NCBI GenBank assembly: GCA_038727095.1 | Contig: JAVYWK010000006.1 | Span: 11,235 to 75,234 of the forward strand | Direction of reading: 5' to 3' | DNA: 64,000 nucleotides | From: Thermofilaceae archaeon | Lineage (GTDB): Archaea; Thermoproteota; Thermoprotei; Thermofilales; Thermofilaceae | Shown: piece after piece, positions 1 through 64,000 of the stretch | How positions within the stretch are numbered: position 1 is the stretch's first letter | Layout of the letters: each line of letters opens with the position of its first letter | The notes under the pieces: model-generated | Told to the model about the DNA's origin: nothing | Databases searched by the model: none | Seen by the model: the letters and a program-made list of their open reading frames with translations, nothing else | Translations under genes and position numbers: made by a program

Positions 1-769
1 GGTTGCTGTAATCGTCGGACTCGACCACGATGAGGGCAGCTTGGGGAGCGTAGTGCCTGTAGCGCGTCCCAGGCGCGAGAGCTCTCTCAGCCTCCCCCAA
101 CCCTCTGGCGAACGGGGGGATCACCACCCTTTTCCCCAATACCTTCTCCACATTCTCGACGGGTAGAGCACCGGGCCTCAGAAGCGTCGGGGGATCGGTT
201 GTCAGGTCGATGATCGTGGACTCTACTCCGTATAGCGTCTCGCCGGCGTCGAGGATGCCTTCGATCTTCCCATACAAGTCCCTGATGACATGCGTAGGTG
301 ATGTGGGCGATGGTCTGCCGGAGACGTTGGCACTGGGAGCAGCGATGGGTGAGCCAAGGTCGTTGATGAGCGCGAGTGCCACTTTGTGCGCCGGCATCCT
401 CACAGCAACCTTCGGTAAACCCGCTGTCACTTCCTCCGGTACGGCATCTGCCTTCGGGATCACGATGGTTAACGGACCTGGCCAGAAAGCCTCTGCAAGC
501 CTCTCCACAATCTCTGGTGCCCTGTTTGAAACGGAAGCGATTTGCTCAATGCTCGAAATATGAATGATAAGAGGATTATCCGACGGTCTCCCTTTGACTT
601 GGTAGATCCTCCTAACAGCGCTCTTATTGAACGAGTCGGCTCCAAGCCCGTAAACAGTCTCCGTTGGGAAGGCTACCAGCCCGCCTTCCGTCAGTAGGGC
701 TGCAGCCTCAGCGATCACCTGGGGTTCCGGGTTTGATGGATCGACACGCCAGATCTTGGTGATTGCCAC
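1..769 (-). CDS. sua5: L-threonylcarbamoyladenylate synthase Sua5/TsaC (3' part runs off the window)
   Basis: Manual translation from GTG at 769 gives MAITKIWRVDPSNPEPQVIAEAAALLTEGGLVAFPTETVYGLGAD, followed by KGRPSDNPLIIHI, APSANVSGRPSPT and GVESTIID. These are the Sua5/YrdC signature motifs. Confidence 0.95.
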   Translation of the reverse strand, partial: MAITKIWRVDPSNPEPQVIAEAAALLTEGGLVAFPTETVYGLGADSFNKSAVRRIYQVKGRPSDNPLIIHISSIEQIASVSNRAPEIVERLAEAFWPGPLTIVIPKADAVPEEVTAGLPKVAVRMPAHKVALALINDLGSPIAAPSANVSGRPSPTSPTHVIRDLYGKIEGILDAGETLYGVESTIIDLTTDPPTLLRPGALPVENVEKVLGKRVVIPPFARGLGEAERALAPGTRYRHYAPQAALIVVESDDYSN

Positions 770-771
770 GG

Positions 772-3021
772 TTAAACTGTGGGTGTGCGCACTTGGGTTT
801 TTCGGGAGGCCCAGTCTGTTCTCGCCTCCTCGACTGGTTCGATCTCGACGAGTATGTTGTAGGGCTCATGCCCTCTCCTGAGAACCGCTCGACCTACGAT
901 CCCTGCTTGGAACCACGATAGTTCGATGGGGGTTAGGGCCATGTAGACCTGCGTCATAGATACGTAGTCAGGGTCGCTGTGAGAGAGAGCGAGCTTCCAG
1001 CCCGCAACCCTCCTAAACGCCTCAGGTACGTCGCCCCACTCGTGGGTGAGCATGACGACTGCCAGCCCAAACTTCCTCAGCATCCTCGCCATCGTGACGA
1101 TCAGAGGCTCCGTGTAACCTGGAGGGGGAAGCATGAAAAGGTGACCTTCATCAACGATGAGCAGCCACCTCGGCTCACTCAAGCCACGAGCTATGGCGCA
1201 GTCGCGGAGCTGAGATAGTAGGAGGTCGAACACGACCCTCTGCACCTCTACCGGCATTGCCGTGTAGCTCCCCTTCGCTGTGCTACCCATACAGAGTACA
1301 AACGGCTTGCCCGCTGAGATGAGATCTTCTAAGCTGATTTCCTCTCCCATGAAGTAGTCCTGAAGCCTCTCCAGCTTCCACTCAAGGCTCGTACCCCTCG
1401 CAAGCTCCACTAGCTGTTGGAAGCTCGAAACCCCCCTTGCGAGGCACCTCCTCAGCAGGTGGGCCTCGTACTCGCTAAGCGGGCTTAAGTACGTAAGCGC
1501 TCTCTCAAAGTCGCTGGCGCTGCAGAGGAGCGGGTTAAAGGGTCGGTCCCAAAGATCCAGTATCTCAAATTCGAACTTCTCGGCGAAGGCCCTGTACTCC
1601 CCCGAGGGGTCGACTATGATCGGGGTGATCCCCTTCTCCATCGCCCTCAGCGCGAGGGTTCGGGCCGTGGTGCTCTTGCCGGAGCCCATCGGACCCACGA
1701 TCAGCCCGTGCACGTTCTCCAGCAAGTCCAGCTCCAGCCAAACCTCCTCGTCCCTCCTCACGCCCCGACCCAGGTAGATGGCCCTCGGCGTCCTCCTTGT
1801 GCGCGGTCTAAAGAATGTGTAGGGGGCCAACCAAGCGAGCTGGCAGCTGATCTTCACTTGAGAATCTTTTAGCGGGTAGCCTACTAAAGTGGTAAGCCGC
1901 TTGAGCGTTCGTGGTCTTCCCACTAGGGACACCAGCGAGAAGTCTCTTTCAAGCCCTAGCGGCTCGTAGCGCCACACATCACCGCTAACGAAAATCGCAA
2001 CCGAGAAAGGTTTGGACCCCCCCTCAAGAGCGCGGTTCATGTTGATCACGTTTAGGGCCTTAAACTCGTCAGCTAGCTTGCTGACTCCTGCTCTACCTGC
2101 TTCAAGCACTTCAAGCGCCCTCTTGACGCTGGCTCCGAAAGTCGCCAGGTCTTCCGGGACTAGGAGAGCTAGCAGGGAATCATCGCTCCACGTGAAGGCG
2201 CTAGCAAAGCTCCTCACAATGGATGCGGCTCCAGCCTGGTCAGGTACTTCCGCGATGCTGTACCTCAAAGGCATCAGGGTCTTCGGTGCTAAGAGGCAAC
2301 GTCCACCTCTCACTATCCTCAGCTCCAGCGGAATTAGTGGCAGAGGTATCAGCGCCAAAGGCGCGAGAGCCGGGTATAGCACGAGGGAAAGCGTTAAGGT
2401 TCCCAGCATTAGTACGCTAAACATGGGTAGAGTGGGATGGAAATTCCTCTCATTTAATTCGGCGACCGCGGAGAGAACTTCGAGAGGTTCAACGGGCCTT
2501 GTGCGAACGCCTAAACCTAACAAGCGGCGCTGTAGTTCCGCCAGCACATGCGGCACGCTCTTCAGAGCTTCAACCGCGGATTCCGGTAGTACAAAGTTTA
2601 TCTTCAGGTAGTAATTACGCAAACCGTTATCGGAAGAAGATACGATATTCACAGTCGCTGAGGGAAGGTACAGTGAGGATACGAAGTGGGTGGCCATCTC
2701 GCCCAATCTCACATCGCTCTCCGGTAGATCTACACTATCTACCTTCAAAAAGGCAGATAATACGTAACCTCTTCTTGTTTTTAACATTATGTAATCTTTT
2801 TTAACTTTAACCTCGGTGATGGGGTCTAGAAGCAAGCTTTTTTCTCCGTAAACCAGTTCGATGAGCTCAACTCTCTTAGTATAGATGTAGTAGCCCCCCA
2901 GTATCAGAGCTAGGATAGCGGGAGGTAGGACTGTTCTACCGGCTATAGCCGCAATCAGGGCCAGCATCATCGCGAAGAAGAGAATGATCGCTGAAGCTCC
3001 CGGTAGGTACACGCCGCTCAC
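772..3021 (-). CDS. cedB: VirB4/HerA-FtsK family ATPase with N-terminal membrane segments (CedB/TedB-like DNA-transfer ATPase)
   Basis: Walker A GPMGSGKS, IVDPSGEY, Walker B LLIVDEGH and RKFG motif, with hydrophobic helices in the N-terminal third. It is the last gene of an operon with CedA-like genes. Start is at GTG 3021 or GTG 3012 (GGAGGTGA SD). Confidence 0.8.
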   Translation of the reverse strand: MSGVYLPGASAIILFFAMMLALIAAIAGRTVLPPAILALILGGYYIYTKRVELIELVYGEKSLLLDPITEVKVKKDYIMLKTRRGYVLSAFLKVDSVDLPESDVRLGEMATHFVSSLYLPSATVNIVSSSDNGLRNYYLKINFVLPESAVEALKSVPHVLAELQRRLLGLGVRTRPVEPLEVLSAVAELNERNFHPTLPMFSVLMLGTLTLSLVLYPALAPLALIPLPLIPLELRIVRGGRCLLAPKTLMPLRYSIAEVPDQAGAASIVRSFASAFTWSDDSLLALLVPEDLATFGASVKRALEVLEAGRAGVSKLADEFKALNVINMNRALEGGSKPFSVAIFVSGDVWRYEPLGLERDFSLVSLVGRPRTLKRLTTLVGYPLKDSQVKISCQLAWLAPYTFFRPRTRRTPRAIYLGRGVRRDEEVWLELDLLENVHGLIVGPMGSGKSTTARTLALRAMEKGITPIIVDPSGEYRAFAEKFEFEILDLWDRPFNPLLCSASDFERALTYLSPLSEYEAHLLRRCLARGVSSFQQLVELARGTSLEWKLERLQDYFMGEEISLEDLISAGKPFVLCMGSTAKGSYTAMPVEVQRVVFDLLLSQLRDCAIARGLSEPRWLLIVDEGHLFMLPPPGYTEPLIVTMARMLRKFGLAVVMLTHEWGDVPEAFRRVAGWKLALSHSDPDYVSMTQVYMALTPIELSWFQAGIVGRAVLRRGHEPYNILVEIEPVEEARTDWASRKTQVRTPTV

Positions 3022-6000
3022 CTCCTCAAAAGGCGGAGGTTGTCCTCCACCCAAATGCTTAGTTTAACATAGTAACCAATAATTTTAACTGCAACTCTTT
3101 GCCACCGCTCAAGCGCATCTAGGAGATCTGCGCTTTCAGGGCGAACGCTCCTGCGTAAAGCCAACTTTAAGTCGGAGCATTCGGCTAAAAGAGCTTCTAT
3201 CGTTTTAATTGCAATGATCAAGCTCTGATGTAGACCCTCCAACCGACCTATGAGCTCCCTTCGCTCAGCTTGAGCCTCAGCAGCTAAAGCAACACTCCTA
3301 CCGGGTGGGGGCAGGAGCCCGTAGTGCTCAACCGATTTTAACCGCTCATCGACCTCAACGAGCGTGTTCGCGAGCTCTCGGTACACTCTTTCAAGGAAAC
3401 CACCCGCAGAACGCACCAATGCTTGATCCTCGAAGAGCGGCCTAAGTCTCCTAACCGCAATTTCGAATATCTCTCTCACGAGCGCCTCCGCTCCTCCCTG
3501 TTTTTCGGAAAGAGCCGCAGCCCAACCAGCCCAGTACATGTCACCGCTAAGGATCAACGCATCTACCGCGCCGCTCAGATCCATGTCCCTATCCCCCCGC
3601 AGAGCATCCGCGTAGCCTTGCAGGAAGCGTGTTGCTTGCTCATCAACTCCTTCATCCCTCAGAGCATTACTGAGGTCAAAGCTCGTGACCCCTCTCGCCC
3701 ACATGCTTGCAACTTCGAGCAGTAAGCTCTTGACCTCAGGGTGAAGACGCGGAAGGAACCATGGCTCCCTACCCTCGGCTAGCTCGCTCGCCGCTCTTAT
3801 GAGCAGGTAGCGCCAAGGTTGGTTACGCTCAAGCGACGTAAGCCATACCGCGCCCAGATCCGTTTCAAACCCCCTTTCTCGACTTACTCTAGATAGGGTG
3901 GTGGCTATGGCTTCCCACCACGCTGTTCTAACCACGGAATCACCGATTGCCGCCTTATCTGCGATTGAAAGCGCAGCTGCCGGATAACGCTCGAGTAGTT
4001 TGAAAAACTCTTTTCGAGTGAAACCCTCTGCGGCAGCTAGTCCAATGATCCTGGCGGCGAGCTCCTCCACCGATCCAAAGGACGCTCCTCCGAGGTAGCG
4101 ATCGTATCTGGCTATAAGGTGCGGGCGTTGCGACGCAAGACGCTCGAGCTTGGATAAGCTCCTTGAAGGATCACGCCCCGCGAGGACATCGCGCGCAACT
4201 GCCGCGAGGTACTTCTCGAACTCCAACTTGGGCTTCTTCATCCTCCTCAAATCTCCTTCCGACATTTCCTTCGGGTAGAGTAGGTGATAGCCCCTAACGA
4301 AATGCTTTGTGTAACGAACTGTTTGAGTTAACGTTCCGAGCCGAGCTTCGAGGAGTAGCGAAGCTGCGTAAAGGGTATCGCTAGCAATGATGAGCTTCCG
4401 CGCTACAGGGTCAGTTAGAGCTAGACGGAGCTTCTCAACGTACGGAACGTACAGCCGCACTCTGCTTAAGGCGGTTCTTTCCGCTACTTCGCTTGCAACT
4501 CGAAGCAGTGCAGGCAAGGGGTGGAGACTGTGGTACCTCGACCATGCCTGAAAGAGCTTTGCAGTCGCTCTTCTGAGCCGGCTACGTCGGTGGTCTAGAC
4601 CCCTTCTGAGCTGCTCTATGCTCATCCGAATTTCTACGGCTGGATCGAGAGCCGTGAGGATCAGAGGCTCCCTCAAGCTTCGAGGATCGTGCCCGAATTT
4701 AACCGTGATAGCGATCTCCATAAACAGCGATGTAAAACTCCTACCAATCTGCTCAAGATTATAGAGCGTTGAGCGCAGCGGCTTCAATATTGGAGGGAGA
4801 TGGAGTGCGCCGAAGCCTCCAATGACACTGGACAGGAATGCTGTTGCGACTACCACGGCGAATAAAAGAACGGCTAACTGGGCTAATAGACCAACATGCT
4901 CTAAAAGGGAGGCTGCGCTGATTCTTAAGCGTTCAGCCACGGTACCGTTGAGGATCGGTTCGAGGTCCCCATCGTATAGCAGGCCCGCAATTACGCTTTC
5001 GTTCATTAGGGTAAATGCTGACAGAGCGCGCTCAGCTGGGCACCTTTCATCCCCACTTAGGAGCGAGAGTATAACCTCAAACCTTTCCGGTGGAAAACCG
5101 GATTTCGCAGGCCCAATGACAGCCGGTTCTACGAGATCCCCGTAGTACCTAGCATGCACAATAACTTTGGGAACGTTAGACCTGGGCCAGAGCGATCTAG
5201 AGTAGAAGACGCTTCCGTCGACCTCAGCAGCTTCAATCATCCCTCTACCGTAAAGGCAGACTTTCACTCCACTGTAGTTAGTTAAAGGTGGCATGGAGGC
5301 ATTAATCAACCGGGCCCATTGATCGAACCATAGGGCTTCGATCGACCTAGCGTCGGGGAGTGATGGTTCAACGTAGCTGATCTCGCAGCTTAAAATAGGT
5401 TCGAGTTCAACGATTTCATTGCCTACTTTCAACCTGCTCATACCCTTCTTTAGAACAGTCGGTATCCCATTTTCGCATATAGCATTAAAATCGAAGTGCC
5501 CCTCAATCCGAGCAGTTACTTCTATGAACTTTACATTAATATCAACTATTTCTCCAGATGATAATCTGATCTTTATAGTTTCATTCCCTTCCCTCCATTC
5601 ACAATAGCTTGGATGAAGAATAGCAACTATCTGATGATCACTAAGAAAGTTACTTACGTTGTACCATGGTAGCGGGCCGGTAAACCTCTCTGAACCGTCA
5701 AGAACGAAGAAACCTCTAGCCCTCCAGTATCCCCATCCTTTTCCTACATCCGTTGCATCATAGAATAAAACCAAAGCATCCTCTGAAGCGCTCACATTTA
5801 CGGTGACCCATGTAATATTTTCTACGTGAACTTTACACTCAGGCACCGTTCCTGGCAACCCATCACATGCTACCTTTAGTTGAGCCCCCTTCTCCGGCCT
5901 GAACGTAGTTTTTAATACCGGCAGCCAGTAACCAGCGTAACTAACGCCCAGCGCAACATAATCTGAATCTCTTTCCAGGTACCATTGACCGAGCGGGCGA

Positions 6001-6782
6001 GCTAACACCCTTCCTCCTTGGTCAGAGTACACTAACACTCCCCCAGGAGGGATTGGGTACAGCTCCTCATGAACGGAGATCACTTCTTCCCTAATGCTAG
6101 CTTTAGGTGTTCGGAATAATCCCTGTAAATGGATTGCACCTACGTCGTCAACCCTCTCAGGAGCTCTTTCGGGTTGGCCGAAGCGGGGGGTTAGTAAGTT
6201 TACTATAGCAGGTAAAGCTAAAGACACTGATACAGCGATTGCGAAGAGGGTCGCTCCTAGCCTCCTAGTTCTTCTGGGTATCATCAGAAGCCCAGCAAAT
6301 GGGAAAAGCGAACGAAAAAGTTGAGATATCTCAGCGATCTTTATAAAGAGCTGACCTACGAACCGGTAAACACTCGATATAGCAACGTAAGCGTTTGATA
6401 AGCTCAGTAGAGCGTTGATACCACTCTGAGCTAAGAATGCCGTTGCGACGAACCCTTTAACTGCGAGGAGTACGGAAATAGCAGCCAAAGCTATGGAGCT
6501 GACAATCGATAAATAGTAGCTCCATTTCACGGCGTTGGTTAATGCCTCCTCCGCTGATTTAATTAATTCTACCCCATTTCTTCGCGCGAGATCTGTTGAA
6601 AAGAGTTCAATCGGTGCACCGCTCAGTCGTGAAGCAGCCTCCACCAAATCTATCGTTACCAAGAGAACTGAAATTATAAAAAATGCTACTGGCGCTACTA
6701 AACGCTCGCCTTTACGCTTCGCGAAAACTACGGCGAATGCCGCCTCAGTTACTAAAACCATCGTAAAGGCATCCGCTATCAT
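3018..6782 (-). CDS. Giant (1254 aa) CedA/VirB6-like membrane protein with a large extracellular domain and a long C-terminal helical region
   Basis: ATG 6782 overlaps the upstream stop (ATGA). The N-terminal multi-TM block has a CedA-like motif (GLLMIPRRTRRLGATLFAIAVSVSLALP). Then come ~400 aa rich in N-X-S/T sequons, a further TM, and an Ala/Leu/Arg/Glu-rich tail. Confidence 0.65.
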   Translation of the reverse strand: MIADAFTMVLVTEAAFAVVFAKRKGERLVAPVAFFIISVLLVTIDLVEAASRLSGAPIELFSTDLARRNGVELIKSAEEALTNAVKWSYYLSIVSSIALAAISVLLAVKGFVATAFLAQSGINALLSLSNAYVAISSVYRFVGQLFIKIAEISQLFRSLFPFAGLLMIPRRTRRLGATLFAIAVSVSLALPAIVNLLTPRFGQPERAPERVDDVGAIHLQGLFRTPKASIREEVISVHEELYPIPPGGVLVYSDQGGRVLARPLGQWYLERDSDYVALGVSYAGYWLPVLKTTFRPEKGAQLKVACDGLPGTVPECKVHVENITWVTVNVSASEDALVLFYDATDVGKGWGYWRARGFFVLDGSERFTGPLPWYNVSNFLSDHQIVAILHPSYCEWREGNETIKIRLSSGEIVDINVKFIEVTARIEGHFDFNAICENGIPTVLKKGMSRLKVGNEIVELEPILSCEISYVEPSLPDARSIEALWFDQWARLINASMPPLTNYSGVKVCLYGRGMIEAAEVDGSVFYSRSLWPRSNVPKVIVHARYYGDLVEPAVIGPAKSGFPPERFEVILSLLSGDERCPAERALSAFTLMNESVIAGLLYDGDLEPILNGTVAERLRISAASLLEHVGLLAQLAVLLFAVVVATAFLSSVIGGFGALHLPPILKPLRSTLYNLEQIGRSFTSLFMEIAITVKFGHDPRSLREPLILTALDPAVEIRMSIEQLRRGLDHRRSRLRRATAKLFQAWSRYHSLHPLPALLRVASEVAERTALSRVRLYVPYVEKLRLALTDPVARKLIIASDTLYAASLLLEARLGTLTQTVRYTKHFVRGYHLLYPKEMSEGDLRRMKKPKLEFEKYLAAVARDVLAGRDPSRSLSKLERLASQRPHLIARYDRYLGGASFGSVEELAARIIGLAAAEGFTRKEFFKLLERYPAAALSIADKAAIGDSVVRTAWWEAIATTLSRVSRERGFETDLGAVWLTSLERNQPWRYLLIRAASELAEGREPWFLPRLHPEVKSLLLEVASMWARGVTSFDLSNALRDEGVDEQATRFLQGYADALRGDRDMDLSGAVDALILSGDMYWAGWAAALSEKQGGAEALVREIFEIAVRRLRPLFEDQALVRSAGGFLERVYRELANTLVEVDERLKSVEHYGLLPPPGRSVALAAEAQAERRELIGRLEGLHQSLIIAIKTIEALLAECSDLKLALRRSVRPESADLLDALERWQRVAVKIIGYYVKLSIWVEDNLRLLRR

Positions 6783-7573
6783 ATTCTCAAGCGCGAAATG
6801 ACCGTATCCGCTAACCCTCCTGCTGCAACGGCTATCCCGACACTTAATACTCCCGCTATGCCTATAGAGATCGAGATCCAAGCTGCGAACTCTCCCATCA
6901 CTTTCGCATCACTGACGACCTCGTTTACCGCTCCGGCAAAGTATTGAGCTATTCCAGAGAGAGGAATTCCGATGTATTTGAACTTTAACGCCTGAGAATT
7001 CTCCAAGAAGTAGGGTGCTGCAGCTCCTACAACCACTTCAAGGCTTGCTATGCTCACGGCCAGAGAAGCCCCTAGCCTCCTCACCCTGCTAACGCCTGCC
7101 AACACTACCCCTAGGCTTGAAAGCGAAGATCCAAAAAACTCGCAAAAGCGAGCCGCGATTAAGAGTGTGCTTGAGAGGGCCACGAGATAACTTGTAAAAA
7201 TATTTGCTAGGCTACTAGCCGCGTACCATGTTGAGGCAAGAGGTGAGAGGATGCCCGTCAGCGTAAGATCCCGTGCAACGTTTGCTAGATCCATTACGTA
7301 ACTCGTGTAACGGTCCCTAGCGGCTGCGTAGAAGGCTGCAGCAGTACTGGGCTCAAGGTAACTTATTCCAAAGGCTCCCACTAGAAGAGGTGCCGATACT
7401 AAGATGGAGGCTAGGATCACACCCGTTACGCAGGATTCTATAGCACTGTATATGACCTCGTAGCCTCTTGCTTTATGCTGAGGCGAAGGTAGATTAAGGA
7501 GCCAAGCTCCGTAGGCCAGCTCAGCCGCAACTACGGTTGTTGCGATAGCGTAGGGGAGAAAACTAATCGTCAT
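6779..7573 (-). CDS. cedA: CedA/TedA-like (VirB6-like) polytopic membrane protein
   Basis: 264 aa with ~6 hydrophobic segments. The motifs YGAWLLNLPSPQHKARGYEVIYSAI and GVVLAGVSRVRRLGASL resemble crenarchaeal CedA. It lies between a VirB2-like pilin and a VirB4-like ATPase. Confidence 0.7.
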   Translation of the reverse strand: MTISFLPYAIATTVVAAELAYGAWLLNLPSPQHKARGYEVIYSAIESCVTGVILASILVSAPLLVGAFGISYLEPSTAAAFYAAARDRYTSYVMDLANVARDLTLTGILSPLASTWYAASSLANIFTSYLVALSSTLLIAARFCEFFGSSLSSLGVVLAGVSRVRRLGASLAVSIASLEVVVGAAAPYFLENSQALKFKYIGIPLSGIAQYFAGAVNEVVSDAKVMGEFAAWISISIGIAGVLSVGIAVAAGGLADTVISRLRI

Positions 7574-7580
7574 ATCTACC

Positions 7581-7973
7581 TCAGGGCCTACTGAAAATCT
7601 CGTTCCAGTTTACGGCAAAGGGTGTTCCCTGTGGTAGCAACCCAATTGCCACCAGTATATCCGGCAACCAGGCTGCGAAAGCTAGCGCAATTAACCAATA
7701 GAGGGGACCTTCAAGCGCTTCTATGAGCTCTCTTTGCGCTGTGGCAGTTGATAACGCGCCTCCCAGTTGTTTTCTTAGTACTGCAAGCGCGCTTTTTATG
7801 AAAGCTGTTACAAAAATTAGTATGCCCGTCGCCGTCACCGTTATTTTGACTGCTAAAACCGAGTAGTTTCTTACTGTATCCCAATTCACGGTAGGCCCTT
7901 GCGCCTGAACAAGTTCGGTATAGAGAACGACTGTAGTAAGGAGAATGGATATGATTTTGCTATATTTTGTCAT
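7581..7973 (-). CDS. VirB2-like conjugative-type pilin (CedA1/TedC-like)
   Basis: 130 aa from ATG 7973: Sec-type signal peptide ending VQA/Q, then two hydrophobic helices joined by a short basic loop. First gene of the cedA/cedB-like operon. Confidence 0.6.
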   Translation of the reverse strand: MTKYSKIISILLTTVVLYTELVQAQGPTVNWDTVRNYSVLAVKITVTATGILIFVTAFIKSALAVLRKQLGGALSTATAQRELIEALEGPLYWLIALAFAAWLPDILVAIGLLPQGTPFAVNWNEIFSRP

Positions 7974-8114
7974 CGCATGACACCCTTCCTCACTCCTCCT
8001 ACTCCTACCACTCATATGAATCCGCGCACAGAGTTGATCTAAAATTAATTTTAATCTTGCGCCAACAGATGAATGAAAGTAATCACCTAGCATTCCACAA
8101 TGCGGACACGAAAG

Positions 8115-8444
8115 TCATACTCTTCGAATAATGACGGTAAAGTTAATGTGTGAAATCGTCAGCCGAAACTTGCCGCTAAATAGAGTAGTTTTGTTAGCTA
8201 CTGGTATTTTTACAGCTATGTTACACCCATCATGGAAAAGTCCTGTTTCGTTCACCACTACCCGGTCGAGAGTGAATGTGTCCACCACCCACCCCCTCGA
8301 CTGGTTCACCGCGAGTGCTGCCGCTGCGAGCCTTCTCGCCTCGCTGCAGTAGTCCGGCTGCTGCCTCAGCCTCGCCGCCGATAGCGCCGCGAGGACCGCG
8401 GCCGCAACCGCCAAGTATAGGAGGAGCCTCTCCACCTCAGCCAC
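8115..8444 (-). CDS. Small pilin-like/membrane-anchored protein
   Basis: N-terminal MAEVE plus hydrophobic helix, two Cys, beta-rich C-terminus with several N-glycosylation sequons. Confidence 0.6.
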   Translation of the reverse strand: MAEVERLLLYLAVAAAVLAALSAARLRQQPDYCSEARRLAAAALAVNQSRGWVVDTFTLDRVVVNETGLFHDGCNIAVKIPVANKTTLFSGKFRLTISHINFTVIIRRV

Positions 8445-8889
8445 CCTTTCGCGCTCCTCTCTCGCTTCGCTGGGGGTAGTAGGTGCCCATGTAGTAGAAG
8501 TCGTCCCTCCCCATCCTCCTGAGGAGCGTGATGAACACCTCTACATCGTCGGTGAGGCGGAATTTGAAGCCCGCAGGAGCGTAGTCTCTCGCGTGAACCT
8601 CGGCGTAGTAGAAGCCCTTCGGCAGCACCACCTCGAGCCGGCAGTACCTTGCCCCCCGATCCCGCCTCGCCCTCCCGGTGTAGGCGAGCCAGGCGGGCAT
8701 CTCCCAGTCGTCGTACTCCGGGAACTCCTCCTCGAGCTTCTTCACCACCTCCTCCCACTTCCTCCTCACCTCCTCCGGAGTCCCCTCAACGGGCTCGAGG
8801 AACCAGATCTTCACCCAGGTTCTCTTCGGCCTGGATTCGAAACCCACTTCGAGGCGTAAGCGGGCGTACCCCTCCCGCACCCTAACCAC
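8437..8889 (-). CDS. Hypothetical soluble protein in minor-pilin operon
   Basis: 150 aa with overlapping start/stop to both neighbours and GC3-biased codons; no recognisable motif. Confidence 0.6.
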   Translation of the reverse strand: MVRVREGYARLRLEVGFESRPKRTWVKIWFLEPVEGTPEEVRRKWEEVVKKLEEEFPEYDDWEMPAWLAYTGRARRDRGARYCRLEVVLPKGFYYAEVHARDYAPAGFKFRLTDDVEVFITLLRRMGRDDFYYMGTYYPQRSERGARKGG

Positions 8890-9604
8890 CCCTGTGGTGC
8901 ACTGGGACTATCACGCCCCACTCGTCCCTCAGCTTGTAGACGTAAAAAGCTGCCGGAGCTGGAGGGGGCCCCGGCGGCGGGGGGATCGCGGCGGAGAAAT
9001 CCCTCGGAACAGCGATTAGCCACTCGCAGCTTGAAGGATCGAACGATAGGAAGTCCGCATACCCTTGGGGGTCCGCGAGCTTGGGGCAGAGGCTCGCGTT
9101 GAAGAAGGGCGTGGTGTAGCTGTTGCTGTACCTCAACCGAACCTTCACCATCGTTACGGTCTTCAGGGAGCCGCTGACCACTACAGTCTTCGTGTAGGTG
9201 CCCTCCTCCCCCAAGCCCTCCACCCTCGCGTAGTAGGCCACGTACTCAGCCCCCACTGGTGTAGCGAGCGCAAACTTCAGCCCGTACTCAGTCACCCAGC
9301 CCTGCCCGCTCCTCACCGTCCTGTTCAAGAGGTTGTCCGCGGCGCAGGGCGAGAACGTAGGATACATGCGGAGCGGCTCACTCCGATTGAAGCCGGCGAG
9401 GATGGTGAGCAGGCTCTGCATCCTGCTACAGTCGCAAGCTCCGGAGAAGCACGTTCTCGCCAGGTGGATGAGTTGAGCGGCCTGCAGGTGGCCGCGCTCG
9501 TACGCCACGTAGGGGTTCGGGGTCCTTATCGCGGCCAGCGCGATCAGCGTTGCTGCGAGTATAATGACGCCGATCAACGCGAGCTGACCCCTCCTCTTCC
9601 TCAC
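8882..9604 (-). CDS. Type IV minor pilin-like protein with class III signal peptide
   Basis: (M)RKRRG/QLALIGVIILAATLIALAAI: basic leader, Gly cleavage site and hydrophobic helix, followed by a Cys-containing extracellular domain. Confidence 0.7.
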   Translation of the reverse strand: MRKRRGQLALIGVIILAATLIALAAIRTPNPYVAYERGHLQAAQLIHLARTCFSGACDCSRMQSLLTILAGFNRSEPLRMYPTFSPCAADNLLNRTVRSGQGWVTEYGLKFALATPVGAEYVAYYARVEGLGEEGTYTKTVVVSGSLKTVTMVKVRLRYSNSYTTPFFNASLCPKLADPQGYADFLSFDPSSCEWLIAVPRDFSAAIPPPPGPPPAPAAFYVYKLRDEWGVIVPVHHRGG

Positions 9605-9615
9605 TCCCACACCAC

Positions 9616-9939
9616 CTACGGCGTAGCGCATACTCTCACGACCCTGTAGCCCGCGGGCTCGAAGAAGACCACAGCGTAGCAGATCGCTGTCCCCCCAGCC
9701 CCCTCTTTGCCAGCCTTCAACTCTCCGTCAACGTAGACCGCGGCCGCGTGCTCCCCCAGAGCCTGCTGGATTAGGTTCGTGAGCTCGTCTGTATCCCTCG
9801 CGTTGAGAAGTGCCCAGGCTAGAGCCCTCTGAGCTGAGGCGTGGTGCACCGGAGCAGCCTGCTGAGCCGTCAGCGAGACCATGTAGACCGCCGCCACTGC
9901 GAACACCAGCCCGATCGCGGCAGCCTCCAAGTGCCTCAT
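9616..9939 (-). CDS. Small minor-pilin-like protein (probable paralogue of 18384-18701)
   Basis: MRHLE plus hydrophobic helix; the C-terminal G..G...CYA.V....G...V pattern is shared with 18384-18701. Confidence 0.6.
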   Translation of the reverse strand: MRHLEAAAIGLVFAVAAVYMVSLTAQQAAPVHHASAQRALAWALLNARDTDELTNLIQQALGEHAAAVYVDGELKAGKEGAGGTAICYAVVFFEPAGYRVVRVCATP

Positions 9940-9970
9940 CGAGTTGAAAACCGGCTGAAGTATTTATTGC

Positions 9971-10219
9971 TTACCGCTGAACGAGCTCTGCTAGAAGCAC
10001 CCCCTCCCCCTGAGAGCCCGCCAGCCGCTCGATCTCGGGGCCGTGGAGCACCCTGTCGCCAGCCACGAGGACCGGGGGCTTGGCGCCGTACTCCAGCAGC
10101 AGCCAGCCGAGGAGCTCGTAGCCTACAACGACCCTCCTGTACCTCAGCTTCGCGCGCTGGAGCAGCCCCTCGATCCTTTTCGACTCCTCGCCCTCATCGA
10201 CGTAGAGGGTTGGCTCCAC
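9971..10219 (-). CDS. Glutaredoxin-like fold protein lacking the CxxC motif
   Basis: Pattern TLYVDE-GEES-KRIEGLL...Y....V...G..PPVLVAGDRVLHG follows the glutaredoxin layout with GEES in place of CxxC; no Cys in the protein. Confidence 0.55.
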   Translation of the reverse strand: MEPTLYVDEGEESKRIEGLLQRAKLRYRRVVVGYELLGWLLLEYGAKPPVLVAGDRVLHGPEIERLAGSQGEGVLLAELVQR

Positions 10220-10268
10220 GAGTGAAAAGCGGGCTCAGGAATTTATACTCATCCCGCGCTGTACTTCC

Positions 10269-10778
10269 GTGGAGGTCTTCAAGGTTCACAAGGGCGGGGG
10301 CGAGCTGGTCCTCGTCGCGGGCGAAGCGTGCGGCGAGCTGAGCCAGTTCTACATCCTCTGCCTCTCCCCGCGCTGCTCCCTTGTCGCGAAGAGGGATGGG
10401 CTGGTCTACGCCTACAGGCTGCTCGACCCCGCCGAGTCTCGGGAGGTGCGGGCCCTGCTGGAGCGCTTGAGGAATAACGGGTTGAGCGCGGGCGATGTTC
10501 GAGCGCTAGTGGCCTCTCTGCTCTCCGCGGGCTGCGCAGAGTGGGGTAGGCGGGACATGCCCGTCTACCGCTTCGCCTCAACGGTGGTTGAGGTTTCACC
10601 GCCCCGCAGGCCGAGGCGCTTGCTGGTTAAGACCGCCAGCCCGAGGGTTGTTGAAGCGCTGCGGGAGATGGGGGCGTGCTGGATGCCCCTCCACAGGGCG
10701 TGGCTGGTTGAGGCCGTGGACTGGCGCGGCACGGTCGAGAGGATCAGGGGGCTGGCCGAACGGGGGCAACAATCTTAG
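10269..10778 (+). CDS. Hypothetical protein with C-terminal HARP/DUF5710-like domain
   Basis: VVEALREMGACWMPLHRAWLV resembles the K.lGa.W....k.W.v motif of HARP/DUF5710 domains; TATA (TTTATA) ~25 nt upstream. Confidence 0.55.
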   Translation: MEVFKVHKGGGELVLVAGEACGELSQFYILCLSPRCSLVAKRDGLVYAYRLLDPAESREVRALLERLRNNGLSAGDVRALVASLLSAGCAEWGRRDMPVYRFASTVVEVSPPRRPRRLLVKTASPRVVEALREMGACWMPLHRAWLVEAVDWRGTVERIRGLAERGQQS

Positions 10779-10834
10779 CGGGCTGCACATAGCTTTGGGG
10801 TCGCGCTAGGATTAAATAGCATTTTGCGTACGTT

Positions 10835-12307
10835 GTGGTGATGAGGAGGGTCATACTAGCTGTAAGCGTAGCGGTGCTGGCGGCTGCTGTAGCGCTCCTC
10901 TTTCACTTCAGAGGGCTGCAGGGCGTGGGAGCCGCGGGCCAAGGCACCGGTCAAGGGAGCGCGAAGATCACCTACCTGCTGAGGCTTGAGGTGGAGGGTG
11001 CTGGCAGGCTGCTGGTGAACGGTTCTTCGCAGAGCATCGTGGAGTCCACGAGGCCCTTCACCGCTCTAGTCGAGGCCGTTCCTGACGCGTGCTATGTTTT
11101 GAGGCGGCTGCTCGTGAACGGAACACCGGTTGAGGGCTCCAGGGTTTTGCTCGAGGTTGGGGGTAACACGACTGTGAGGGCGGTCTTCGAGAGGCCGGTT
11201 TACACCGTCATGATCGAGGGGAACGCGACGGGTGCCGGCGTGGAGGTGAATGGCACCGAGCACAGTCTTCCGGCCCTGCTCACCGTTAAAGCCTGCGAGG
11301 TGCTCACTGTGACGCCGGTGGCTCCTCCGCGCTACTACCCGCTCAACGGGTCCCTGACGATCAACGTCACCGGCGACGCGAGGCTGAGGCTCCTCTTCAG
11401 GAGGTGGCTGGTGAAGCTCAGCCTCCAGAACCTCGCGTACCCGGCGAGGGTGAACAACGCCCTCTACAACGGGAGCGCGGAGCTCGAGCTCGCCGCTGGT
11501 AGTGTCAGGGTGGAGACGCTGAGGGCAAGGTGCCTGCTCCACAACGACACCCACCTAGTCTGCCCGGCCGGCTGGCTAGCGAGGCTGGTGGACTGGAGCC
11601 TCAACGGCACTACGGAGCTGGAGCTCCCCGGCAACTTCACCCTCAACCTGCTCGGAGACACGGTGCTCGAGCAGAGGGTCTCCTACCTGAAGCTGAGGGA
11701 CCCCGTCGTCAGAGTGCAGGTGCAGACGCCCAGCGGCCCCTTCACCGCCAGAGCGATCCCCGGCAGCCGGTGGGTCGGCGAGTACATCGCCTGGATCTAC
11801 TCCGGGAAAGTCGAGGCGGTTGAGGGGGGTTGGTTGAAGCTGGAGGGGCACGCCGTCATCGCCTTCCTCGAGCTGCCGAAGGGCTGGGGTAGGGTCAGAG
11901 TCTACGCGAAGAGGGTCTCCCCCCTCGGGAGCAAGGACACGTACATTGAGGTTGTCCTGAGGAACGACGTGGTCTACCACAGCTTCGGTGTGGCTCTGCC
12001 GCCCACCTGCTTCTCCCGGGGTGCGGGCTACGACCGGCTCGAGAGCTACACGGTGCTCACCATCGACAGCGGCGTGATGGACCTGGGCGGGAGGTGCATC
12101 ATATGCAGCTGGCTGCTGGACGAGGCGAAGAAGTTCTTCAGGGTGGAGCAGGCCTGGTGCAACACCGAGCCCGAGTGCTGCAAGGTGGAGTGGTCGGAGA
12201 GCGGGCCGGGCACGAAAACCTTCAGCGACGTTGAAGCGGGCTGGCTCCACATAGCCACGGAGGGGACGCTCCTCATCAAGGTGGAGGTCGTCGAGTGGAG
12301 GAGGTAG
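10835..12307 (+). CDS. Membrane-anchored surface glycoprotein with divergent InlB-B/PEGA-like beta repeats
   Basis: N-terminal hydrophobic anchor, repeated G.G.l.VNG...A.P...Y......NG...V.G...v.avF units, many NGS/NGT sequons and a Cys-rich C-terminal domain. Confidence 0.7.
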   Translation: MVMRRVILAVSVAVLAAAVALLFHFRGLQGVGAAGQGTGQGSAKITYLLRLEVEGAGRLLVNGSSQSIVESTRPFTALVEAVPDACYVLRRLLVNGTPVEGSRVLLEVGGNTTVRAVFERPVYTVMIEGNATGAGVEVNGTEHSLPALLTVKACEVLTVTPVAPPRYYPLNGSLTINVTGDARLRLLFRRWLVKLSLQNLAYPARVNNALYNGSAELELAAGSVRVETLRARCLLHNDTHLVCPAGWLARLVDWSLNGTTELELPGNFTLNLLGDTVLEQRVSYLKLRDPVVRVQVQTPSGPFTARAIPGSRWVGEYIAWIYSGKVEAVEGGWLKLEGHAVIAFLELPKGWGRVRVYAKRVSPLGSKDTYIEVVLRNDVVYHSFGVALPPTCFSRGAGYDRLESYTVLTIDSGVMDLGGRCIICSWLLDEAKKFFRVEQAWCNTEPECCKVEWSESGPGTKTFSDVEAGWLHIATEGTLLIKVEVVEWRR

Positions 12308-12340
12308 GGAATAAATACTAGCTCTTCTCTTTCTCTCCGC

Positions 12341-14857
12341 GTGAGCGGGCTGAAGCTGCTAGCCCTGCTAGCGCTGCTGGCACTGGCACTGCTGACCGCG
12401 ACCGCTCTCGCCGAGAGCAAAACCTGCCAGGACAGCAAGGAGAGCGAGCACGTCTGGGAAACAACGGATAATGTCAAGCAGCGTACCGTCTCTAAGACGG
12501 CGTCGTACAGTTGCTCGGTGAATGTTGTGGGTGGTGGGAGGGTGGCTGTTGGGGGCTCTTTCCAGGTCAGCGCTACCGTCTACGATGCTACTGGCTACGC
12601 GCAGTGGGACTACTATGTGGGGACGAGCCACTCGGTGGGGGGTCTCGGCTGGAGCTTCAGCGACAGCAGCGGCGACCAGACAGTGCTCACGCGGACGTCG
12701 ACCAGCAAGGTAGTCTGGCACTCGGGGAGTGAGAGGAGCTTCAACTTGAACAGCTGCACAACCCTCTCCCCCAGCGGCAGCACTCCGGGCACCTCCACCA
12801 TCACCGTGAGGCGCGCGGAAGCGTGGTTCCTCGTCCTCGCCAGCGCGACAGTAGAGGGGACCAGCTGCGGCTCACCGCCTCCACCGTCACCCCCGCCACC
12901 ATCCCCGCCGCCCCCGTCGAGCTACACCCTCACCATCCAAGTGTACAGGGCGACCGCCAGCGGAGCTACAACCGTGCCGGCGAACGGGACCAGGGTCAGG
13001 ATCGGCGGCACCACGTACACCGCCGACTCGAGCGGCAGGGTCCAAGTTACGCTGCAGCAGGGGAGCTACAGCGTCGAGATCCTCGAGACCTACTACGGCC
13101 CCACTCTGACGGTGGGAGGGCTGACAACGAACTGGCGGCGCTACCGGTTCTGGAAGTGGAGCGATGAGAGCACCAGCAACCCGAGAGACGTCAGCTTGAG
13201 CAGCGACACCACTCTCACGGCCTACGTCTGGGACGAGAGGGCTCTGCTGGTCCGGTGGGAGCCCCACTTCAACGGCGACGCTTGGGGCGTCGCGTTCGCG
13301 ACGAGCGGGGCGCGCATAACCTACGACACCGTAGTATGGCTGAAGAGGGGTCAGACCGTCCAGCTCCTACCGGTAGAGGCTGGAGGCGCGATCTTCACCT
13401 ACTGGCGCGTCGGCACCGAGTGCTACAGGGGTCAGCCCTACAGCAGCGACCCCCTGCTCACGCTGACGGTGGGCGATAGGGGCCTGTCCGCGATCGCGGT
13501 CTTCAGGCTCGCGGCGACGAACCAGACGATGCTCCCGCCGGGCGCCGGTATGGTCAACCCGGTCACCTACATCCCCGGAGCAACGATGGGGGGTGAGGAG
13601 CGGATGGGAAAGAGGGGCTGGTGGCTGATGACCGTCACCCACGTCCCGACGGGCAAGACCTCGCCTGACGAAGCGGGCGTCGACGGGAGGGCCTGGATCT
13701 ACGCCCTGATAGTGAACGAGAACGGGAGCAGCAGGTGGGTTCCTGTAACAGGCGTCTGGAGGCTGCACCTGGCGCAGGACTGGTCTCAAACCCTCTCCAG
13801 GCACGTTAAAGATCTGCCTGGGGGTGTGAAGATCATCGAGTGGAACCGGAGCACGGTCGCAGGGTTCCCCAAGATCCAGGATCCGCAGGAGTGGAGGGAG
13901 TGGTACTTCGTCACTCTCTCGGCCTGGGATCCGCTGGTCTACGAGGAGCTCGGAGGGAGCTACGACACCAGCGGCTTGTGGCTCGCCAACGGCAGTACCC
14001 TGGCTCTGTACAACATCACCTTCGCGTACATGGGCGTCTCCGGGAACCGGGTGGAGTACGTCTACTGGCAGCCCATCGCGGTCTCCACCCTGACCTTCAG
14101 GGCTGAGGCACGCTACACCCTGACGGAGCATGAAGCCGCGCCGCCCGGTAGGCGCAGCATCCTCATGAGCATCTACGTGAACGCAACCTGGAAGTACGTG
14201 CCGCCCCAGTACTGGCAGCTCCTCGGCTTTAGGGTTCATGCTCCGCAGCTCGGCTTCCTCGCCTCCCTCGAGGAGCCCGGTTGCACCGGCACCTTCTGCA
14301 TCGGCTACTGGGCCCCGCCCTCGCAGGCCGGCTCGACCTGGAGGCTGTACGTCATCGGCCTCGGCGACACGGAGGACTTCTACGCGAAGCCGTACCCGAG
14401 GGGCCTGCTCGGCGGCGACGGCTACAGCAGCGTGAGGGAGTTCAGGATCTCGATGAGGTGGATGGGCGCCGGCGGCAGGCCGTCGACCCTCGTCTGGGGC
14501 AGCGATAGGGTTACATTCAAGCTGGCGCCAGCCTCGGTGTACAAGCTGGAGTGGACCGACCCCCGAGGCCCCTTCACGGTGACGTGGGGCTGCTTCGCCC
14601 AGGGGCCCTGGGGCCTCACGCCCATCTCCTCGTACACGGCGGACTTGACGTTCGACTGGGGCGCTACGGGTAGCACGCACCCGCTTAAAGGCACGCAGCG
14701 CTTCAACGGTGTTACCTCACCATACACCGTGAACGTGCAGGTCCCGGCTGACGACTGGATCGCCTTCTACGTGGTACCCGCTGGGGGGAGGTACGCTATC
14801 GCGGAGGGCGAAGTAGTGCCAGTACCCGTCTTCGCCAAGTACCCGCCGAGAGGCTAG
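12341..14857 (+). CDS. Large secreted adhesin-like surface protein with Pro-rich linker
   Basis: Signal peptide, Ser/Thr-rich N-domain, (SPPPP)3 linker, one copy of the ~180-aa module also found in 15485-17773, and a Trp/Tyr-rich C-terminal region. Confidence 0.75.
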   Translation: MSGLKLLALLALLALALLTATALAESKTCQDSKESEHVWETTDNVKQRTVSKTASYSCSVNVVGGGRVAVGGSFQVSATVYDATGYAQWDYYVGTSHSVGGLGWSFSDSSGDQTVLTRTSTSKVVWHSGSERSFNLNSCTTLSPSGSTPGTSTITVRRAEAWFLVLASATVEGTSCGSPPPPSPPPPSPPPPSSYTLTIQVYRATASGATTVPANGTRVRIGGTTYTADSSGRVQVTLQQGSYSVEILETYYGPTLTVGGLTTNWRRYRFWKWSDESTSNPRDVSLSSDTTLTAYVWDERALLVRWEPHFNGDAWGVAFATSGARITYDTVVWLKRGQTVQLLPVEAGGAIFTYWRVGTECYRGQPYSSDPLLTLTVGDRGLSAIAVFRLAATNQTMLPPGAGMVNPVTYIPGATMGGEERMGKRGWWLMTVTHVPTGKTSPDEAGVDGRAWIYALIVNENGSSRWVPVTGVWRLHLAQDWSQTLSRHVKDLPGGVKIIEWNRSTVAGFPKIQDPQEWREWYFVTLSAWDPLVYEELGGSYDTSGLWLANGSTLALYNITFAYMGVSGNRVEYVYWQPIAVSTLTFRAEARYTLTEHEAAPPGRRSILMSIYVNATWKYVPPQYWQLLGFRVHAPQLGFLASLEEPGCTGTFCIGYWAPPSQAGSTWRLYVIGLGDTEDFYAKPYPRGLLGGDGYSSVREFRISMRWMGAGGRPSTLVWGSDRVTFKLAPASVYKLEWTDPRGPFTVTWGCFAQGPWGLTPISSYTADLTFDWGATGSTHPLKGTQRFNGVTSPYTVNVQVPADDWIAFYVVPAGGRYAIAEGEVVPVPVFAKYPPRG

Positions 14858-14913
14858 CGCTAAACAGCGCTAAACAAATAAATACGATCATTTTTCTCTT
14901 CTTGAGGAGCCTA

Positions 14914-15495
14914 ATGGTGCCTCTGAAGTACCTGCTAATCGCTCTAGCCTTGGTGGCCGCCACAGGCCTAGTTACAGCCTTCCTGCAGAGGGTCTTCACG
15001 AGGAGCGAGCCGCTAATGGGCTGGGAGGACGCGCTGGAGCTCCGCAGAGCGTTGAGCGCTGGTAGGGCTTCGCTCACCTTCACCGCCTACGCCGCCGAGC
15101 TCCCCTTCACGGTGAACGTGACGCTCGACGGCAGGCTGTACTGGCTCCCCCTGAGGAGGGTGCTGGTCTACTTCAGGGCCCGGGACGCCCCCGTGTTTGA
15201 GGAGCCCCTGCTGCAGCTTTGGCGCGCTTGGGGCAACGGGACGCACGCTGGCGCAGCCTCAGCCCTGGATATCAGCGACGACGGCTCAACCATCTACATC
15301 AAGTACCTGGCCTTGAGCAGCGGTTTCCCGAGTAGGGGTAGCAGCTTCTGCCTGGGGCAGGGTGCCGAGGATCCCAGCTACGGTTTCTCCTCCCAATCGG
15401 GCGGCAGGGTGGACGTGCTGGGCGCGAGCTACGAGTGGAGCGGCCGGAGGCTGGTGAAGGTTGTCAAGATAGAGGTGGTCCAGTGTGGCGGTTGA
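14914..15495 (+). CDS. Minor pilin-like membrane-anchored protein
   Basis: MVPLKY plus hydrophobic helix and a beta-rich body; overlaps the start of the following adhesin gene. Confidence 0.6.
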   Translation: MVPLKYLLIALALVAATGLVTAFLQRVFTRSEPLMGWEDALELRRALSAGRASLTFTAYAAELPFTVNVTLDGRLYWLPLRRVLVYFRARDAPVFEEPLLQLWRAWGNGTHAGAASALDISDDGSTIYIKYLALSSGFPSRGSSFCLGQGAEDPSYGFSSQSGGRVDVLGASYEWSGRRLVKVVKIEVVQCGG

Positions 15496-17773
15496 TGAGG
15501 CTCTCGTTGTTCTAGCGGAGGCCATACTGCTCGCAGGCCTCCTTATGTTTTCGGCGAGGTTGTGGAGCGCCAGGTTCGACCCCTACCCGCAGCTGGTCGC
15601 CCAGCTGCTGAACAGCAGCCCGGTTGACGCAGAGCTGTTCATCGCCCTGCCGAAGCCTGTGAGGGTGGAGCTGGACAGGCTGTGCCAGGCGGGCTCCTGC
15701 TACAGCATAGCCCCTCTCGGGGCCGTCTACGGCACAGCGTGGGACTGGCTGATCGTCTACAAGCGGAAGGCCGCGTTAGCTGGAGGGGGTGTACCCCCTT
15801 CACCCTACGCTTTGCTGGCGGTGCAGGTCCGGAGGGTGAACCACGCTGGAAGCGATCTGGGGCCCGTTCAGGGCGTGCAGGTGAGAATCATGGGTCAAAC
15901 GTATGTCACGGGTGCTGGGGGCTGGGTGAACGTGACGCTCGTGAAGGGCTACACCTACACCGTTGAGGTGTTGCAGACCGGTTTCAATAATGGTTGGGGC
16001 CGATACTCGTTCTACAGGTGGGGTGACGGTTCAACGGAGAACCCGAGGAACATCCTCCTCAGCGATAGCGTGCAGCTGCTCTCCTACGTCTGGGATGAGC
16101 GGTTGCTCAAGGTCACCTACACCAGCGGCGGTGTCGTGAGGGTGGACGGCTCCCAAGTCTCCAGCGGCTGGACCTCGTGGCGCAAGTACGGCTCCACAGT
16201 GGTTCTGCAGGCTGTGCCGAACGCGGGCTACTACTTCCAGAAGTGGCAGAGGGGAGTTAACAGCGACTCCATTACCGACTACTCGACCTCTAACCCCATC
16301 ACCGTTACCGTGGACAACGGCTACCGGTTCCACGCCGTCTTTGACGCCTTGAAGTGGCTGACTGTGCAGGTCTACCGGGTGGATAAGGCAGGAAAAAGCC
16401 TGGGTGGGGCAGCCGGTATTCAAGTCAGGGTTGATGGCAACAGCTACACCGCCGACTCCAACGGCGTCGTCAAGGTGCAGGTGGTTCCCGGTACGCACAC
16501 GGTCGAGATCGTTCAGACGAGCTTCAACGGCGGCTGGGGGAGGTACACGTTCTGGAGGTGGTGGGACGGCAGCACAGCGAACCCGAGGACCTTCACCGTC
16601 GCTGCGGACGCGACGGTCACAGCGTACGCTTGGGATGAAAGGCTCCTTAAGATTACTTACACCAGCGGTGGAGCTGTGAAAGTGAACGGTACGCAGGTCT
16701 CGAGCGGTTACACAACGTGGTGCAGGTACGGCACCGTTGCGACCCTAGAGGCTGTACCGAGCTCCGGCTACCAGTTCGTCAAGTGGCAGAGGGGAGTGAA
16801 CAGCGACTCCTTAAGCGATTATTCTACGTCTAACCCCATCACCGTTACCTTGGATAACGGCTACAGGTTCCACGCGGTCTTCGGCACCACCTACACGTTC
16901 ACTGTCGAGGTGAGGAGGGTCGATTACGCGGGCACCGACATCGGCCCAGCCGTTGCAGCCGTCGTTGTCGTGAACGGGCAGAGCTACACGACGGACAGCA
17001 GCGGTAGAGTAACCTTCACCAACGTTGCACCGGGAGCGAGCTTCACTGTGCAGTTCAACCAGCAGACCTTCAACAGCGGCTGGGGGAGGTACACCTTCTG
17101 GAAGTGGTGGGACGGCAGCACAGCGAACCCGAGGACCTTCACGGTTACCTCGGACGCTACCGTGACGATGTACGTCTACGATGAGAGGCTGCTGAAGGTG
17201 AGCTACGACAGTAGCGGGGTCGTGAGGGTGAACGGTACGCAGGTCTCGAGCGGCTGGAGCAACTGGTACAGGTTCGGGGTTAGAGTGGTACTGGAGGCTG
17301 TGCCCAACTCGGGCTACGTGCTCCAGAAGTGGCAGCGCGGAGTAAACACGGATACGCTGAGCGACTACGACGTGAGGTTGAGGGAAACGAGGAGCGCGAG
17401 CGGGAGCAGCGAAGTAGTGGCGGTTGTCACTAGCAACGCTTACACCGGGTACATTGAGGCAACAATGAGCTACACATCACCGGGCGGAAGAATGGGCATC
17501 TGGATGGCCCTAATCGAGGCGTGCCCCACCTCCGCGTGCTACCAGTCTCAGGTGCTCAATTCGACTAGTTGGAGGACTGGCAGCGGGAGCGGCACGCTCA
17601 CCTACAGAGGCACGCTGCAGGCGAGCAGGTACATACGTTTCACGCTAACCGCTCCAATGGGCTTCACCGGCATCGCCTCCTTAACCGGAACCGTTTTGAG
17701 ACCGGCAACCAACCCGCTGTTAGTAACCATGGACAACGGCTACCACTATCGAGCGGAGTTCGGAGCTCCGTGA
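15485..17773 (+). CDS. Pilin-like adhesin with three tandem ~180-aa beta-sandwich repeats
   Basis: MAVDE plus hydrophobic helix and a small Cys-containing domain, then three repeats sharing GWGRY.F..W.DGST.NPR, WDERLLK, KWQRGVN and DNGY. Confidence 0.8.
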   Translation: MAVDEALVVLAEAILLAGLLMFSARLWSARFDPYPQLVAQLLNSSPVDAELFIALPKPVRVELDRLCQAGSCYSIAPLGAVYGTAWDWLIVYKRKAALAGGGVPPSPYALLAVQVRRVNHAGSDLGPVQGVQVRIMGQTYVTGAGGWVNVTLVKGYTYTVEVLQTGFNNGWGRYSFYRWGDGSTENPRNILLSDSVQLLSYVWDERLLKVTYTSGGVVRVDGSQVSSGWTSWRKYGSTVVLQAVPNAGYYFQKWQRGVNSDSITDYSTSNPITVTVDNGYRFHAVFDALKWLTVQVYRVDKAGKSLGGAAGIQVRVDGNSYTADSNGVVKVQVVPGTHTVEIVQTSFNGGWGRYTFWRWWDGSTANPRTFTVAADATVTAYAWDERLLKITYTSGGAVKVNGTQVSSGYTTWCRYGTVATLEAVPSSGYQFVKWQRGVNSDSLSDYSTSNPITVTLDNGYRFHAVFGTTYTFTVEVRRVDYAGTDIGPAVAAVVVVNGQSYTTDSSGRVTFTNVAPGASFTVQFNQQTFNSGWGRYTFWKWWDGSTANPRTFTVTSDATVTMYVYDERLLKVSYDSSGVVRVNGTQVSSGWSNWYRFGVRVVLEAVPNSGYVLQKWQRGVNTDTLSDYDVRLRETRSASGSSEVVAVVTSNAYTGYIEATMSYTSPGGRMGIWMALIEACPTSACYQSQVLNSTSWRTGSGSGTLTYRGTLQASRYIRFTLTAPMGFTGIASLTGTVLRPATNPLLVTMDNGYHYRAEFGAP
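15809..17763 (+). repeat. Three intragenic tandem repeats of ~540 bp (approx. 15809-16345, 16352-16885, 16892-17763; the third carries an insertion)
   Basis: Near-identical DNA blocks: gtggtgggacggcagcacagcgaacccgaggaccttcac in units 2 and 3, and aagtggcagaggggagt in units 1 and 2. Confidence 0.9.
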
Positions 17774-18383
17774 AAACCCACTATCTTCTTCCCATCGTAT
17801 TACAGAGTACTACGTCTCAAAACAGAGTTTCTATTATATTTGGAGATTTAGATCGCTGTATTACGTAGTCATACGCGGCATCTACATAGTACCCGGTCGC
17901 GATACGCGATGTTTGCAGCCTATTCCAATTGTAGACGCGACATAGTTACATTCGCTGAACAGAGACTTTTACCGTTAAGCGCAGCTATATAACTGCAAAA
18001 CTCAGGAAGAGCCAACGAAAGAAAGGTAGAGTAATGCCGCACAACTATCCTTCCCACCACCTCCGGTGCCGCAGAGACCTCTTCTACTATTTCTTGATGA
18101 CCTAAAGGACCCCGCCGCACAAGCGTGTTTCACCTTGTAGTTTTTTAGATGGCGTTATGCGGGTTCGGTTTTCAGCTTGATGGTCGAGAGTTAAGAGGGG
18201 AGAGGTGTAGGGGAAGGTCAAGACCTCCCCCACTTTAAAGACATGCGGCTTACCTTTCACTATCGTGAAGGGGTAATGCTTTAATCTCCTGTATCGGTCC
18301 CTCTGCTCGGTGTACGCATTGTTGCTGAGAATGCAGACATCGAGCACAAGTATTCTAATTTCGCTTATTAATTACTAATGCAG

Positions 18384-18701
18384 CTAGCCTTTCGCCTCGA
18401 CCAGCAGTAGCGTGCCGTTCACGCTCACCAAGGTGTAGGCGTAGCAGCGCCCCCCGCTGCCTCCCCTGGAGAGCACTCTGCCGTCCGGGTAGCGGAGGAC
18501 AATGGTGAAGCCTGAGGGGGGTTTCACGCCGCTCCAGCCCGCCAGAGTGATGTTCTGCGCGGCCTGCCCTGCTACCTCCAGCGCTCTAGCGTAGCAGTCG
18601 AACGCGAGCGTGTAGGCTCTGGACCCCCTAGCGTAGAAGGAGAGGAGGAGCATAGCTGCTAGCACGGTTGCAGCGACAGTGAGCAGGGCGTCAACCCTCA
18701 C
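18384..18701 (-). CDS. Small minor-pilin-like protein
   Basis: MRVDA plus hydrophobic helix and two Cys; last gene of the platform-protein operon. Confidence 0.65.
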   Translation of the reverse strand: MRVDALLTVAATVLAAMLLLSFYARGSRAYTLAFDCYARALEVAGQAAQNITLAGWSGVKPPSGFTIVLRYPDGRVLSRGGSGGRCYAYTLVSVNGTLLLVEAKG

Positions 18702-18927
18702 GCCTCCACCACCTCGAGAACCTTAAGGCGAGCCCCACAAGCGCGGAGTAGGTTACGCCCAGCGCCGCCAGGGTGGAGGTGAGAAGGGCCAGCGCGGATA
18801 GAGGCCAAACGGCGCTGAAGGGCACATCAAAGGATAGGAGTAAGCAGGTGGCTGCGAGGCAGGCTAGGAACACCATCGCGAGGAACGTGAGGTCCCCTGA
18901 ACCCGCTCCCACACTCTCACCCTGCAA
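18691..18927 (-). CDS. Small two-TM membrane protein
   Basis: 78 aa, two hydrophobic helices, overlapping both neighbours. Confidence 0.55.
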   Translation of the reverse strand: MQGESVGAGSGDLTFLAMVFLACLAATCLLLSFDVPFSAVWPLSALALLTSTLAALGVTYSALVGLALRFSRWWRREG

Positions 18928-20173
18928 AGAGGTGGGGCGCGTACATGATCGCTAGCAGCCACGCGAGCCAGACCGCGCCAGCACATAAGGGTAAGTAAAG
19001 TGGCAGGAGGTGTGGTCTGCCTTCCCTCGCTCCTGCGGTGGCGGCTGCCAGCGTCAGTGAGACAGTGGCGAGGATGGGGTCGATCCACTCCCTCAGCTCG
19101 TACACTCCGACGCCGCTGATACCCGTCCTAGCGAGCCACTCCCCACCCCCCTCTCCCGCAGCCAGGATGGCTCCCGAAGAGATGACGACTGCGTAGATCG
19201 CACCGACGATCGCCGCTTCAACCACCGCGTAAACCAGGAAGACCCTCGTCTTGCTCCTCAGCCGACTCACGAACTCCAGAACCTGGGACATGTACTCCTC
19301 CAGCTTCCTCAAGTTCTCGTAACCACCATGTAAGAGAACCTGCCACAAGCCCAGGGTAGCGGCCCTGGCGAAACCCTTCCACTCCGGGCTCAGCAGGTCC
19401 TCGGGATCCTTGATCAACCCCTCCCTAACGAGGGCGTAGTAGGGGTTGCCCACAGCCCTAGCCGCTACCCTCACTATCTCCCTCGCTTTCTCTAACTTTC
19501 TTAACTCGGCCCGGGAGTGGTAGAGGTGGAGCACCATCGTTGGAAGAGAGCCCACTGCTAGAGCCAGTGTTAAGGGCGCCTCAAGCCCCAAATAAGCGAA
19601 CATGAAATAAAGGGGGAGCGCAGCGAGCATGGGCAGGTAGGTGCGCCAGGGCGGCGAAGGTACACCGTACTCCCAGGGGAAGATCACCACGCCCGCGAGG
19701 AGCGCCAGCATCAGGCCCACCACAGTCAAGGCGAGAGCGGTCGAAGCTGCCCCACCTCCGATCAGGGCCACCGTCGCCACTATCGTGGCGGGCACCGTGC
19801 TCGTGAAGGTGGAGACGAGGCTGTACAAGTTAGAAATGTTGTAGTCGGCCGTTTCTAACGTGGTCCTCAGCTCCGCCAGCACATCCCTCAACTTCTCCTC
19901 CAACGCTGAGCGGCTGCCGGAGCGTTGAGTCTCGACGGCGGCGTTCAGCACCTTCTTCATCTTGTCGGACAGGCCGTCCAGCTTCGCGTCCCCCGAGTAC
20001 AGCATCTCCGGCTCCGGTAGGTAGTCGAAGCCGTAGCGGCGCACCTCCTTCAGCGTGGTGAGGGGTAGCTGCGGTGAGGAAAGCATGACTAAAGCGAGGG
20101 GCACGGCGTCGCTCTCGCTCCTAAACCATGTGGGGAGCGAGAAGCTACCTCCGGTAATCTTCCGCTTGGCCAC
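18917..20173 (-). CDS. Type IV pilus membrane platform protein (TadC/ArlJ/GspF-like)
   Basis: Two soluble helical domains, each followed by TM clusters (the duplicated T2SSF layout); adjacent to pilins and near the secretion ATPase. Confidence 0.7.
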   Translation of the reverse strand: MAKRKITGGSFSLPTWFRSESDAVPLALVMLSSPQLPLTTLKEVRRYGFDYLPEPEMLYSGDAKLDGLSDKMKKVLNAAVETQRSGSRSALEEKLRDVLAELRTTLETADYNISNLYSLVSTFTSTVPATIVATVALIGGGAASTALALTVVGLMLALLAGVVIFPWEYGVPSPPWRTYLPMLAALPLYFMFAYLGLEAPLTLALAVGSLPTMVLHLYHSRAELRKLEKAREIVRVAARAVGNPYYALVREGLIKDPEDLLSPEWKGFARAATLGLWQVLLHGGYENLRKLEEYMSQVLEFVSRLRSKTRVFLVYAVVEAAIVGAIYAVVISSGAILAAGEGGGEWLARTGISGVGVYELREWIDPILATVSLTLAAATAGAREGRPHLLPLYLPLCAGAVWLAWLLAIMYAPHLFAG

Positions 20174-20212
20174 AAGAACAGAAAAATATAATTTGATTTA
20201 AACCTTACCCTC

Positions 20213-20647
20213 TTAGGGGCTTACGACCTTGAAGCCCAGCGCGACTCTGCTGCCGCCCGGATCGACTCTTAGGCGAGCCGTGCAGGAGGCTCCATCGTTG
20301 ATCGTGGCGCTGAAAGTAGCCCTGCAAGATGCTGTCTGACCAGAGAGAGAACAGCTCAGACCAAATGTTGAAGGAGTAGGCGTTGAACCTACTTCGCAGG
20401 TGATCTCCTCGAGGGTGATGGAGGTGATCTGTAGCGCGCCCACGTTCCTAACGGTGAAGCTGACGGCGCAGGTGGATCCCGTGCAGGAAGCGTAGGCGCT
20501 CGTTACCTCTAGTACCGGCTGCTGAGTGGCAGCTCTAGTGCTGGTCCAGAGGAACCATGCTACCAGGCTGGCCGCGACGATGGACGCCACCACGACTAGG
20601 ACGGTGACGATCGGAGGGACACCGCCAAACCTCCTCACTCCCACCAC
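20213..20647 (-). CDS. Archaeal type IV pilin
   Basis: RRFGG/VPPIVTVLVVVASIVAASLVAWFLW, then F.VRNVG and a Cys-rich Ig-like head. Confidence 0.85.
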   Translation of the reverse strand: MVGVRRFGGVPPIVTVLVVVASIVAASLVAWFLWTSTRAATQQPVLEVTSAYASCTGSTCAVSFTVRNVGALQITSITLEEITCEVGSTPTPSTFGLSCSLSGQTASCRATFSATINDGASCTARLRVDPGGSRVALGFKVVSP

Positions 20648-20649
20648 CC

Positions 20650-21111
20650 CTAGGGCCTGTAAGCTCTAAAAGCCACAGTAACTCCAGGCTGCTGGAATTG
20701 CACCTGGCAGCTAAGCGCATCCCCCTGAGGGCTTATCGAAGGGGGGCTAGACCCGGGGGAGATCGTGCAAGAAGTTGACGTACCCGCACTCAAAGTAAAC
20801 GAGGTACTTGAACCGCACGTGATTGCAATATTAGGCCCGGAGGCCGCCCAACCTGTGAAACCGTCGCAGAAAACAGAAACACTAGCGGTACTTAGCGTAA
20901 CGGAGGTTGAGCCTACGTTCCTTAGCGTGAATGTGATCCTCCAGTTGCTGCCCGAGCCCACGTAGTAGGCGTTGGTTACTTCGAGGATGGGGGTTGAGGT
21001 CGCCGTTCTAGTGCTGGTCCAGAGGAACCATGCTACCAGGCTGGCTGCGACGATGCTAGCTATAGTGACTAGGACGGTGACTATAGGCGGTACTCCACCC
21101 TTCCTCCTCAT
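20650..21111 (-). CDS. Archaeal type IV pilin
   Basis: MRRKGG/VPPIVTVLVTIASIVAASLVAWFLW, then FTLRNVGS and L.AG.S; Ser/Thr-rich head. Confidence 0.85.
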   Translation of the reverse strand: MRRKGGVPPIVTVLVTIASIVAASLVAWFLWTSTRTATSTPILEVTNAYYVGSGSNWRITFTLRNVGSTSVTLSTASVSVFCDGFTGWAASGPNIAITCGSSTSFTLSAGTSTSCTISPGSSPPSISPQGDALSCQVQFQQPGVTVAFRAYRP

Positions 21112-21161
21112 CGACTTAAAAAACATTCTGTTATTTTTATTCCTTTCGCCGCGTGAGGCTT

Positions 21162-21497
21162 TCAGGAGCGGGTTAAAGCGTCGAGAAGCTTCTCCTCCAG
21201 CTCCCCGATATCTTCCGCCGCTACGAGCCGGGCCCTCCCGCGCGGAGGAGGGACGCTTGGCGCTCCGCCTAGAACCGCTATCACCACGTCCTCTCCCACG
21301 TCGAGGGCTTTAGCGAGCTCCGCGAGCAAAGCTGAAGGTTCGGCGTGCGTCAGGGAGACGTAGACCCTGCGCCCCCTCCCCTCGACGGCAAGGTCGAACT
21401 CGTGCAAGTAGCCGCTAAAACCCCTCACCTTACCCTCAATAACAGCGAAGCCTGCGGCCTCCATCACCCCCCTGATCCCCCTCTCAACTTCCTCCAC
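21162..21497 (-). CDS. Degenerate PD-(D/E)xK restriction-endonuclease-like fold protein
   Basis: VRGFSGYLHEFDLAV resembles the Mrr-like G.SG..h.fD motif, but the E-x-K position reads VYVSL. Confidence 0.5.
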   Translation of the reverse strand: MEEVERGIRGVMEAAGFAVIEGKVRGFSGYLHEFDLAVEGRGRRVYVSLTHAEPSALLAELAKALDVGEDVVIAVLGGAPSVPPPRGRARLVAAEDIGELEEKLLDALTRS

Positions 21498-21868
21498 CGC
21501 TCCCACCCCTGCTTGCCTTGACGATGGGGGCTTTTGATGTTGCACTTACCGCTGCAGCCTTTCTGCGCCCCCTTTTCCCGGTCTTGGCGAAGACCAGTAG
21601 GCTGCGGCTGTGGGGGAGCACCTCGACGCCCTCCACCCAGTACCCCCTGCTCTTCCTCCTCGCGTAAACCCTCACCAGCCTATACCCGTTGCTCCTGCAG
21701 ACCTTGGAGACGAGGTCCAGGATACGGGGTAGGTTGCTGGGTCCTAGGCCGGTCGCCCGCATCAGCTCCGATGGGGGGGACGGTGAAGAAGCGGCCCCGG
21801 GCCCTCTCAGCCCTCCCCCGCAGGACGGCTTCAACCGCCCTCTCCGGGTCTACGGGCTTCCTTGCCAC
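21484..21868 (-). pseudogene. Probable small HTH/wHTH DNA-binding protein gene interrupted by a +1 frameshift at a C7 tract
   Basis: GTG 21868 to stop 21484 spans 385 nt (3n+1). Removing one C from the run at 21773-21779 joins the two listed ORFs into one 127-aa protein (...FFTVPPSELMRATGLGPSNLPRILDLV...). Confidence 0.65.
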
Positions 21869-21957
21869 AAAGGTTAGGCTGCAAACTATTATTTATTTCT
21901 ATCGTCGAGTTGGGCATAATAAACATCAGGTGCAAGCCTCCCGTGGAAAGCATTCAG

Positions 21958-22869
21958 GTGAAAGCCTCCCGGCTGCTGAAGGTCTTAGAGGAGAGGATCC
22001 TGGAGCTGGAGCACGGTACATCTGCAGCCAGGATCGCGGCCATCTGCCTGAGGCACGGCGTTCCACCCCTCTCTCTGAGAAGGGCCCGGATAGAGGGGGT
22101 GGTGCTCAGGATAGGCTCCCGCTCCATCCCCTTGAGCGAGATGGATGCAGTAGTGCTGAAGCCGTGGGTTGGCAGCCCTCAGGGGTTGAGGACCATGGCT
22201 TACCACACGCACAAGGTGCTGAAGGATTACGGGTTGAAGGTGTACGACGTCCACCTGCTGAGGAGGATCGCTGAGGGCAAGCCACCCCGCAGGATCCCCC
22301 TCAGGCTGCTAAAAGCCCTCGAGCAGCTGGAGCACTTCAGCAAGGAAGAGAAAAAGAAAGATCGATTTTATTCGAACTCTTTGTTTTTACGGCTTTGCTA
22401 CGGCGAAGCTGGTCTGGTAGCCGTCCCTGGTCTGCAGAGTCGCGAGAGCGCCATCAGGGAACTGGTCGAGGTCCACGTTGTCAGCGGTGTAGACGAGGGA
22501 GATGCTGTCACCGGGGGCCAGCTTCAGGCTTGCCCCCGTCACGATCGAGGTTGGGCTCCCGAACGTGATACCCGCCTTAGTCTTGTTCTGCACGATTACG
22601 ATAGAATTAGTGAGGTTCACGTCAGCCGTCCCGTCGTTCTTGAAGGTGACCCTGAGCTGCACCCCATTCTGGGTGGCGTAGAGGGTGGGCTGCCCGATGA
22701 CCGTCAGGGAGACCTGCCTGACGCCCCTAGCGGTCGTAGAGTAGATGAAGTAGGCTGCCAGGGCTGCGGCAACGACGGCTGCGATAACGATTATGACGGT
22801 CACGATTGGCGGCATCGCACCCCTTCTCTTCATCAACTCTCACTGCGTACGACCACTATTTATTCTTAA
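21958..22869 (+). CDS. Degenerate tyrosine-recombinase-like protein (only the first ~130 aa look genuine; the rest is antisense to a pilin gene)
   Basis: IAAICLRHGVPPLSL, RSIPLSE...LKPWV and KDYGL...VHLLRR resemble Int box I, patch III and the H-x-L-R box, but the catalytic Arg and Tyr are missing. Confidence 0.45.
   Translation: MKASRLLKVLEERILELEHGTSAARIAAICLRHGVPPLSLRRARIEGVVLRIGSRSIPLSEMDAVVLKPWVGSPQGLRTMAYHTHKVLKDYGLKVYDVHLLRRIAEGKPPRRIPLRLLKALEQLEHFSKEEKKKDRFYSNSLFLRLCYGEAGLVAVPGLQSRESAIRELVEVHVVSGVDEGDAVTGGQLQACPRHDRGWAPERDTRLSLVLHDYDRISEVHVSRPVVLEGDPELHPILGGVEGGLPDDRQGDLPDAPSGRRVDEVGCQGCGNDGCDNDYDGHDWRHRTPSLHQLSLRTTTIYS
22387..22833 (-). CDS. Archaeal type IV pilin (likely major pilin, own promoter and terminator)
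   Basis: MKRRGA/MPPIVTVIIVIAAVVAAALAAYFIY, then TFKNDGT and LAPGDS; AATAAATA box upstream and a T-rich tract downstream (~22345-22360). Confidence 0.88.
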   Translation of the reverse strand: MKRRGAMPPIVTVIIVIAAVVAAALAAYFIYSTTARGVRQVSLTVIGQPTLYATQNGVQLRVTFKNDGTADVNLTNSIVIVQNKTKAGITFGSPTSIVTGASLKLAPGDSISLVYTADNVDLDQFPDGALATLQTRDGYQTSFAVAKP

Positions 22870-23032
22870 TCCCTGTTCCTTCCCTCAACCTGAGGAGCTC
22901 GATCGCTCCCTCATCGTCGAAGCCGTACACGCTGAGAGCAGCGTACACCCCCCTGCGGAGCTCCTCCAGATCCCCGTCGTCGAGAGCGGAGCTGCGAGGC
23001 TTCTCCCGCGCGAAGAGAGACTCGCTTAGCAC
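22856..23032 (-). CDS. Small hypothetical protein (58 aa, below the ORF track cutoff)
   Basis: Manual translation MLSESLFAREKPRSSALDDGDLEELRRGVYAALSVYGFDDEGAIELLRLREGTGIKNK; AATAAATT box 21 nt upstream of the GTG. Confidence 0.55.
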   Translation of the reverse strand: MLSESLFAREKPRSSALDDGDLEELRRGVYAALSVYGFDDEGAIELLRLREGTGIKNK

Positions 23033-23083
23033 AAGGTTAGTGAGAAAACTTTGAATTTATTCTTTTCTCGTTAGTCGTGGGGG

Positions 23084-23326
23084 CTAGCCGATGTCGATGA
23101 AGATGGACTCCATCTCTTCAACCGCCCTGCTCAACCCCCCAGCTTCACCGCTCCCCCTCCTCCCCGGCAGGAGGCTCCTAGCCCCTCTTCCGGCTTTCCT
23201 CGCCTGCTTCTCCCTCCTCTCAGCCTCCTTCACTGCTGCCTTAGCCGCCTTCCTCATCTCCTCGATTTCCCTTTTGAGCGGATCCTCCTCTGAGGCGAAA
23301 CCGAACAGCCTCCTCAGGCTCTCCAT
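23084..23326 (-). CDS. Small charged helical hypothetical protein
   Basis: Start overlaps the ATPase stop (TGATG), with a GGAGGTG SD. Confidence 0.65.
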   Translation of the reverse strand: MESLRRLFGFASEEDPLKREIEEMRKAAKAAVKEAERREKQARKAGRGARSLLPGRRGSGEAGGLSRAVEEMESIFIDIG

Positions 23327-24870
23327 CAGGACACCACCTCCTCCGGGACGATAGGTTCCATCCTCTCGAAGGGTACGCCGTCAACTCTCGCTCCGAGCCC
23401 TTGCTTGATAACCCCGTACACCTTCTCGGCTTCGCTCGCGCCCTCGAGCGAGAGCTGCAGCTCCGGCGGGAGCATCTGCAGGAAGTCCTCCTCCGGCAAG
23501 TACCGCCCAGCCTTGTAGACTGGCACGAAGCCCCTCGCATCTACCACATACACCGCCTGCACCCCGCGCTGGATCCCGCCCTCCGACGACACCGTTTTCC
23601 CGCAGACCACCCAGACTCTCACGGCGTCCAGCACTGAAGCTTGGAGCCCTGTAGCTTGTATGAGCGTGTTCAACCGCTTCAGCGCATCGCCCAGCTCCCT
23701 GCTGTGCGCAGTCGTCAGAACGGGGATGCCGCTGCCGGCCGCCTCGAACCAGCTCGGCACCTCCTCGCCCCTCAGCTCCCCCACTACCAGGAGGTCCGGC
23801 CTGTCGTAGCGCCGAGTTGCCCTAATGTTGGCCGTCACGCTCCTGTCACCGAAAGAAAAGTACGAGATGACGTTCGGTCCCCGGACTTGCGTAGCCACCT
23901 CAGGCTCCTCCTCAACGATGCTGACCCTCAGTCTGGGCCACAGGCCCAAGATGGTGCTGAGAACACCTATGAGAGCGGTGGTCTTGCCAGAGCCCGGGGG
24001 GCCGACGAACGTAATGCTGTTAGGCGAAGCGGCTAGTGCAACGAGCCTCGCTAGGAGCAATGGCTCGGCCTTGAACGGCTCCACTTTAACAACCCTGGCA
24101 GCGGAGATCTGCCAGCCCCCGGCCAGCTGCGGCAGTGCGAGGTTCACTCGCCACCCCCTGAACTCGCCGCTGTCCTGAGGGTTCCTCTCGGACAACGGGA
24201 TCCCAGCCTCGATCGCGATGCGCTGGACCAGCCTCTCCACCAAGAGCTCCCGGGGCAGCTCGATGGTGTAGCGCCTCCCCTCGATGCCGGCCGTGATGTG
24301 GACCTCCCCGTCCAGCTCCCTAATGAAGATCTCCTGCGTCCCGGGGTAATCCACTAAGGGTTCCAGCGGCCCCCACGCCCCCTCCCTCTCCGCGTAAACC
24401 CTCACCACGCCGTCACCTATGATCAGGTAGCCCGACGGCACCCTGACGGGACTGCCGGCGATGGGGGGCAGCGGAACTTCAGCCCCCTCCAGCCTCCCAG
24501 CCTCGCGGAGCCTTACTCGCGGAACGCGCCACACCCTCCTGAGCGCGGGGGCAAGCCTGGGATGCCTCACCGCTTGAGCTGGCGTCCCCACCGGTTCTGC
24601 CTCAGGTTGAACCGCTTCAGCTTGCGCCTCCATTGCTTCGGGCTGCAGTCCCGTTGTTGCCACACTTTTAGCGGCGCCCGCGCTCGAAGGGGCAGGCCGC
24701 GCTGCGGATATTAGCTCCACCTCCTCTGCACCACGCTCCCCCTCAACACTGGGAGGAGGAGGTTGAATTGGAGGCTTCATAGAGATGATCTCCCCTTCAG
24801 AGGCTACGCCTAGCTTGTGATGGGGAACCTCCTCGGGCTTGATCTTCAGCTTCACTTTGGTTAGCGGCAT
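23326..24870 (-). CDS. Type II/IV secretion (pilus assembly) ATPase, TadA/VirB11 family, with low-complexity N-terminal extension
   Basis: Walker A GPPGSGKTT, Asp box VEEEPE, RPDLLVVGELRG (Walker B) and His box TTAHS. Confidence 0.92.
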   Translation of the reverse strand: MPLTKVKLKIKPEEVPHHKLGVASEGEIISMKPPIQPPPPSVEGERGAEEVELISAARPAPSSAGAAKSVATTGLQPEAMEAQAEAVQPEAEPVGTPAQAVRHPRLAPALRRVWRVPRVRLREAGRLEGAEVPLPPIAGSPVRVPSGYLIIGDGVVRVYAEREGAWGPLEPLVDYPGTQEIFIRELDGEVHITAGIEGRRYTIELPRELLVERLVQRIAIEAGIPLSERNPQDSGEFRGWRVNLALPQLAGGWQISAARVVKVEPFKAEPLLLARLVALAASPNSITFVGPPGSGKTTALIGVLSTILGLWPRLRVSIVEEEPEVATQVRGPNVISYFSFGDRSVTANIRATRRYDRPDLLVVGELRGEEVPSWFEAAGSGIPVLTTAHSRELGDALKRLNTLIQATGLQASVLDAVRVWVVCGKTVSSEGGIQRGVQAVYVVDARGFVPVYKAGRYLPEEDFLQMLPPELQLSLEGASEAEKVYGVIKQGLGARVDGVPFERMEPIVPEEVVS

Positions 24871-24905
24871 GGCTCCACCCTTCCATCCGCTCTCATTACG
24901 TCCAG

Positions 24906-25307
24906 CTAGACGCCTAGGGTCCTGAGGACCTTCCTTGCAGCTCGCACCACTTCAAGGCGCCTCTGCCTCTCCTCTATCTCCTTCACCAGCCTCTGCTCCT
25001 CACCGTCCAGCGTCTGTGCATAGACTTTGAGCGATTCAAGCGGCCTCACGTCGTAGCCCAGCTCCTTCAGCGATTCAACCAGCTGAGCAAACGTAATGGG
25101 GTGCGGGACAGTGATGAACTCCTGCGGCCTCGCAGCCGTGGGTTGAGGGGGCTGCGGTGAAGCTGGGAGCGCGGTAGGCGCCTGAGGAGCAGCTGGCTGA
25201 GAGGCAGCTGGGGACGCCGGGGGGTTCGCTCCCTTCAGCCTCTTGTGCTCCTCGAGGAAGTCCCTAACCGGTATGTCCCTCTTCTCCCCACCCTTCTTCT
25301 CCTGCAC
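24906..25307 (-). CDS. Hypothetical protein with Pro/Ala linker and C-terminal coiled coil
   Basis: 133 aa; AATAAGTA box 21 nt upstream; directly precedes the ATPase. Confidence 0.65.
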   Translation of the reverse strand: MQEKKGGEKRDIPVRDFLEEHKRLKGANPPASPAASQPAAPQAPTALPASPQPPQPTAARPQEFITVPHPITFAQLVESLKELGYDVRPLESLKVYAQTLDGEEQRLVKEIEERQRRLEVVRAARKVLRTLGV

Positions 25308-25331
25308 GGAGTTATTGCGATACTTGAGTAC

Positions 25332-26015
25332 TTATTTCTTTCGGAGGAGAAGGTGGGCCAGCTTAGCTATGGCGGCGTCGAACTCGCCGCTCGTGTAGTT
25401 CAGGACCCTCAGCGTGCCGGGACCAAGCCTTGATACGGCCGGCTCGTAGGGTACAACGACGTAGTCTGCGCCAGCCTTTTTGCACCAGTAGGCCACGGTC
25501 TTCGAGTAGTAGTCGACCACGCTCTTCGGGTAGGGGCGGGGGCAGTTCAAGGCGACGACGACACGCTTATCAGCAAAAGTGAACAGCGAACCCTCAACGG
25601 AAGCTGGGTTTGGCTCTGTAACAACTAGGATCGAATCTGCCTCCAGAATTAGGGGAAGATAGCGGTCCACAGCGTCAACATCCGTTAAAGCGGGGATGTC
25701 TACCACGACTAGCGCGTAGCGCTGTAACCATGTGCGTAGAGCGTTTATTACCCGCTCTGGTGAGCGCAACGGGCCCCTGTTAACCGCAACTGTCAGCCTG
25801 AAATTGTCGTGCTCCACCTCCCTTAGGGATGCATCGGGATCATCCCTCAGGTAGGGAGGAGGGGTGTCACCCAACAAGTATACTGTAGCACCGCCCTCAC
25901 TGCTAGCATCAACGAGCAGAGTGGGGACGCTAGCAGCCGCCGTTACGGAAAGAGAAACAGCTAGGGTTGTTTTACCCGTGCCACCCTTGGAGCCGCTAAA
26001 CGTTACTATGAGCAC
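25332..26015 (-). CDS. parA: ParA/MinD family ATPase
   Basis: Deviant Walker A KGGTGKTT, LLVDAS, VVVDIPA, VVTEP and ALN; likely start GTG 26015. Confidence 0.88.
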   Translation of the reverse strand: MLIVTFSGSKGGTGKTTLAVSLSVTAAASVPTLLVDASSEGGATVYLLGDTPPPYLRDDPDASLREVEHDNFRLTVAVNRGPLRSPERVINALRTWLQRYALVVVDIPALTDVDAVDRYLPLILEADSILVVTEPNPASVEGSLFTFADKRVVVALNCPRPYPKSVVDYYSKTVAYWCKKAGADYVVVPYEPAVSRLGPGTLRVLNYTSGEFDAAIAKLAHLLLRKK

Positions 26016-26048
26016 GATTTCAAAGGATATTATAACTAATTTAAGCTT

Positions 26049-26104
26049 TACTCGGCGAGTATCGGGATAGTACAGCACCGTAGTAAGGATGCTACACCGT
26101 AGTA
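26049..26104. promoter_or_regulatory. Candidate operator/centromere-like site in the divergent parA-wHTH intergenic region
   Basis: Perfect palindrome TACTCG-G-CGAGTA (26049-26061) and direct repeat CACCGTAGTA at 26076-26085 and 26095-26104, between two TATA boxes. Confidence 0.45.
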
Positions 26105-26162
26105 CTAATATCGCTATGTTGTATATGGTAAACTTTATATATAGCTGCTGGCCATTTCGCTT

Positions 26163-26501
26163 GTGAGCGAAAAGAAAGGCTCAAACCCAAATGAGAATAC
26201 TGTTGATGATGAAATAGTAAAAGAATTAATTCTAAGTGGGCGCCATTCTCAGATGGTTGTGCTTGTATTTTTATATAAAGTTGGTAAAGCCACTTTGTCA
26301 GACATACAACGAGCTTTAACGGGAGGAAAGTATCGAGCTCAGTATAATTGGACCTTGAGTGTTATAAGCGAGTTAAAAAACTTAGATCTTATATATGAAG
26401 ATCAAATCTTTATTAAAGAAAAAATAAGAGTTAGATTATTTGATTTAACAGAAAAGGGTAGAAGGATAGCAAGAAAGCTCAGCGAGATCTTACAATTGTA
26501 A
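26163..26501 (+). CDS. Winged-helix (PadR/MarR-like, possibly AspA-like) DNA-binding protein
   Basis: VLVFLY...ATLSDI...VISELKNLDLI...RLFDLTEKGRRIA wHTH pattern; TTTATATA box upstream; directly upstream of parB. Confidence 0.8.
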   Translation: MSEKKGSNPNENTVDDEIVKELILSGRHSQMVVLVFLYKVGKATLSDIQRALTGGKYRAQYNWTLSVISELKNLDLIYEDQIFIKEKIRVRLFDLTEKGRRIARKLSEILQL

Positions 26502-26543
26502 CGCCATAGAAATTTTAAAATACTCCCGCGCCTTTGCCCACCG

Positions 26544-27434
26544 ATGTCGTCAGTGAGCTTAATTCCAATTGAAAAGCTGTTCCCCTCTTCAGCCAACGTG
26601 AGGCTGTACGTCTCACCGGAGGCTGTGAGCAAGCTGGCGGAGGACATAGCCATGAGGGGCCTTCTGCACCCCCTGATCGTAAGGCCTGAAGGAAGCGGCT
26701 ACGGCGTCGTCTGCGGCCGCATGCGGCTCGAAGCGATAAGGCTCCTGAAGAAGGAAAAACCAGAAGTCTTCGAGAAGCTATTTCCGCAGGGTATACCCTG
26801 TGTAGTGAAGGAGCTGAGCGACACGGAGGCCCTCGAGTTGTCTCTCAGCGAGAACTTGAGGCAGAACACTTTGACACCGGAGGAGCGCGGCAGGGGTTTA
26901 GCTAGGCTCTACGAGATGGGCGCGAGCGAGGACGAGATCGCCGCAAGGCTACAGGTTGAGCTGGAGGAGATCAAGCGGTTCGTCCGCTTGTACGCGCGGT
27001 TGAGGGAGATCGCCCCCGTCGTAGCCGAGTCAAAGCCCGGTAGACCACGTGAAACCAAACCTAAAAAGAGGGTAAGTAGGACCGGTATGGTAAAAGTTGT
27101 GCGAGCGATTGAGGACCTCGCAGCACGTGGCGTGTTGAGGGAACCAGAGGAAACAGTGAGGAAGATAGCGGATTTAGCGGCGGAGAGAGGGCTAAGCACG
27201 AGTGAACTGGACATACTGGCTAGAAGGCTTAGAGAAAAACCTGAACTTGTACAAACACCCGAAAAGCTAGTGGAGGAGATATCAAGAGAGGAGATGGTGG
27301 AACGCGTAGTGCTCCTAAAGCGTCATGTTGTGGAGTACGTAGAGGCCTGGGCGAGCGAACGAGGTTTAACTTTTAGCGAGGCGCTCAACGAGATCATCGG
27401 TGAGTTCATCAGCCTGAAAAGGGCGGCAGCTTAA
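26544..27434 (+). CDS. parB: ParB/Spo0J family protein with C-terminal ribbon-helix-helix-like domain
   Basis: NVR, GLLHPLIVR, VVCGRMRLEA, LSENLRQNTLTPEE and an HTH; C-terminus RVVLLKRHVVEYVEAWASERGLTFSEALNEII. Confidence 0.9.
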   Translation: MSSVSLIPIEKLFPSSANVRLYVSPEAVSKLAEDIAMRGLLHPLIVRPEGSGYGVVCGRMRLEAIRLLKKEKPEVFEKLFPQGIPCVVKELSDTEALELSLSENLRQNTLTPEERGRGLARLYEMGASEDEIAARLQVELEEIKRFVRLYARLREIAPVVAESKPGRPRETKPKKRVSRTGMVKVVRAIEDLAARGVLREPEETVRKIADLAAERGLSTSELDILARRLREKPELVQTPEKLVEEISREEMVERVVLLKRHVVEYVEAWASERGLTFSEALNEIIGEFISLKRAAA

Positions 27435-27450
27435 CTCGGGTGACCCATTT

Positions 27451-28269
27451 GTGTCTATACTCGCTGACTCGATACTCGAAATCCTCGAGGAGAAGGGACA
27501 AGTAGCTGTTATCGGAAGTCATCCCGGGTTTAGAGAGAAAGTTATCGCTAATACGATCCAAGCCGCCGCTAAAGCTTATGGAGTGATCGCGGTCATTGAT
27601 TGGTACGGAGCGTACAACGTAGATGCGATACAAACTGTTGAGCCGACTTTACCTTACAGTAGCACAGCAAAATACCTCCCGCTCGCCGTCTCCTCAATGC
27701 ACGGCCTCTATAGGATTGGAGCATTAGTAGAGGGGCTTGTGTACGAAGCTGTGCAAAGTTCCGATAGTTTCCACCAAGTAGTATCGCGACTCGAAGCTCT
27801 TTCTACACGAAGAGTTTGGGCGCGCACGATCCTTTCAAAAATAGCGCTATTGAAAGATTATTTTGTAGAAAACATCATCCTACCGACTAAGTTTCGAGTA
27901 AACCTATTCAAGGCGCCGGTTTTGATCAGACGCCCCCTTTCTCAGCTTTGGGTAGCTCTCGTAAGTGAAACAGTAGCAGCGCAGAAAGGTTTGCTTGTTG
28001 TGAGTGAAGCTGGACGTGCGATTAAGCGTGGCTGGTGGGTCTGGAGTCTCATCGACGATGCTAGAGTAAGAGGGGCTAGGGTTTTACTAGCCGATAGTCG
28101 TCTCCTTAGAGCCTACCTGCAAAACGCTCTTGTTTTCACGGATTACAGGCCTGAAGAAGCACTGGCGGCACAAAGGTATAGGTTGCAAATACTGACTAAG
28201 AAGTGGGTGAAGGGGAAAGCCCTGCTGGTTAAAGATCCTGAAGAACCACGCTTACTCAATATAGAGTAG
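27451..28269 (+). CDS. Inactivated HerA/VirB4-like P-loop ATPase homologue
   Basis: VAVIGSHPGFREK (decayed Walker A), VIAVIDWYGAY (cf. VIDxHGEY), LLVVSEAGR (decayed Walker B) and ARVRGARVLLA (cf. gRKxG). Confidence 0.55.
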   Translation: MSILADSILEILEEKGQVAVIGSHPGFREKVIANTIQAAAKAYGVIAVIDWYGAYNVDAIQTVEPTLPYSSTAKYLPLAVSSMHGLYRIGALVEGLVYEAVQSSDSFHQVVSRLEALSTRRVWARTILSKIALLKDYFVENIILPTKFRVNLFKAPVLIRRPLSQLWVALVSETVAAQKGLLVVSEAGRAIKRGWWVWSLIDDARVRGARVLLADSRLLRAYLQNALVFTDYRPEEALAAQRYRLQILTKKWVKGKALLVKDPEEPRLLNIE

Positions 28270-28275
28270 AGAATT

Positions 28276-28394
28276 TGGCGGGCCCGCCGGGATTCGAACC
28301 CGGGATTTCCGTGCGGTTCGATAGGCCGCTCTCCGGCTTAGGAGGCCTACGCAGCCTTGCGGCTTCGGCGCCTTTCCAGCTAGGCCACGGGCCC
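28276..28394 (-). tRNA. tRNA-Arg(CCU) with two non-canonical introns (19 nt at ~29/30; 24 nt at ~45/46) and encoded CCA
   Basis: GGGCCCG TG GCCT AGCTGGAA AGGC G CCG[19 nt]GC CTCCTAA GCCGG AG[24 nt]ATC CCGGG TTCGAAT CCCGG CGGGCCC G CCA. Removing both inserts gives a 76-nt cloverleaf. Confidence 0.92.
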
Positions 28395-28401
28395 TTTTAG
28401 A

Positions 28402-28450
28402 GGGTCCTCAGCTGAGGGCGCGCATTAGCGCGCCGATCTTCATCGGACCC
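28402..28450 (-). ncRNA. Candidate K-turn / box C/D-like small RNA immediately upstream of tRNA-Arg
   Basis: GGGTCC G ATGAAGA TC GGCGCGC TAAT GCGCGCC CTCAG CTGA GGACCC: 6-bp terminal stem, box C-like ATGAAGA, box D CTGA and an internal hairpin. TTAAAT box at 28473-28478. Confidence 0.55.
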
Positions 28451-28503
28451 GTGAGGGACACTAAGCATTTAGATTTAAGCCTTGCTCTAACCATCTGACA
28501 CGC

Positions 28504-30738
28504 ATGAAATCGAGGTTTCTGGTGGTGATCCTCGCAGCGGTGTTGACCGTAGGAGTAACCGTGTTATATGTCAGGCTCAGTACTCATGATGTAATGGCGC
28601 GGCACCCGGTGCGGGTTGAGATGACCGAGCCTCTGCCTCAGGTAGTAGAGCTTTACTCACCAGTAGAGATTATTTTGAATGTTACGGCCTACTACGCTAA
28701 CCCCTTCGATCCGAGCGATATCGATGTGGTAATGGTACTAAGAACGCCTGAAGGTGAGGTTATCACTGTACCTGCATTCTACTACCAGGAATTTAGGAGG
28801 AGCTTAGTATCGGGGGTTGAGCAGTTGGTAGCGGTTGGCACGCCGGCTTGGAAGATTCGATACACACCCAGTAAAGTTGGTCGTCACGAGTTTTCCATCG
28901 AGGTGAAGACGCGCTCGGGAGATGGTGCCAAAGCAGGGCCGTACTACTTCGATGTGATCCCCTCCGGTAAAAGAGGGTTCGTGAGAGTTGCAGAGGACCA
29001 ACAGTATTTCATCTTTGATGACGGAAGCTCGCAGTTTTTCATAGGGCTGAATGTATGCTGGTCGGGTAACAGGGGGACCTACGACTATGATGAGTGGTTC
29101 AAAGCCCTATCGATGGCGGGGGTGAACCTGGTGAGAATATGGATGGCGCCTTGGAGATTCGGGATAGAGTGGAGGGAGCTGGGCCGCTACGATCTCAGAG
29201 AGGCTTGGAGGCTCGACTACGTGGTCAAGCTGGCTGAGACGTACGACATCTACATCATCCTATGTCTCATGAACCACGGTCAACTCTCGACTTCAGTCAA
29301 CCCTCAGTGGAGCGAGAATCCGTATAATAAAGCTAGGGGAGGCCCTCTTGCTAAGCCGGAGGAGTTCTGGACTAACGAGGAGGCGAGGGAGCTCTTTAAG
29401 AGGAGGTTGAGGTACATAGTCGCTAGATGGGGCTACTCAACCCACATCCTAGCCTGGGAATTGTGGAACGAGGTGGACCTAACCGACAATTACGAGGCCG
29501 TGAGAGAGGAGGTGGCACAGTGGCACAAAGAGATGGCGGAGTACATCAAAGGCATCGATCCGTACAAGCGACCAGTTACTACGAGCTTCGCGAACCCCAA
29601 CCTCGACCCCCTAATCTGGTCGTTAGACTCGATAGATTTCACCACCGTCCACAAGTACGGCCCAGAGGGGTTCCAGGATCTCCCTGGGACGCTCTACAGC
29701 CTAGTTGTTAAAAAGAGGGAGATACACAGAAAACCCGTACTGGTTGCAGAGTTCGGCATTGATTGGAGATGGTGGGACACCCCCCTCTACCTCCACGATA
29801 GAGAGGGCGTGGGGCTTCATGATGGCCTCTGGGCAGCCATAATGGCTGGCTCACCGGCTACAGGGATGTCGTGGTGGTGGGACAATTACATACACCCATA
29901 CAACCTCTATTACCACTTCAAAGCGATCTCCGAGTTCCTGAAAGGGGTGCAACCTGCCGGCTTAGGTCTCAGGACACTTGAGGCGACCGTAACTTCGCTG
30001 GCGGCGGAGCCTGGCGTAACGGATGTAACAGTATTCCCATCGCTAGGCTGGGCTAGGCCAGCCTCCAACTACTTCGTCATCAAGCTTGACGGGACGATCG
30101 AGGGTGATACAACTCAAATCCCCGCGTTCATTCAGGGGAGAGCGCACCCCACACTAAGGAACAACCCAACCTTTAGGGCTACTTTCCCGCAGGGTGGTAG
30201 AGTAGTCGTTAGAGTCAACTCCGTTTCCAGAGCCGGAGCCCGGCTGGCTATCTACTTAAACAACGAGCTCGTCAAACAGGTGGATCTACCCGACCGTGAC
30301 GGCAAGTACGATGCTTTCGTGAGGGAATACGACTTGGACGTCGCAGTCGACGTACCACCTGGCACTCACGAAGTTAGGATAGACAACTTGGGGGCTGATT
30401 GGTACACGATCGATTACTTGCGCTTTGAAGGAGCGGCACTTGCTACGGCAAAGGTTAGAGTATCCGGCCTGACCAACGGAACTTTAGTCCTAGCCTGGGT
30501 TAAGAACGTCGAGTGGAGCTGGTGGAACATCTTGAATAATAAGAGTGTTGAGCCAGCTAGAAGCCTAGTAGTAACTATGCATGGGCTGCAAGATGGCCTA
30601 TACAGAGTGGATCTCTTCGATACAAGATCGGGTTCGGTTGTGCGATCGTGGACGGCCGAAGCCAAGGATGGAGTGATGGAGGTTTACGTAGGCGACGTAA
30701 CTGACGACATCGCAGTTCGCGCCGTAAAGGTGGGATGA
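28504..30738 (+). CDS. Membrane-anchored clan GH-A (GH5-like) glycoside hydrolase with N-terminal DUF5060-like Ig domain and C-terminal CBM-like domain
   Basis: N-terminal TM, NPFDP...V.AFY, RYIVARWGYS, WELWNE (acid/base) and VLVAEFG (nucleophile). Confidence 0.82.
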   Translation: MKSRFLVVILAAVLTVGVTVLYVRLSTHDVMARHPVRVEMTEPLPQVVELYSPVEIILNVTAYYANPFDPSDIDVVMVLRTPEGEVITVPAFYYQEFRRSLVSGVEQLVAVGTPAWKIRYTPSKVGRHEFSIEVKTRSGDGAKAGPYYFDVIPSGKRGFVRVAEDQQYFIFDDGSSQFFIGLNVCWSGNRGTYDYDEWFKALSMAGVNLVRIWMAPWRFGIEWRELGRYDLREAWRLDYVVKLAETYDIYIILCLMNHGQLSTSVNPQWSENPYNKARGGPLAKPEEFWTNEEARELFKRRLRYIVARWGYSTHILAWELWNEVDLTDNYEAVREEVAQWHKEMAEYIKGIDPYKRPVTTSFANPNLDPLIWSLDSIDFTTVHKYGPEGFQDLPGTLYSLVVKKREIHRKPVLVAEFGIDWRWWDTPLYLHDREGVGLHDGLWAAIMAGSPATGMSWWWDNYIHPYNLYYHFKAISEFLKGVQPAGLGLRTLEATVTSLAAEPGVTDVTVFPSLGWARPASNYFVIKLDGTIEGDTTQIPAFIQGRAHPTLRNNPTFRATFPQGGRVVVRVNSVSRAGARLAIYLNNELVKQVDLPDRDGKYDAFVREYDLDVAVDVPPGTHEVRIDNLGADWYTIDYLRFEGAALATAKVRVSGLTNGTLVLAWVKNVEWSWWNILNNKSVEPARSLVVTMHGLQDGLYRVDLFDTRSGSVVRSWTAEAKDGVMEVYVGDVTDDIAVRAVKVG

Positions 30739-31434
30739 TTGTTTTCTAGGTATGCAGCCTTGGTTAAGAACCTAAGAGGCGTTGTACTGCTGAACCCTAA
30801 TGAGGAAGGTGCTTTAGATACGGTAAAATGGTTATCTAAAAGATTCAAATATAGAAACCTTGGGTTGACCCCCTCGTCTGTGAAAGCTCTTGGCGGCAGA
30901 GTCTTTAGACCCTTCAGGGAGCTGACGTACCCGGTAAAGCCGTTAGAGGCTCTTGTAGCCTCGCTCTGCCGGAGAGGGATGCCCCCAGAGATCTCTGAGC
31001 TGCTAGTTTTTGCCTCATCATATGCCTCTCCCGCGCTACTCGTCGGATCAACGTACGTAAGTGCACTTGAAGAAATCAAGGTTGACGAGGTCAGGGTTTG
31101 TGGGAATCTGAGCGTGTCGGATTGGAAGCTGCACTTACGAATTGCAGATTACACTGTTCTCGACATGTATGATGTATGTGTCGAAGAGGCGCTCACGGTT
31201 CTCAGGGATCCGAGCGTTCTCCCCAGGATAACCGCGGGAAGGAGGGAGAGGGTAGCTAAAGATAAGAGGCGTTATTGGAGGATCGCTTGCGAGAGCGGAT
31301 CCCCTCTCATCATCTACATCGACAACCTCTCGGTTGCAGCGAAACTGGGGGTGTTTGAGGGAGAAATTTATGAGGATTGGGCGGCGGCGCTCAGCGTGGT
31401 AGCCGTGGTCTGCATTCCAGCCGGGCTGGGGTAG
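30739..31434 (+). CDS. Hypothetical protein
   Basis: 231-aa ORF filling the gap between the glycosidase and the helicase; no motif recognised. Confidence 0.65.
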   Translation: MFSRYAALVKNLRGVVLLNPNEEGALDTVKWLSKRFKYRNLGLTPSSVKALGGRVFRPFRELTYPVKPLEALVASLCRRGMPPEISELLVFASSYASPALLVGSTYVSALEEIKVDEVRVCGNLSVSDWKLHLRIADYTVLDMYDVCVEEALTVLRDPSVLPRITAGRRERVAKDKRRYWRIACESGSPLIIYIDNLSVAAKLGVFEGEIYEDWAAALSVVAVVCIPAGLG

Positions 31435-31469
31435 CGAAAAGTACTTCCCCTCCTCCTCGAACTCAGCGC

Positions 31470-34400
31470 ATGGTCTTAGACAGCCGCCAGCTGTTTGAGG
31501 CTCTCAAGCTTGCGTACCTTTACAGAGAGGAAGAAGGGTGCGAACCTACCAGAACCAACGTCACGTTCGACGAGCTGCTCCACGAGTTGAAAGAATCTCA
31601 CCTGGGTGCTGAACGCCTTTACCTTCACCAGCTGGAGGCACTAAGGGAGCTTGAAGCTGGCAAGAACGTGATACTGATCGCCGGGACGGGAAGCGGTAAA
31701 ACGGAGGCTTGGTTCCTCTACGCTGCTAGGCGAAGGATCCCAACCCTAGCCCTCTACCCTACTCTAGCCCTCGCTAACGACCAGGTTCAAAGGCTGAGCA
31801 TCTACTGCTCGCTACTTGGCGTAGAACTCCTTCAGCTAGACTCGCCGACGCTGCAGGCAGCCGGAGCTCCCGGTAGAAGGACTTTGCGAGAAAAGCTGCG
31901 CAACGCCCTAGTCGTGGCCAGTAACCCTGCCTTTCTACTGCAAGACTTGAAAAGGTATGGAGCAACACCCCAAAGGGGGTTCATAGCGCCGAATCTGAAC
32001 CGATTCGGCCTGCTTGTCCTTGATGAGCTCGACTTCTACAGCCCGCGGGAACTGTCGATAATCCTAGGCATGCTGAGGGTTTTCTCAGAAATGGGGTGGC
32101 AGCCGCAAGTGGCCGTGCTGACTGCAACGCTCAGTAACCCCGGAGAGATGGCCGAATTGCTGAAAGAGGTCAATGGGCGCGATTCCGCTATCGTTAAGGG
32201 GGCCCCCTTCCGCGTCCCAAACCGGTTATACGTGGTTCTCGGCAAAGATTTGGAGAAGCTGAGGATGATGATCTTAGAGAGGATCGGTGACGTGAGCAGA
32301 CTGAACCTGGGTGAAGACGTTAAAAGGGCCCTCTTAGACGCAGAAGAGTTCAAGCGGAACGCTTACAAGGTGGTACTAGCGCTGAGATCAGCTGGCGTTG
32401 AAGTAGAATTCCCACACTTCGATCCTGTAGAGCTGTTGGCTAATTACGCGGAGGATGAGGGTGTCACGTTAGTCTTCGCCCGCAGTATAAACACGGCAGA
32501 GGAGGTGGTACGTAGAATAAAGCAGAGCCTAGGCGAGAGATCCAGCGCAGTTGCCGTTCACCACCACTTGGTGTCAAAGGAGGAGCGCAGGGTCGTCGAA
32601 GAGGGGGCTCGCCTCGGAAAAGTTAAGGTGTTAGTAACACCGCGCACTCTGGTTCAAGGAATAGATATAGGGAGCATCGTCAGGGTAGTCCACCTCGGGC
32701 TGCCCGATGACGTGAGAGAGTTCTGGCAGCGAGAGGGTAGAAAGGGGAGGAGGGCGAACATCCCGTTCACGGAGAGCATCATAATCCCCTTCACGAGATG
32801 GGATCGGGAACTCCTCAGTAGGGGGCTGAACGCCCTCGACAAGTGGCTCAGACTCCCCCTCGAGAGGACTATCGTTAACAGAGACAACAAGTATGCTGTG
32901 CTATTCACCGGCCTTTTCAAGCTTGCTGCCTCGCGAAGCTTGAATCTGAAGCCTTCAGAGCTCGAAATACGCCTACTCCAGGAGCTCGGCTTGTCGAAGG
33001 GCCTCGAGTTGACCGCTAGGGGTAAGCGCACCTGGCACAGGCTTAACTTCTATGAGTACGGCCCTCCGTACGGCGTTAAACGAATTAAGATTTCTGAGGA
33101 GGGAGTGGAATACATGCAGGAGGCCTCACACGTGGATGTTGTGGAGAAACTGCAGCCGGGCTGCTTCGATTACACCTCGGATCTGCTAGTTACAAACCTG
33201 AGGGTTACGAAGAGTAGGTGGGTAACGGTTGTCGAAGAGGAGAAAATGACTTTTCAGAACATCTACAAGCACGAGTTCCTGGCTCAAGCCTATGAAGAGT
33301 ACAGAAGGGTAAAGGCACGCTGGGGTGAGAGAACTGACTTCTGGAGGGATTACAATAGGGGGCTGTTGCGCTCAGAGGTCATTTGCACGATGCATCCCCC
33401 CCTTAACGGTTTCGGCCTCTACTTGGAGGTACCCTACAGGGTGATCTGGATCGTCGACGGAGAAGGAGTACGAGCTAGCACCGTGGGCGGTAAGACCTAC
33501 ATTTACAGGCCGAGAAGGGTGGTGGATGTCCCCTCAACAACGATGGGGAGGTACGAGGACTATAGTTACGGCAGGCTCTACGAGCTCGAACCCACGATAA
33601 ACCTAGACTTGGCGAGGCTGGGGCTCGTGCTTATGAAGATCGTTCTCAGGAGGGTTTTCTCCATCGGATTGAAGAGGATCAGCTACAGCCTTTCAGCTGT
33701 AGGCAGCAGGAAGGTTATGGTGCTCTTCGAGGATGACGCGGCCGGCCTCATCGAGAAGCTCGACTGGTCGGAAGTTAGGAAAGCGATTGAAGATTATCAA
33801 CCCGACGAGCTTGACGAGATACTGATAGAAACCGTGGACGATTTGGCGTACGCCAAGTTCGTTGAAATCGGGTTCCGCTGGGATCTTGTTAAGCAGCACG
33901 CTCTCGCTGTGCTTGACACTATCATATCATATGAGCGCGTAAAGCTCCACTTCAGTGGGGTAGAAGTTAGTGTTCCGAAGCCCTCAAAATCACTGAAGCT
34001 CCTCTCATTGGATGCTCTAAGGCTACCGCTCGTCGAGGATGGGGAGGTCGCTTTAGTGTTCGTCGCCGCGTTCGACGGGGAGGAGGTAAAAACCTTCAAG
34101 CTCCTTAAGGAGTTCCACCTGACGGATCCCGCCTCAGCCTTACTGGTTCAGACGATAGCTGATTACGTAAACAGGGGCTTCAGGGTGTTAGCTCACGAAG
34201 CTGAGCGTCTACTCGAAGATCTAGCCGCTAGCAATCTAGCCGGCCTGAAGGCTCTCCTCTCCGGGTTGAAAGAGGAGGGTGAGCTGGTGGATACCGCGGT
34301 TCTAGTGCAGACAGTGACAGGCCATAAGGTGAGCGCGGACGAGCTTGCCATACTCCTCGGTTTGAGTTTAAAGGTTGGGTTGAACGATGTTAGAAGAGAA

Positions 34401-34619
34401 TACGAAGAATCGCTAAGGAGAATTAGAACCCTACCCTACTCTAGATGGCTGTCATTCACCCAATACCTCTCCATAAAGGCTGAGCAATACCTCAGCGAGA
34501 GAGTACGCAACATGTACATGTGCTTCCTAGCGCTTTCCCAGCTTGCAGCTTGGGGAAAAAGAAATAAGCTCGTAGTGGAGCGAGATTACGATGGAAGCTA
34601 CAGCGAAAAGGATCGCTGA
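31470..34619 (+). CDS. SF2 DEAD/DEAH-box helicase, YprA/SftH/Hrq1-like, with C-terminal degenerate RNase H/YprB-like domain
   Basis: LYLHQ (Q motif), GTGSGKT, YPTLALANDQ, LDELD, TAT, TLVQGIDIG and WQREGRKGR; likely start ATG 31470. Confidence 0.88.
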   Translation: MVLDSRQLFEALKLAYLYREEEGCEPTRTNVTFDELLHELKESHLGAERLYLHQLEALRELEAGKNVILIAGTGSGKTEAWFLYAARRRIPTLALYPTLALANDQVQRLSIYCSLLGVELLQLDSPTLQAAGAPGRRTLREKLRNALVVASNPAFLLQDLKRYGATPQRGFIAPNLNRFGLLVLDELDFYSPRELSIILGMLRVFSEMGWQPQVAVLTATLSNPGEMAELLKEVNGRDSAIVKGAPFRVPNRLYVVLGKDLEKLRMMILERIGDVSRLNLGEDVKRALLDAEEFKRNAYKVVLALRSAGVEVEFPHFDPVELLANYAEDEGVTLVFARSINTAEEVVRRIKQSLGERSSAVAVHHHLVSKEERRVVEEGARLGKVKVLVTPRTLVQGIDIGSIVRVVHLGLPDDVREFWQREGRKGRRANIPFTESIIIPFTRWDRELLSRGLNALDKWLRLPLERTIVNRDNKYAVLFTGLFKLAASRSLNLKPSELEIRLLQELGLSKGLELTARGKRTWHRLNFYEYGPPYGVKRIKISEEGVEYMQEASHVDVVEKLQPGCFDYTSDLLVTNLRVTKSRWVTVVEEEKMTFQNIYKHEFLAQAYEEYRRVKARWGERTDFWRDYNRGLLRSEVICTMHPPLNGFGLYLEVPYRVIWIVDGEGVRASTVGGKTYIYRPRRVVDVPSTTMGRYEDYSYGRLYELEPTINLDLARLGLVLMKIVLRRVFSIGLKRISYSLSAVGSRKVMVLFEDDAAGLIEKLDWSEVRKAIEDYQPDELDEILIETVDDLAYAKFVEIGFRWDLVKQHALAVLDTIISYERVKLHFSGVEVSVPKPSKSLKLLSLDALRLPLVEDGEVALVFVAAFDGEEVKTFKLLKEFHLTDPASALLVQTIADYVNRGFRVLAHEAERLLEDLAASNLAGLKALLSGLKEEGELVDTAVLVQTVTGHKVSADELAILLGLSLKVGLNDVRREYEESLRRIRTLPYSRWLSFTQYLSIKAEQYLSERVRNMYMCFLALSQLAAWGKRNKLVVERDYDGSYSEKDR

Positions 34620-34866
34620 GCTTCTATCCGAAAGAGGATACGAAGTCACGCTAAATCTGGGTGAGCAACCCGAACTCATTGTGAAGAAAAATTCGCTGAC
34701 GGTTTACGTGTTACTGGCTGGCCGCTACGCTAAGCTGGAGAAGCTCTACGTCAGGCCAGCGCGCGGAAGCGGAGTAACCGTTGTAAACTGCGAAGATATC
34801 ACCCGCGTGTGCGAGTGCGTGGAAAGGCTGATTAAAGCACTAGAGTTCGAGGAAAGTCAAGCGTGA
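34591..34866 (+). CDS. Small hypothetical protein
   Basis: 91 aa, overlapping the helicase end. Confidence 0.6.
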   Translation: MEATAKRIAELLSERGYEVTLNLGEQPELIVKKNSLTVYVLLAGRYAKLEKLYVRPARGSGVTVVNCEDITRVCECVERLIKALEFEESQA

Positions 34867-34901
34867 GCACTTATTAATCCATCCAATTTGGTTGGGCGTT
34901 G

Positions 34902-35723
34902 ATGCAACTAGGCGTCTCGACTTATTCCTATTGGCATTTCCGTGGGCCAAAGCTGCCGCTTACAGAGTACCTGAAGGCCGCTCAGGTGGACGGCTTCCAC
35001 GGGGTGGAGGTGCTCGTAAACCACGTGGAATCGAGGGCGCGCAGCTACTTAAAAGAGGTTCGGCGGTGCGCCTTCGAATTAGGCCTCGAAATCTACGCGG
35101 TAGCCTTGCACAACAACTTCGTCAAGCCTGACCCCAGCGAGCGGCAGAGGCAGGTTTCCTACGTGCTGGAGTGGCTTGAAGTCGCGCACGAGCTTGGAGC
35201 CACTGTTGTCAGGATCAACTCGGGGCGTTGGGGGACGATAAGGAGCTTCGACGAGCTAATGAAGGCAAGGGGGATTGAACCTCCGATCGAAGGTTACACG
35301 GAAGATGATGCTATCGACTGGGTGGTAGATTGTATCTACCAGTGCCTTGACAAGGCGCAGGACCTCGGCATCATCCTCGGGCTCGAGAACCACTGGGGTT
35401 TAACCACAAGAGCTGAAACAATGCTGAAGATCGTCAAGAGAATCTCTTCGAGGTGGTTTGGAGTCATAATGGATACAGGCAACTTCATTTACGACACTTA
35501 CAGGGAGCTCGAGATGATAGCTCCTTACACGGTCATGGTTCACGCGAAAACCTACTTCGGGGGCGGAGAGTGGTACACACCTGACCTTGATTACTCGAGG
35601 ATCTTCGGAATCCTAAAGGGGGTCGGCTTCACTGGCTGGGTATCCCTGGAGTACGAGGGTCGCGAAGAAGCGCGAACGGGAGTGCGGAAGAGCAGGGAAC
35701 TTCTACTCACGTTTATGAAATAG
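34902..35723 (+). CDS. Sugar phosphate isomerase/epimerase (xylose isomerase-like TIM barrel)
   Basis: GFHGVE, LGLENHW, MDTGNF, VHAK and SLEYEG metal-binding motifs. Confidence 0.88.
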   Translation: MQLGVSTYSYWHFRGPKLPLTEYLKAAQVDGFHGVEVLVNHVESRARSYLKEVRRCAFELGLEIYAVALHNNFVKPDPSERQRQVSYVLEWLEVAHELGATVVRINSGRWGTIRSFDELMKARGIEPPIEGYTEDDAIDWVVDCIYQCLDKAQDLGIILGLENHWGLTTRAETMLKIVKRISSRWFGVIMDTGNFIYDTYRELEMIAPYTVMVHAKTYFGGGEWYTPDLDYSRIFGILKGVGFTGWVSLEYEGREEARTGVRKSRELLLTFMK

Positions 35724-36758
35724 CAAAGTTTCATCTCCCCTCTCGCTGATATTCACTATTTCTTTCACTGTTAGAAGAGGACGCTCGGGTACGAGCCCGC
35801 CAGGCCTCTTTATCAGAAGAACGATCAGCAGAGCTCCCAGAATCACATAGGACGCGTAGTTAACGTCAAAGGGGATCGGCAACAGGTGCTTAACGAAGAT
35901 CATCGCTCGGTCTATCAGAAGGTAAATCCCGGCACCCACGAGGGGGCTGTAAGGGTTGCCTCGCCCACCCAAAACCACCATTAGCACGACGATGAAAGTC
36001 CTCGAAACTGTGAAATCGTCTGGGTTCACGGCACCCATGTAGAACGCGTATAGAACACCGGCTACAGCAGCCATCGCAGATCCTACGGCGAGCACCCAGG
36101 CTCTCACCTTGGCGACATCTAACCCGTAGGCTTTAGCCGCTATCTCGTCGTCGCGTATGGCCCGCAGTATCCTGCCCAGGGGGGAGGTTGAGATTTTGAA
36201 CGTGAGGAGCCAGATGCCGAACCCCATCGCCAGGGAAACGAGGAAGAGGACAAGTTCCCTCCAGGGGCTCCCTAGCCATGCGAAGGGGTTAACGACGCCG
36301 GCGCCGAAGGTCCCTCCAACTAGAGGTTCGTAGTTGCGAGCTAGGACTCTAACGATCTCGCTGAACGCTATGAGTGTTATCGCCAAGTAGTCCTCCCTCA
36401 GCCTCAAAGCCGGGTAAGTGACAGCTGCACCTAGCAGCGCGGCTAGCGGAACCGCTACAGCGAATGGCAGCGCGAATATCACAAGACCGAGCAACGGGTG
36501 CGAAGCGATCTGCCTAGTGATCAGCGTAGCATAGAAGTAGCTCGTTAGTTTAAACTCGCCCTCTAGCGCTAGCCCCAGTATCAGCGCGCCAACCCTAACA
36601 GACAGTGCCCCAACGGTGAAGGCTCCAAGTGCTAGGAAAGCTGCCTTGGCAAAGGAGGGTAAGCCCAGCTCGCCGTACTCCAGCTCCATCGAGGATGCCA
36701 GGATGAGGTAGATCGAGTAGAGAGTCCCGAAGCTGACGAGAAAGCTTAGGATCTCCAA
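35703..36758 (-). CDS. livM: Branched-chain amino acid ABC transporter permease
   Basis: LRLREDYLAITL, SPLGRILRAIRDDEIAA and VVLGG. Confidence 0.9.
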   Translation of the reverse strand: MEILSFLVSFGTLYSIYLILASSMELEYGELGLPSFAKAAFLALGAFTVGALSVRVGALILGLALEGEFKLTSYFYATLITRQIASHPLLGLVIFALPFAVAVPLAALLGAAVTYPALRLREDYLAITLIAFSEIVRVLARNYEPLVGGTFGAGVVNPFAWLGSPWRELVLFLVSLAMGFGIWLLTFKISTSPLGRILRAIRDDEIAAKAYGLDVAKVRAWVLAVGSAMAAVAGVLYAFYMGAVNPDDFTVSRTFIVVLMVVLGGRGNPYSPLVGAGIYLLIDRAMIFVKHLLPIPFDVNYASYVILGALLIVLLIKRPGGLVPERPLLTVKEIVNISERGDETLLFHKRE

Positions 36759-37663
36759 CTGCCTTTCACCCCGTTACTCCAGAGTATCGACAACCCCCTC
36801 GGTGACAGCATTAGAGTGGCAACGATGGCGGCGAAAACCACGAGGGGTCTGTAAGCGGTGCTTATACCCAATGACGCTAGGAGGTACGAAAAGAGAAGCT
36901 CAGAGGAGCCTATTAGGTACGCTCCTAAAACGCTGCCCAAGAGGCTGCCCACCCCTCCGACTATGACGGATGCGAACATCGAGAGCAGCATCGACCACCC
37001 TGTATCGGGGTTTACGAGAAGGCGAAACGGTAAGAAGACGCCTGCGGTGGCTGCTAAAGCACCGGAAATAAACCAACTGATCGCGAATACCCTCCTCACG
37101 TTAATGCCCAGCACCATGGCCAACTGCTGGTTTTCAATAGTCGCTCTCATTGCGACGCCCAACTTCGTCCTGTAGAGGAGGAGGTACAGCATCACAAGAA
37201 GTACGGATGCAGTCAGGGATGACCCAATAAGCGCTCCTGGGATACTCACTCCACCTACTAGGAGCCTCGCGTCGTTAAACATGAAGTCCCTGCCGTACAC
37301 GTTGAAAGTCCGCTGCAACAGATCTGCGTAGATGTGGAGGGAGTAACGGATGACCATGTCGAGGGCTAGAGAAGCAACCATCAGCGTCACGGGACCTGCA
37401 CCAGCTCTTCTAAGGGGTTCAAAGACCAGTGTGAAGCTTAGCAGAGCAACAAAGCCCCCCACCGCAAACGCCGCGGGTAGGCAGAGGTAGGGGGATAACC
37501 CTAGCGCAGCACTCAGCGTGTACGCGGTGTACACGCCCACCATCGCTAAGTCCCCATGGGCGAAGTTGGAAACCCGGCTAGTCAGAATCGTTAGGCATAG
37601 TCCGATTGATAGCAGCGCTAGGAAGTTACTGTACACTACCGCGCCGATGATCACATCTAGCAT
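36746..37663 (-). CDS. livH: Branched-chain amino acid ABC transporter permease
   Basis: NFAHGD, RTKLGVAMRA...N..LA..LGINV and VIVGG.GS. Confidence 0.9.
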   Translation of the reverse strand: MLDVIIGAVVYSNFLALLSIGLCLTILTSRVSNFAHGDLAMVGVYTAYTLSAALGLSPYLCLPAAFAVGGFVALLSFTLVFEPLRRAGAGPVTLMVASLALDMVIRYSLHIYADLLQRTFNVYGRDFMFNDARLLVGGVSIPGALIGSSLTASVLLVMLYLLLYRTKLGVAMRATIENQQLAMVLGINVRRVFAISWFISGALAATAGVFLPFRLLVNPDTGWSMLLSMFASVIVGGVGSLLGSVLGAYLIGSSELLFSYLLASLGISTAYRPLVVFAAIVATLMLSPRGLSILWSNGVKGSWRS

Positions 37664-38382
37664 CTAGACACCCTCTCCAAACCTAGGTACGTCTTCACGA
37701 GCTCCCTATCCTCAAGCAGCTCGCTAGGGCTTCCCAGGAACTTTATCGTGCCCGAGACCATCAGGAGAGCCCTGTCGCAGACCTCGAGCGCCGCGAGCGC
37801 GTTCTGCTCCACGAGCAGTACGGATACCCCAAGCTCATCCCTCAGGTTCGAGATCCGCGTGATTACCTGCCTAGCCAGTCTAGGCGCTAGCGCAGCAGTC
37901 GGCTCATCAAACATGATCAACATGGGATCACGTAACAGGCACATTGCAAGGGCAACCATCTGCCTCTCCCCACCGCTCAAGGTTTTTACCTTTCTGTTTA
38001 AAAATGTTTTTAATTCCGGTACTAAATCAAAAATTTTATTTAATTTTCCATCTAAATTTGAACTTTTATCATATAGAGCTAGCATTATATTTTCTTTAAC
38101 TGTTAAATTTTCGAATACATTCCCAACCTGCGGTAAGTATGCTAAACCCATCAGCGATCTCAGGTGGGGAGGGGCGCGGGTGATGTCAACGCCTCTGAAG
38201 GTTATTATCCCTGAAAAAATGGTGCACAAACCGAAGATTGCTTTTAGTAGCGTGCTCTTGCCGCTGCCATTCGGGCCTACCACAGCCAGCAATTCACGCT
38301 CTTTCACGTTCATTGAGATATCAGATAAAACCCTAATCTTGCCGTATCCTGCATGCAGCTCGCGGACCTCCAGCGGATACAA
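37657..38382 (-). CDS. livF: Branched-chain amino acid ABC transporter ATP-binding protein
   Basis: GPNGSGKS, LSGGERQM, FDEPTAALAP and LVEQN. Confidence 0.92.
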   Translation of the reverse strand: MYPLEVRELHAGYGKIRVLSDISMNVKERELLAVVGPNGSGKSTLLKAIFGLCTIFSGIITFRGVDITRAPPHLRSLMGLAYLPQVGNVFENLTVKENIMLALYDKSSNLDGKLNKIFDLVPELKTFLNRKVKTLSGGERQMVALAMCLLRDPMLIMFDEPTAALAPRLARQVITRISNLRDELGVSVLLVEQNALAALEVCDRALLMVSGTIKFLGSPSELLEDRELVKTYLGLERVSRC

Positions 38383-38384
38383 TG

Positions 38385-39134
38385 TTACTCACCCAGGTAA
38401 GCCTTCCTTACCTCAGCGTGCTCGAGCACTTCCTCGGGCCCCCCCTCTGCGATCACACGTCCGTTGTGCATAACGTAGACGAAATCCGCCTGCTTTAGGG
38501 CCAAGTCGAGTCTGTGCTCGACCATTAACACCGTAAGACCCAATCTTCTTCGGAGCTCTGCAATGCGATCCATAATCTCCATGGCTAGCGTCGGGTTCAC
38601 ACCGGCGAGAGGCTCATCCAGCAGTAGCAGCTTTGGTTCACCCATGAGAGCTCTGGCCAGCTCGAGAAGCTTCATCTGCCCACCGCTCAGGGAGGAAGCT
38701 GGCTTATCCCAGGCCCGCTCGAGCGATAAGAGCTTGAGGACCTCAAACGCCTTATCTACGAGTCCCCTCTCGCTGCGCCTGAATGCAAGCTTGAAAAAAT
38801 CATCTACGCCGCGGTATGAAGCGATTAGGACGTTCTCCAGAACGCTCAAGGATGGGAAAAGGTGGGGGATCTGGAATGTTGTTACGATCCCCAGCTCGAA
38901 TCGCTTGTGAGGAGGTAAGCGTGTTACATTTCTACCTTCGAAGAAGATTGTTCCGCTCTCAGGCTCAAGAAGCCCTCCGGCAACCTGGATGAACGTGGTC
39001 TTGCCACTACCGTTAGGGCCTATGAGCAGGGTTAACGTCCCTCTATCGACTGTTAGCGTCACGTTATCTAGCGCTCTAACTTGACCAAACCTCTTTGAGA
39101 TACCATTTGCAAGAAAAAGACCGTTCAAGTTCAT
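38385..39134 (-). CDS. livG: Branched-chain amino acid ABC transporter ATP-binding protein
   Basis: GPNGSGKT, LSGGQMKLLE, LLDEPLAGVNP, VEH and V..AYLG. Confidence 0.92.
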   Translation of the reverse strand: MNLNGLFLANGISKRFGQVRALDNVTLTVDRGTLTLLIGPNGSGKTTFIQVAGGLLEPESGTIFFEGRNVTRLPPHKRFELGIVTTFQIPHLFPSLSVLENVLIASYRGVDDFFKLAFRRSERGLVDKAFEVLKLLSLERAWDKPASSLSGGQMKLLELARALMGEPKLLLLDEPLAGVNPTLAMEIMDRIAELRRRLGLTVLMVEHRLDLALKQADFVYVMHNGRVIAEGGPEEVLEHAEVRKAYLGE

Positions 39135-39160
39135 GGTGCTTACCCTACGTACCTGAGCGT

Positions 39161-40417
39161 TTAACCTCCAGCGGGTGTCACAGCATCAGTGTCGATACTG
39201 TATACAGCAACAAGGCGCCAAGCGTACTCATTACCCTCCCTTAGTAGCTGGAAGATGCCGTAGTCACCAGCCTTCCTGTCACCGTTTTCGTCTAAGCTGA
39301 TTGTCCCGGTAACACCGTAGTACCGATTCGCCACTAAAGGTAGAAGTTCTGCCAACTTCTCTCCATCATAGTCGCCCGAGAGCATGATGGACAGGGCAAT
39401 CAACCATACAGCATCGCAAGAGTTTAGGGAGTAGCTGTCAGGATCCTCACCGTAGAGCTGACGATACCTCGCCTTGAAAGTCTCTTGAATCGGATTGGCT
39501 GAAGGAACGTATACTGTGGATGGTAAGCCGCCTAGCAAGACCGCTTCGGCGCCCGCCTCCGAGGCTAGCTTACTGTTAAGAGCAAGACCATCGGTTCCAA
39601 ACCACTTGAGCTTCGAAAGGATAGGGTTCCCTGCTGCTAGCTTGATTATCTGAATACCCTCTTCGAAGGATATCAAGAGTACCGCGGTGCTCGGGCCGAG
39701 TCGTTGTGCGAGCTCGGCTGTACGAGCTACTTCTGCTGAGAACTCCTTAGCGCTCACATCATAGGCTAAACCCTCGATTTTACCTCCTAATGCCTCAAAG
39801 TTGGATTTGAAGTTCTCAAACAACCCTTTCCCCCAAGCATCATTCCGGTAGATAACAATCGCATTCTTGAAACCGCTAGTGTAAATGAACTTTGCTAAAG
39901 CTTTACCCTGGTAGCTGTCGGGCGGAACCACTCTGTAGACGTAATCTCCCGGTATGGCGAGAGCTACAGCCGTCGAAGATTGACTAACAACCAGAAGCTT
40001 ATTGGCATCCGCAAACGGTTTAACCTGGCTCACTTCCCTGCTCGACATTGGGCCAATGAAGGCTTTTACACCTTGAGCTGCAAGGGCTTCTATCCTAGAT
40101 CTTGCAGCTTCGGGATCAGTACCAGTATCCTCGAATAGCACTTGAAAACGGAACCTGCTACCCATCTTCTCGGCAAAACGATTAACGTCCTCAATGGCTA
40201 GCTGGATAGCGTTACGGTTACGCGCACCAAAGGTGGCTAGATCCCCGCTGAGGGGTAGTAAGGCCCCTATCTTAATCGTCGTTACTTCCTGTGCACCGCC
40301 TGCGACGAGAAAACGGGAGAAGTACCCAGCCGCAAAGCTAGCTGCTATAGCAGCAATTAACACAGCAATGTAGATAATTCTACCTTTTTTTCGCGTTACT
40401 TGAGTACCTTCCGTCAC
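39161..40417 (-). CDS. livK: Branched-chain amino acid ABC transporter substrate-binding protein
   Basis: IKIGALLPLSG, IGPMSS, RVVPPD..QG and GVTG.I..DENGDR; N-terminal TM anchor; likely start GTG 40417. Confidence 0.88.
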   Translation of the reverse strand: MTEGTQVTRKKGRIIYIAVLIAAIAASFAAGYFSRFLVAGGAQEVTTIKIGALLPLSGDLATFGARNRNAIQLAIEDVNRFAEKMGSRFRFQVLFEDTGTDPEAARSRIEALAAQGVKAFIGPMSSREVSQVKPFADANKLLVVSQSSTAVALAIPGDYVYRVVPPDSYQGKALAKFIYTSGFKNAIVIYRNDAWGKGLFENFKSNFEALGGKIEGLAYDVSAKEFSAEVARTAELAQRLGPSTAVLLISFEEGIQIIKLAAGNPILSKLKWFGTDGLALNSKLASEAGAEAVLLGGLPSTVYVPSANPIQETFKARYRQLYGEDPDSYSLNSCDAVWLIALSIMLSGDYDGEKLAELLPLVANRYYGVTGTISLDENGDRKAGDYGIFQLLREGNEYAWRLVAVYSIDTDAVTPAGG

Positions 40418-40707
40418 AGAGGTGTATCTTTCGATAGTCCTTAAAAGTCTTTTTCTTCTTTCGTCCAATCCTGCAGCTACTTAAAGATTTTTCATATAAA
40501 AACATTGTCTTAGCATATTATATGTTCTAAAACATGAGAAAACATGAATATACACAGCAGTACATTTAGGTGATAACAGTTATATCTAGACTGTACTCTC
40601 ATGGTCATGTGCATCGTTGCAGTTACTAAGCTTCCCAATGCTCAGGTGCAGGTAACTCCTTAGCGGCAGTAGATCACTTAAAACTGTGGCGAAAGATTGA
40701 TTAAGAA

Positions 40708-41973
40708 ATGGCTTTGATGAGCTCCATGATGGAGAAAATCGGTGTAGCTCTGGTTGGTGCCGGGTTCGCAGCTAAATTTCACGTGAGAGGGTGGGTGGGC
40801 GTAAGGGGGGCTGATGTTACGGCTGTTTACAGCAGAACTGAGGCGCGGGCAAGGGAGCTGGCCTCATTGGTTGAACAGCTTGGTGTGGGTAGACCGAAAG
40901 TCTATACAGATATTTACGAGATGCTCGGCGACAAGAACGTCAATGCGGTCTGGATTCTTACGCCTAACTACGCAAGGCTCGACGTTGTAAAAGCCGTGGC
41001 TGAGGAAGCGAAGCAGGGCAAGGGCAATCTCGTAGGTGTAGCCTGTGAGAAACCTCTCGCGCGCAATGTTCAAGAGGCGCGGGAAATGATCAAACTGGTT
41101 GAGAAGGCCGGGCTCCTACACGGCTACCTGGAGAACCAGGTTTTCATGCCCTCAGTCACGAGGGGGAAGGAGGTTGTCTGGAGGTTCGGTGCCAAGTACA
41201 GCGGTAGACCTTACCTGGCTAGAGCAGCGGAGGAGCACGGAGGACCTCACGCTCCATGGTTCTGGAAGCCCACTCAGTCGGGTGGAGGCGTGCTCCTCGA
41301 CATGATGTGCCACAGCCTTGAAGCTTCAAGGTACGTGCTCTGGGATCCTGAGCGGGGGAAAGGCAGCATCAAGCCGCGGAAGGTTTGGGGCGATATTGCC
41401 TCGCTCAAGTGGACCAGGAAGGGCTACGTTGAGAGGTTGAAGCAGAGCTACGGCGTCGACTACTCCGTCGAACCCGCTGAAGACTACGCGACAGCCGTCG
41501 TCGTGTACGAGGATGAGGAGGGGAATGTGGCTTTAACCGAGACGCATACCTCCTGGTCATTCATAGGGGCGGGTTTAAGGCTTACCTTCGAAGTGCTCGG
41601 ACCTGAATACTCACTCTGGATCAACACACTTCAACCGGAGCTCTTCACCTTCTTCAGCAGGCACGTGAAGATCCCGCCCAGCGAAGAGTTTGTTGAGAAG
41701 CAGAACGCGGATCAAGGCTTGATGCCTGTGATACCCGATGAGGCAGTCACGTACGGCTACCAAGCTGAGGATCGCTACATGGTGGAGTGCTTCCTAAGGG
41801 GCGTGCAGCCAATCGAGAACTGGTACGACGGCCTCCTCGTTATGCAGCTAATGATGCTCGCCTATCTCAGCGCCGAAAAAGGGCAGAAGTTTAGCTTTGA
41901 TCCGTCCCTCGTCGAGAACTACGTACCTCCGGTGCAGAAGGGAACCTGGAATCCAAGGTCCCTGCTCCTTTGA
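40708..41973 (+). CDS. Gfo/Idh/MocA family NAD(P)-dependent oxidoreductase
   Basis: VGAGFAA, CEKPLA and SGGGVLLDMMCH. Confidence 0.9.
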   Translation: MALMSSMMEKIGVALVGAGFAAKFHVRGWVGVRGADVTAVYSRTEARARELASLVEQLGVGRPKVYTDIYEMLGDKNVNAVWILTPNYARLDVVKAVAEEAKQGKGNLVGVACEKPLARNVQEAREMIKLVEKAGLLHGYLENQVFMPSVTRGKEVVWRFGAKYSGRPYLARAAEEHGGPHAPWFWKPTQSGGGVLLDMMCHSLEASRYVLWDPERGKGSIKPRKVWGDIASLKWTRKGYVERLKQSYGVDYSVEPAEDYATAVVVYEDEEGNVALTETHTSWSFIGAGLRLTFEVLGPEYSLWINTLQPELFTFFSRHVKIPPSEEFVEKQNADQGLMPVIPDEAVTYGYQAEDRYMVECFLRGVQPIENWYDGLLVMQLMMLAYLSAEKGQKFSFDPSLVENYVPPVQKGTWNPRSLLL

Positions 41974-42854
41974 ACTCAGGATACTCGGATACGCAACAGT
42001 CTTTTTCTAAGCTTGGCTTTAACCGTGTGCGCGCGTGCTTAGCGTATAGTGTCAATGATCCCGCTGGCTCAGGCATCGCAAAGGCCATACTTACGCTAGT
42101 TGAGTATGTGTCAATGAAGCTTCCGTTGGCTTCAGAATCTTACGAAATCCCACGCTTAAACGCCGTCCTTGCCGGCTTCAACGAGGATGTTCTCTACTTT
42201 GAGTTCCTCGACGAAGTATGCCTCGCGGACTTCTACTTGGTGCTCTCGCGTCACTCAAGCGAAGCTGGTGTCAAGTCCTTCACTGTCCACCATCCCGGAA
42301 ACCCGATGAGAACCGCCGTAGCGGGTGGTAGACCCCTGGAATTACCACCTTCCAACCCACTGCTGTCTAGGCGTCTCTTAGTCTCCCTAGCCAGGAGGGT
42401 GGAGAGGATGCCAGGTTTCGTTGTTTCATACGAGGTAACCCACCACGGCCCCTCCTCCCTGCGGAAGCCAGTAACGTTCGTGGAGATAGGCAGTAGCATG
42501 AGTGAGTGGGTTCTCCGCGAGGCACACTCGCTTGTGGCGGAGGCAGTATTAGATGCCCTGACCAGCCCGGAAGAGCTTTGCACTATAGCCGTTGGGGTCG
42601 GGGGCAACCATTATGCCCCGATTTTCACTAGGCGTGCGCTAGAGGGGCGTGAAGCTTATGGCCACATGATAGCTAGCTACGCTCTCAAGGATCTGGACGA
42701 CCCCGAGCTTGTGCAGAAGGTCGTACGAGAAGCTTGCATTAAGAGTTCTGTGCCGACGAACAAGCTAGTGGTGGAAAAGAAGCTCAAACGATCTTGGCGC
42801 GACGCTCTAGAAAAGATAGCCACAGAGCTCAACCTTCAGGTCGAGTACGTCTAG
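41970..42854 (+). CDS. dtdA: D-aminoacyl-tRNA deacylase (archaeal DTD2)
   Basis: DPAG, SRHSS, TVH.PGN, EVTHHGP, FVEIGS and GGNHYAP; the true start is probably slightly downstream. Confidence 0.92.
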   Translation: MNSGYSDTQQSFSKLGFNRVRACLAYSVNDPAGSGIAKAILTLVEYVSMKLPLASESYEIPRLNAVLAGFNEDVLYFEFLDEVCLADFYLVLSRHSSEAGVKSFTVHHPGNPMRTAVAGGRPLELPPSNPLLSRRLLVSLARRVERMPGFVVSYEVTHHGPSSLRKPVTFVEIGSSMSEWVLREAHSLVAEAVLDALTSPEELCTIAVGVGGNHYAPIFTRRALEGREAYGHMIASYALKDLDDPELVQKVVREACIKSSVPTNKLVVEKKLKRSWRDALEKIATELNLQVEYV

Positions 42855-42888
42855 TCATCTTTTTTAAATAAGGTAGGGTGGGAGGATC

Positions 42889-43617
42889 GTGTACCTTAAA
42901 GTGGATTTTGGGGAAAGGGGGGACGTGGCCGTCTGGGTAGACAGCGATCTGAAGGGTTTACCATTAGACAGCGTCGCAAGGCGGTGGAGGCACGAGATCT
43001 ACTTCGAAGCTCCGCTTGACGTACAAGGGGAGGGGGTGGTTATTGCGGAAAGAGGCATGTTCGCCTATTGGAGGCAAGGTCGAGCTCTCTGCATATTTCA
43101 CGGGTTTAGTCAGCCCTACGCTCCAGTCGTGAAGATGGGATTCGTAGTTGGAAGCCCCGATGTTTTGTACGCGGTTGAGGACGGAACCCCAGTTCGCATC
43201 AGCGAGCATGTGGATTACGGGAGGGAGGGCGAGATCGCTAACGCCTTGAGAAGCAGGGGCCTAAAGGCAGCGTCCCACTCCTGGGAGGGCGAGGAACGAG
43301 TGGGCGTATTGGTCGAAGGCGCGGAAGCTCGTTTAGGGGTGGAAGTGTTCGTGGAGGATGAAGGATTCTACGCCGAAACGCAGACGCTGGCCTTCTTCGA
43401 TCAAAGCCCCTCCACGCTTGCCTTCTACCGGATGCTGAAGCGCGAGCTAGCACCCACTGGCATAAGACCCGATGTGAACGATGAGGGGTTCATTGTTCTG
43501 ACCTGCTGCCCGAGCAGTATCGAAGAGCTAGCTAGGGACCTCAAGCGCCTGCTGTCAGCTTACATCTACGCTGAGAAAACGATGGAGACGTTCTACGCTG
43601 TGCGTAGACCGGCGTGA
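42889..43617 (+). CDS. Cyclophilin-like fold (DUF369-like) protein with extra C-terminal domain
   Basis: LPL.S.ARRW..EIYF...G.FAYW..G.ALCIF.G pattern. Confidence 0.65.
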   Translation: MYLKVDFGERGDVAVWVDSDLKGLPLDSVARRWRHEIYFEAPLDVQGEGVVIAERGMFAYWRQGRALCIFHGFSQPYAPVVKMGFVVGSPDVLYAVEDGTPVRISEHVDYGREGEIANALRSRGLKAASHSWEGEERVGVLVEGAEARLGVEVFVEDEGFYAETQTLAFFDQSPSTLAFYRMLKRELAPTGIRPDVNDEGFIVLTCCPSSIEELARDLKRLLSAYIYAEKTMETFYAVRRPA

Positions 43618-44492
43618 GTGACAGTTAACGGGAGCCTGGGCTTAAAACTCTCGTCAAGGTCGACGTACCCGATCATTTGCACTTCAAGTTCCACTCTGCC
43701 TTCTTCCCTTGCTATCGCTATCCTTTTCAAGAGGTCATACGGGTCGCTAGCGTCGAATAGCGCGTATCCTGCCAAACAGTTAAGCCTCGGCATGAGAATG
43801 TACACATGGCGGGCCCTCAACAGTGTGGATAACCACTCCTCAGAGGGGGCCTTAACTTCGGCGAAGAGAAGCGGTTTGGCATGCATTTTCTCCGGGTGAA
43901 AGTCTACTAGGACCTGAAGGATTTTTCTAACGTGAAACCTGTAGTGGTAGGATAACCGGCTCTTACTAACAGTAGGTGTGCTTTCTGTCACGTGGGCGAA
44001 AAGATCCTCGTAAAGATTGAGCATAATCACCCAATCCTCGTAATCTGGTTCTAGCTTGGGTGCTCTCGGCAGCAAGGTACCTCGATTGGGCCTTAGATCA
44101 ACTATATCGTACCACGGTGCTGTAGTGTAAATGTCGAAGAGCTCCTCTACCACCGCCCCTCGAAGCTTCATGTAGCCTAGAAAAACGCTAAGGTTTCGAG
44201 GGATAAGGTAGATGCCCGCTTCGAGGATGCCCCCGCTGAAACGGTAGATCTTCAAACGACAGACCAAAAAACCATTATCGGGGGGTTGGTAGCCACAGAA
44301 CGCGATAAAGACCCTTCCTAGCGAAGAAAGGAAGGGATAGCCCCTCAGCTTAACCCCAGCGCGCTTCAACTTCCCTAAAACTTCATAGACGTACTGCTTC
44401 GATACGCCAGCAAGCTTAGCGGCTTCTGACACATCACCTCTTGCTTCCACGAGCGCGGCTAAGATTCTAGTCTTGCTCTCCGTCAGCACCAC
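43593..44492 (-). CDS. HTH transcription regulator-like protein (tandem Lrp/AsnC-like)
   Basis: N-terminal HTH VSEAAKLAGVSKQYVYEVL and a second degenerate HTH (VSKSRLSYH). Confidence 0.6.
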   Translation of the reverse strand: MVLTESKTRILAALVEARGDVSEAAKLAGVSKQYVYEVLGKLKRAGVKLRGYPFLSSLGRVFIAFCGYQPPDNGFLVCRLKIYRFSGGILEAGIYLIPRNLSVFLGYMKLRGAVVEELFDIYTTAPWYDIVDLRPNRGTLLPRAPKLEPDYEDWVIMLNLYEDLFAHVTESTPTVSKSRLSYHYRFHVRKILQVLVDFHPEKMHAKPLLFAEVKAPSEEWLSTLLRARHVYILMPRLNCLAGYALFDASDPYDLLKRIAIAREEGRVELEVQMIGYVDLDESFKPRLPLTVTHAGLRTA

Positions 44493-44574
44493 TCCGAAAA
44501 CCCCAACCCTGTGATTAACGTATCGCTTTTCCGCACACGAAACAGTTTAATACCGTAGATAAGCTCGCACCTTC

Positions 44575-44925
44575 ATGAGCCAGGAGGAGATGTTCGACAA
44601 GTACGATAAGTTCGTGCTTGCCGGTATACAGCGAGAGTACTTCGGCAGCCTACTGTTCTCACGGGGAGCATTAACTCAGCACGAGTTCGTCGCTCGCATG
44701 ATCGCTGAACTAACAGGCGCGCCCCAGGGGACGAGAGCTTACGAGGAGCTTGTCGCAAGACTAACGCAATCTGTGAAGAAGCTTGCCGAGTGGGGGCTTC
44801 TCGACCTTAAGGAGTACGAAGTTAAACTCACGGACTGGGGCCTTAGCGTTGCAGGCTCAGTCGGCAGCGAAGAATACCAGAAGATAAAGGACGATTTGGC
44901 GAAGGCAGCTGGCCGCAGGAAGTAA
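44575..44925 (+). CDS. Hypothetical winged-helix-like protein
   Basis: VKKLAEWGLL....VKLTDWG wing pattern; TATA upstream. Confidence 0.6.
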   Translation: MSQEEMFDKYDKFVLAGIQREYFGSLLFSRGALTQHEFVARMIAELTGAPQGTRAYEELVARLTQSVKKLAEWGLLDLKEYEVKLTDWGLSVAGSVGSEEYQKIKDDLAKAAGRRK

Positions 44926-45906
44926 CTAGACCTCCACCCCTGTTCCACGCGCGTTTAGGAACTCTTTCAGCTCAAAGCGCCTAGGCATTGCAGTTGTTGC
45001 CCCCCTCCTCGTGCACTTCATAGCGGCGACGGCGTTGGCCAGCAGTACAGCTTCCCTCAAGTCGCGCCCCTCAATCAGCCGGAAAGTGATGAAGCCGGCA
45101 GTCCAAGCGTCACCCGCGCCCGTCGTATCAACAACGTGGACTTTAAAGGCCTCTACTAACGCCTCCTCTCCCTCGCGCGAAACGACGTAAGCACCCCTCG
45201 ATCCAAGCCTGACTGCTACGTGCTCCAAGTCGGGTTTCTGCTCGAGGATAAAGGAGGTGGCTCGCCTGTAGTCCTCCGTGCCTAGCAGAGGTAGTAGCTC
45301 ATCAAAGCCGAGCGTGATCAGAGTTGCGTACTCAGCAGCTCTGAGAAATTCGCGCTTGGCTCGATCAATTTCGCCCAGCCATATATCGCTCCTGAAGTTG
45401 GGATCGAGAGATACGTGTGCCCCTTGCCTCTTTAAAACCTCCATTAGCCTAAGTACTGTTTCCGAGATTGGGGGTTGGGAGAGAGCTACCCCCGACACAT
45501 GTAGTACCTTGGCGGCTTTTACAGCCTCCCAGTCGATGTCCCTATCCTCGAGCAGGCAATCAGCCGTCCTGACCCAAGGCGCTCTGTAGAAGAAGAACTC
45601 CCGCTCTCCTTCTGGCCTGGCTATCACGAAAGCCAGGCTCGTACGAGCTTTTTTGACGGAGAGCCAGCCCGTGAAAACCCCCTCTTCACTCAAGTATCTG
45701 ATGAGCATCTCGCCGAAAGCATCGTCACCAACAGCTCCGATGAAAGCTGTTGGAACACCGAGCTTAGAAAGCCCGACAGCTACGTTGGCTGGCGCTCCGC
45801 CAAAGTGTACCTCGAGAGTTAACCCCTCCCTATAGGTCCCAACCTCGGTTGGTATGAGGTCGACAAGAATCTCCCCCGCGCAAACGGCTATCGGTTCCAC
45901 AGGCAT
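44926..45906 (-). CDS. PfkB family carbohydrate kinase (fructokinase-like)
   Basis: GEILVD, GGAPANVA, GAVGDD.FG, DPNFR and VDTTGAGDA; likely start ATG 45906. Confidence 0.92.
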   Translation of the reverse strand: MPVEPIAVCAGEILVDLIPTEVGTYREGLTLEVHFGGAPANVAVGLSKLGVPTAFIGAVGDDAFGEMLIRYLSEEGVFTGWLSVKKARTSLAFVIARPEGEREFFFYRAPWVRTADCLLEDRDIDWEAVKAAKVLHVSGVALSQPPISETVLRLMEVLKRQGAHVSLDPNFRSDIWLGEIDRAKREFLRAAEYATLITLGFDELLPLLGTEDYRRATSFILEQKPDLEHVAVRLGSRGAYVVSREGEEALVEAFKVHVVDTTGAGDAWTAGFITFRLIEGRDLREAVLLANAVAAMKCTRRGATTAMPRRFELKEFLNARGTGVEV

Positions 45907-46008
45907 GGAAAACTCTTGTAGTGTAATAAGCCTATTCAAAATCGGCGGTCGCGGCTTTGCGTAAGGTTGATATGTAGTACTTTCCAAAGATCTTTGGAAG
46001 GTGGTTCG

Positions 46009-46437
46009 ATGGTCTCCGCGCCTTGGTACCGACCGGGTTTTTCCGATGCTGCAGCGCTGCTTTCAATGATGCTCGCGACGCTCGGTATACCGCGAAGTTG
46101 TGCCAGAGTACTGGCCGTTCTCTATCTTTCGGAGAAGCCCCTCACCAGCAGGGAGCTTGCGGAACTCACTGGCTACAGCAGATCGACGATATCGGCGGCC
46201 ACTCGAATGCTCGCAAGCCGCAGGATGATACGTAAGCTGAGGCGGGGGAGGCACGACACGTACGTCGCGCATATCGGTTTATCCCAGTTACTCCTTGAGG
46301 CTCAGATTAGCCTGCTAGAGCATGTAGTGAAGAAGATCGGAGAGATCAGGTTGAAGATCAATTCAACCCTGGGCAATAAGCTCGCCGCGGTCGAACGCGA
46401 GTTGACGGACCTGATCTCTATATTCAAGGGTGAGTGA
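46009..46437 (+). CDS. GbsR/MarR-family transcription regulator
   Basis: GIPRS.ARVLAVLYL..KPLTSRELAELTGYSRSTIS. Confidence 0.82.
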   Translation: MVSAPWYRPGFSDAAALLSMMLATLGIPRSCARVLAVLYLSEKPLTSRELAELTGYSRSTISAATRMLASRRMIRKLRRGRHDTYVAHIGLSQLLLEAQISLLEHVVKKIGEIRLKINSTLGNKLAAVERELTDLISIFKGE

Positions 46438-46648
46438 AGATATGAAAGGGAGCGAGACATTTGAATTTGAAATTTCGGCAGAGGATACGCCTATAGAGAC
46501 TGCTCTAGAAAAACGGCTGAAAGCAAGTACCAATAGGAGAGTAGTTGTCAAAATCAGGGGTGGAGGAGATAGGATCTCTGTAATCGAGCGTTTGAGAGAC
46601 CTCCTGTCCGCGAACATCAGTAGGACGGTGGTCATCTATGTCGAGTAA
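46430..46648 (+). CDS. Small hypothetical protein
   Basis: 72 aa, coupled by overlaps to both neighbours. Confidence 0.55.
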   Translation: MSEDMKGSETFEFEISAEDTPIETALEKRLKASTNRRVVVKIRGGGDRISVIERLRDLLSANISRTVVIYVE

Positions 46649-48161
46649 GACAACCCCCACTTTCGATATCCTCATCACATCGGACAGGACAATGATGACG
46701 AACCACCACGGTAGGGAGTTCCTCGGTTTCGTGACAACAGGTCCTCCACTCGGGCTTCCAGAGAAGATATGGATGTGGATGTGCGCGCCCAAGCCGAAGG
46801 TCGACGAAGTTGGTAGGCCCGTCGAAGCCCCCTACGGCCTGAGAAAGGTGGAGGCTGCTCTGCTGGACGCTGGGTTCAGCGCGGCGATCATTGATCCGGA
46901 TCACTTGGCCAGACATTTACGGCATGCGAAGGTGCTGATGATAGGCCATCACGACTACTTCGCTCTCAACTCACCCAGCATCGAGTGGTGGCTCCTGACG
47001 GGCAAGGAGCCGGTCAATAGGAGGAGCTTCCTCAGGTTGATGAGGAGGCCGGAAATACGCGAGGCCAAGCGGAGAGGCCTCAAGATAATCGTGGGTGGGC
47101 CCGCGGCGTGGCAGTGGCTGTGGAATACGAGCTTCTGGCGTGAATTCGGGATTGATACTGTCGTGGATGGCGAAGCTGAGAGAGTAATAATCGAGCTGGC
47201 AGAGAAAGCTCTCGCTGGAGAGGAGCTGCCACTGTACGTTTACGTCGGCCCCCCCGATACCCCTCACATCGACGAGATCCCCGAGATCAAGGGAGCGAGC
47301 GTCAACGGGCTTGTCGAAATAATGAGGGGATGCCCAAGAAATTGCAGCTTCTGCCCAGTTACTTTAAGGCCTCTGCGCTTCTACCCCCTCGACAAGATCG
47401 AGAAGGAAATGCAAGTAAACGCACGAGCGGGCCTGAGAGGCTGCATCCTCCACTCCGAAGACGTGCTTTTGTATGGCGCTAAGGGTTTAGAACCGAACCC
47501 CGATGCTCTAATCAAACTGCACGTCCTCGCAAAGAAATACTTCAAGACGCTGGCGTGGAGCCACGTCACTCTCGCTGAGGTGAGGTACGCGCAGGAGAGA
47601 AGCAATCTAATAACGAAGCTTACAGAAGTGGTCCTGGATGAAAATCAAGATTACCTAGGCGTACAGATCGGCCTTGAAACTGGCTCCGTAAGGCTAGCGA
47701 AGGAAATCATGCCAGCTAAGGCGGCACCGTACTCTGTCGAAGAGTGGCCAGAGACGGTAGAAAGAGCGATGGCGATCCTTCACGAGCACAGAATCATCCC
47801 TGCTTTAACTTTAATCCTCGGCTTACCCAATGAAACCGAGGAGGATTTGATAGCCACAGCCGAATTGCTAGATAAGCTGAGGGATTACCGCAGCCTTATC
47901 GTACCAATGTTTTTCGTCCCACTAGGCCAGCTCAAGAGCCGCAGCTGGTTCCTCAGGGAGCACATCAAGGATGAGCACATAGAAGTAATGAGGAGGTGTT
48001 TATGGCATTCCATCAGATGGGCCGAGGACATGCTTTCCAAGTTTTACTTAAAGGGACCGCAGCATGCTCCTTTGCGACTGGTCTTAAAGCTCTTCGTATC
48101 CTATGTCAAATGGAGAGGAAGGCAGGTTGAGAAGTGGTTGAACAGCATTAGAACAGGTTAA
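46638..48161 (+). CDS. B12-binding-domain radical SAM protein
   Basis: APYGLRK, IIVGGP, VDGEAE, RGCPRNCSFC (CxxxCxxC) and GLETGS. Confidence 0.9.
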   Translation: MSSKTTPTFDILITSDRTMMTNHHGREFLGFVTTGPPLGLPEKIWMWMCAPKPKVDEVGRPVEAPYGLRKVEAALLDAGFSAAIIDPDHLARHLRHAKVLMIGHHDYFALNSPSIEWWLLTGKEPVNRRSFLRLMRRPEIREAKRRGLKIIVGGPAAWQWLWNTSFWREFGIDTVVDGEAERVIIELAEKALAGEELPLYVYVGPPDTPHIDEIPEIKGASVNGLVEIMRGCPRNCSFCPVTLRPLRFYPLDKIEKEMQVNARAGLRGCILHSEDVLLYGAKGLEPNPDALIKLHVLAKKYFKTLAWSHVTLAEVRYAQERSNLITKLTEVVLDENQDYLGVQIGLETGSVRLAKEIMPAKAAPYSVEEWPETVERAMAILHEHRIIPALTLILGLPNETEEDLIATAELLDKLRDYRSLIVPMFFVPLGQLKSRSWFLREHIKDEHIEVMRRCLWHSIRWAEDMLSKFYLKGPQHAPLRLVLKLFVSYVKWRGRQVEKWLNSIRTG

Positions 48162-48178
48162 ACAGGCGTGAAAGTGTT

Positions 48179-49579
48179 TCAAAGCAGCTTAAGGATTCCA
48201 GCAGGGTACGTACCCAGCGCGATTAAAAGGGTAGAAAACAAAAGCAAGGCTAAGGTGGTGCTACACCATTCCTCCTTTAACACGATTCTGGGGCTTCCAA
48301 AAAAGACCCTCTTAAACAACCAGAGGCTATAGGCCGAGCACAGAACAAGCGCTAGAGCTACAGCTAGCATCAATGCGATTCCCTCTATACCAGTGCCCAT
48401 TGATGAAGCTACGCCGGCCAAAATCGCAACCTCGGCCCAGAATCCCAGTGTAGGAGGCAATCCTGCAAGCGAGAGAACCGCGATCAGAACTCCAATGGCG
48501 GATTTAGAAGCTGAGGAGGCTAAACCACCCAGCTGTGTTATCGATCTTACTTCAAGCTCCTCCTCAAAGTACCCGAAAGCAAGGAGGAGCGAGTTCTTTG
48601 CTAGTGCGTGCTCGATTGAGAGAAGGACCACTCCCGCCAAACCGGCTTTGCCGCAGGCCGTTGAAACGAGAAAGAGCCCACCTCCCCCGATGGAGGCGTA
48701 AGCTAACAGCTTCCTATAGTCGATCTGGGCTAGCGCAATCAAACTACCGTAAACCGCCGTGAGGATGCCTAGCATGACAAGGGGAAAAACTGCGTCCAGT
48801 GTACTGAAGACGTGAGGCCATATGACCAGCAGCCTTGCTACAGCCCATCCCGCTACACCCTCAGCGGCCATCATAACTCCGGTCAGCGGCTGTGGGGCTA
48901 CTGAGTAGACGTCTGGCAGCCAAATGTGCAGAGGAAAGACCGCTAACTTAACGAGGGGGGCGGCGAGCAGCAACGCTAGCAGGTTCGCGGCCTCTTGGGG
49001 GGTGACAGTTGCTGAACTTAATCGATCAAACCTGAAGGTGCCGAATTCATCGTACACTAACGCTAATCCGAGCAGGGTTACGAGAGCCCCAGTTTCCGTG
49101 AACAGCAGGTACTTGCTAGCAGCTTCTCCCGCTCGATGACCCCCAGTCAACAATAGGAGGAGCCACGACGACAGAAGGTACGCTTCGAATAGCAAGAAAA
49201 AGGTTGTTAGAGAACCGGACAAGGGTGTCGCGAGCAAAGCTGCAGAAGAGATCAGGTAGAGGGCGTAGTAGAACCTAGGGTCTACGCTCCTAGCTCTACG
49301 CCGCATAAAGTACGGTGAGACTGCCGCTTGCGCAGCACATATCACAGATGTAAATGTAGCGAAGAGCAAGTTGAAGCCGCTACCCTCGAGGACTATTAAA
49401 TCCAGAGCTCGTTCAATGGGGTACTCCTCAACGGGCCTCTGAATAATGGCCAGGAGCAGGAGAAAGGAGCTTAGAATTAAGGCTGCAGCTGCAACAATAG
49501 ATGAAAACCTCCAAGTCTTAGCAACCAGTACAGGTGCGATAGCGATTAGGGGTGCTAACAAGGTTAGGGAGAGCAGCAC
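48179..49579 (-). CDS. Antiporter-like subunit (NuoM/MrpD-like) of membrane-bound hydrogenase
   Basis: FFLLFE, K..VFPLHIWLPD, KLLAYAS and AGLPP..GF.AE. Confidence 0.88.
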   Translation of the reverse strand: MLLSLTLLAPLIAIAPVLVAKTWRFSSIVAAAALILSSFLLLLAIIQRPVEEYPIERALDLIVLEGSGFNLLFATFTSVICAAQAAVSPYFMRRRARSVDPRFYYALYLISSAALLATPLSGSLTTFFLLFEAYLLSSWLLLLLTGGHRAGEAASKYLLFTETGALVTLLGLALVYDEFGTFRFDRLSSATVTPQEAANLLALLLAAPLVKLAVFPLHIWLPDVYSVAPQPLTGVMMAAEGVAGWAVARLLVIWPHVFSTLDAVFPLVMLGILTAVYGSLIALAQIDYRKLLAYASIGGGGLFLVSTACGKAGLAGVVLLSIEHALAKNSLLLAFGYFEEELEVRSITQLGGLASSASKSAIGVLIAVLSLAGLPPTLGFWAEVAILAGVASSMGTGIEGIALMLAVALALVLCSAYSLWLFKRVFFGSPRIVLKEEWCSTTLALLLFSTLLIALGTYPAGILKLL

Positions 49580-51436
49580 CTACCTACCACCCGCTAGAAA
49601 AAGGGAAAGCAACGCTAAAAGTGCTAGAATCCACAAAAGCTCCCTAAGGTTGATAACGCCCACTTGCACTCTAGCTACTTTACTGAAGCCCTCCACAAAG
49701 AAGCGGACGCTAAGCTTTATCACCCGGTTGTACGAATCCTCAAAAACCCGCGCGGCTTCCGCTAGAGACAAAGTACAATTCGAAATGTAGTAGTAGAGGG
49801 CGTTAATATAGAACCTCCTCTTTAAGACTTTCAGCACGATAGTAGGTAGAGGTGCAACTACGTGCCCTCTGTACACTAGGAAAGCAGTTGCGGTCCCAAT
49901 TGCCGCGGAAGCAAGGCTCAAGGCGCTGGTAAAGATCTGCTGGCTTGGGACGCTCTCGTTAAATGTTAAACCGAAGAAAACTCCAAGCGTTAGGCCGGTT
50001 AATGCTAGCATTAAGCAGGGGATGATTTCCAGAGGAGCGTCCGATCGATCCTCACATTGCTTACCTCTAGCTAACAGCATTAGCATTCGAACTGTGTAGA
50101 AGGCTGTAATAGCGGTCGTGAGGAGGGTGAGTGTGAACAAGATAGAGTACCGGGATAGAAGAAGAAGCACCTGCTCTTTGCTCCAGTACCCGGCAAAGGG
50201 TGGAATTCCTATGAGAGAAAGGGCGGACAAAAGCATCGCTGCGTACGCGAGTTTATGCTTCCCATTCGAGCAAAAAAGATCCTTGTAGAACCTCGACCCC
50301 TCTGCGTGTATTACTACGCCAGCTGCGAGAAATAATGACGATTTGAAGAAAGCATGGCTAACTGCATGCATCACAGCGGCAGGAACGGCTCTCCCTCCGT
50401 AGTACCAGCTCGTTCCTAGAGCTGCCATCATGTATCCAATCTGGCTAGCCGTTGAGTAAGCCAGTGTTTTCTTCAACTCGCTCGTTGTACTCGCCTGGAG
50501 CGCAGCCAGCAGAGAGGTGATAGCACCGCTCCATGTTACGAGGTAAAAGAACAACCGAGCATCGACAGCTGAACTCCAAGCTAGAGCGAGCTGCGAAAGT
50601 CGGGCTACGAGGTATACGCCCGCTTTCACCATTGTTGCTGCGTGCATCAGCGCGCTTACGCCGCTAGGTCCCGCCATAGCGTCTGGTAACCACTCGAGGA
50701 ACGGTACCTGTGCGCTCTTACCCATCGCCCCGATGGCCATTAGCACGAGGGACAAAAGTAGAGCATCCCTAACCGCTGAAGGTGCTCCGGAGCAGAGCTT
50801 CATGATAGACGACGACCCCGTAGCCGTTACCATTATGATTACTCCAACGATCATAAACGCGTCAGCGAATCTCGTTGTAAGGAAAGCCTTGAGCCCACAG
50901 TGAGAGGGTGTATACTCCTCCGGAGGTTCTCCAACCCACTGTGTTAGACGCGAGGACTCGCTATCTTGGTACCAATAGCTTATGAGAAGAAAACTGCATA
51001 TGCTCACGATCTCCCAGCAAAAGAAAAGGAGCAAAATGTCTCCCGAAAGTACCAGCAGCTCCATGCTACCAAGGAAGAGCATGAGCAGTAGGTAGTACCT
51101 CGTCACCCCGGGATCTCCGCTCATGTAGCTAACTGAGTACACAAGCACGGCTAGCGATACCCACGATACAATATTCATGAAAGTCAGGCTCAAACCATCT
51201 ACTAGTAAGCTGAAGCTTAAGTTACCTATCCCAGGCACTTTTACCCACTCAACGGACAACGAGCCAATCGGGCCGGAAGCCGCGAGAAAGCTAGTTAAAG
51301 CGGCAACAATGAGACCCACGGCTACCATTGACGCATCCCTGAGCCTACCATCTACCTTCGCAAGAAGTGGAATTAGGATGGCTGCTATTACTGGTAGGGC
51401 CCAGACAGCGTTAACAAGAACAAACATGTGATTCAC
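49580..51436 (-). CDS. Antiporter-like subunit (NuoL/MrpA-like) of membrane-bound hydrogenase
   Basis: WE..S..SFLLI, GKSAQ.P...WLPDAM.GP..VSAL.HAATMV.AG and GIPPFAGYWSKE. Confidence 0.92.
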   Translation of the reverse strand: MNHMFVLVNAVWALPVIAAILIPLLAKVDGRLRDASMVAVGLIVAALTSFLAASGPIGSLSVEWVKVPGIGNLSFSLLVDGLSLTFMNIVSWVSLAVLVYSVSYMSGDPGVTRYYLLLMLFLGSMELLVLSGDILLLFFCWEIVSICSFLLISYWYQDSESSRLTQWVGEPPEEYTPSHCGLKAFLTTRFADAFMIVGVIIMVTATGSSSIMKLCSGAPSAVRDALLLSLVLMAIGAMGKSAQVPFLEWLPDAMAGPSGVSALMHAATMVKAGVYLVARLSQLALAWSSAVDARLFFYLVTWSGAITSLLAALQASTTSELKKTLAYSTASQIGYMMAALGTSWYYGGRAVPAAVMHAVSHAFFKSSLFLAAGVVIHAEGSRFYKDLFCSNGKHKLAYAAMLLSALSLIGIPPFAGYWSKEQVLLLLSRYSILFTLTLLTTAITAFYTVRMLMLLARGKQCEDRSDAPLEIIPCLMLALTGLTLGVFFGLTFNESVPSQQIFTSALSLASAAIGTATAFLVYRGHVVAPLPTIVLKVLKRRFYINALYYYISNCTLSLAEAARVFEDSYNRVIKLSVRFFVEGFSKVARVQVGVINLRELLWILALLALLSLFLAGGR

Positions 51437-52905
51437 CCTATAATCCTACTTACTGCGGTACGTATCCCCTCGACTAGGGGGCTTGGGTAAACGCTGAGCG
51501 CCACGATAATCGCCGCTATCGAGAGCTCAGCTGTTAGCATCGGGAGGGGGGCTTCGTGAAGCGAGGGGGCGTGCTTCCGGAAGATCCTGAAAGCGAGGTG
51601 AGCATAGACGCCTATTGCTAGGGCGTAACTGACCATGTATACGGCTAGAGCCGCTATTACTGCTGGATCGGAGAGCCTGTAAGCCAAACCCGCTATTGTG
51701 AAGGTTTTACCGTAGTAGCTGACCATGGGAGGTATTCCAAGCAGATTTGCTAACGCCACGAGCGAGGCGGCTCCAGTAAAGGGCATGCTGCGACCAAAAC
51801 CCTCCAGACTCGCTAGACGCCTACTCCCCGTCGCTTCAATAGCGCAACCAACGCTCATGAAGAGGAGGCTCTTGCTTAGAGAGTGCGCCACCATTTGAAC
51901 AAAAGCCCCAGTCGCCGCTACGAGAGCTAATTCCTGAGCGCCGAGAAAGCGGGCTCTATAACATGTACCTAAGCCCAGCATTATGTAGCCTAAATTGGCT
52001 ATGGTGGAGTAAGCCAAGAGCCTTTTTACGTCCAACTGGGCCAGCGCAGCCGCGCTACCGACTAAACCTGAAATTGCTCCTAGAGTTATCAAGACGTACC
52101 CCAATTCGGGCAAGAGCGGCATAACGTTAAACAGGATTCTGGCCAACATAACCAATGGGATGTTAACGATAACCCCCGATAGCATCGAGCTGACGGGGCT
52201 TGGTGCTGCTGCGTGAGCATCAGGAAGCCACATGTGGAAGGGAACGACGGCTGCTGTCGTACCCAACCCGACAATGAACAGAAGGGATGCTGCAGCTACT
52301 ACCAATCTTGGAGGCTGGTTCGTTCCGATGATTGCGCGTATCTCGTCTAGGTTCGTCGTGCCGCAGAAACCATAGATTATAGCCGTGGCGTAGAGAGTCG
52401 TAAGTGCCCCAAGCGTGCAGGCGACAAGGTACTTGAAAGCTGCTTCAACCGGCTCCCAGTACCACCATCTATAAGCTACGAGTGAGTACGCAGATGCAGC
52501 AGCCAACTCCCAGAAGCAGAAAAAGGTGAAGAGATCGTTTGAGAATAGGGCTCCCGTGAGGCCGGCCATCAGGAGCAGAAATAGGGTGTAGTAAGCTGCC
52601 CTACGTTCCTCCCTTATGTAGGGTAGCGAGTAAAAAGCGGCCGATAAACCGATTGCGGTGAAAATTAGAGCTAATGAGCGTGAGAGAGCATCGGCTTTGA
52701 ACTCGGAGGGAGGGAGGCTGCTGCTCGTTAGCGGCTTATAGACACCTTCCTGCAGGAAGGGTAGAGCAACTAGAACAACACCTAACCCAAGCACAGCGAA
52801 AAGTCCCACAATGTTGTACCGTCGGAAACGCTCATCGATCCTGTTGAAAATTACGGTTAAGAGGGCTACAAGGAAGTAGATGGCCAAGATCTCCTGAGGT
52901 CCCAC
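51433..52905 (-). CDS. Antiporter-like subunit (NuoN/MrpD-like) of membrane-bound hydrogenase
   Basis: DLFTFF.FWEL, EAAFKYL, PFHMWLPDAH..APSPVS..LSG and KRLLAYST. Confidence 0.88.
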   Translation of the reverse strand: MGPQEILAIYFLVALLTVIFNRIDERFRRYNIVGLFAVLGLGVVLVALPFLQEGVYKPLTSSSLPPSEFKADALSRSLALIFTAIGLSAAFYSLPYIREERRAAYYTLFLLLMAGLTGALFSNDLFTFFCFWELAAASAYSLVAYRWWYWEPVEAAFKYLVACTLGALTTLYATAIIYGFCGTTNLDEIRAIIGTNQPPRLVVAAASLLFIVGLGTTAAVVPFHMWLPDAHAAAPSPVSSMLSGVIVNIPLVMLARILFNVMPLLPELGYVLITLGAISGLVGSAAALAQLDVKRLLAYSTIANLGYIMLGLGTCYRARFLGAQELALVAATGAFVQMVAHSLSKSLLFMSVGCAIEATGSRRLASLEGFGRSMPFTGAASLVALANLLGIPPMVSYYGKTFTIAGLAYRLSDPAVIAALAVYMVSYALAIGVYAHLAFRIFRKHAPSLHEAPLPMLTAELSIAAIIVALSVYPSPLVEGIRTAVSRIIG

Positions 52906-52906
52906 A

Positions 52907-53215
52907 CTACCACCTTAATCTAGCGATCTTCGAAGAATCGAGGGTGCCGTAATGCCTGTAGAGAACCACCACTAAGCTGAGCGCTAGGGCAAGCAGTGCT
53001 GCACTCACCGCCATGTTTAGTGCAACGTAGATTTGCGCCAGCGAATCCAAGCCGTTCCCCTTCATTCCCATTCCTAAGAAGTTAACATTAACAGCGGTTG
53101 CGACTATCTCAAGCCCCATGACGATTTTTATCAGGTTACGCTTCGCTGCCATGCAGTACAACCCCACTGCCATCAGTGCCGCGGCGGTTACCGTGTAGGC
53201 GTTGATGACCGCCAT
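52907..53215 (-). CDS. NuoK/MrpC-like subunit
   Basis: GLY....RNLIK..MGLEI; three TMs; ...LRW C-terminus. Confidence 0.88.
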   Translation of the reverse strand: MAVINAYTVTAAALMAVGLYCMAAKRNLIKIVMGLEIVATAVNVNFLGMGMKGNGLDSLAQIYVALNMAVSAALLALALSLVVVLYRHYGTLDSSKIARLRW

Positions 53216-53445
53216 CTCTCTCCCACCTCAGATAGCAGGTGTAGGAGGGCCACTATAACGGCGACGAGAAGCAGGAGCTGCGCGAACATGTCAGCCCACC
53301 TCGCCGTCCACAGAAGTGCAAGTGGTTGCTCCCTGGCTTCAGTCCACGTGGGCTTCAACTCCCGCTCTACCGCCAGCAAAGTGAGCGCCACAGCGATTGT
53401 AATGACGGCTATGGCGAGGGGGACGAGCCTACTCACCGCTCTCAC
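53188..53445 (-). CDS. Small membrane subunit (C-terminal half of NuoJ / MbhE-like)
   Basis: Two TMs with LW..R..D...Q..LL; position between the NuoJ-N and NuoK homologues. Confidence 0.6.
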   Translation of the reverse strand: MRAVSRLVPLAIAVITIAVALTLLAVERELKPTWTEAREQPLALLWTARWADMFAQLLLLVAVIVALLHLLSEVGERWRSSTPTR

Positions 53446-53665
53446 CTCCTGTGTGCAACACAGATAGCATTAAAGCCGTCATCGCACCGCCGTAAACGCT
53501 TAGCTGAAAAACGGCTAGCAGCCACGCCCCGGCTAGGTAATGGGCAATAGCTACCATCACGCTCATAGCTGCTAGCGCAAGCACCGCTCTCACCAGGTTC
53601 TTCACTTCCACAGCAATAACAGCCGCTGCAATGCTCGCTGCTAGCACTAACCAAATTGCGTTCAT
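53429..53665 (-). CDS. Small membrane subunit (N-terminal half of NuoJ / MbhD-like)
   Basis: NLVRAVL.L...A..LAVFQL.VY.GA motif. Confidence 0.78.
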   Translation of the reverse strand: MNAIWLVLAASIAAAVIAVEVKNLVRAVLALAAMSVMVAIAHYLAGAWLLAVFQLSVYGGAMTALMLSVLHTGGESGE

Positions 53666-53991
53666 TTCACCACCAGCTCAGATTTATCAGAGACCACTGA
53701 CGCTTGTTCACTGCTACCCTTAATTGCCTTTCGCGGGCAAACTTCAACGCAAAGGCAGCAGAAGGTGCACTTATCGATGTAGAACACAGGCCTCAACCCC
53801 TTTTCGTCCTTAATGGGTTCAATGGCTGCTGAAGGGCATGCCCTCCAGCAAAGCCCGCATCCCACGCATAGGTCCCTGACGAATAACAGCCTACCTCTAC
53901 TGGATTCCGGTAGCGCTCTTCTCTCATCGGGGTACATGATAGTTGCTCTTCTTCTCAGCAAGTTTTTCAACAGCTCAAGGGAGATCGCCAT
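53662..53991 (-). CDS. NuoI-like 2x[4Fe-4S] ferredoxin subunit
   Basis: T..YP, CVGCGLC...CP and CTFCCLC...CP. Confidence 0.9.
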   Translation of the reverse strand: MAISLELLKNLLRRRATIMYPDERRALPESSRGRLLFVRDLCVGCGLCWRACPSAAIEPIKDEKGLRPVFYIDKCTFCCLCVEVCPRKAIKGSSEQASVVSDKSELVVK

Positions 53992-53992
53992 G

Positions 53993-54955
53993 CTAAGCCA
54001 CCAGAGCTGCGATGACAAGGTACAGGAATGAAGCCGGTATTAGTGCGCGCCATCCCACCCCTATGAACTGGTCAATCCTCAACCTCCCGAAGGAGGCGCG
54101 GATTAGCGATAGAATGAAGACCACGAGAAGCTGTTTGATGAGGAAAACCGGCGTTGCAATGGCTAGTTCGAAACCCTGCAGTGGGACGTTAGGCCCACCT
54201 CCAATGAAAAGTGCCACAGCTAAACCTGTCAGTAGAACCAACTCTATATCCTTCGAGAGCCGGAAAATGGCGAGCCTCCAGCCCGAGTACTCGACAAGCC
54301 ATCCTGAAACGATTTCAGTCTCAGCCTCTGGGATATCGAAAGGCTGCCTATCGAGCTCCGCCTGCGCTGCCACGAGATACACGAGGAAGCCTAGGGCGTG
54401 AATCCCGAGTAAGCGCGGCTGAGCCTTGGCTGCGATCTCGCTGATCCTAAAGCTCCCCGAGGAAGCTGCAACGCTGAGGCACGACAGCATCAGAGGTATC
54501 TCGAAGCCGAGGAGCATGAGCGCTGCTCGTGTAGCACCAATCAGCGAGAACCTGCTCGATGAAGATGCTCCCGCCGTGTAGATGACCAGTAGGTAAAGGG
54601 TGAGGAGGGCAAGTACGAGGATGACGTCTCCTTCAAGCGAGACGAGACCCCTGTAGCCCAGCAAAGGTACGAAAGCGGTCGCAGTGCAGATTATTGTGAA
54701 AGCCAGCAGGGGGGACAGCGTGAACATTAGCCTATCAGTACCCTCCGGCACTACGCTCTCCTTCGATAGGAGTTTAAGAACGTCTGCGAGGGGTTGGAGA
54801 ATGCCGGCGGGGCCTGTGTAGTGTGGTCCTACCCTATTCTGGAACTTTGCTATCAGTTTTCTGTCAAACCACTCGAGGAGCAGTGCCAGCAGCAGGGTGT
54901 AGAGCAGGTACGCCAACGCTTGAACGAACCTTAAGAGAGGCTCTAGCACAATCAC
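53993..54955 (-). CDS. NuoH-like membrane subunit
   Basis: RK..A..Q.RVGP, QPLAD.LKL..KE and R.PFDIPEAE.E.V.G...EYSG. Confidence 0.92.
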   Translation of the reverse strand: MIVLEPLLRFVQALAYLLYTLLLALLLEWFDRKLIAKFQNRVGPHYTGPAGILQPLADVLKLLSKESVVPEGTDRLMFTLSPLLAFTIICTATAFVPLLGYRGLVSLEGDVILVLALLTLYLLVIYTAGASSSSRFSLIGATRAALMLLGFEIPLMLSCLSVAASSGSFRISEIAAKAQPRLLGIHALGFLVYLVAAQAELDRQPFDIPEAETEIVSGWLVEYSGWRLAIFRLSKDIELVLLTGLAVALFIGGGPNVPLQGFELAIATPVFLIKQLLVVFILSLIRASFGRLRIDQFIGVGWRALIPASFLYLVIAALVA

Positions 54956-56133
54956 TCACCCCTAACGACTTCATCCATTCCGACCTCCTTGACGGAGCCT
55001 CGCTTCTCGTCGATGAGCAACACCCTAGCTGCGCAACAAATGCAAGGGTCTATGCTTGCGAAGATCACTGGAACATCGGCCACGTAGACCGGCCTATCCT
55101 TCCTCCCCGTCTTAAGCATCTCGACAAGGGCAGCCAAGTTGGCAAGGGTGGGAGTTCTGACCTTGTACCTGACCGGTCTCTCCGAACCATCGGATCTAAC
55201 GTAGTGGATTAGCTCACCCCTCGGAGCCTCAACGCGCGCCACACTCTCCCCGGGGGGTGGCTTAATCAAGAGGGGGACTTTCGCCCTGACGTCGCCCTCC
55301 GGTAGCCGCTCGAGAGCATAGCGAATCATTTCAATCGACTCCAGCACTTCATCGATTCTCACCATGGCTCTCCCCCAGACGTCGCAAGTATTGTAGACTA
55401 CCACGTTGAACGGCACTTCGTCGTGAATTAGATAGGGATCGCACTCTCTAACGTCGTACGGCACACCTGAAGCCCTGGCCACAGGTCCCACCGCGGAAAG
55501 TTCAACAGCTTTACTGCTGCTCAGGTATCCCACATCCTCTGTTCTAGCCCTTAGGATTGCATCCTCCCCGAGCAACCGCTTGTACTCGAGGACTCTCTTC
55601 CTTAATCCATCCAGTGTACTAATTATTTTTTGGGTCAAAGCTGCGTCAACATTTCTCCTCACTCCGCCTATCACGTTGTAGCTGGTGATGACCCTTCCTC
55701 CTGTGATCTCTTCCATCAGATCTAATACAAGCTCCCTATCACGTTGAGCCAGCATGAAAAGAGAGTCAAACCCTATAACATGTGCCAAGAGGCTTAGCCA
55801 CAGCATATGCGAGTGCATCCTGGCTAATTCCTCTACCACTAAGCGCAGGTGCAAAGCCCTTCGTGGAACCTCCACTCCAGCCAATCGCTCAACATTTATC
55901 GCGTAGCACGTGGTGTGGGCAACGTTACAGATCCCGCAGATCCTTTCGGCCAGGAATAGCCCCTGTACGTACGTTTTAGTTTCCAGCACTTTCTCTATGC
56001 CTCGATGGACGAAGCTAACGTCGACATCGGCGTCTACAACCTCTTCGCCCTCGACCTTGAGTTTTAATTGCACAGCCTCAGGATGCACGGGGTGCTGGGG
56101 TCCTATTGGCAGGTAAATGCTCAACAACCTCAC
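54952..56133 (-). CDS. Group 4 [NiFe]-hydrogenase large subunit (NuoD-like)
   Basis: GPQHP, HRGIEK, ERICGIC (L1), EAPRGE and DPCICC (L2), followed by R and a C-terminal extension. Confidence 0.92.
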   Translation of the reverse strand: MRLLSIYLPIGPQHPVHPEAVQLKLKVEGEEVVDADVDVSFVHRGIEKVLETKTYVQGLFLAERICGICNVAHTTCYAINVERLAGVEVPRRALHLRLVVEELARMHSHMLWLSLLAHVIGFDSLFMLAQRDRELVLDLMEEITGGRVITSYNVIGGVRRNVDAALTQKIISTLDGLRKRVLEYKRLLGEDAILRARTEDVGYLSSSKAVELSAVGPVARASGVPYDVRECDPYLIHDEVPFNVVVYNTCDVWGRAMVRIDEVLESIEMIRYALERLPEGDVRAKVPLLIKPPPGESVARVEAPRGELIHYVRSDGSERPVRYKVRTPTLANLAALVEMLKTGRKDRPVYVADVPVIFASIDPCICCAARVLLIDEKRGSVKEVGMDEVVRGE

Positions 56134-56597
56134 CCTCTTTCGCTTCCTTGCCTGTACTCCTTCCTAAGTGGGTATACTCCAGGCGGCCAACTCTCAGGGA
56201 GAAAGGTTCGCTCCAGCTTAGGATGACCCTCAAAGTGTATACCAAGCATCTCCCAGGCTTCACGCTCGTAGAAGAACGCTGCCGGGTACACGTCTACTAT
56301 GCTTGCGATTCTTGCGTCATCCTTGGGTACGAGAGCCTTAACCGCCACAGATACCCTTCTACCCACATGCGCTATAACCTCAAACCTGTCGCCCGCGTCA
56401 ACGCCGGTAACAGCGGACAGGAAGTCGAAACCCATCTCTTTTAGAGCGACAACCGCCGTGCGGTAGTGCTCTCGATCAACCGTAACGAACACCCTGCGTT
56501 TTCCTGCTATACGGGCATCGAGCAGCGCTTCCCCTAACGCTTCCTTCAACCTTTGCAGCACTTCTTCCTCGCTTACCGGCTCCTCGATCCCGCTCAA
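56130..56597 (-). CDS. NuoC-like subunit
   Basis: TGVD, YEREAWEMLGI.F.GHP.L and YPLRK. Confidence 0.9.
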   Translation of the reverse strand: MSGIEEPVSEEEVLQRLKEALGEALLDARIAGKRRVFVTVDREHYRTAVVALKEMGFDFLSAVTGVDAGDRFEVIAHVGRRVSVAVKALVPKDDARIASIVDVYPAAFFYEREAWEMLGIHFEGHPKLERTFLPESWPPGVYPLRKEYRQGSERG

Positions 56598-57031
56598 CCT
56601 AGCTCACCCCGTTCTATCTTCTCCGCTAAAATTCTCAGAGCATCTAGCACAGCCTCCGGCCTCACGGGGCATCCAGGCACGTAGGCGTGAACCGGAAGAA
56701 CCTCACTCAACCCCCTATGAACGCTGTAGCTTCCCACGTAGATCCCCCCGCTCGATGCGCACGAGCCGACCGCCACCACGAACTTTGGCCTCGCCATCTG
56801 CTCGTATATTCTGCGCAGTCTGCTCTCAACCTGGCGAGTTACGGCTCCCGTCACCAACAGCACATCAGCGTGCCTCGGGCTTCCTTTCAGTAGAACCCCG
56901 AAGCGCTCTGCATCGAAGCGGGGGTTTAGAGCTGCTAGGACCTCAAGGTCGCACGCGTTGCAAGCTCCTGTGTTGAATAGCAGCACCCACAGGCTTCTCG
57001 AGCGCGCCCACCTAGCCAGCCTACTTAGCAT
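56594..57031 (-). CDS. Hydrogenase small subunit (NuoB-like)
   Basis: GACNACDLE (CxxC rather than CC), SPRHAD, VGSCA..GG and VPGCP.RPE. Confidence 0.92.
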   Translation of the reverse strand: MLSRLARWARSRSLWVLLFNTGACNACDLEVLAALNPRFDAERFGVLLKGSPRHADVLLVTGAVTRQVESRLRRIYEQMARPKFVVAVGSCASSGGIYVGSYSVHRGLSEVLPVHAYVPGCPVRPEAVLDALRILAEKIERGELG

Positions 57032-57359
57032 CCCAGCCCACCGTTGATAGTAGAACAATGACGAGCGTGAGACAGTATGTGAGAACCGCGTACTGCAGCG
57101 TAGCGTTCCTGAGCGGGAGCGCCGCCGAAAAGGCGAAAGCCAGCAGCATGGCGACCACGTCCGTCACTGTGAATAAACACACGTACTTGTAGAACACCAC
57201 TGTGAAGGGGACTCTCTCAGGCGGTAAATCTTCGCCGCAGGCGTAGGGCGCTCTACCCCCCTCACCCCCTCGCGACCGTGGGGCGAGCAGTCTGTGTACG
57301 GCGTAGAACGTTGCTAGCACGGCAACTGTGCTGATGAGTAGGTATGCTATCTCTTCCAC
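57021..57359 (-). CDS. NuoA-like membrane subunit
   Basis: TM - PYACGE loop - Y...F...DV - TM layout. Confidence 0.8.
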   Translation of the reverse strand: MEEIAYLLISTVAVLATFYAVHRLLAPRSRGGEGGRAPYACGEDLPPERVPFTVVFYKYVCLFTVTDVVAMLLAFAFSAALPLRNATLQYAVLTYCLTLVIVLLSTVGWDAK

Positions 57360-57399
57360 GCGCGGCTCTGCGATCCCGCCTATATATTTTGAACTCGAG

Positions 57400-57900
57400 C
57401 TATAGCTCCCTTAACAGCTCCTCCATCCTCTTTTTAACCTGAGCTAGCCTATCGCGTTCAGCTTCGAGAGCTCTGGCCAATCGATCGCGCTCTGCTTCGA
57501 GCTCCTTAATCTTTGCTTCATACTCCGCTCTCAACTCGCTTTCGGGTACGAACTTGTCGATCTTCGGCTCTCCGAAGATCAGCCTCTGCCCCTCCTCATC
57601 GTAAGCTACATCAACGGTTATCCTCACAAGATCGCCCTTCGCGCAGCCCATCTTGTTAACGATGACTTCGTAAAGCTTCTTATTAAACTCGGAAACATCC
57701 CTGATGATTACATCGCGAGGAGCGTAGCCTTTGAACGCCGCTAACGCAACGCGGCGGATCTTATCGGCGAAGCGGGCAGCCGGTATAATACCCGTCCTTA
57801 GCTCAACGGTTCTGGCGGCCTTTAGCGCAACCGTGCTGTAAAGTTGCCTGTACTCCTCCACCCGCGCTTCATCACGGGTAATCTCCTCCTCGCTTCCCAC
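57400..57900 (-). CDS. DUF2258 / ThermoDBP-related single-stranded nucleic-acid-binding protein
   Basis: L.TG...A..FADK.RR...A and ..N..LY..IV......GD.VRI.V, plus a C-terminal coiled coil with duplicated LEAERDRLA. Confidence 0.8.
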   Translation of the reverse strand: MGSEEEITRDEARVEEYRQLYSTVALKAARTVELRTGIIPAARFADKIRRVALAAFKGYAPRDVIIRDVSEFNKKLYEVIVNKMGCAKGDLVRITVDVAYDEEGQRLIFGEPKIDKFVPESELRAEYEAKIKELEAERDRLARALEAERDRLAQVKKRMEELLREL

Positions 57901-57961
57901 GTGCTCTAATAACGTTTACTGACTTAAAAAGTTTACTGATACATTAAATTATCCACTGACT

Positions 57962-59212
57962 TCACAGAGGCTCCTCTCTCGCACCTTCATCGATTTCAAC
58001 AAGCCAAGCCCTCCTAGCGCCGGCGCGAAGAGCTGCCTTCGCGATTTCAGCGCCGCGCTCTTCGTCGGTCAAGGCGATCAACGCGCCACCAAGCCCGGCC
58101 CCACTGATCTTGGCACCGTAAGCTCCTGCGTGAAGCATAGCATCGCGTATCCTCTCGAGCTCGGGCAGGCTTACCTCGTAGAGGTCGCGAAGGAGCTCGT
58201 GCTGCCTATTCAGTATGGCTCCTAGAGCTTCTAAGAACCCGCCCGCAGCCGGCTTCACGCCTGCGCGCTCGAGGTCTTCAGCGCTCAGGGCCCCACGTTC
58301 GATCAATCTAAGGGCCAAGAGGGTTGATTCGTGCATGTGTATGGTGAATCTGATCCTGTCAGCCGCCTTAGGATCGATCTTCCTCAAGTAGGGTTCAAGC
58401 CTCTGCAGATCTAAGTTCTCCCAGAGAGGCTCCCAGTACCTTTTACCGAGTGATCTCTTAAGGTCGTCGGGTAGCTCGGTGAGCGAGAGGAGCTGTGCCA
58501 GTCCGCGCTCGATCTCGGCTTGCCTGACCGGGTGTATCGCTGCCACGCGGTGCTTTATGCCGGAATCGGCTACGACCATCTTAACGCCCTGTAGCGGGAG
58601 CTCCTTAACCTCGTAGGGCGGCCTTGTGTTTAGCAGTATTGCGCGCCCGTACGAGGACCCGTACTGATCCAGCCTTCCGCAGGGTATTCCCATAATCTCG
58701 TTCTCCGCCTTAAACGCCAATTCGGCAAGCTCCTTTCTGCTCAAGCCGAAGCCGAAGAAAGCGTCGAGGAGCTTCAGGAAAGCGACTTCCAGGGCAGCGC
58801 TGCTCCCCAAACCTCCGCCAGCGGGGACGTCGCTGTCTATAACAACGCCCAAGCCCCTATCTACGCCGAACCCCGCTCGCCTCAGTGCTATGACGCAAGC
58901 CCTCAGGTAATCGCCAAACCAGCCTCCACCCCTCAGCTGAGGATTCAAGGGGAACCTATCGAGATAGGGGCGTCCATCGCGCTTCAGGTTCAAGCTTACA
59001 ACTTCAAAGTGGTCAGGCAACTCGCGCAAGGCAACCGCATACGTTCTGAGATTAACAGCAATCGGTACGACGGGAAGCCCCTTGTAGTCCTGGTGTGTAT
59101 TTAAGAAGTCCGCTCTGCCGGGTGCTGAGGCTGCTTTTATTGGCCTTCCGAATGTTTCTGCAATCCCGTTCAACACTTCGGATCGGCTTCGAGCAGAGCC
59201 TAGCCCTTCCAC
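57962..59212 (-). CDS. galK: Galactokinase (GHMP kinase)
   Basis: APGR..F...HQDY, P.GGGLGSSAA, CGRLDQ, L.DLYEVS.PEL and GAKISGAGLGG. Confidence 0.88.
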   Translation of the reverse strand: MEGLGSARSRSEVLNGIAETFGRPIKAASAPGRADFLNTHQDYKGLPVVPIAVNLRTYAVALRELPDHFEVVSLNLKRDGRPYLDRFPLNPQLRGGGWFGDYLRACVIALRRAGFGVDRGLGVVIDSDVPAGGGLGSSAALEVAFLKLLDAFFGFGLSRKELAELAFKAENEIMGIPCGRLDQYGSSYGRAILLNTRPPYEVKELPLQGVKMVVADSGIKHRVAAIHPVRQAEIERGLAQLLSLTELPDDLKRSLGKRYWEPLWENLDLQRLEPYLRKIDPKAADRIRFTIHMHESTLLALRLIERGALSAEDLERAGVKPAAGGFLEALGAILNRQHELLRDLYEVSLPELERIRDAMLHAGAYGAKISGAGLGGALIALTDEERGAEIAKAALRAGARRAWLVEIDEGAREEPL

Positions 59213-59455
59213 GGATCTCTCAACGGGATACCGGTTTATATCTTGCTCAAGTGATGCACTACGTAGGACGCGGGTCAGCCACTAAAGTATTACTTCCTGT
59301 CATTAAAGAGCGGGTGTACGAGGATAAATTGTGAACGCTCGGTAAGTGCGATATGGCTCATCTAGAACGGGAGCTGTATCCGCTGGGATTCCAAGCAGAA
59401 GCCCGCAATTGAGAGACGACTCGCTTGAAACGAGAGGTTCGCAGCTAAGGGCTGT

Positions 59456-59971
59456 ATGAATAAGTTTTTGCCCAAGGTTCGAGAGGACGAAGTGGTGGAT
59501 CAATTGCCTTCGTGGCGCGTTCATCGCTTATACGCACGACGGTTTCTGAGTGAAAGAGGGATACGCGTGGATCAGGGGGGCTTTATGATCGATTATCTGG
59601 TCGACCTTCTTGTGGACGCGCCAATGGAGGCTGTAGAGCTGCTCAAAGAAGGGCTGCTCAGACATAATAAGATTCTCGCACTATTGCTCATGGATGGCAA
59701 ACTGAGGCCCTCCGAGCCGATTGGGCAGCACGATTGGGGGGCGTGGCGAGGCTGCTTACCTTCGATCGAGGCTGCGAGACGAGTGGGGGAGATGATCGCA
59801 GGACGAGCTGGAAGGCTACTGGTGGATCTCCACCTATCGCTGGACTACGCCTGGAAGAGGAGGAGTGCTGATGCCTACCTTCAGTGGGCCGAGGAACTGG
59901 ATATAGACCGCGAGGTGGTCGACTTCGTCCTTAGAACGATCTTCAAGGATGCAGATGAGGTGGGTAAGTGA
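59456..59971 (+). CDS. Hypothetical protein, possibly a metal-binding hydrolase (true start probably at LPSWRVH)
   Basis: P.W.VH ... HD ... H..LD pattern of His/Asp residues. Confidence 0.5.
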   Translation: MNKFLPKVREDEVVDQLPSWRVHRLYARRFLSERGIRVDQGGFMIDYLVDLLVDAPMEAVELLKEGLLRHNKILALLLMDGKLRPSEPIGQHDWGAWRGCLPSIEAARRVGEMIAGRAGRLLVDLHLSLDYAWKRRSADAYLQWAEELDIDREVVDFVLRTIFKDADEVGK

Positions 59972-60003
59972 GGTTTATGTGGCACATCGCATACGATTTC
60001 TGA

Positions 60004-61263
60004 ATGCAGGAGGACTGGTTATCGCTCTACGAGCAGCTCAGGGCTGGAAAGGGGGCTGACGCAACCGATCTACTTGAGAAGCTGAAGGAGCGCTTCGTCG
60101 CGCAGGTCGTGGGCTACGACCTGGAGAAGATGAGAGCATGGATACTCGAGCTTGAGGCAGCAGTGGAGGCGGCCTGCAAGGCTTTGGGAGCGAGGGGGGT
60201 AGTGTACCCTAAGGAGTTTAATTCCTTCATCGAGGAACCAGAGGCGCACCTCAGGAAGAAGCTGTTCATCTACGCGCACGATCTGGTCCGCGGCAGGCTA
60301 TCGCCTGAGGAGTTCCGCGAGAAGGCTTCTGCCGCCGTTAAGACGTCAATCCTCACGAACGGTAGATCGCTGTACCAGTCCTGGGTGTACGTGGTGTTAG
60401 TCTACCACTTGGCCAAGAACGGCTACAGGCTCATCTACCCCGACGACCTCTACCTGCACCTTGAGCGTACGGGGAGGCAGCGCACCGGCGGGATACCGCC
60501 GAACGCCGTGCTCTCGGACGGCGTCAAGGCTCTGAGCCTCTTCATCGAAGCACCGCGGCCTGTGGGTTGGGAGGATAGCAAAGATCTCTCGAGGGCGTGG
60601 AAGCTCTACACGGCTCTGAGGCCTGACATATTAGCCTACGGCGGGAGGGTTCTGAACATCGTTACCCTCGGTGACGAACCCCCTGTACTGAGGCCGGATG
60701 TCATCATCGAGTGCAAGGAGCTTGACGATTGGTATAAGAGAGCTAGGGAGCTTAGGGGGCCCATTGCCGCGCCTTTGAGCGCTGAGGAGTGGAGGGAGAG
60801 GTGGATCTCAGGCCTCTACATCGGCTTGGCTGACGTCCTGAACGTGAAGCTATCAGACGTTATCTCCAAGCTGAAGGAGAGGAAGGGTTTAAGGCTGCGA
60901 GACCCTCAGATCGTGCTCCTCTACAAGCGCTTCTATGAGCCGAAGAGAATGTTCCTCGTTTCGAGAGCAGCTGTGCCGGCCGACGTTAAGAGGATGCTGG
61001 AGGATGAGGGCGTGGAGCTCGTCGAGAGCGTCGGTTTTTCAAAGGAGGACCTCGCACCGGTAGCCGAGGCGCTCGAAGAGGTTTCGGCTACCGAAGTCTT
61101 TAGAGCGGACTTCGTTGAGCTTACCCCACGTGCTAAGGAGCTGTTGAAAATCGCGATTGAACGGATGGCCGGCAGGGAGCTAGCCCCGCCTCAACTCGTT
61201 GAGCAAGCCCTGGAGGAGTACGTACTAAGGCTGAGGAGCGCTAAGCAACCGGAACAGGATTGA
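60004..61263 (+). CDS. PD-(D/E)xK nuclease-like protein
   Basis: LYQSW, LRPDIL and RPDVIIECKE; C-terminal RHH-like segment. Confidence 0.6.
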   Translation: MQEDWLSLYEQLRAGKGADATDLLEKLKERFVAQVVGYDLEKMRAWILELEAAVEAACKALGARGVVYPKEFNSFIEEPEAHLRKKLFIYAHDLVRGRLSPEEFREKASAAVKTSILTNGRSLYQSWVYVVLVYHLAKNGYRLIYPDDLYLHLERTGRQRTGGIPPNAVLSDGVKALSLFIEAPRPVGWEDSKDLSRAWKLYTALRPDILAYGGRVLNIVTLGDEPPVLRPDVIIECKELDDWYKRARELRGPIAAPLSAEEWRERWISGLYIGLADVLNVKLSDVISKLKERKGLRLRDPQIVLLYKRFYEPKRMFLVSRAAVPADVKRMLEDEGVELVESVGFSKEDLAPVAEALEEVSATEVFRADFVELTPRAKELLKIAIERMAGRELAPPQLVEQALEEYVLRLRSAKQPEQD

Positions 61264-62895
61264 TAAGTTGAGCTCAGCTACCGCTACCGGCTTCTCCAGG
61301 CCCCAGTTCACGAGCACCTTGGGGTGAACTTCGCCTGCGAAGCCGACTTGTTCGCCATCGACAACGATCAGAGCGTACCTGCCTTTGATGAACGACGGGT
61401 GCTCCTCGCGCTTGAACGTGCACTCGAGGCGGAGGAGGCGCATCAGCTCCTTTACGACCGCTAACACTTCGGTTAATGTTGCCCTGCTGTCTGAGTGCGC
61501 GAAGGCCAGCCTCCTCTCCTCCCTCACCCTGTTCTCGGCCTCCTCGTCCAGCAGAACCACATCCCCGCATTCGAAGATCCTCTGGGGGTAGTCAGCGTGC
61601 TTGCTTCTTGACAGAACCTGCAGCAGGAGAGGCGTCAACCACGTCCTCAGGCACGAGAACTGGGCTTGCTTCGGGTTCTCCACTTCCACTGTGGGTAGCT
61701 CGGGGGCCTCCATTAGAGTGTAGAGGACCTCCTTGCAGGTGAGCATGTAGTTCTGAACCTCTTGGAAGCCGAAGCCCACCATGAGCTCCCTCAGCCTTCT
61801 GCTGAAGACCTCGATGGGGGCCTCGCCGCCCGCGTGCTGCGGGGGCATAAGCTCGGGCGTCAACCGGTCGAAGCCGTAGCCCATGACCACCTCCTCGACC
61901 AGGTCGACCGGGTGCAGTATGTCGATCCTGTAGGCCGGGATTCGCACGGCGATCGACTGGCCCTTAACCTCAGCGTCGAAGCGCATCAAGCGTAGGCACC
62001 CCACGATCTCGCCGAGCTGCAGCTTCAAACCTGCCACCCGCTCGAGCAGCTCCGGCTCGAGGAGCATTTCGCTAGGTTCGAGGCTTAACTCGTGCACCCC
62101 ATCCCGGGAATGGACCGCTACCAACCCGATCTTCTCCCCCCGCTCGGCTATCGATGTCACCATCACCGCTAGAACCTCCTTCGCGGCCTTCAGGTCTGTA
62201 GCTGTGACATCCACCAGGACCTCCACGGTTTTCTCGGTGACCTTTGAGTCCTCGCTGTTCACTATCGGGGGCATCGATAGCACCTTACCTTCACCGTCGA
62301 CCAATATCGGGAACCTGGCTTTACCAGCTAGCAAGTGTCCGTACTGAACACCCTTGGGGTGGTTCTTGAGTATCTCGCGGAGGCTCAGCTCCCTCCCAAA
62401 CTCGAGCGGAGTAAAGGCAACAGCGCCCGGATCGGCTTCAAGGTACCGGATGGGGAACTTCACGCGGGATAGGTCGTAAACACCGATGGACACCTTCCTC
62501 CGATCCCTACCGTAGGTCGCGTGAAGCTTCTCCTGAAGCTGCATGATCTGGCTGATCGCTTCATCGTCCAACTCCAGGCCGTGGACCGTCGCTAGGAGAG
62601 CGTACGGCCGGTAAGCAGGACCCTCGTTAATAGCCTCGCCCACCTTCTCGATCCTGAACGCTCTGAGACCCTCCTCGACTCTGAGCAACCCCCTTAGGGC
62701 TCGCGAGAGACCCTCAGCGGAGAAGAGGTCCGGTCTATCGTGCGTAGCCTCGTACACCACGTAGCCGCCCTCAACGGCCTCGAACTCGCACTTCAACCGC
62801 GGCAGCAGATTCTCCAACTCCTCCTGCCCGACCTCACGCCCTACGAGCCTATCGAGGTCGAAGAGAGCCACCCTGCACACCGGCATAGCTACCAC
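61225..62895 (-). CDS. pheT: Phenylalanyl-tRNA synthetase beta subunit
   Basis: RPDL.S.EGL.R, LQEKLH, SMPPIVNS, P.YR.DILH..DL.EEV and GEVHP.VL. Confidence 0.96.
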   Translation of the reverse strand: MVAMPVCRVALFDLDRLVGREVGQEELENLLPRLKCEFEAVEGGYVVYEATHDRPDLFSAEGLSRALRGLLRVEEGLRAFRIEKVGEAINEGPAYRPYALLATVHGLELDDEAISQIMQLQEKLHATYGRDRRKVSIGVYDLSRVKFPIRYLEADPGAVAFTPLEFGRELSLREILKNHPKGVQYGHLLAGKARFPILVDGEGKVLSMPPIVNSEDSKVTEKTVEVLVDVTATDLKAAKEVLAVMVTSIAERGEKIGLVAVHSRDGVHELSLEPSEMLLEPELLERVAGLKLQLGEIVGCLRLMRFDAEVKGQSIAVRIPAYRIDILHPVDLVEEVVMGYGFDRLTPELMPPQHAGGEAPIEVFSRRLRELMVGFGFQEVQNYMLTCKEVLYTLMEAPELPTVEVENPKQAQFSCLRTWLTPLLLQVLSRSKHADYPQRIFECGDVVLLDEEAENRVREERRLAFAHSDSRATLTEVLAVVKELMRLLRLECTFKREEHPSFIKGRYALIVVDGEQVGFAGEVHPKVLVNWGLEKPVAVAELNLSILFRLLSAPQP

Positions 62896-64000
62896 CTGAT
62901 GGGGGGTTCCCAGTTCCTGAGGAACTCGAGGTCCTGCGCGAAGAGAAGCCTGATGTCATCGACTCCCAGCACGGTCATCGCAATCCTGTCAATCCCGATC
63001 CCCCACGCCGCCACGTTGGACCCCCCTATACCCAGCGGCTCCAGGACCTCCGGCCTGAACATCCCGCCCGGGAAAACCTCGATCCAGCCCAGCTTGGGGT
63101 GCTTGATGAAGCCCTCAACGCTGGGCTCGGTGAATGGGAAGTATGCGGGCTTGATCTTCACGGGTCCCAAGCCGAGCCTCCTGGCCAGCTCCTCGAAGAA
63201 CCCGATCAGGTGCCTGAGAGTTACTCGCCTGCTCACGATGATACCCTCGAGCTGGTAGAACTCCATGCTGTGCTTCGCGTCGAGGTTCTCAGGCCTGAAG
63301 ACCCTGTCGAGGGCGAAGCACCGGTACTCCCCCTCACCCCTCGAGTAGAGGGTTCTCACCGATACGGCCGTCGTCTGGGTCCTCAGGATCAGCCGAGCGG
63401 CTCTGAGGGGATCCCACCTGTAGCCCCAGCCCTTTGAGCCGGTTCCGCCGCCGTGCTCGTGGACCGCTTTCACCCTTTCCAGCAGCCCCGCGTCCCTTAC
63501 GAAGCCGTGCGTGGGGTGCTTGACGAAGAAGGTATCGTGGATCTCCCTGGCCGGGTGATCCTGAGCCTGGAAGAGAGCGTCAAAGTTCCAGAGCTCCAGC
63601 TCGACGTGAGGCCCTTTCATCTCCTCGAACCCCATCGCCACCAGCGTCTCCCTCACCTCATCGAGGAACTCGAGGTAGGGGTGCTTCCGACCCGGGTATA
63701 CGCGGGGCGGCGGCAGGCTTAAATCGTACTCCTTGAACACCGCGCTCCTCCACTCCCCGCTGATTATCACCTCCGGAGTCAGAGCGGTTACCACTCTGGC
63801 CGCGCGCAGCGCCCCTGACTCCAGCAGCCTCCTCGCCTCCTCCGTCAGCGCGAGGTACAGCTCTGAAACCCTCCTCACGGAGACCAGCCTCCGCCGCTTC
63901 AGCTGCTCCAGGAGCTCGGGCGCGACGGGGGCTCCCGCACCCACTCTCACCAGCGCCTCCCTGAGCCCGCGAGCCTCGCCTACAGCCCTCTTCAGGGCTT
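62889..64000 (-). CDS. pheS: Phenylalanyl-tRNA synthetase alpha subunit (5' part outside the window)
   Basis: WNFDALFQAQDHPAREIHDTF, LRTQTT, EFYQLEG, YFPFTEPS, GMFRPE and AWGIGIDR. Confidence 0.96.
   Translation of the reverse strand, partial: ALKRAVGEARGLREALVRVGAGAPVAPELLEQLKRRRLVSVRRVSELYLALTEEARRLLESGALRAARVVTALTPEVIISGEWRSAVFKEYDLSLPPPRVYPGRKHPYLEFLDEVRETLVAMGFEEMKGPHVELELWNFDALFQAQDHPAREIHDTFFVKHPTHGFVRDAGLLERVKAVHEHGGGTGSKGWGYRWDPLRAARLILRTQTTAVSVRTLYSRGEGEYRCFALDRVFRPENLDAKHSMEFYQLEGIIVSRRVTLRHLIGFFEELARRLGLGPVKIKPAYFPFTEPSVEGFIKHPKLGWIEVFPGGMFRPEVLEPLGIGGSNVAAWGIGIDRIAMTVLGVDDIRLLFAQDLEFLRNWEPPIRW

What the first reader, a model, noticed from the sequence alone, without database searches (positions are those of the whole stretch)
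772..7973. Four-gene Ced/Ted-like operon with a signal-peptide-bearing VirB2-like pilin
Seen: tightly coupled order pilin, CedA-like, giant CedA-like, VirB4-like ATPase, with ATGA/GTGA overlaps. The pilin has a cleavable-looking signal peptide and two hydrophobic helices, while the 264-aa protein reads like Sulfolobales-type CedA. Inference: a lineage-specific variant of crenarchaeal conjugation-like DNA import.
Basis: partly seen in the sequence, partly recalled or inferred. Interest (0 to 1): 0.72.

Follow-up and report, generated by a model that had tools for sequence, protein, structure and literature searches.

The report
Ted-like conjugation-type pilus operon, Thermofilaceae
A hot-spring archaeon of the family Thermofilaceae carries, fixed in its chromosome, a diverged copy of the conjugation-derived "Ted" pilus and DNA-transfer machinery known from its sister order, with an undescribed pilin family and a giant channel-like protein.

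Summary
The four minus-strand genes are real and tightly coupled (ATGA and GTGA overlaps). They are conserved in 5 of 5 genomes of the genus and in other families of the order.

- **Channel protein:** the 264-aa protein is a TedA (VirB6/CedA-like) homologue (hhalign 97%, E 5e-11; best Foldseek hits are R388 VirB6).
- **ATPase:** it is TedB/VirB4-like. Its ATPase domain clusters with Thermoproteales TedB, and its N-terminal domain aligns to TedB's (96.6%). It is not repair HerA and not a CedB equivalog.
- **Pilin:** the small protein has a signal peptide and a two-helix hairpin. It belongs to a very small family (12 representatives in 1.84 billion) that the TedC profile does not detect, but that aligns to TedC profile-to-profile (90%).
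- **Giant protein:** the 1254-aa protein starts with a second VirB6-like domain. Similar giants sit in verified Ted loci.

The operon is larger than reported. Five small N-terminally anchored proteins and a type IV pilus-like/ParA/ParB locus accompany it in 6 of 6 genomes examined.

Verdict: a Thermofilales variant of the known Ted system. A signal peptide on the pilin is already known for TedC. DNA import is inferred, not shown. VirB4 in Thermofilales is already in print.

The parts
772..3021 (-). TedB-like (VirB4-like) membrane-anchored ATPase, 749 aa from GTG 3021 (alternative starts GTG 3012, TTG 3054). Walker A and Walker B are intact.
   Evidence: Pfam DUF87 36.4 bits. Best NCBIfam hits are VirB4_plasma 7.9e-11, CedB 6.6e-8 and conju_CD1110 3.6e-7, all far below their cut-offs. 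Tree: clade with Thermoproteales TedB-like ATPases, SH-aLRT 97. The N-terminal domain aligns to the TedB N-terminal domain, hhalign 96.6%, E 5.2e-10, 245 columns. Invariant GxxGxGKS and DE columns in 11 orthologues.
3018..6782 (-). Giant membrane protein, 1254 aa. It has an N-terminal VirB6/TedA-like domain of about 5 membrane helices (1-205), an ectodomain of about 410 aa (206-615), a membrane helix (632-650) and a C-terminal domain of 574 aa.
   Evidence: hhalign of the 264-aa family against the giant's N-terminus: 79%, E 1.6e-5, 65 columns sharing an R-x-R-R-L-G motif; reversed control 0.1%. All 8 N-x-S/T sequons and 7 of 8 Cys lie in 206-615. No significant Pfam hit (only Wtap, E 0.21, 11.9 bits against a cut-off of 35), no NCBIfam hit and no PDB sequence match. 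Conserved in 8 aligned orthologues.
6779..7573 (-). TedA homologue (VirB6/CedA-like polytopic membrane protein), 264 aa, six long helices
   Evidence: hhalign against the TedA family: 97.1%, E 5e-11, 241 columns; reversed control 1.4%. A jackhmmer profile built only from Thermoproteales TedA reaches the G030 orthologue at E 1.8e-9. AlphaFold2 model pLDDT 79.8, pTM 0.72. The top 5 Foldseek PDB hits are all TrwI/VirB6 of R388 (best E 1.3e-2, prob 0.99, TM 0.34).
7581..8015 (-). Predicted signal-peptidase site V-Q-A | Q-G; mature protein 106 aa; two-helix hairpin.
   Evidence: Model. In the family alignment, 15 of 18 members match a small-x-A cleavage pattern and 18 of 18 carry a W-L-P-D-x-L-like motif. 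hhalign against the TedC family: 89.9%, E 1.7e-6, 54 columns; reversed control 0.6%. Start codon argument.
8040..8055 (-). AT-rich TATA-box-like stretch about 30 bases upstream of ATG 8015 (inferred internal promoter)
   Evidence: Read directly from the sequence. Not tested. In genus g6 the pilin gene follows the upstream gene after only about 25 bases, so the promoter may be specific to this lineage.
8115..8444 (-). 109-aa protein with one N-terminal membrane helix, conserved upstream partner of the pilin gene
   Evidence: jackhmmer finds it in G002, G004, G003, G001, G014 and G009, and weakly in G030. No Pfam family above cut-off.
8437..8889 (-). 150-aa ORF present only in this strain group (an insertion between conserved genes)
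   Evidence: Found only in G000 and G002. Metagenome contigs join 8446 to 8745 or 8871, skipping it (table 5).
8882..9631 (-). 249-aa protein with a class-III (type IV pilin-like) signal-like N-terminus (basic residues, G-Q, then a hydrophobic helix)
   Evidence: N-terminus read. The same R/K-G-Q plus helix appears in the orthologues of G030, G025 and G029. Family conserved in 9 further loci of 8 genomes, G003, G004, G009, G014, G002, G030, G001, G025 and G029; G002 counts once. Cleavage is not tested.
9616..9939 (-). 107-aa protein with one N-terminal membrane helix, conserved cluster member
   Evidence: jackhmmer: G009, G003, G014, G004, G029, G030, and G025 weakly.
12341..17773 (+). Three further conserved cluster genes, here inverted onto the + strand: 838-aa secreted protein, 197-aa N-anchored protein, and a 762-aa N-anchored protein with repeated InlB-B-repeat-like domains
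   Evidence: Homologues lie directly upstream of the cluster, on the same strand, in G003, G009, G014, G030 and G025. Pfam Flg_new_2 5.1e-11.
18384..27434 (.). Neighbouring type IV pilus-like/partition-like locus: 105-aa and 418-aa (at least 5 membrane helices) proteins, two class-III-signal pilins (20213-21126), T2SSE-family ATPase (23326-24870), ParA-like (25332-26078), ParB-like (26544-27434, + strand)
   Evidence: Pfam T2SSE 1.7e-16, ParB_N 6.7e-11, AAA_25/CbiA. Best NCBIfam hits of the ATPase: TadA conjugal-transfer-associated 3e-17, TrbB 1.5e-14, VirB11 3.6e-10. The locus lies next to the Ted-like cluster in 6 of 6 genomes examined.

Best explanation
This is the Thermofilales counterpart of the Ted system (Thermoproteales exchange of DNA), a chromosomally fixed derivative of a conjugative type IV secretion system. 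The small protein is exported by the Sec pathway, loses its signal peptide and sits in the membrane as a two-helix hairpin. The 264-aa TedA/VirB6-like protein forms the membrane platform, probably together with the VirB6-like N-terminal domain of the giant protein. The membrane-anchored VirB4-like ATPase extracts pilins and drives their polymerisation into a hollow, VirB2-type pilus, and perhaps also DNA passage. The giant adds a glycosylated ectodomain and a large cytoplasmic domain, in the manner of 'extended VirB6' proteins. By analogy with Ced and Ted, the machine moves chromosomal DNA between cells of the same species. Shown here: homology of three parts to TedA, TedB and (weakly) TedC, the operon structure, conservation and the fixed chromosomal position. 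Inferred: pilus formation, DNA as the substrate, direction of transfer, and the giant's role.
For: Anchor to the solved system: a 152-aa protein of a Thermoproteaceae genome (G114) matches PDB 8dft_A 'Pilin protein' at E 1.2e-11. 8DFT is TedC of P. calidifontis according to the Fig. 1 legend of PMC11823120. In that locus the genes run TedB, TedC, TedA, giant.

Against these anchors:
- TedA family vs the 264-aa family: hhalign 97.1%, E 5e-11, 241 columns; reversed control 1.4%. A TedA-only jackhmmer profile hits the G030 orthologue at E 1.8e-9 and no other ORF outside the TedA family in the set of ORFs from the fetched loci.
- ATPase: the ATPase-domain tree puts the Thermofilales ATPases with the Thermoproteales TedB-like ATPases (SH-aLRT 97). 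They lie on the VirB4/CedB side of a 99-supported split from HerA, CedD and the genome's own HerA-like paralogues.
- The N-terminal domain, which was not used in that tree, aligns to TedB's (96.6%, E 5.2e-10, 245 columns) and to CedB's (78.6%). Reversed controls: 0.1% (TedB), 0.4% (CedB).
- Pilin vs TedC family: hhalign 89.9%, E 1.7e-6; reversed control 0.6%.
- Fold: the pilin is a helical hairpin behind a signal helix. The top 5 PDB hits of the 264-aa model are all R388 VirB6.

Chromosomal and vertical inheritance: the operon sits next to sua5 in 5 of 5 genomes of the genus. Identities to G002/G004/G001/G003 follow the neighbour's: Sua5 95/68/71.5/64.5, ATPase 95.5/62.6/61.4/56.6, 264-aa 94/64/70/61, pilin 95/62.5/59/60. 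No integrase, relaxase or replication family appeared among the Pfam hits for the ORFs scanned between 1 and 44.5 kb. The ATPase had no tblastn match in 72,556 plasmid records.

Other ATPases of the genome: the genome has separate HerA-like genes (best 190 bits, contig C30) and a CedD/TedD-like candidate on contig C7 (123 bits; groups with CedD at SH-aLRT 96).

Weak hint of expression: contigs of one RNA library, from a 90-95% similar strain, cover 25 of 30 bins and bridge the pilin/264-aa and 264-aa/giant junctions.
Against: No step of the function is tested.
- The TedC profile finds nothing in 0 of 41 genomes of this order, and the pilin profile finds nothing in 0 of 60 Thermoproteales genomes. 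The pilin link rests on one 54-column profile-profile alignment and a 17-bit HMM hit.
- Fold searches with the pilin model returned only generic helical hairpins (ATP synthase c subunits, designed bundles). No conjugative pilin was among the rows shown.
- The VirB6 Foldseek hits have weak E-values (1.3e-2 and above) and TM-scores near 0.33.
- The AU test does not reject a tree that joins the Thermofilales ATPases to the HerA/CedD side (lnL 19.5 worse, p 0.09).
- The three bacterial VirB4 N-terminal domains did not align to this one.
- The system is patchy. The pilin was found in 10 (plus one weak hit) of 41 genomes of the order, and in 0 of 8 genomes of genus g7 (probably Thermofilum). One of these, G010, keeps a 46%-identical ATPase without the other three genes.
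- The RNA-library contigs may contain DNA and come from a relative.
Confidence: 0.7

Rival explanations
1. It is the mating apparatus of an integrated conjugative element or domesticated plasmid remnant. It exports the element's own DNA, rather than serving the host as a DNA import or exchange system.
For: All parts are T4SS-like. ParA- and ParB-like genes and a TadA/TrbB/VirB11-like ATPase lie in the conserved neighbourhood. The distribution in the order is patchy: pilin in 10-11 of 41 genomes. The four genes have lower G+C (46-55%) than the genes just upstream (62-65%).
Against: The position next to sua5 is the same in 5 of 5 genomes of the genus, and divergence tracks that housekeeping neighbour. 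No integrase, relaxase or Rep family was found among the Pfam hits for ORFs between 1 and 44.5 kb. The 11 kb to the left of the window read by eye as ordinary genes but were not scanned against families. No tRNA gene in the window. No match in the plasmid collection. The operon's G+C lies within the genome's own spread: mean 56.5%, SD 5.4%, 5th percentile 48% for 2-kb windows.
Confidence: 0.12
2. It builds a T4SS-type pilus or channel used for something other than DNA: adhesion or aggregation, protein or effector delivery, or other cell-to-cell exchange.
For: Nothing here identifies DNA as the substrate. No relaxase was found, and no HerA-NurA or Rad50 gene lies beside the operon. The giant carries a large, probably glycosylated ectodomain. 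The cluster is linked to adhesin-like repeat proteins (Flg_new_2) and to a type IV pilus-like locus.
Against: The only experimentally characterised relatives move or import DNA (Ced) or are proposed to (Ted) (PMC9905601 passages; PMC11823120 passages). A CedD/TedD-like coupling-type ATPase candidate exists in the genome. ParA/VirC1-like genes accompany Ted loci in print, and a ParA-like gene does so here.
Confidence: 0.13
3. The ATPase is a repair-type HerA helicase, and the membrane proteins beside it are unrelated neighbours.
For: The Pfam hit is to the HerA central domain, DUF87. The best PDB sequence hits are HerA-like helicases at E around 1e-3. The AU test does not reject a HerA-side placement (p 0.09).
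Against: HerA_Thermprot scores only 16.3 bits (E 0.0025) against the ATPase, whereas VirB4_plasma scores 40.4. A whole-genome search with HerA_Thermprot does not list this gene at E 1e-5 but finds other loci at up to 190 bits. The Walker A motif sits about 440 residues in, behind membrane helices, as in TedB (376-405), and unlike Sulfolobaceae HerA (about 147). The N-terminal domain is homologous to TedB's. The four genes overlap translationally and stay together across families.
Confidence: 0.03

Closest known systems
Ted system of Thermoproteales (TedA, TedB, TedC; Beltran et al. 2023, PMC9905601; TedD added in PMC11823120)
   Same: Chromosomal T4SS derivative. The pilin has a Sec-type signal peptide and a two-helix hairpin, and a polytopic VirB6-like gene lies directly downstream of the pilin gene. 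The VirB4-like ATPase is membrane-anchored. TedA homology is clear (97%) and TedB homology covers both domains. Verified or TedC-family-containing Ted loci that I inspected also carry a giant membrane protein with 5-7 N-terminal helices: 6 of the 15 Thermoproteales loci fetched, in G112 (two loci), G114, G081, G078 and G076.
   Different: The pilin is a separate sequence family: the TedC profile hits 0 of 41 genomes here and the pilin profile hits 0 of 60 there. The gene order is pilin, TedA-like, giant, ATPase in one overlapping operon. In P. calidifontis, as published, the ATPase lies upstream and a few genes away. Five small N-anchored proteins precede the pilin gene and were not found in the Thermoproteales loci. 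A type IV pilus-like locus lies alongside. No Rad50 or HerA gene lies in the immediate locus.
Ced system of Sulfolobales/Desulfurococcales (CedA, CedA1, CedA2, CedB; CedD and CedE added in 2025)
   Same: Same overall parts list and presumed ancestry. There are two VirB6-like paralogues here, which recalls CedA plus CedE (PMC11868833 abstract). The ATPase N-terminal domain aligns weakly to CedB's (78.6%). A CedD-like ATPase is encoded elsewhere in the genome.
   Different: There is no CedB equivalog: 31.6-33 bits against a cut-off of 700. CedA1/CedA2 lack signal peptides according to PMC11823120, whereas this pilin has one. In the tree CedB forms its own clade (SH-aLRT 100), outside the 97-supported Thermofilales+TedB clade. 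CedA itself could not be compared, because no CedA sequence was obtained.
Bacterial conjugative T4SS core (VirB2, VirB6, VirB4) and 'extended VirB6' proteins such as F TraG and the Rickettsia VirB6 paralogues (the comparison with F TraG is recalled; the Rickettsia paper PMC2653234 was seen only in a search listing)
   Same: Hairpin pilin with signal peptide, VirB6-like fold, VirB4-side placement of the ATPase. The giant has a VirB6-like N-terminus followed by a very large extension.
   Different: No outer-membrane core, no VirB3/5/8-11 homologues recognised by sequence, no relaxase. No sequence-level match to the plasmid collection.

Membership tests
Ted system (Thermoproteales exchange of DNA) | TedC: VirB2-like pilin with a cleavable Sec signal peptide, homologous to Pcal_0765 (PDB 8DFT) | tested here: inconclusive
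   Signal-peptide-like N-terminus and hairpin are present. No phmmer or profile match to 8DFT, and the TedC profile finds nothing in this genome. Profile-profile alignment to 30 TedC-family members gives 89.9%, E 1.7e-6, over 54 columns, against 0.6% for the reversed control.
Ted system (Thermoproteales exchange of DNA) | TedA: polytopic VirB6/CedA-like protein encoded next to the pilin gene | tested here: met
   hhalign 97.1%, E 5e-11, 241 columns. jackhmmer bridge via G030 at E 1.8e-9. The gene starts 7 bases after the pilin stop. The best Foldseek hits are R388 VirB6.
Ted system (Thermoproteales exchange of DNA) | TedB: membrane-bound VirB4-like ATPase | tested here: met
   Clade with Thermoproteales TedB-like ATPases, including the one adjacent to the 8DFT-matching pilin (SH-aLRT 97). 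N-terminal domain homology 96.6%. Caveat: AU test p 0.09 for the HerA-side alternative.
Ted system (Thermoproteales exchange of DNA) | Forms a lipid-containing conjugative-type pilus; transfers DNA | not testable with these tools
   Needs filaments from cells, or genetics.
Ced system (Sulfolobales) | CedB equivalog ATPase | tested here: not met
   NF041017 scores 31.6 bits against a cut-off of 700. No match over the cut-off anywhere in the genome, whereas 7 of 7 Sulfolobaceae-like genomes (f33) have one.
Ced system (Sulfolobales) | CedA1/CedA2 pilins without a signal peptide | tested here: not met
   This pilin has an N-terminal signal-like segment with a small-x-A site. The Ced feature is taken from PMC11823120.
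Ced system (Sulfolobales) | CedA channel protein homology | tested here: inconclusive
   No CedA sequence could be obtained. A joint TedA plus 264-aa profile gave only two weak hits in 5 Sulfolobaceae genomes, to 203/207-aa proteins without pilin-like neighbours. The TedA-CedA link is known only from print (HHpred 98.6).
Bacterial VirB/D4-type conjugative T4SS | VirB6-like fold of the polytopic protein | tested here: inconclusive
   The top 5 Foldseek hits are TrwI/VirB6 (prob 0.92-0.99), but E is 1.3e-2 or weaker and TM is 0.28-0.34.
Bacterial VirB/D4-type conjugative T4SS | Relaxase and origin of transfer | tested here: not met
   No relaxase family among the Pfam hits for the ORFs scanned between 1 and 44.5 kb. 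The rest of the genome was not scanned for relaxases.
HerA repair helicase | HerA_Thermprot-type sequence with a short N-terminal barrel, usually with NurA/Mre11/Rad50 | tested here: not met
   16.3 bits, E 0.0025. Not listed in the genome-wide HerA search. About 440 residues with membrane helices precede Walker A. The tree separates it from HerA, although the AU test gives p 0.09.

The most novel reading that the evidence does not exclude
The four genes may be the core of a conserved super-locus of about 27 kb that forms one composite mating apparatus. It would comprise a type IV pilus-like module (TadA/VirB11-like ATPase, platform protein, class-III-signal pilins), five small N-anchored pseudopilin-like proteins, large secreted repeat proteins, ParA/ParB, and the Ted-like pilus/channel. 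Within it, the giant 'extended VirB6' protein, which also occurs in bona fide Ted loci, would be an unrecognised core subunit of archaeal Ted-type machines. It would link the channel to a glycosylated ectodomain outside the cell and to a 570-aa docking domain inside.
Probability: 0.3. Interest if true: 0.7.

Novelty: new variant of a known kind. Interest (0 to 1): 0.5.

Why it matters
Ced and Ted are the only known cases of a conjugation machine domesticated for chromosomal DNA exchange. In print they cover Sulfolobales, Desulfurococcales and Thermoproteales. For Thermofilales, the text I read mentions only the presence of 'VirB4' and 'CedD' (PMC11868833, section 9).

This locus supplies the missing pilin and channel genes for that order. 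It defines a third, very small pilin sequence family. It also points to a giant VirB6-like protein that accompanies the known Ted genes and has not been discussed in the text I read. These are concrete targets for cryo-EM of pili and for testing how partner contact and DNA passage are coupled in archaea.

It does not change the picture of what such systems are.

Tried and rejected
- **The search for related loci on genome contigs.** Tried with the ATPase alignment and with the G010 ATPase. Both scans found no confirmed relative, so organism names came only from protein-source names.
- **Plasmid collection.** tblastn of the ATPase found no match.
- **Pilin against PDB by sequence.** The single sequence and the profile gave only chance-level rows.
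- **Pilin fold searches.** Foldseek 'pdb' and VIA-align wide returned generic helical hairpins. The best Z was 8.5, within the range the tool gives for chance helical matches. No conjugative pilin was among the rows shown, so the fold is compatible with VirB2 but not specific to it.
- **Shallow hhalign runs.** 8 vs 5 pilins gave 6%; 8 vs 3 TedA gave 26%. They became informative only with deeper alignments.
- **Complex prediction, 264-aa protein with the mature pilin.** Verdict 'no answer' (score 0.00). This is evidence neither for nor against binding.
- **Hypervariable ectodomain of the giant.** Rejected. Identity to relatives is evenly low in all four regions, for example 41/44/35/39% to G004. 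The whole protein evolves about twice as fast as its neighbours.
- **Giant against PDB by profile.** No match. A protein search with the giant alignment listed only 4 proteins, under the tool's candidate cap. Two carry no source name, one is listed with '-' as the window's own protein, and one is named 'hypothetical protein [Thermofilaceae archaeon]'.
- **Protein Atlas on the 249-aa upstream protein.** Only unnamed archaeal clusters, and no model held.
- **CedA by family accession.** My guess, NF041016, turned out to be ArnR.
- **Bacterial reference plasmids by recalled accession.** BR000038 and AP001918 are not in the collections. References were taken instead from annotated hits of a TedB query.
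- **G+C as a sign of foreign origin.** The operon (46-55%) lies within the genome's own spread.
- **RNA evidence.** One RNA-library run holds contigs of a related strain. The cover is patchy, and the parts without cover mean nothing.

Full report
**What is there**

On the minus strand of the window four ORFs run head to tail.
- A 264-aa protein, 7573..6779.
- A giant, 6782..3018, 1254 aa.
- An ATPase, 3021..772, 749 aa.

One search shows the junctions. There are 7 bases between the first two genes. The 264-aa stop and the giant's start overlap as ATGA. The giant's stop and the ATPase start overlap as GTGA.

The pilin gene more likely begins at the ATG at 8015 (144 aa). The nearest relative, G002, has no ATG at the 7973 position but keeps the upstream one. 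An AT-rich TATA-like stretch (8040-8055) lies about 30 bases before 8015. Either start leaves the same signal-peptide-like segment, ending V-Q-A before Q-G, and a mature protein of 106 aa.

**Whose genome**

The nearest database homologues of the ATPase are named 'DUF87 domain-containing protein [Thermofilaceae archaeon]' or '[Thermofilum sp.]' by their sources. The genome is a 1.86-Mb, 52-contig assembly, 92% complete. The stretch occurs in hot-spring metagenomes: 11 runs from 5 studies hold 78% or more of its sampled words.

**Library look-ups**

- Pfam and NCBIfam recognise nothing in the pilin or the 264-aa protein. In the giant the only hit is a sub-threshold Wtap match.
- The ATPase hits DUF87 (36.4 bits). 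Among NCBIfam models it scores best against VirB4_plasma (7.9e-11), CedB (6.6e-8), conju_CD1110 (3.6e-7) and CedD (6.9e-7), all far below their cut-offs. HerA_Thermprot scores 16.3 bits.
- The genome has no CedB over the cut-off.
- It has other HerA-like genes, up to 190 bits, and a CedD-like candidate on another contig (123 bits).

**Conservation**

A whole-genome search found full-length ATPase orthologues in all 5 genomes of the genus (96, 63, 60 and 57% identity to the window's), in other genera of the family and in other families of the order.

By tblastn all four genes are syntenic in 7 of the 13 fetched loci; in the other 6 only the ATPase was found. In the genus the operon always ends next to sua5.

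Identities to G002/G004/G001/G003 track that neighbour:

| Protein | G002 | G004 | G001 | G003 |
|---|---|---|---|---|
| Sua5 | 95 | 68 | 71.5 | 64.5 |
| ATPase | 95.5 | 62.6 | 61.4 | 56.6 |
| 264-aa | 94 | 64 | 70 | 61 |
| pilin | 95 | 62.5 | 59 | 60 |
| giant | 90 | 41 | 38 | 33 |

This is what vertical descent in the chromosome predicts. The giant evolves about twice as fast as the others, and evenly along its length.

**Anchoring to the solved Ted system**

An ATPase profile search over the 120 genomes of the class found weaker matches in about 650-700-aa ATPases of two other families, f14 and f15. I fetched 15 such neighbourhoods.

In one of them (G114) the ATPase gene is followed by a 152-aa signal-peptide protein, a 273-aa polytopic protein and a large membrane protein. 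The 152-aa protein matches PDB 8dft_A 'Pilin protein' at E 1.2e-11. According to the Fig. 1 legend of PMC11823120, 8DFT is TedC of Pyrobaculum calidifontis. These are therefore genuine Ted loci, and they supply TedC, TedA and TedB sequences obtained by tool.

**The 264-aa protein is a TedA homologue**

- A jackhmmer profile that held only Thermoproteales TedA proteins hit the G030 orthologue of the 264-aa protein. The hit was E 1.8e-9 over nearly its full length. It reached no other ORF outside the TedA family in the set. One round later it hit the window's own protein at 2.3e-11.
- hhalign of 9 Thermofilales against 12 TedA sequences gives 97.1%, E 5e-11, 241 columns. With the template reversed it gives 1.4%.
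- The AlphaFold2 model (pLDDT 79.8, pTM 0.72) has six long helices. Its five best Foldseek PDB hits are all TrwI/VirB6 of plasmid R388 (prob 0.92-0.99), though with weak E-values (from 1.3e-2) and TM-scores of about 0.3.
- I could not compare it with Sulfolobales CedA. The TedA-CedA link is taken from Beltran et al. (HHpred 98.6).

**The ATPase is TedB/VirB4-like**

I built a quick maximum-likelihood tree of the ATPase domain with 50 rows:
- 12 Thermofilales-order ATPases
- 13 Thermoproteales ATPases
- two from other families of the class (f11, f13)
- 5 CedB, 5 CedD and 4 HerA from Sulfolobaceae-like genomes, all over the NCBIfam cut-offs
- 6 paralogues from the window's own genome
- 3 bacterial VirB4-family proteins

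A split with SH-aLRT 99 separates HerA, CedD and the paralogues from bacterial VirB4, CedB and the rest. The Thermofilales and Thermoproteales ATPases form one clade (97).

The AU test does not reject forcing the Thermofilales group to the HerA side (lnL 19.5 worse, p 0.09), so the tree alone is not decisive.

Independent support comes from the roughly 400-residue N-terminal region, which was not used in the tree. It aligns to TedB's at 96.6%, E 5.2e-10, over 245 columns, and to CedB's at 78.6%. Reversed controls: 0.1% (TedB), 0.4% (CedB). It does not align to the three bacterial N-terminal domains.

**The pilin**

The model (pLDDT 78) shows a signal helix and a hairpin of two long helices. 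Fold searches return only generic hairpins, so they cannot discriminate.

The family is tiny. A profile search of 1.84 billion representatives found 12 proteins at E 1e-3 or better, three of which look like repeat artefacts. Of 18 members, 15 match a small-x-A cleavage pattern; the other three are a long-ORF call of the window's own gene, a truncated protein, and one with an L-H-A site. All 18 carry a W-L-P-D-x-L-like motif.

The TedC profile hits 33 of 120 class genomes, all of them in f14 and f15, and 0 of 41 in this order. The pilin profile hits 10 genomes plus one weak hit, all in this order, and 0 of 60 in f14 and f15.

Profile against profile, the two families align over helix 1, the loop and the start of helix 2: 89.9%, E 1.7e-6, 54 columns, against 0.6% for the reversed control. 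The shallower version gave 47.7%.

I read this as a probable but unproven distant homologue of TedC. Position (directly upstream of the TedA homologue), size, signal peptide and hairpin all agree. A signal peptide is itself the published trait of TedC, in contrast to CedA1.

**The giant**

Its first 205 residues hold about five membrane helices. They align to the 264-aa family (79%, E 1.6e-5; reversed control 0.1%) around a shared R-x-R-R-L-G motif, which TedA also has in degenerate form.

Residues 206-615 contain all eight N-x-S/T sequons and seven of eight cysteines, so this part is probably outside the cell. One strongly hydrophobic helix follows (632-650). After it comes a basic 574-aa domain that has no sequons and is probably cytoplasmic.

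Giants of similar layout lie in 6 of the 15 Thermoproteales loci I fetched. The Thermofilales giants align to those of f14 at 60%, E 8.5e-5, in the same motif region. That is suggestive only.

**The operon is part of something larger**

Upstream on the same strand lie a 109-aa, a 150-aa (strain-specific), a 249-aa and a 107-aa gene. The conserved ones start with a single hydrophobic helix, and the 249-aa protein has a basic G-Q N-terminus like a class III signal.

These families recur in the same order in other genomes of the order, together with a 197-aa protein and a protein with a 'D-E-A-L'-type N-terminus. In this window those two proteins and an 838-aa secreted protein are inverted onto the + strand, at 12341-17773.

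Beyond them lies a type IV pilus-like locus:
- two class-III-signal pilins
- a 418-aa polytopic protein
- a T2SSE-family ATPase whose best NCBIfam hits are TadA conjugal-transfer-associated, TrbB and VirB11
- ParA- and ParB-like genes

Homologues of this locus lie within about 10 kb of the Ted-like cluster in 6 of 6 genomes examined, from three families. Whether the two machines work together is inference.

**Mobile element or host system**

I found no integrase, relaxase or Rep family among the Pfam hits for the ORFs scanned from 1 to 44.5 kb. There is no tRNA gene in the window and no plasmid match. The ORFs in the 11 kb to the left of the window read by eye as ordinary genes but were not scanned against families. 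The operon's G+C (46-55%) lies within the genome's own range.

Against a purely vertical story, the system is patchy in the order. In one g7 genome (G010) only the ATPase remains.

**Expression**

Contigs from one RNA library, from a strain 90-95% alike, cover 25 of 30 bins. They bridge the pilin/264-aa and 264-aa/giant junctions. The tool warns that DNA may be present in such libraries, so this is only a hint.

**Literature**

- Beltran et al. 2023 (PMC9905601, passages) define Ted in five Thermoproteales genera; Thermofilum is not among them.
- van Wolferen and colleagues 2025 (PMC11823120, passages) add TedD. They remark that other genes of the locus may belong to the system.
- Wu et al. 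[quoted passage not shown]
- Three full-text searches turned up no paper in the held library that describes the pilin, the TedA-like gene or the giant in Thermofilales. I did not open the supplements of the two 2025 papers, which may list such genes.

**Earlier notes of this scan**

Earlier AI notes describe a conjugation-like cluster with ParA and a VirB11/TadA-type ATPase in another Thermofilaceae genome. They also describe a locus joining a pilus to a Ced/Ted-like channel elsewhere. These agree with my reading but are not independent evidence.

**Verdict**

This is a Thermofilales variant of the Ted system, with a pilin family of its own, a second, giant VirB6-like subunit and a wider conserved neighbourhood. 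Its function in DNA exchange is inferred from relatives.

Noticed in passing
window 8437-8889 (-): A 150-aa ORF is wedged between two conserved cluster genes and occurs only in this strain group (G000, G002). Contigs of three metagenome DNA runs join 8446 to 8745 or 8871 and so lack it. It has no family hit.
   Followed up: partly
window 15485-17773 (+): The N-anchored 'D-E-A-L' protein is 762 aa here, against 107-206 aa in relatives. The extra length is internal repeats of roughly 90-180 aa with InlB-B-repeat-like (Flg_new_2) matches, and it resembles part of the neighbouring 838-aa protein.
   Followed up: partly
window 12341-17773 (+) versus 772-9939 (-): Relative to G003, G009, G014, G030 and G025, where all cluster genes lie on one strand, this genome has the three most upstream genes inverted. 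They are separated from the rest by a 490-aa secreted protein and a 169-aa protein.
   Followed up: partly
window 18384-27434: A type IV pilus-like locus (T2SSE ATPase with TadA/TrbB/VirB11-like best hits, two class-III-signal pilins, a 418-aa platform-like protein, ParA- and ParB-like genes) is kept next to the Ted-like cluster in 6 of 6 genomes examined, from three families.
   Followed up: partly
G000 contig C7:62141-62923 (-), outside the window: A 337-aa ORF scores 123 bits against the CedD model and groups with CedD in the ATPase tree (SH-aLRT 96). It is a TedD-like coupling-ATPase candidate encoded away from the operon.
   Followed up: partly
L020 (G010, genus g7, complete genome), 10453-12594: An orthologous ATPase (46% identity in the alignment) stands without recognisable pilin, TedA-like or giant genes upstream. 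It may be a remnant of the system in a Thermofilum-like genome.
   Followed up: partly
window 7581-9939: G+C steps sharply from 46-51% (pilin, 264-aa, giant) to 62-65% in the genes immediately upstream, although both sets are conserved partners in other genomes.
   Followed up: no
window 31377-34619 (+): A 1080-aa DEAD/DEAH-box helicase lies a few kb beyond the ParB-like gene. An earlier AI note on another Thermofilaceae genome mentions a helicase within a conjugation-like cluster.
   Followed up: no
L062 (G076, f14), 8804-14282: In this Thermoproteales locus the order is TedB-like ATPase, TedC-family pilin, then directly a 913-aa protein with 6 N-terminal helices and no separate TedA gene. 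This may be a natural TedA-giant fusion or replacement.
   Followed up: no

Follow-up and report, generated by a model that had tools for sequence, protein, structure and literature searches.

In Sulfolobales, the Ced system requires Ups pili (Beltran 2023); CedE, a paralogue of CedA, is also required for transfer, and a ParB-domain nuclease figures in the Sulfolobales model (Wu 2025). ParA/MinD and HerA-like genes have been described in Ted loci (Beltran 2023), and VirB4 has been noted in Thermofilales (Wu 2025). Archaeal ICEs carrying VirB4, VirB6, and VirB2 are known to reside in tRNA genes (Abby 2018). In Thermoproteales, complex type IV pilus (T4P) loci include a MinD/FleN ATPase and additional membrane proteins, and DNA transfer is not invoked for them in the accessible part of the source (Makarova 2016).

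The locus considered here comes from a hot-spring archaeon of the Thermofilaceae. In the window (the whole 64,000-nt stretch of contig JAVYWK010000006.1 that was analysed), the gene content between 772 and 28269 falls into three units: a Ted/Ced-like core, a T4P cassette that takes in the minor-pilin-like genes and the large adhesins, and a Par set, the last consisting of ParA and a divergent group of genes for a winged-helix protein (wHTH), ParB, and a degenerate HerA-like protein (Table 1). ParA and HerA-like genes are common to this block and to the Ted loci as far as these are covered in Beltran 2023, and the proposed pairing of a contact pilus with a channel is likened to that of Ups with Ced. 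Conserved on the chromosome in Thermofilaceae and neighbouring families, the block is a supercluster composed of two evolutionary units placed back to back, the Ted/Ced-type core and the T4P plus Par system. A first-pass annotation of this DNA had taken the architecture to be undescribed; part of it is in print, as the accessible portions of Beltran 2023, Makarova 2016, and Wu 2025 attest. The gene inventory given there is largely real (channel, T4P, ParA, ParB), except that the labels 'HARP-like' and 'dead recombinase' found no confirmation: the ORFs across 21162-22386 (21162-21545, 21484-21834, and 21862-22386) have no Pfam, NCBIfam, or PHROG match.

Table 1. Features of the block and its boundaries, with positions in the window
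Feature	Position	Strand	Description
sua5	2-769	-	PF01300, 6e-64; left boundary
TedB-like VirB4/HerA-family ATPase	772-3054	-	760 aa, N-terminal membrane segments
'Big' membrane protein	3018-6782	-	~1254 aa; N-terminal domain a VirB6-like paralogue
TedA/CedA/VirB6-like polytopic membrane protein	6779-7573	-	264 aa
TedC/CedA1/VirB2-like pilin	7581-7973	-	130 aa, cleavable Sec signal peptide; ORF reaches 8093
Four-gene string	8115-9939	-	mutually overlapping or abutting, continuing into Ted core
Minor-pilin-like genes	8115-8444, 8882-9631, 9616-9939	-	N-terminal hydrophobic helix (motif scan)
Soluble protein	8437-8889	-	150 aa; no recognisable family
Divergent five-gene operon	10269-17773	+	unknown (169 aa), secreted (490 aa), adhesin-like (838 aa), pilin-like (197 aa), repeat protein (762 aa)
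762-aa protein	15485-17773	+	pilin-like N-terminus fused to three ~180-aa repeats
Small membrane or pilin-like ORFs	17920-18927	-	no recognisable family
Platform candidate	18917-20173	-	polytopic, 418 aa
Two major-pilin candidates	20213-21126	-	144 and 158 aa; RKGG / VPPIVTV class III-type N-terminus
Two small cytoplasmic proteins	21162-21545, 21484-21834	-	127 and 116 aa; no family
Third pilin	22387-22836	-	149 aa; 80% identical to G020, 71% to G003
80-aa protein and T4P assembly ATPase	23084-24870	-	PilB/FlaI/VirB11 family
133-aa protein	24906-25307	-	no recognisable family
ParA/MinD-type ATPase	25332-26078	-	248 aa; ParA-type Walker A, KGGxGKT
Small winged-helix-like protein	26163-26501	+	112 aa; weak: HTH_45 0.031 (Pfam), PHROG regulator 0.0053
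ParB/Spo0J/Noc-type protein	26544-27434	+	296 aa; ParB_N 6.7e-11, 42.5 bits (cut-off 26.3)
HerA/TrwB-like P-loop fold	27451-28269	+	272 aa; degenerate Walker A
tRNA-Arg(CCT) with insertions	28279-28394	-	Rfam 45 bits; boundary marker, outside the system

The Ted/Ced-like core

The ATPase of the core, first annotated as VirB4/CedB-like, is supported as such at the level of the VirB4/HerA family. It is matched by Pfam DUF87 (7.5e-9) and AAA_10 (1e-5), and the profile of its family (A3) returns VirB4 4ag5 as the top PDB match (2.2e-13). The NCBIfam matches to VirB4_plasma (7.9e-11) and CedB (6.6e-8) are both far below their cut-offs; the CedB score is 31.6 bits where 700 are required. Full-length orthologues of the ATPase are present in relatives. 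The neighbouring protein, Big, has no Pfam match. Its ORF extends to 6881 and the starts of its orthologues align at M34; the probable start, at 6782, overlaps the upstream gene's stop codon. When compared by hhalign, the N-terminal 300 aa of Big (A6) and the TedA-like family (A5) align over 81 columns (probability 83.8%, E 7.8e-6). In every locus examined, a protein of 832-1772 aa separates the TedA-like gene from the TedB-like gene. Big is a second, giant VirB6 paralogue, with sizeable portions both outside the cell and in the cytoplasm. An RRLG motif is found within the 81 aligned columns.

The predicted VirB2-like pilin consists of the signal peptide followed by a two-helix hairpin. In a structural ranking, the CedA1 pilus (8dfu_B) came 3rd and the TedC pilus (8dft_A) 23rd of 48,161, both tied with generic hairpins. 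The likeness of 6779-7973 to VirB6 and VirB2 that had been proposed is borne out structurally for VirB6 and more weakly for CedA1/TedC. A PDB sequence search with the pilin and channel families gave no match, and comparison by hhalign with the TedA and TedC candidates from one Thermoproteales-type genome yielded probabilities of 0.3% and 8%. The Ted/Ced assignment of the core is one of superfamily or fold, membership at the sequence level being unsupported; the core is related to conjugative type IV secretion but is domesticated and has no relaxase.

Beyond the earlier reading, the minor-pilin-like genes (8882-9631 with an RGQ class III-type motif) and the Ted core make up one overlapping gene string, in which the minus-strand genes from 9939 to 772 overlap or lie no more than 141 nt apart. 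The order g08-g07-(g06)-g05-TedC-TedA-Big-TedB is found on one strand in G003, G009, G014, G010, G030, and G025, and the longer order g12-g13N-g08-g07-g05-TedC-TedA-Big-TedB in the last five of these. Metatranscriptome contigs from one library, 90-95% alike, span TedB and bridge TedA-TedC (7117-7920) and g06-g07 (8609-9028), a weak hint of expression, given by contigs from a relative in which DNA carry-over is possible.

The type IV pilus cassette and the Par genes

The assembly ATPase (23326-24870, 514 aa) matches T2SSE PF00437 (1.7e-16, 60.3 bits, cut-off 24.9) as well as the NCBIfam families TadA-like (3e-17) and FlaI (2.2e-9). Five T2SSE-family matches exceed the cut-off in G000, so several pilus systems run there. 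The major-pilin candidates show Arch_flagellin (6.8e-4) and BasC (1.6e-4) similarity. In the divergent operon, 10269-10778 has no recognisable family, and the 762-aa protein matches Flg_new_2 (InlB B-repeat, 5.1e-11) in three stretches, with internal repeats visible in tblastn; other genera carry only the N-terminal part of ~75-100 aa. Hence ATPase, pilins, and repeats uphold the annotated T4P machine, while its platform is a lead only: Pfam T2SSF matched none of seven orthologues of the candidate (92% identical to that of G020), but 28 of its 30 nearest named clusters in the protein atlas bear T2SSF, in 10-21% of their members.

The ParA gene and the neighbouring 133-aa gene (24906-26078) are co-directional with the T4P ATPase gene, 24-35 nt away. 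ParA scores 29.6 bits with AAA_25 (cut-off 27) and slightly under the cut-offs with AAA_31 and CbiA; NCBIfam gives ParA_partition (6.2e-7). The wHTH-ParB pair (26163-27434) is divergent from ParA, with a TATA-like box ~20 nt upstream. ParB aligns over residues 5-149 with Spo0J 1vz0 (2.2e-19). The usual form of ParB box II is GERRxRA; here it reads GRMRLEA and is partly degenerate, which makes CTP-dependent clamping uncertain. ParB has no signal peptide and therefore acts in the cytoplasm. Of the annotated ParA-wHTH-ParB module, the Walker A of ParA and the ParB_N/Spo0J relationship are confirmed, whereas the wHTH has weak matches. The 'dead HerA' is likewise a lead: in the atlas, 27451-28269 scores 0.95 (184-189 of 256 features), all ten best named matches being HerA/DUF87/TrwB clusters, and four of four orthologues lack GK[ST] in Walker A and retain the Walker B hhhh[DES]E, but the protein has no Pfam, NCBIfam, or PDB sequence match.

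A further finding absent from the earlier reading is that the ~17-kb cassette (8.1-24.9 kb) was exchanged laterally with a Thermofilum-like lineage. It is 73-92% identical to G020, as against 47-53% in two housekeeping proteins, and its GC is 0.58-0.65 versus 0.48-0.54 in the flanks.

Linkage in relatives and chromosomal boundaries

Among 41 genomes searched, 10 hold a full-length TedB orthologue together with the T4P ATPase and ParB. In seven, from families f1, f2, and f4, the three genes lie on one contig within 8-28 kb (26.7 kb in G000, 27.9 in G003, 21.2 in G009, 21.0 in G014, 7.7 in G010, 22.4 in G030, and 20.1 in G025); in the other three they are on separate short contigs, and no shared contig has them at a distance from one another. 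Linkage is thus retained in 7/7 genomes whose contigs permit a test. Where unlinked modules, or proteins at 6779-7973 unlike VirB6/VirB2, had been named beforehand as counter-evidence, linkage and likeness were found instead. The single locus that had been claimed is nevertheless composite, given that G020 (95% complete), G024 (95%), and G033 (85%) have a complete T4P, ParA, ParB, and wHTH module and no Ted core. It follows that the Par genes go with the pilus rather than the transfer channel; this association of ParA, ParB, and wHTH with the pilus module goes beyond the first-pass annotation. G020 also has compact Ted-like loci with ParA in which the stretch examined shows no T4P cassette, and G010 and G021 have matches of this kind in equivalent positions. 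A T4P ATPase is missing from the Thermoproteales-like locus that was examined.

Both boundaries proposed for the block, sua5 and tRNA-Arg, are confirmed, by Pfam and by Rfam plus ARAGORN at the orthologous site, respectively. ARAGORN missed the tRNA of the window because it is 116 nt long with insertions; the anticodon is taken from the tRNA-Arg(CCT) call in G009. The same tRNA is in the same place in G002, G009, G014, and partly G003. In G002 and G003 the block is flanked by sua5, tRNA-Arg, and GH5; in a second genus (G009, G014), tRNA-Arg and GH5, not sua5, lie at its ParB end, which makes the tRNA a long-standing neighbour. Hallmarks of mobile elements are absent: in line with the annotation, no integrase or relaxase family matched any ORF scanned (Pfam, PHROGs), and no tyrosine recombinase (PF00589) lies near the locus in 5/5 genomes, each having one copy far off. 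Apart from one inverted match in the adjacent spacer, the window contains no second copy of any 13-mer from the tRNA region. A tRNA-integrated element was ruled out on the absent integrase, the absent att repeat, and the old shared flanks.

A proposed role in DNA exchange

The comparison establishes what the genes are at superfamily or fold level, that their linkage is conserved, and that they are packed in operon-like fashion, as well as the lateral exchange and strain variability of the cassette. The side-by-side placement on the chromosome suggests joint action, and it is somewhat probable that T4P, Ted core, and Par genes together serve DNA exchange between cells. The T4P would bring about specific contact between cells, the part that Ups pili play for Ced in Sulfolobales, with strain-variable pilins and tip adhesins setting contact specificity; the Ted pilus and channel would move DNA, powered by TedB. 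ParA would place the machine or DNA after the manner of VirC1 or TadZ, and ParB and wHTH would bind or mark DNA, or regulate operons in the KorB/KorA manner.

The modules may instead be neighbours, not partners, that is, an adhesion or biofilm pilus with its Par module and an independent Ted-like transfer system, clustered in a variable surface-gene island. This is possible, though a good deal less probable. The pilus module standing alone with unchanged gene content in three genomes, the separate history of the cassette, the several pilus systems of G000, and the MinD/FleN-bearing T4P loci described without DNA transfer in the accessible part of Makarova 2016 all speak for it. Adjacency is, however, kept in all testable genomes of three families despite rearrangements inside the block, Ted and minor-pilin-like genes overlap in one string, and a canonical HTH-bearing ParB with a HerA-like protein would be odd for a purely adhesive pilus.

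That the block is the decayed remains of an integrated conjugative element or plasmid, whose mating-pair-formation genes and plasmid-type partition set were captured beside a tRNA and whose integrase and relaxase were lost, is improbable: no recombinase, relaxase, or att-like repeat was found as described above, the flanks are shared between two genera with sua5 in the own genus, and GC and identities of the Ted core are those of the host. It would nonetheless account for the adjoining tRNA gene, the exchange of the cassette, the patchy distribution (in genus g7, full-length TedB in 1/8 genomes and ParB in 3/8), and the degenerate TrwB/HerA-like protein as a dead coupling protein. Moreover, the triad of ParA, small HTH, and ParB resembles plasmid partition/control modules, such as IncC-KorA-KorB and pNOB8 AspA-ParB-ParA, and archaeal ICEs with VirB4, VirB6, and VirB2 do occupy tRNA genes (Abby 2018). 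Least probable is a DNA-uptake (competence-like) or DNA-tethering pilus, with ParB and wHTH handling incoming or surface DNA and Ted as a second route. Type IV pili are involved in DNA uptake by bacteria and by some archaea, and ParB and wHTH are tied to T4P genes even without the Ted core; yet no DNA-binding pilin, ComEC-like channel, or nuclease is among the families found (Pfam, NCBIfam), and ParB acts in the cytoplasm.

Strain variability of the pilus cassette

The contact step of the proposed joint system can be set beside strain differences in the cassette. In the near-identical strain G002 (97-98% identity in two housekeeping proteins), one pilin, 42-49% identical, replaces both major pilins, and ~1.4 kb between the 127- and 116-aa genes is unalignable to the window. 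Metagenome contigs are long and ~99% alike over 772-8446 and fragmented from 8.4 to 20 kb. This variability fits a recognition role.

Organization of the block and its conservation in relatives

Judged by gene content across relatives, the block at 772-28269 combines a Ted-like core with a type IV pilus (T4P) module that bears the Par genes; the two can occur apart, and the block evolves by cassette exchange. On the ORF map, four gene strings lie between sua5 and a tRNA gene, and strings B and D each have a TATA-like box about 20 nt before their first start codon. The window's own genome (G000; 1.86 Mb, 52 contigs, 92% complete) carries the window at C6:11235-75234. The nearest public matches of the T4P ATPase are Thermofilaceae archaeon and Thermofilum sp. 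MAGs, and about 70% of the window's sampled words are present in 11 hot-spring metagenome runs from five studies.

Positions of features in the window, with the evidence used to place them
Feature	Position	Strand	Remarks
sua5	2-769		PF01300, 6e-64
String A	9939 to 772	minus	eight genes overlapping or ≤141 nt apart; ends 2 nt before sua5
TedB-like ATPase	772-3054	minus	
Big gene	3018-6782	minus	about 1254 aa; start revised via orthologue alignment; no family match
Channel protein	6779-7573	minus	
TedC-like pilin	7581-7973	minus	start fixed from six orthologues
g05	8115-8444	minus	N-terminal helix only
g06	8437-8889	minus	no match in Pfam, NCBIfam, PHROGs
g07	8882-9631	minus	class III-type motif (motif scan)
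g08	9616-9939	minus	N-terminal helix only
82-aa ORF	9971-10219	minus	in divergent spacer between two pilus operons; glutaredoxin-like by eye, without CxxC; no Pfam match
String B	10269 to 17773	plus	five genes
ORF	10269-10778	plus	no match in Pfam, NCBIfam, PHROGs
g12	14902-15495	plus	N-terminal helix only
g13	15485-17773	plus	N-terminus: N-terminal helix only
String C	26078 to 17920	minus	ParA, 133-aa protein, T4P ATPase, pilins, platform, small ORFs
Platform candidate	18917-20173	minus	
Pilin	20213-20647	minus	class III-type motif (by eye)
Pilin	20650-21126	minus	class III-type motif (motif scan)
ORFs	21162-21545, 21484-21834, 21862-22386		no match in Pfam, NCBIfam, PHROGs
Pilin	22387-22836	minus	class III-type motif (motif scan)
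ORF	23084-23326		no match in Pfam, NCBIfam, PHROGs
T4P ATPase	23326-24870	minus	
ORF	24906-25307		no match in Pfam, NCBIfam, PHROGs
ParA	25332-26078	minus	
10-nt direct repeat, two copies	26076-26104		19 nt apart, in 84-nt ParA/wHTH spacer
String D	26163 to 28269	plus	wHTH, ParB, 272-aa protein
wHTH	26163-26501	plus	weakly wHTH-like (Pfam, PHROGs)
ParB	26544-27434	plus	
HerA-like 272-aa protein	27451-28269	plus	
tRNA	28279-28394		116 nt; Rfam match; missed by ARAGORN
GH5 gene	28504-30738		744-aa secreted cellulase-family protein, DUF5060 N-domain
Mrp/complex I-like run	48179-56133		three Proton_antipo_M; NuoD/NiFe-hydrogenase-like large subunit

TedB, the T4P ATPase, and ParB were searched in 41 genomes (the window's own and 40 relatives), the TedB profile was run against 120 genomes of the class, and about 600 kb of fetched loci were read by tblastn. 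A full-length TedB orthologue, the T4P ATPase, and ParB occur together in 10 genomes, in seven of which (G000, G003, G009, G014, G010, G030, and G025, from families f1, f2, and f4) a single contig carries the three within a span of 7.7-27.9 kb, bearing out by synteny the linkage of the modules expected in the first-pass annotation. In G002, G004, and G035, they are found on different short contigs, which end at the edge of the pilus part, and G001 has TedB and ParB but no ATPase match at 1e-30. Gene order inside the block varies among relatives, and the string g12-g13N-g08-g07-(g06)-g05-pilin-channel-Big-TedB (g13N being the N-terminus of g13) runs on one strand in G009, G014, G010, G030, and G025. 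The gene content given in the first-pass annotation is mostly borne out. Its interpretation of the block as a single locus holds for linkage, which is conserved and, extending to a shared gene string, closer than could be seen from the window alone, but has to be amended to a composite of a core and a separable pilus module that bears the Par genes. A pattern scan of genome contigs with the TedB alignment gave 599 matches, none confirmed, and a scan with the T4P ATPase gave nine loci, six of them archaeal.

Separability is evident in both directions. In G020 (95% complete), a relative from another genus, the order is ParB, ParA, the 133-aa protein, ATPase, pilins, platform, adhesins, and minor pilins, passing straight into housekeeping-looking genes with N-termini that are GTPase- and CDC48-like by eye. 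The full pilus module, including ParA, ParB, and wHTH, is present in G024 (95% complete), where two profiles detect no Ted genes. In G033 (85% complete), the ATPase and the platform are accompanied by one pilin, ParB, and a small ORF at the wHTH position, with neither ParA in the stretch read nor Ted genes. Because pilus and Par genes occur without Ted genes in these three genomes, the Par genes are assigned by gene content to the pilus module. Conversely, G020 carries a second, compact Ted-like locus (L081, C2:100000-119999, 11589-18281) with no pilus cassette in the 20 kb read. It encodes a 261-aa channel-like and an 832-aa Big-like protein, a VirB4-like protein split into a membrane/N-terminal gene (357 aa) and an ATPase gene (352 aa), and a divergent ParA. 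Matches of this kind are also present in G010 and G021; the other genomes of genus g7 give a short ATPase match only, and six of them have a T2SSE paralogue at a distance of about 7 kb.

At the Thermoproteales-type locus of G090, TedB is accompanied by a Big-like protein of 1772 aa, by ParA, by HerA-like ATPase and RadA-like genes, and by five pilin-like genes of class III type, whereas no T4P ATPase was found within 40 kb. In this low-GC genome, five large proteins with class III-type signal motifs lie beside TedB (L066, 7564-14918), and a 383-aa ORF, transposase-like by eye, sits between them and TedB (15115-16266). Pilin-like clusters adjoining TedB were found in one of three Thermoproteales-type genomes (G090; not G081 or G060); since the class III motif scan was positive beside TedB only in G090, the idea of a pilin set as a universal Ted companion was dropped.

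Mobility and mosaic history

The first-pass annotation saw neither a relaxase nor an intact integrase, in agreement with our family scan, which found none in any ORF scanned and which very divergent relaxases could escape. A PF00589 recombinase is present as a single copy per genome, away from the locus, in five genomes. Apart from one inverted match of the adjacent spacer, 13-mers of the tRNA region do not recur in the window, and in a second genus the block is again bordered by this tRNA and the GH5 gene. Because the flanks are conserved and there is neither a nearby integrase nor an att repeat, the block is regarded, from its sequence context, as chromosomal rather than a mobile element.

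The GC content is 0.49-0.53 in the Ted core, 0.48 at the Par end, and 0.58-0.65 over about 8-25 kb; it is 0.41-0.51 over the whole locus of G003, a relative from the same genus, and 0.61-0.66 in the cassettes of G010 and G020. Amino acid identities to G003 and G020 (table) differ likewise among parts of the block. The simplest reading of these comparisons would be that about 8.1-24.9 kb has been replaced by a Thermofilum-type cassette, with the Ted and Par parts being native.

Amino acid identity (%) of proteins of G000 to their counterparts in the same genus (G003) and in another genus (G020)
Protein	G003	G020
PheRS-beta (housekeeping)	65	53
NuoD-like (housekeeping)	68	47
Platform	80	92
g08	68	85
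g07	53	83
g12	64	81
Third pilin	71	80
T4P ATPase	64	78
g05	48	76
Adhesin g11	60	73
ParA	67	65
ParB	70	59
133-aa protein	46	33

Variation is also found between close strains. G002 is 97-98% identical to G000 in two housekeeping proteins and 93% identical at the nucleotide level in the Ted core, and the two G002 contigs break off at 9284 and 15976 in window coordinates. There (L088, C2, 4268-6494), a single pilin, 42-49% identical, replaces the two at 20213-21126, and about 1.4 kb not aligning to the window lies between the homologues of 21162-21545 and 21484-21834. Likewise, metagenome contigs run long and clean as far as position 8446, past which they are fragmented. One such contig shows an 11.3-kb deletion joint (8694 to 20026), which was not relied on because its short side has only 20 letters.

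Components of the Ted-like core

The TedB-like ATPase matches DUF87 (7.5e-9, 36.4 bits; cut-off 23.2) and AAA_10 (1e-5), carries N-terminal hydrophobic segments in its translation, and, as a 10-sequence profile (A3), has the VirB4 C-terminal domain 4ag5 as its best solved relative (2.2e-13). Among NCBIfam models, VirB4_plasma (7.9e-11) and CedB (6.6e-8) match far below curated cut-offs, and since the CedB, CedD, and VirB4 equivalog cut-offs are unreached, the protein is assigned at the superfamily level only, as a predicted membrane-anchored HerA/VirB4-superfamily ATPase. G000 has a second HerA-like ATPase on contig C9, matching NCBIfam HerA (2.5e-37) and CedD (3.3e-21), both far below cut-offs.

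The channel protein is a multi-pass membrane protein of the VirB6/CedA/TedA-like kind at the fold level and is adjacent to the other core genes. Its family is scarce (42 representatives at E ≤1e-3 among 1.84 billion), and NCBIfam Ced_CedA matches one of 33 scanned members (E 0.0055). Compared with the candidate TedA of the Thermoproteales-type locus, P. calidifontis TedA itself not being included, the family gives an hhalign probability of 0.3%. An hhalign comparison matches residues 1-300 of Big to the channel family (probability 84%, E 7.8e-6), and hence Big is probably a second, extended VirB6-type protein.

In the TedC-like pilin, a signal peptide, whose Ala preceding (Q/E)GP is invariant, leads into two long hydrophobic helices (model pLDDT 78). 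Foldseek with this model returned no relevant match (best E 0.99), and among 48,161 PDB representatives the matches of CedA1 (8dfu_B) and TedC (8dft_A) were level with those of many unrelated hairpins. Neither the pilin-like and channel-like proteins nor their family profiles (A1, A2, A8) had a relevant match among PDB sequences, and the 141-aa TedC candidate of G090 had none either. A predicted complex of the TedA-like protein with the mature TedC-like pilin scored 0.00 in a run without controls and carries no weight either way.

Components of the pilus module

The T4P ATPase belongs to the PilB/FlaI/VirB11 family (PF00437 T2SSE, 60.3 bits; cut-off 24.9), and four further T2SSE matches above cut-off are present in G000. 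In G004, it matches as two pieces in different frames (C12:1819-3161; query residues 55-293 and 279-510), possibly owing to a frameshift or an assembly error. The platform candidate, a multi-pass membrane protein located between the pilins and small pilin-like genes, is not matched by Pfam T2SSF in any of seven orthologues, and 28 of its 30 nearest named atlas clusters bear T2SSF, in 10-21% of members. The three pilins of the module (144-158 aa) and g07 show the class III-type arrangement, a basic-G motif followed by a hydrophobic helix; pilin family models match sub-threshold only, class III processing is predicted, and a prepilin peptidase gene (Peptidase_A24, 41.4 bits) is found on another contig. 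In g13, a pilin-like N-terminus is fused to three repeats of about 180 aa containing Flg_new_2, and the homologue in other genera is only about 75-100 aa long; this protein is read as a putative pilin-adhesin fusion.

The Par set

ParA has a deviant Walker A motif, KGGxGKT, and matches AAA_25 above cut-off, CbiA and AAA_31 just below theirs, and NCBIfam ParA_partition far below cut-off (6.2e-7). ParB matches PF02195 (42.5 bits; cut-off 26.3), TIGR00180 at 49.7 bits, below 58.45, and Spo0J 1vz0 (2.2e-19 over residues 5-149), and its N-terminal ParB/Srx domain and central HTH place it by homology as a canonical ParB/Spo0J/Noc-type protein. Its box II sequence is GRMRLEA, which we take to be partly degenerate relative to the consensus. 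PDB searches with the wHTH and with the 272-aa protein gave nothing relevant. The latter has an atlas score of 0.95 to HerA/TrwB P-loop proteins (10 of 10 named matches); it is the sole extra TrwB/HerA-like protein of the block and is without the Walker A lysine in all four orthologues, so that no active VirD4/TraG coupling ATPase was found. With up to one mismatch, the 10-nt repeat of the ParA/wHTH spacer has eight matches in the window against 2.3 expected, and it may be a putative operator or centromere-like site.

A role of ParB in replicon segregation would require its retention throughout the lineage. However, ParB is present in 20 of 41 genomes and in only three of eight of genus g7, the five without it being 99% complete. 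ParB co-occurs instead with the pilus cassette.

Comparison with known systems

Ted has been described in five Thermoproteales genera, with genes for ParA/MinD, HerA-like, and Rad50 proteins in the loci, and the paper, supplements aside, makes no mention of T4P, ParB, or Thermofil- (Beltran 2023, PMC9905601). TedC has a Sec signal peptide, unlike CedA1, and TedD has been added, with ParA and Rad50 flagged for future study (Schult 2025, PMC11823120). As far as the main texts describe it, Ted shares with the block a chromosomal location, the lack of a relaxase, a Sec-signal VirB2-like pilin (a candidate here) adjoining a VirB6-like multi-pass protein with a VirB4-like ATPase nearby, and genes for ParA/MinD and HerA-like proteins; the block and the Thermoproteales-type locus also both have a very large membrane protein immediately upstream of TedB. 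In contrast, a sequence link exists for TedB alone, with 24-26% identity across the ATPase domain, whereas profiles of the pilin and channel families show no detectable similarity to the candidates of that locus. The block moreover contains an entire T4P biogenesis cassette together with a canonical ParB and a wHTH, and minor-pilin-like genes are fused into the operon. We know of no contact pilus for Ted systems.

DNA exchange in Sulfolobales depends both on Ups pili, which make the contact, and on Ced, which imports DNA, each described as a system of its own. VirB4 and CedD occur in Thermofilales, the CedA paralogue CedE is essential for transfer, and a ParB-domain nuclease is part of the transfer model (Wu 2025, PMC11868833). 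Within the scope of these main texts, Ced and Ups (van Wolferen 2016) share with the block a T4P (with contact as its proposed role here) alongside an importer of the VirB2/VirB6/VirB4-like kind, a ParB-domain protein, and a pair of VirB6-type paralogues, which are CedA and CedE in Sulfolobales and, in the block, TedA-like and Big. Nevertheless, Ced and Ups are separate, with UpsC outside the ups operon, whereas the genes here are contiguous and partly co-operonic; one VirB4-like protein stands in place of CedB and CedD, the pilin has a signal peptide, and ParB is Spo0J/Noc-like with an HTH.

For the complex Thermoproteales T4P of clade 4G, a MinD/FleN ATPase is described along with additional membrane proteins, and mention is made of Thermofilum loci (Makarova 2016, PMC4858521). 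Going by the main text, these T4P resemble the pilus module in that the ATPase and TadC (in the block, a candidate) are diverged, several minor pilins evolve fast, adhesin/S-layer-like proteins are large, and the locus includes a dedicated ATPase of the MinD/FleN family, cytoplasmic helical proteins of small size, and additional membrane proteins. The paper predates Ted, and its main text, supplementary locus lists aside, contains neither 'ParB' nor 'conjugat'. A full-text search, supplements aside, found no publication in which a Ted-type core is joined to ParB and a T4P cassette in Thermofilaceae; nor was a giant VirB6 paralogue next to TedB or a ParB-wHTH pair tied to a pilus found named in the main texts of the Ted, Ced, and T4P literature compared.

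Bacterial type IV secretion systems (T4SSs) also offer parallels, including a VirB6 domain with a large extension, as in the extended VirB6 proteins of Rickettsiales, and a ParA-type ATPase beside transfer genes, as with VirC1, but the block has no outer-membrane core, VirB8/9/10, intact-P-loop VirD4, or relaxase. In IncP IncC-KorB-KorA, a ParB-family protein has a small HTH partner, as in this block, and the thin (type IV) pilus of IncI serves mating contact.

Possible roles in DNA exchange

On the basis of synteny and the analogy with Ced/Ups, the reading with the most support, toward which we lean slightly, is that the Ted-like core and the pilus module act jointly in DNA exchange. A bolder and rather improbable proposal is that the block is a hard-wired archaeal mating apparatus, carrying out relaxase-free conjugation of host DNA guided by a partition-type system. 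Under this proposal, the hypervariable T4P cassette, swappable by lateral exchange, with its pilins and pilin-adhesin fusion, would be the mating-specificity determinant, and the minor pilins would be co-translated with the Ted conduit and physically prime it. Chromosomal ParB, with the wHTH, would load on DNA, and a VirC1-like ParA would pass the ParB-loaded DNA to the VirB4-like motor. The strain-level pilin replacement and the cross-genus cassette swap would fit a recognition (mating-type-like) role, which, if true, bears on what determines species barriers to archaeal gene exchange.

Contiguous pilus, channel, ParA, and ParB genes, partly within one gene string and conserved in three families, provide a concrete gene list on the coupling of contact, channel, and DNA processing. 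The complete Thermofilum-like genomes G010 (full locus) and G020 (pilus module alone) would be natural comparison strains if cultured. In one metatranscriptome library, contigs 90-95% alike to parts of the block bridge the channel and pilin genes (7117-7920) and g06/g07 (8609-9028), which is only a weak hint that the block is expressed because the contigs come from a relative in the RNA library.

Flanking genes

The GH5 gene just beyond the tRNA adjoins the block also in G002, G003, G009, and G014. At the orthologous site in G009, the tRNA is tRNA-Arg(CCT); it has 116 nt in the window and G002, with two insertions (about 34-51 and 75-90), and 73-76 nt without insertions in the genus of G009 and G014 (L031 3661-3736; L028 16235-16307). 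It is the long form that escapes ARAGORN. Further downstream, the run of Mrp/complex I-like membrane subunits and its NuoD/NiFe-hydrogenase-like large subunit point to a membrane-bound hydrogenase or an Mrp-type complex.
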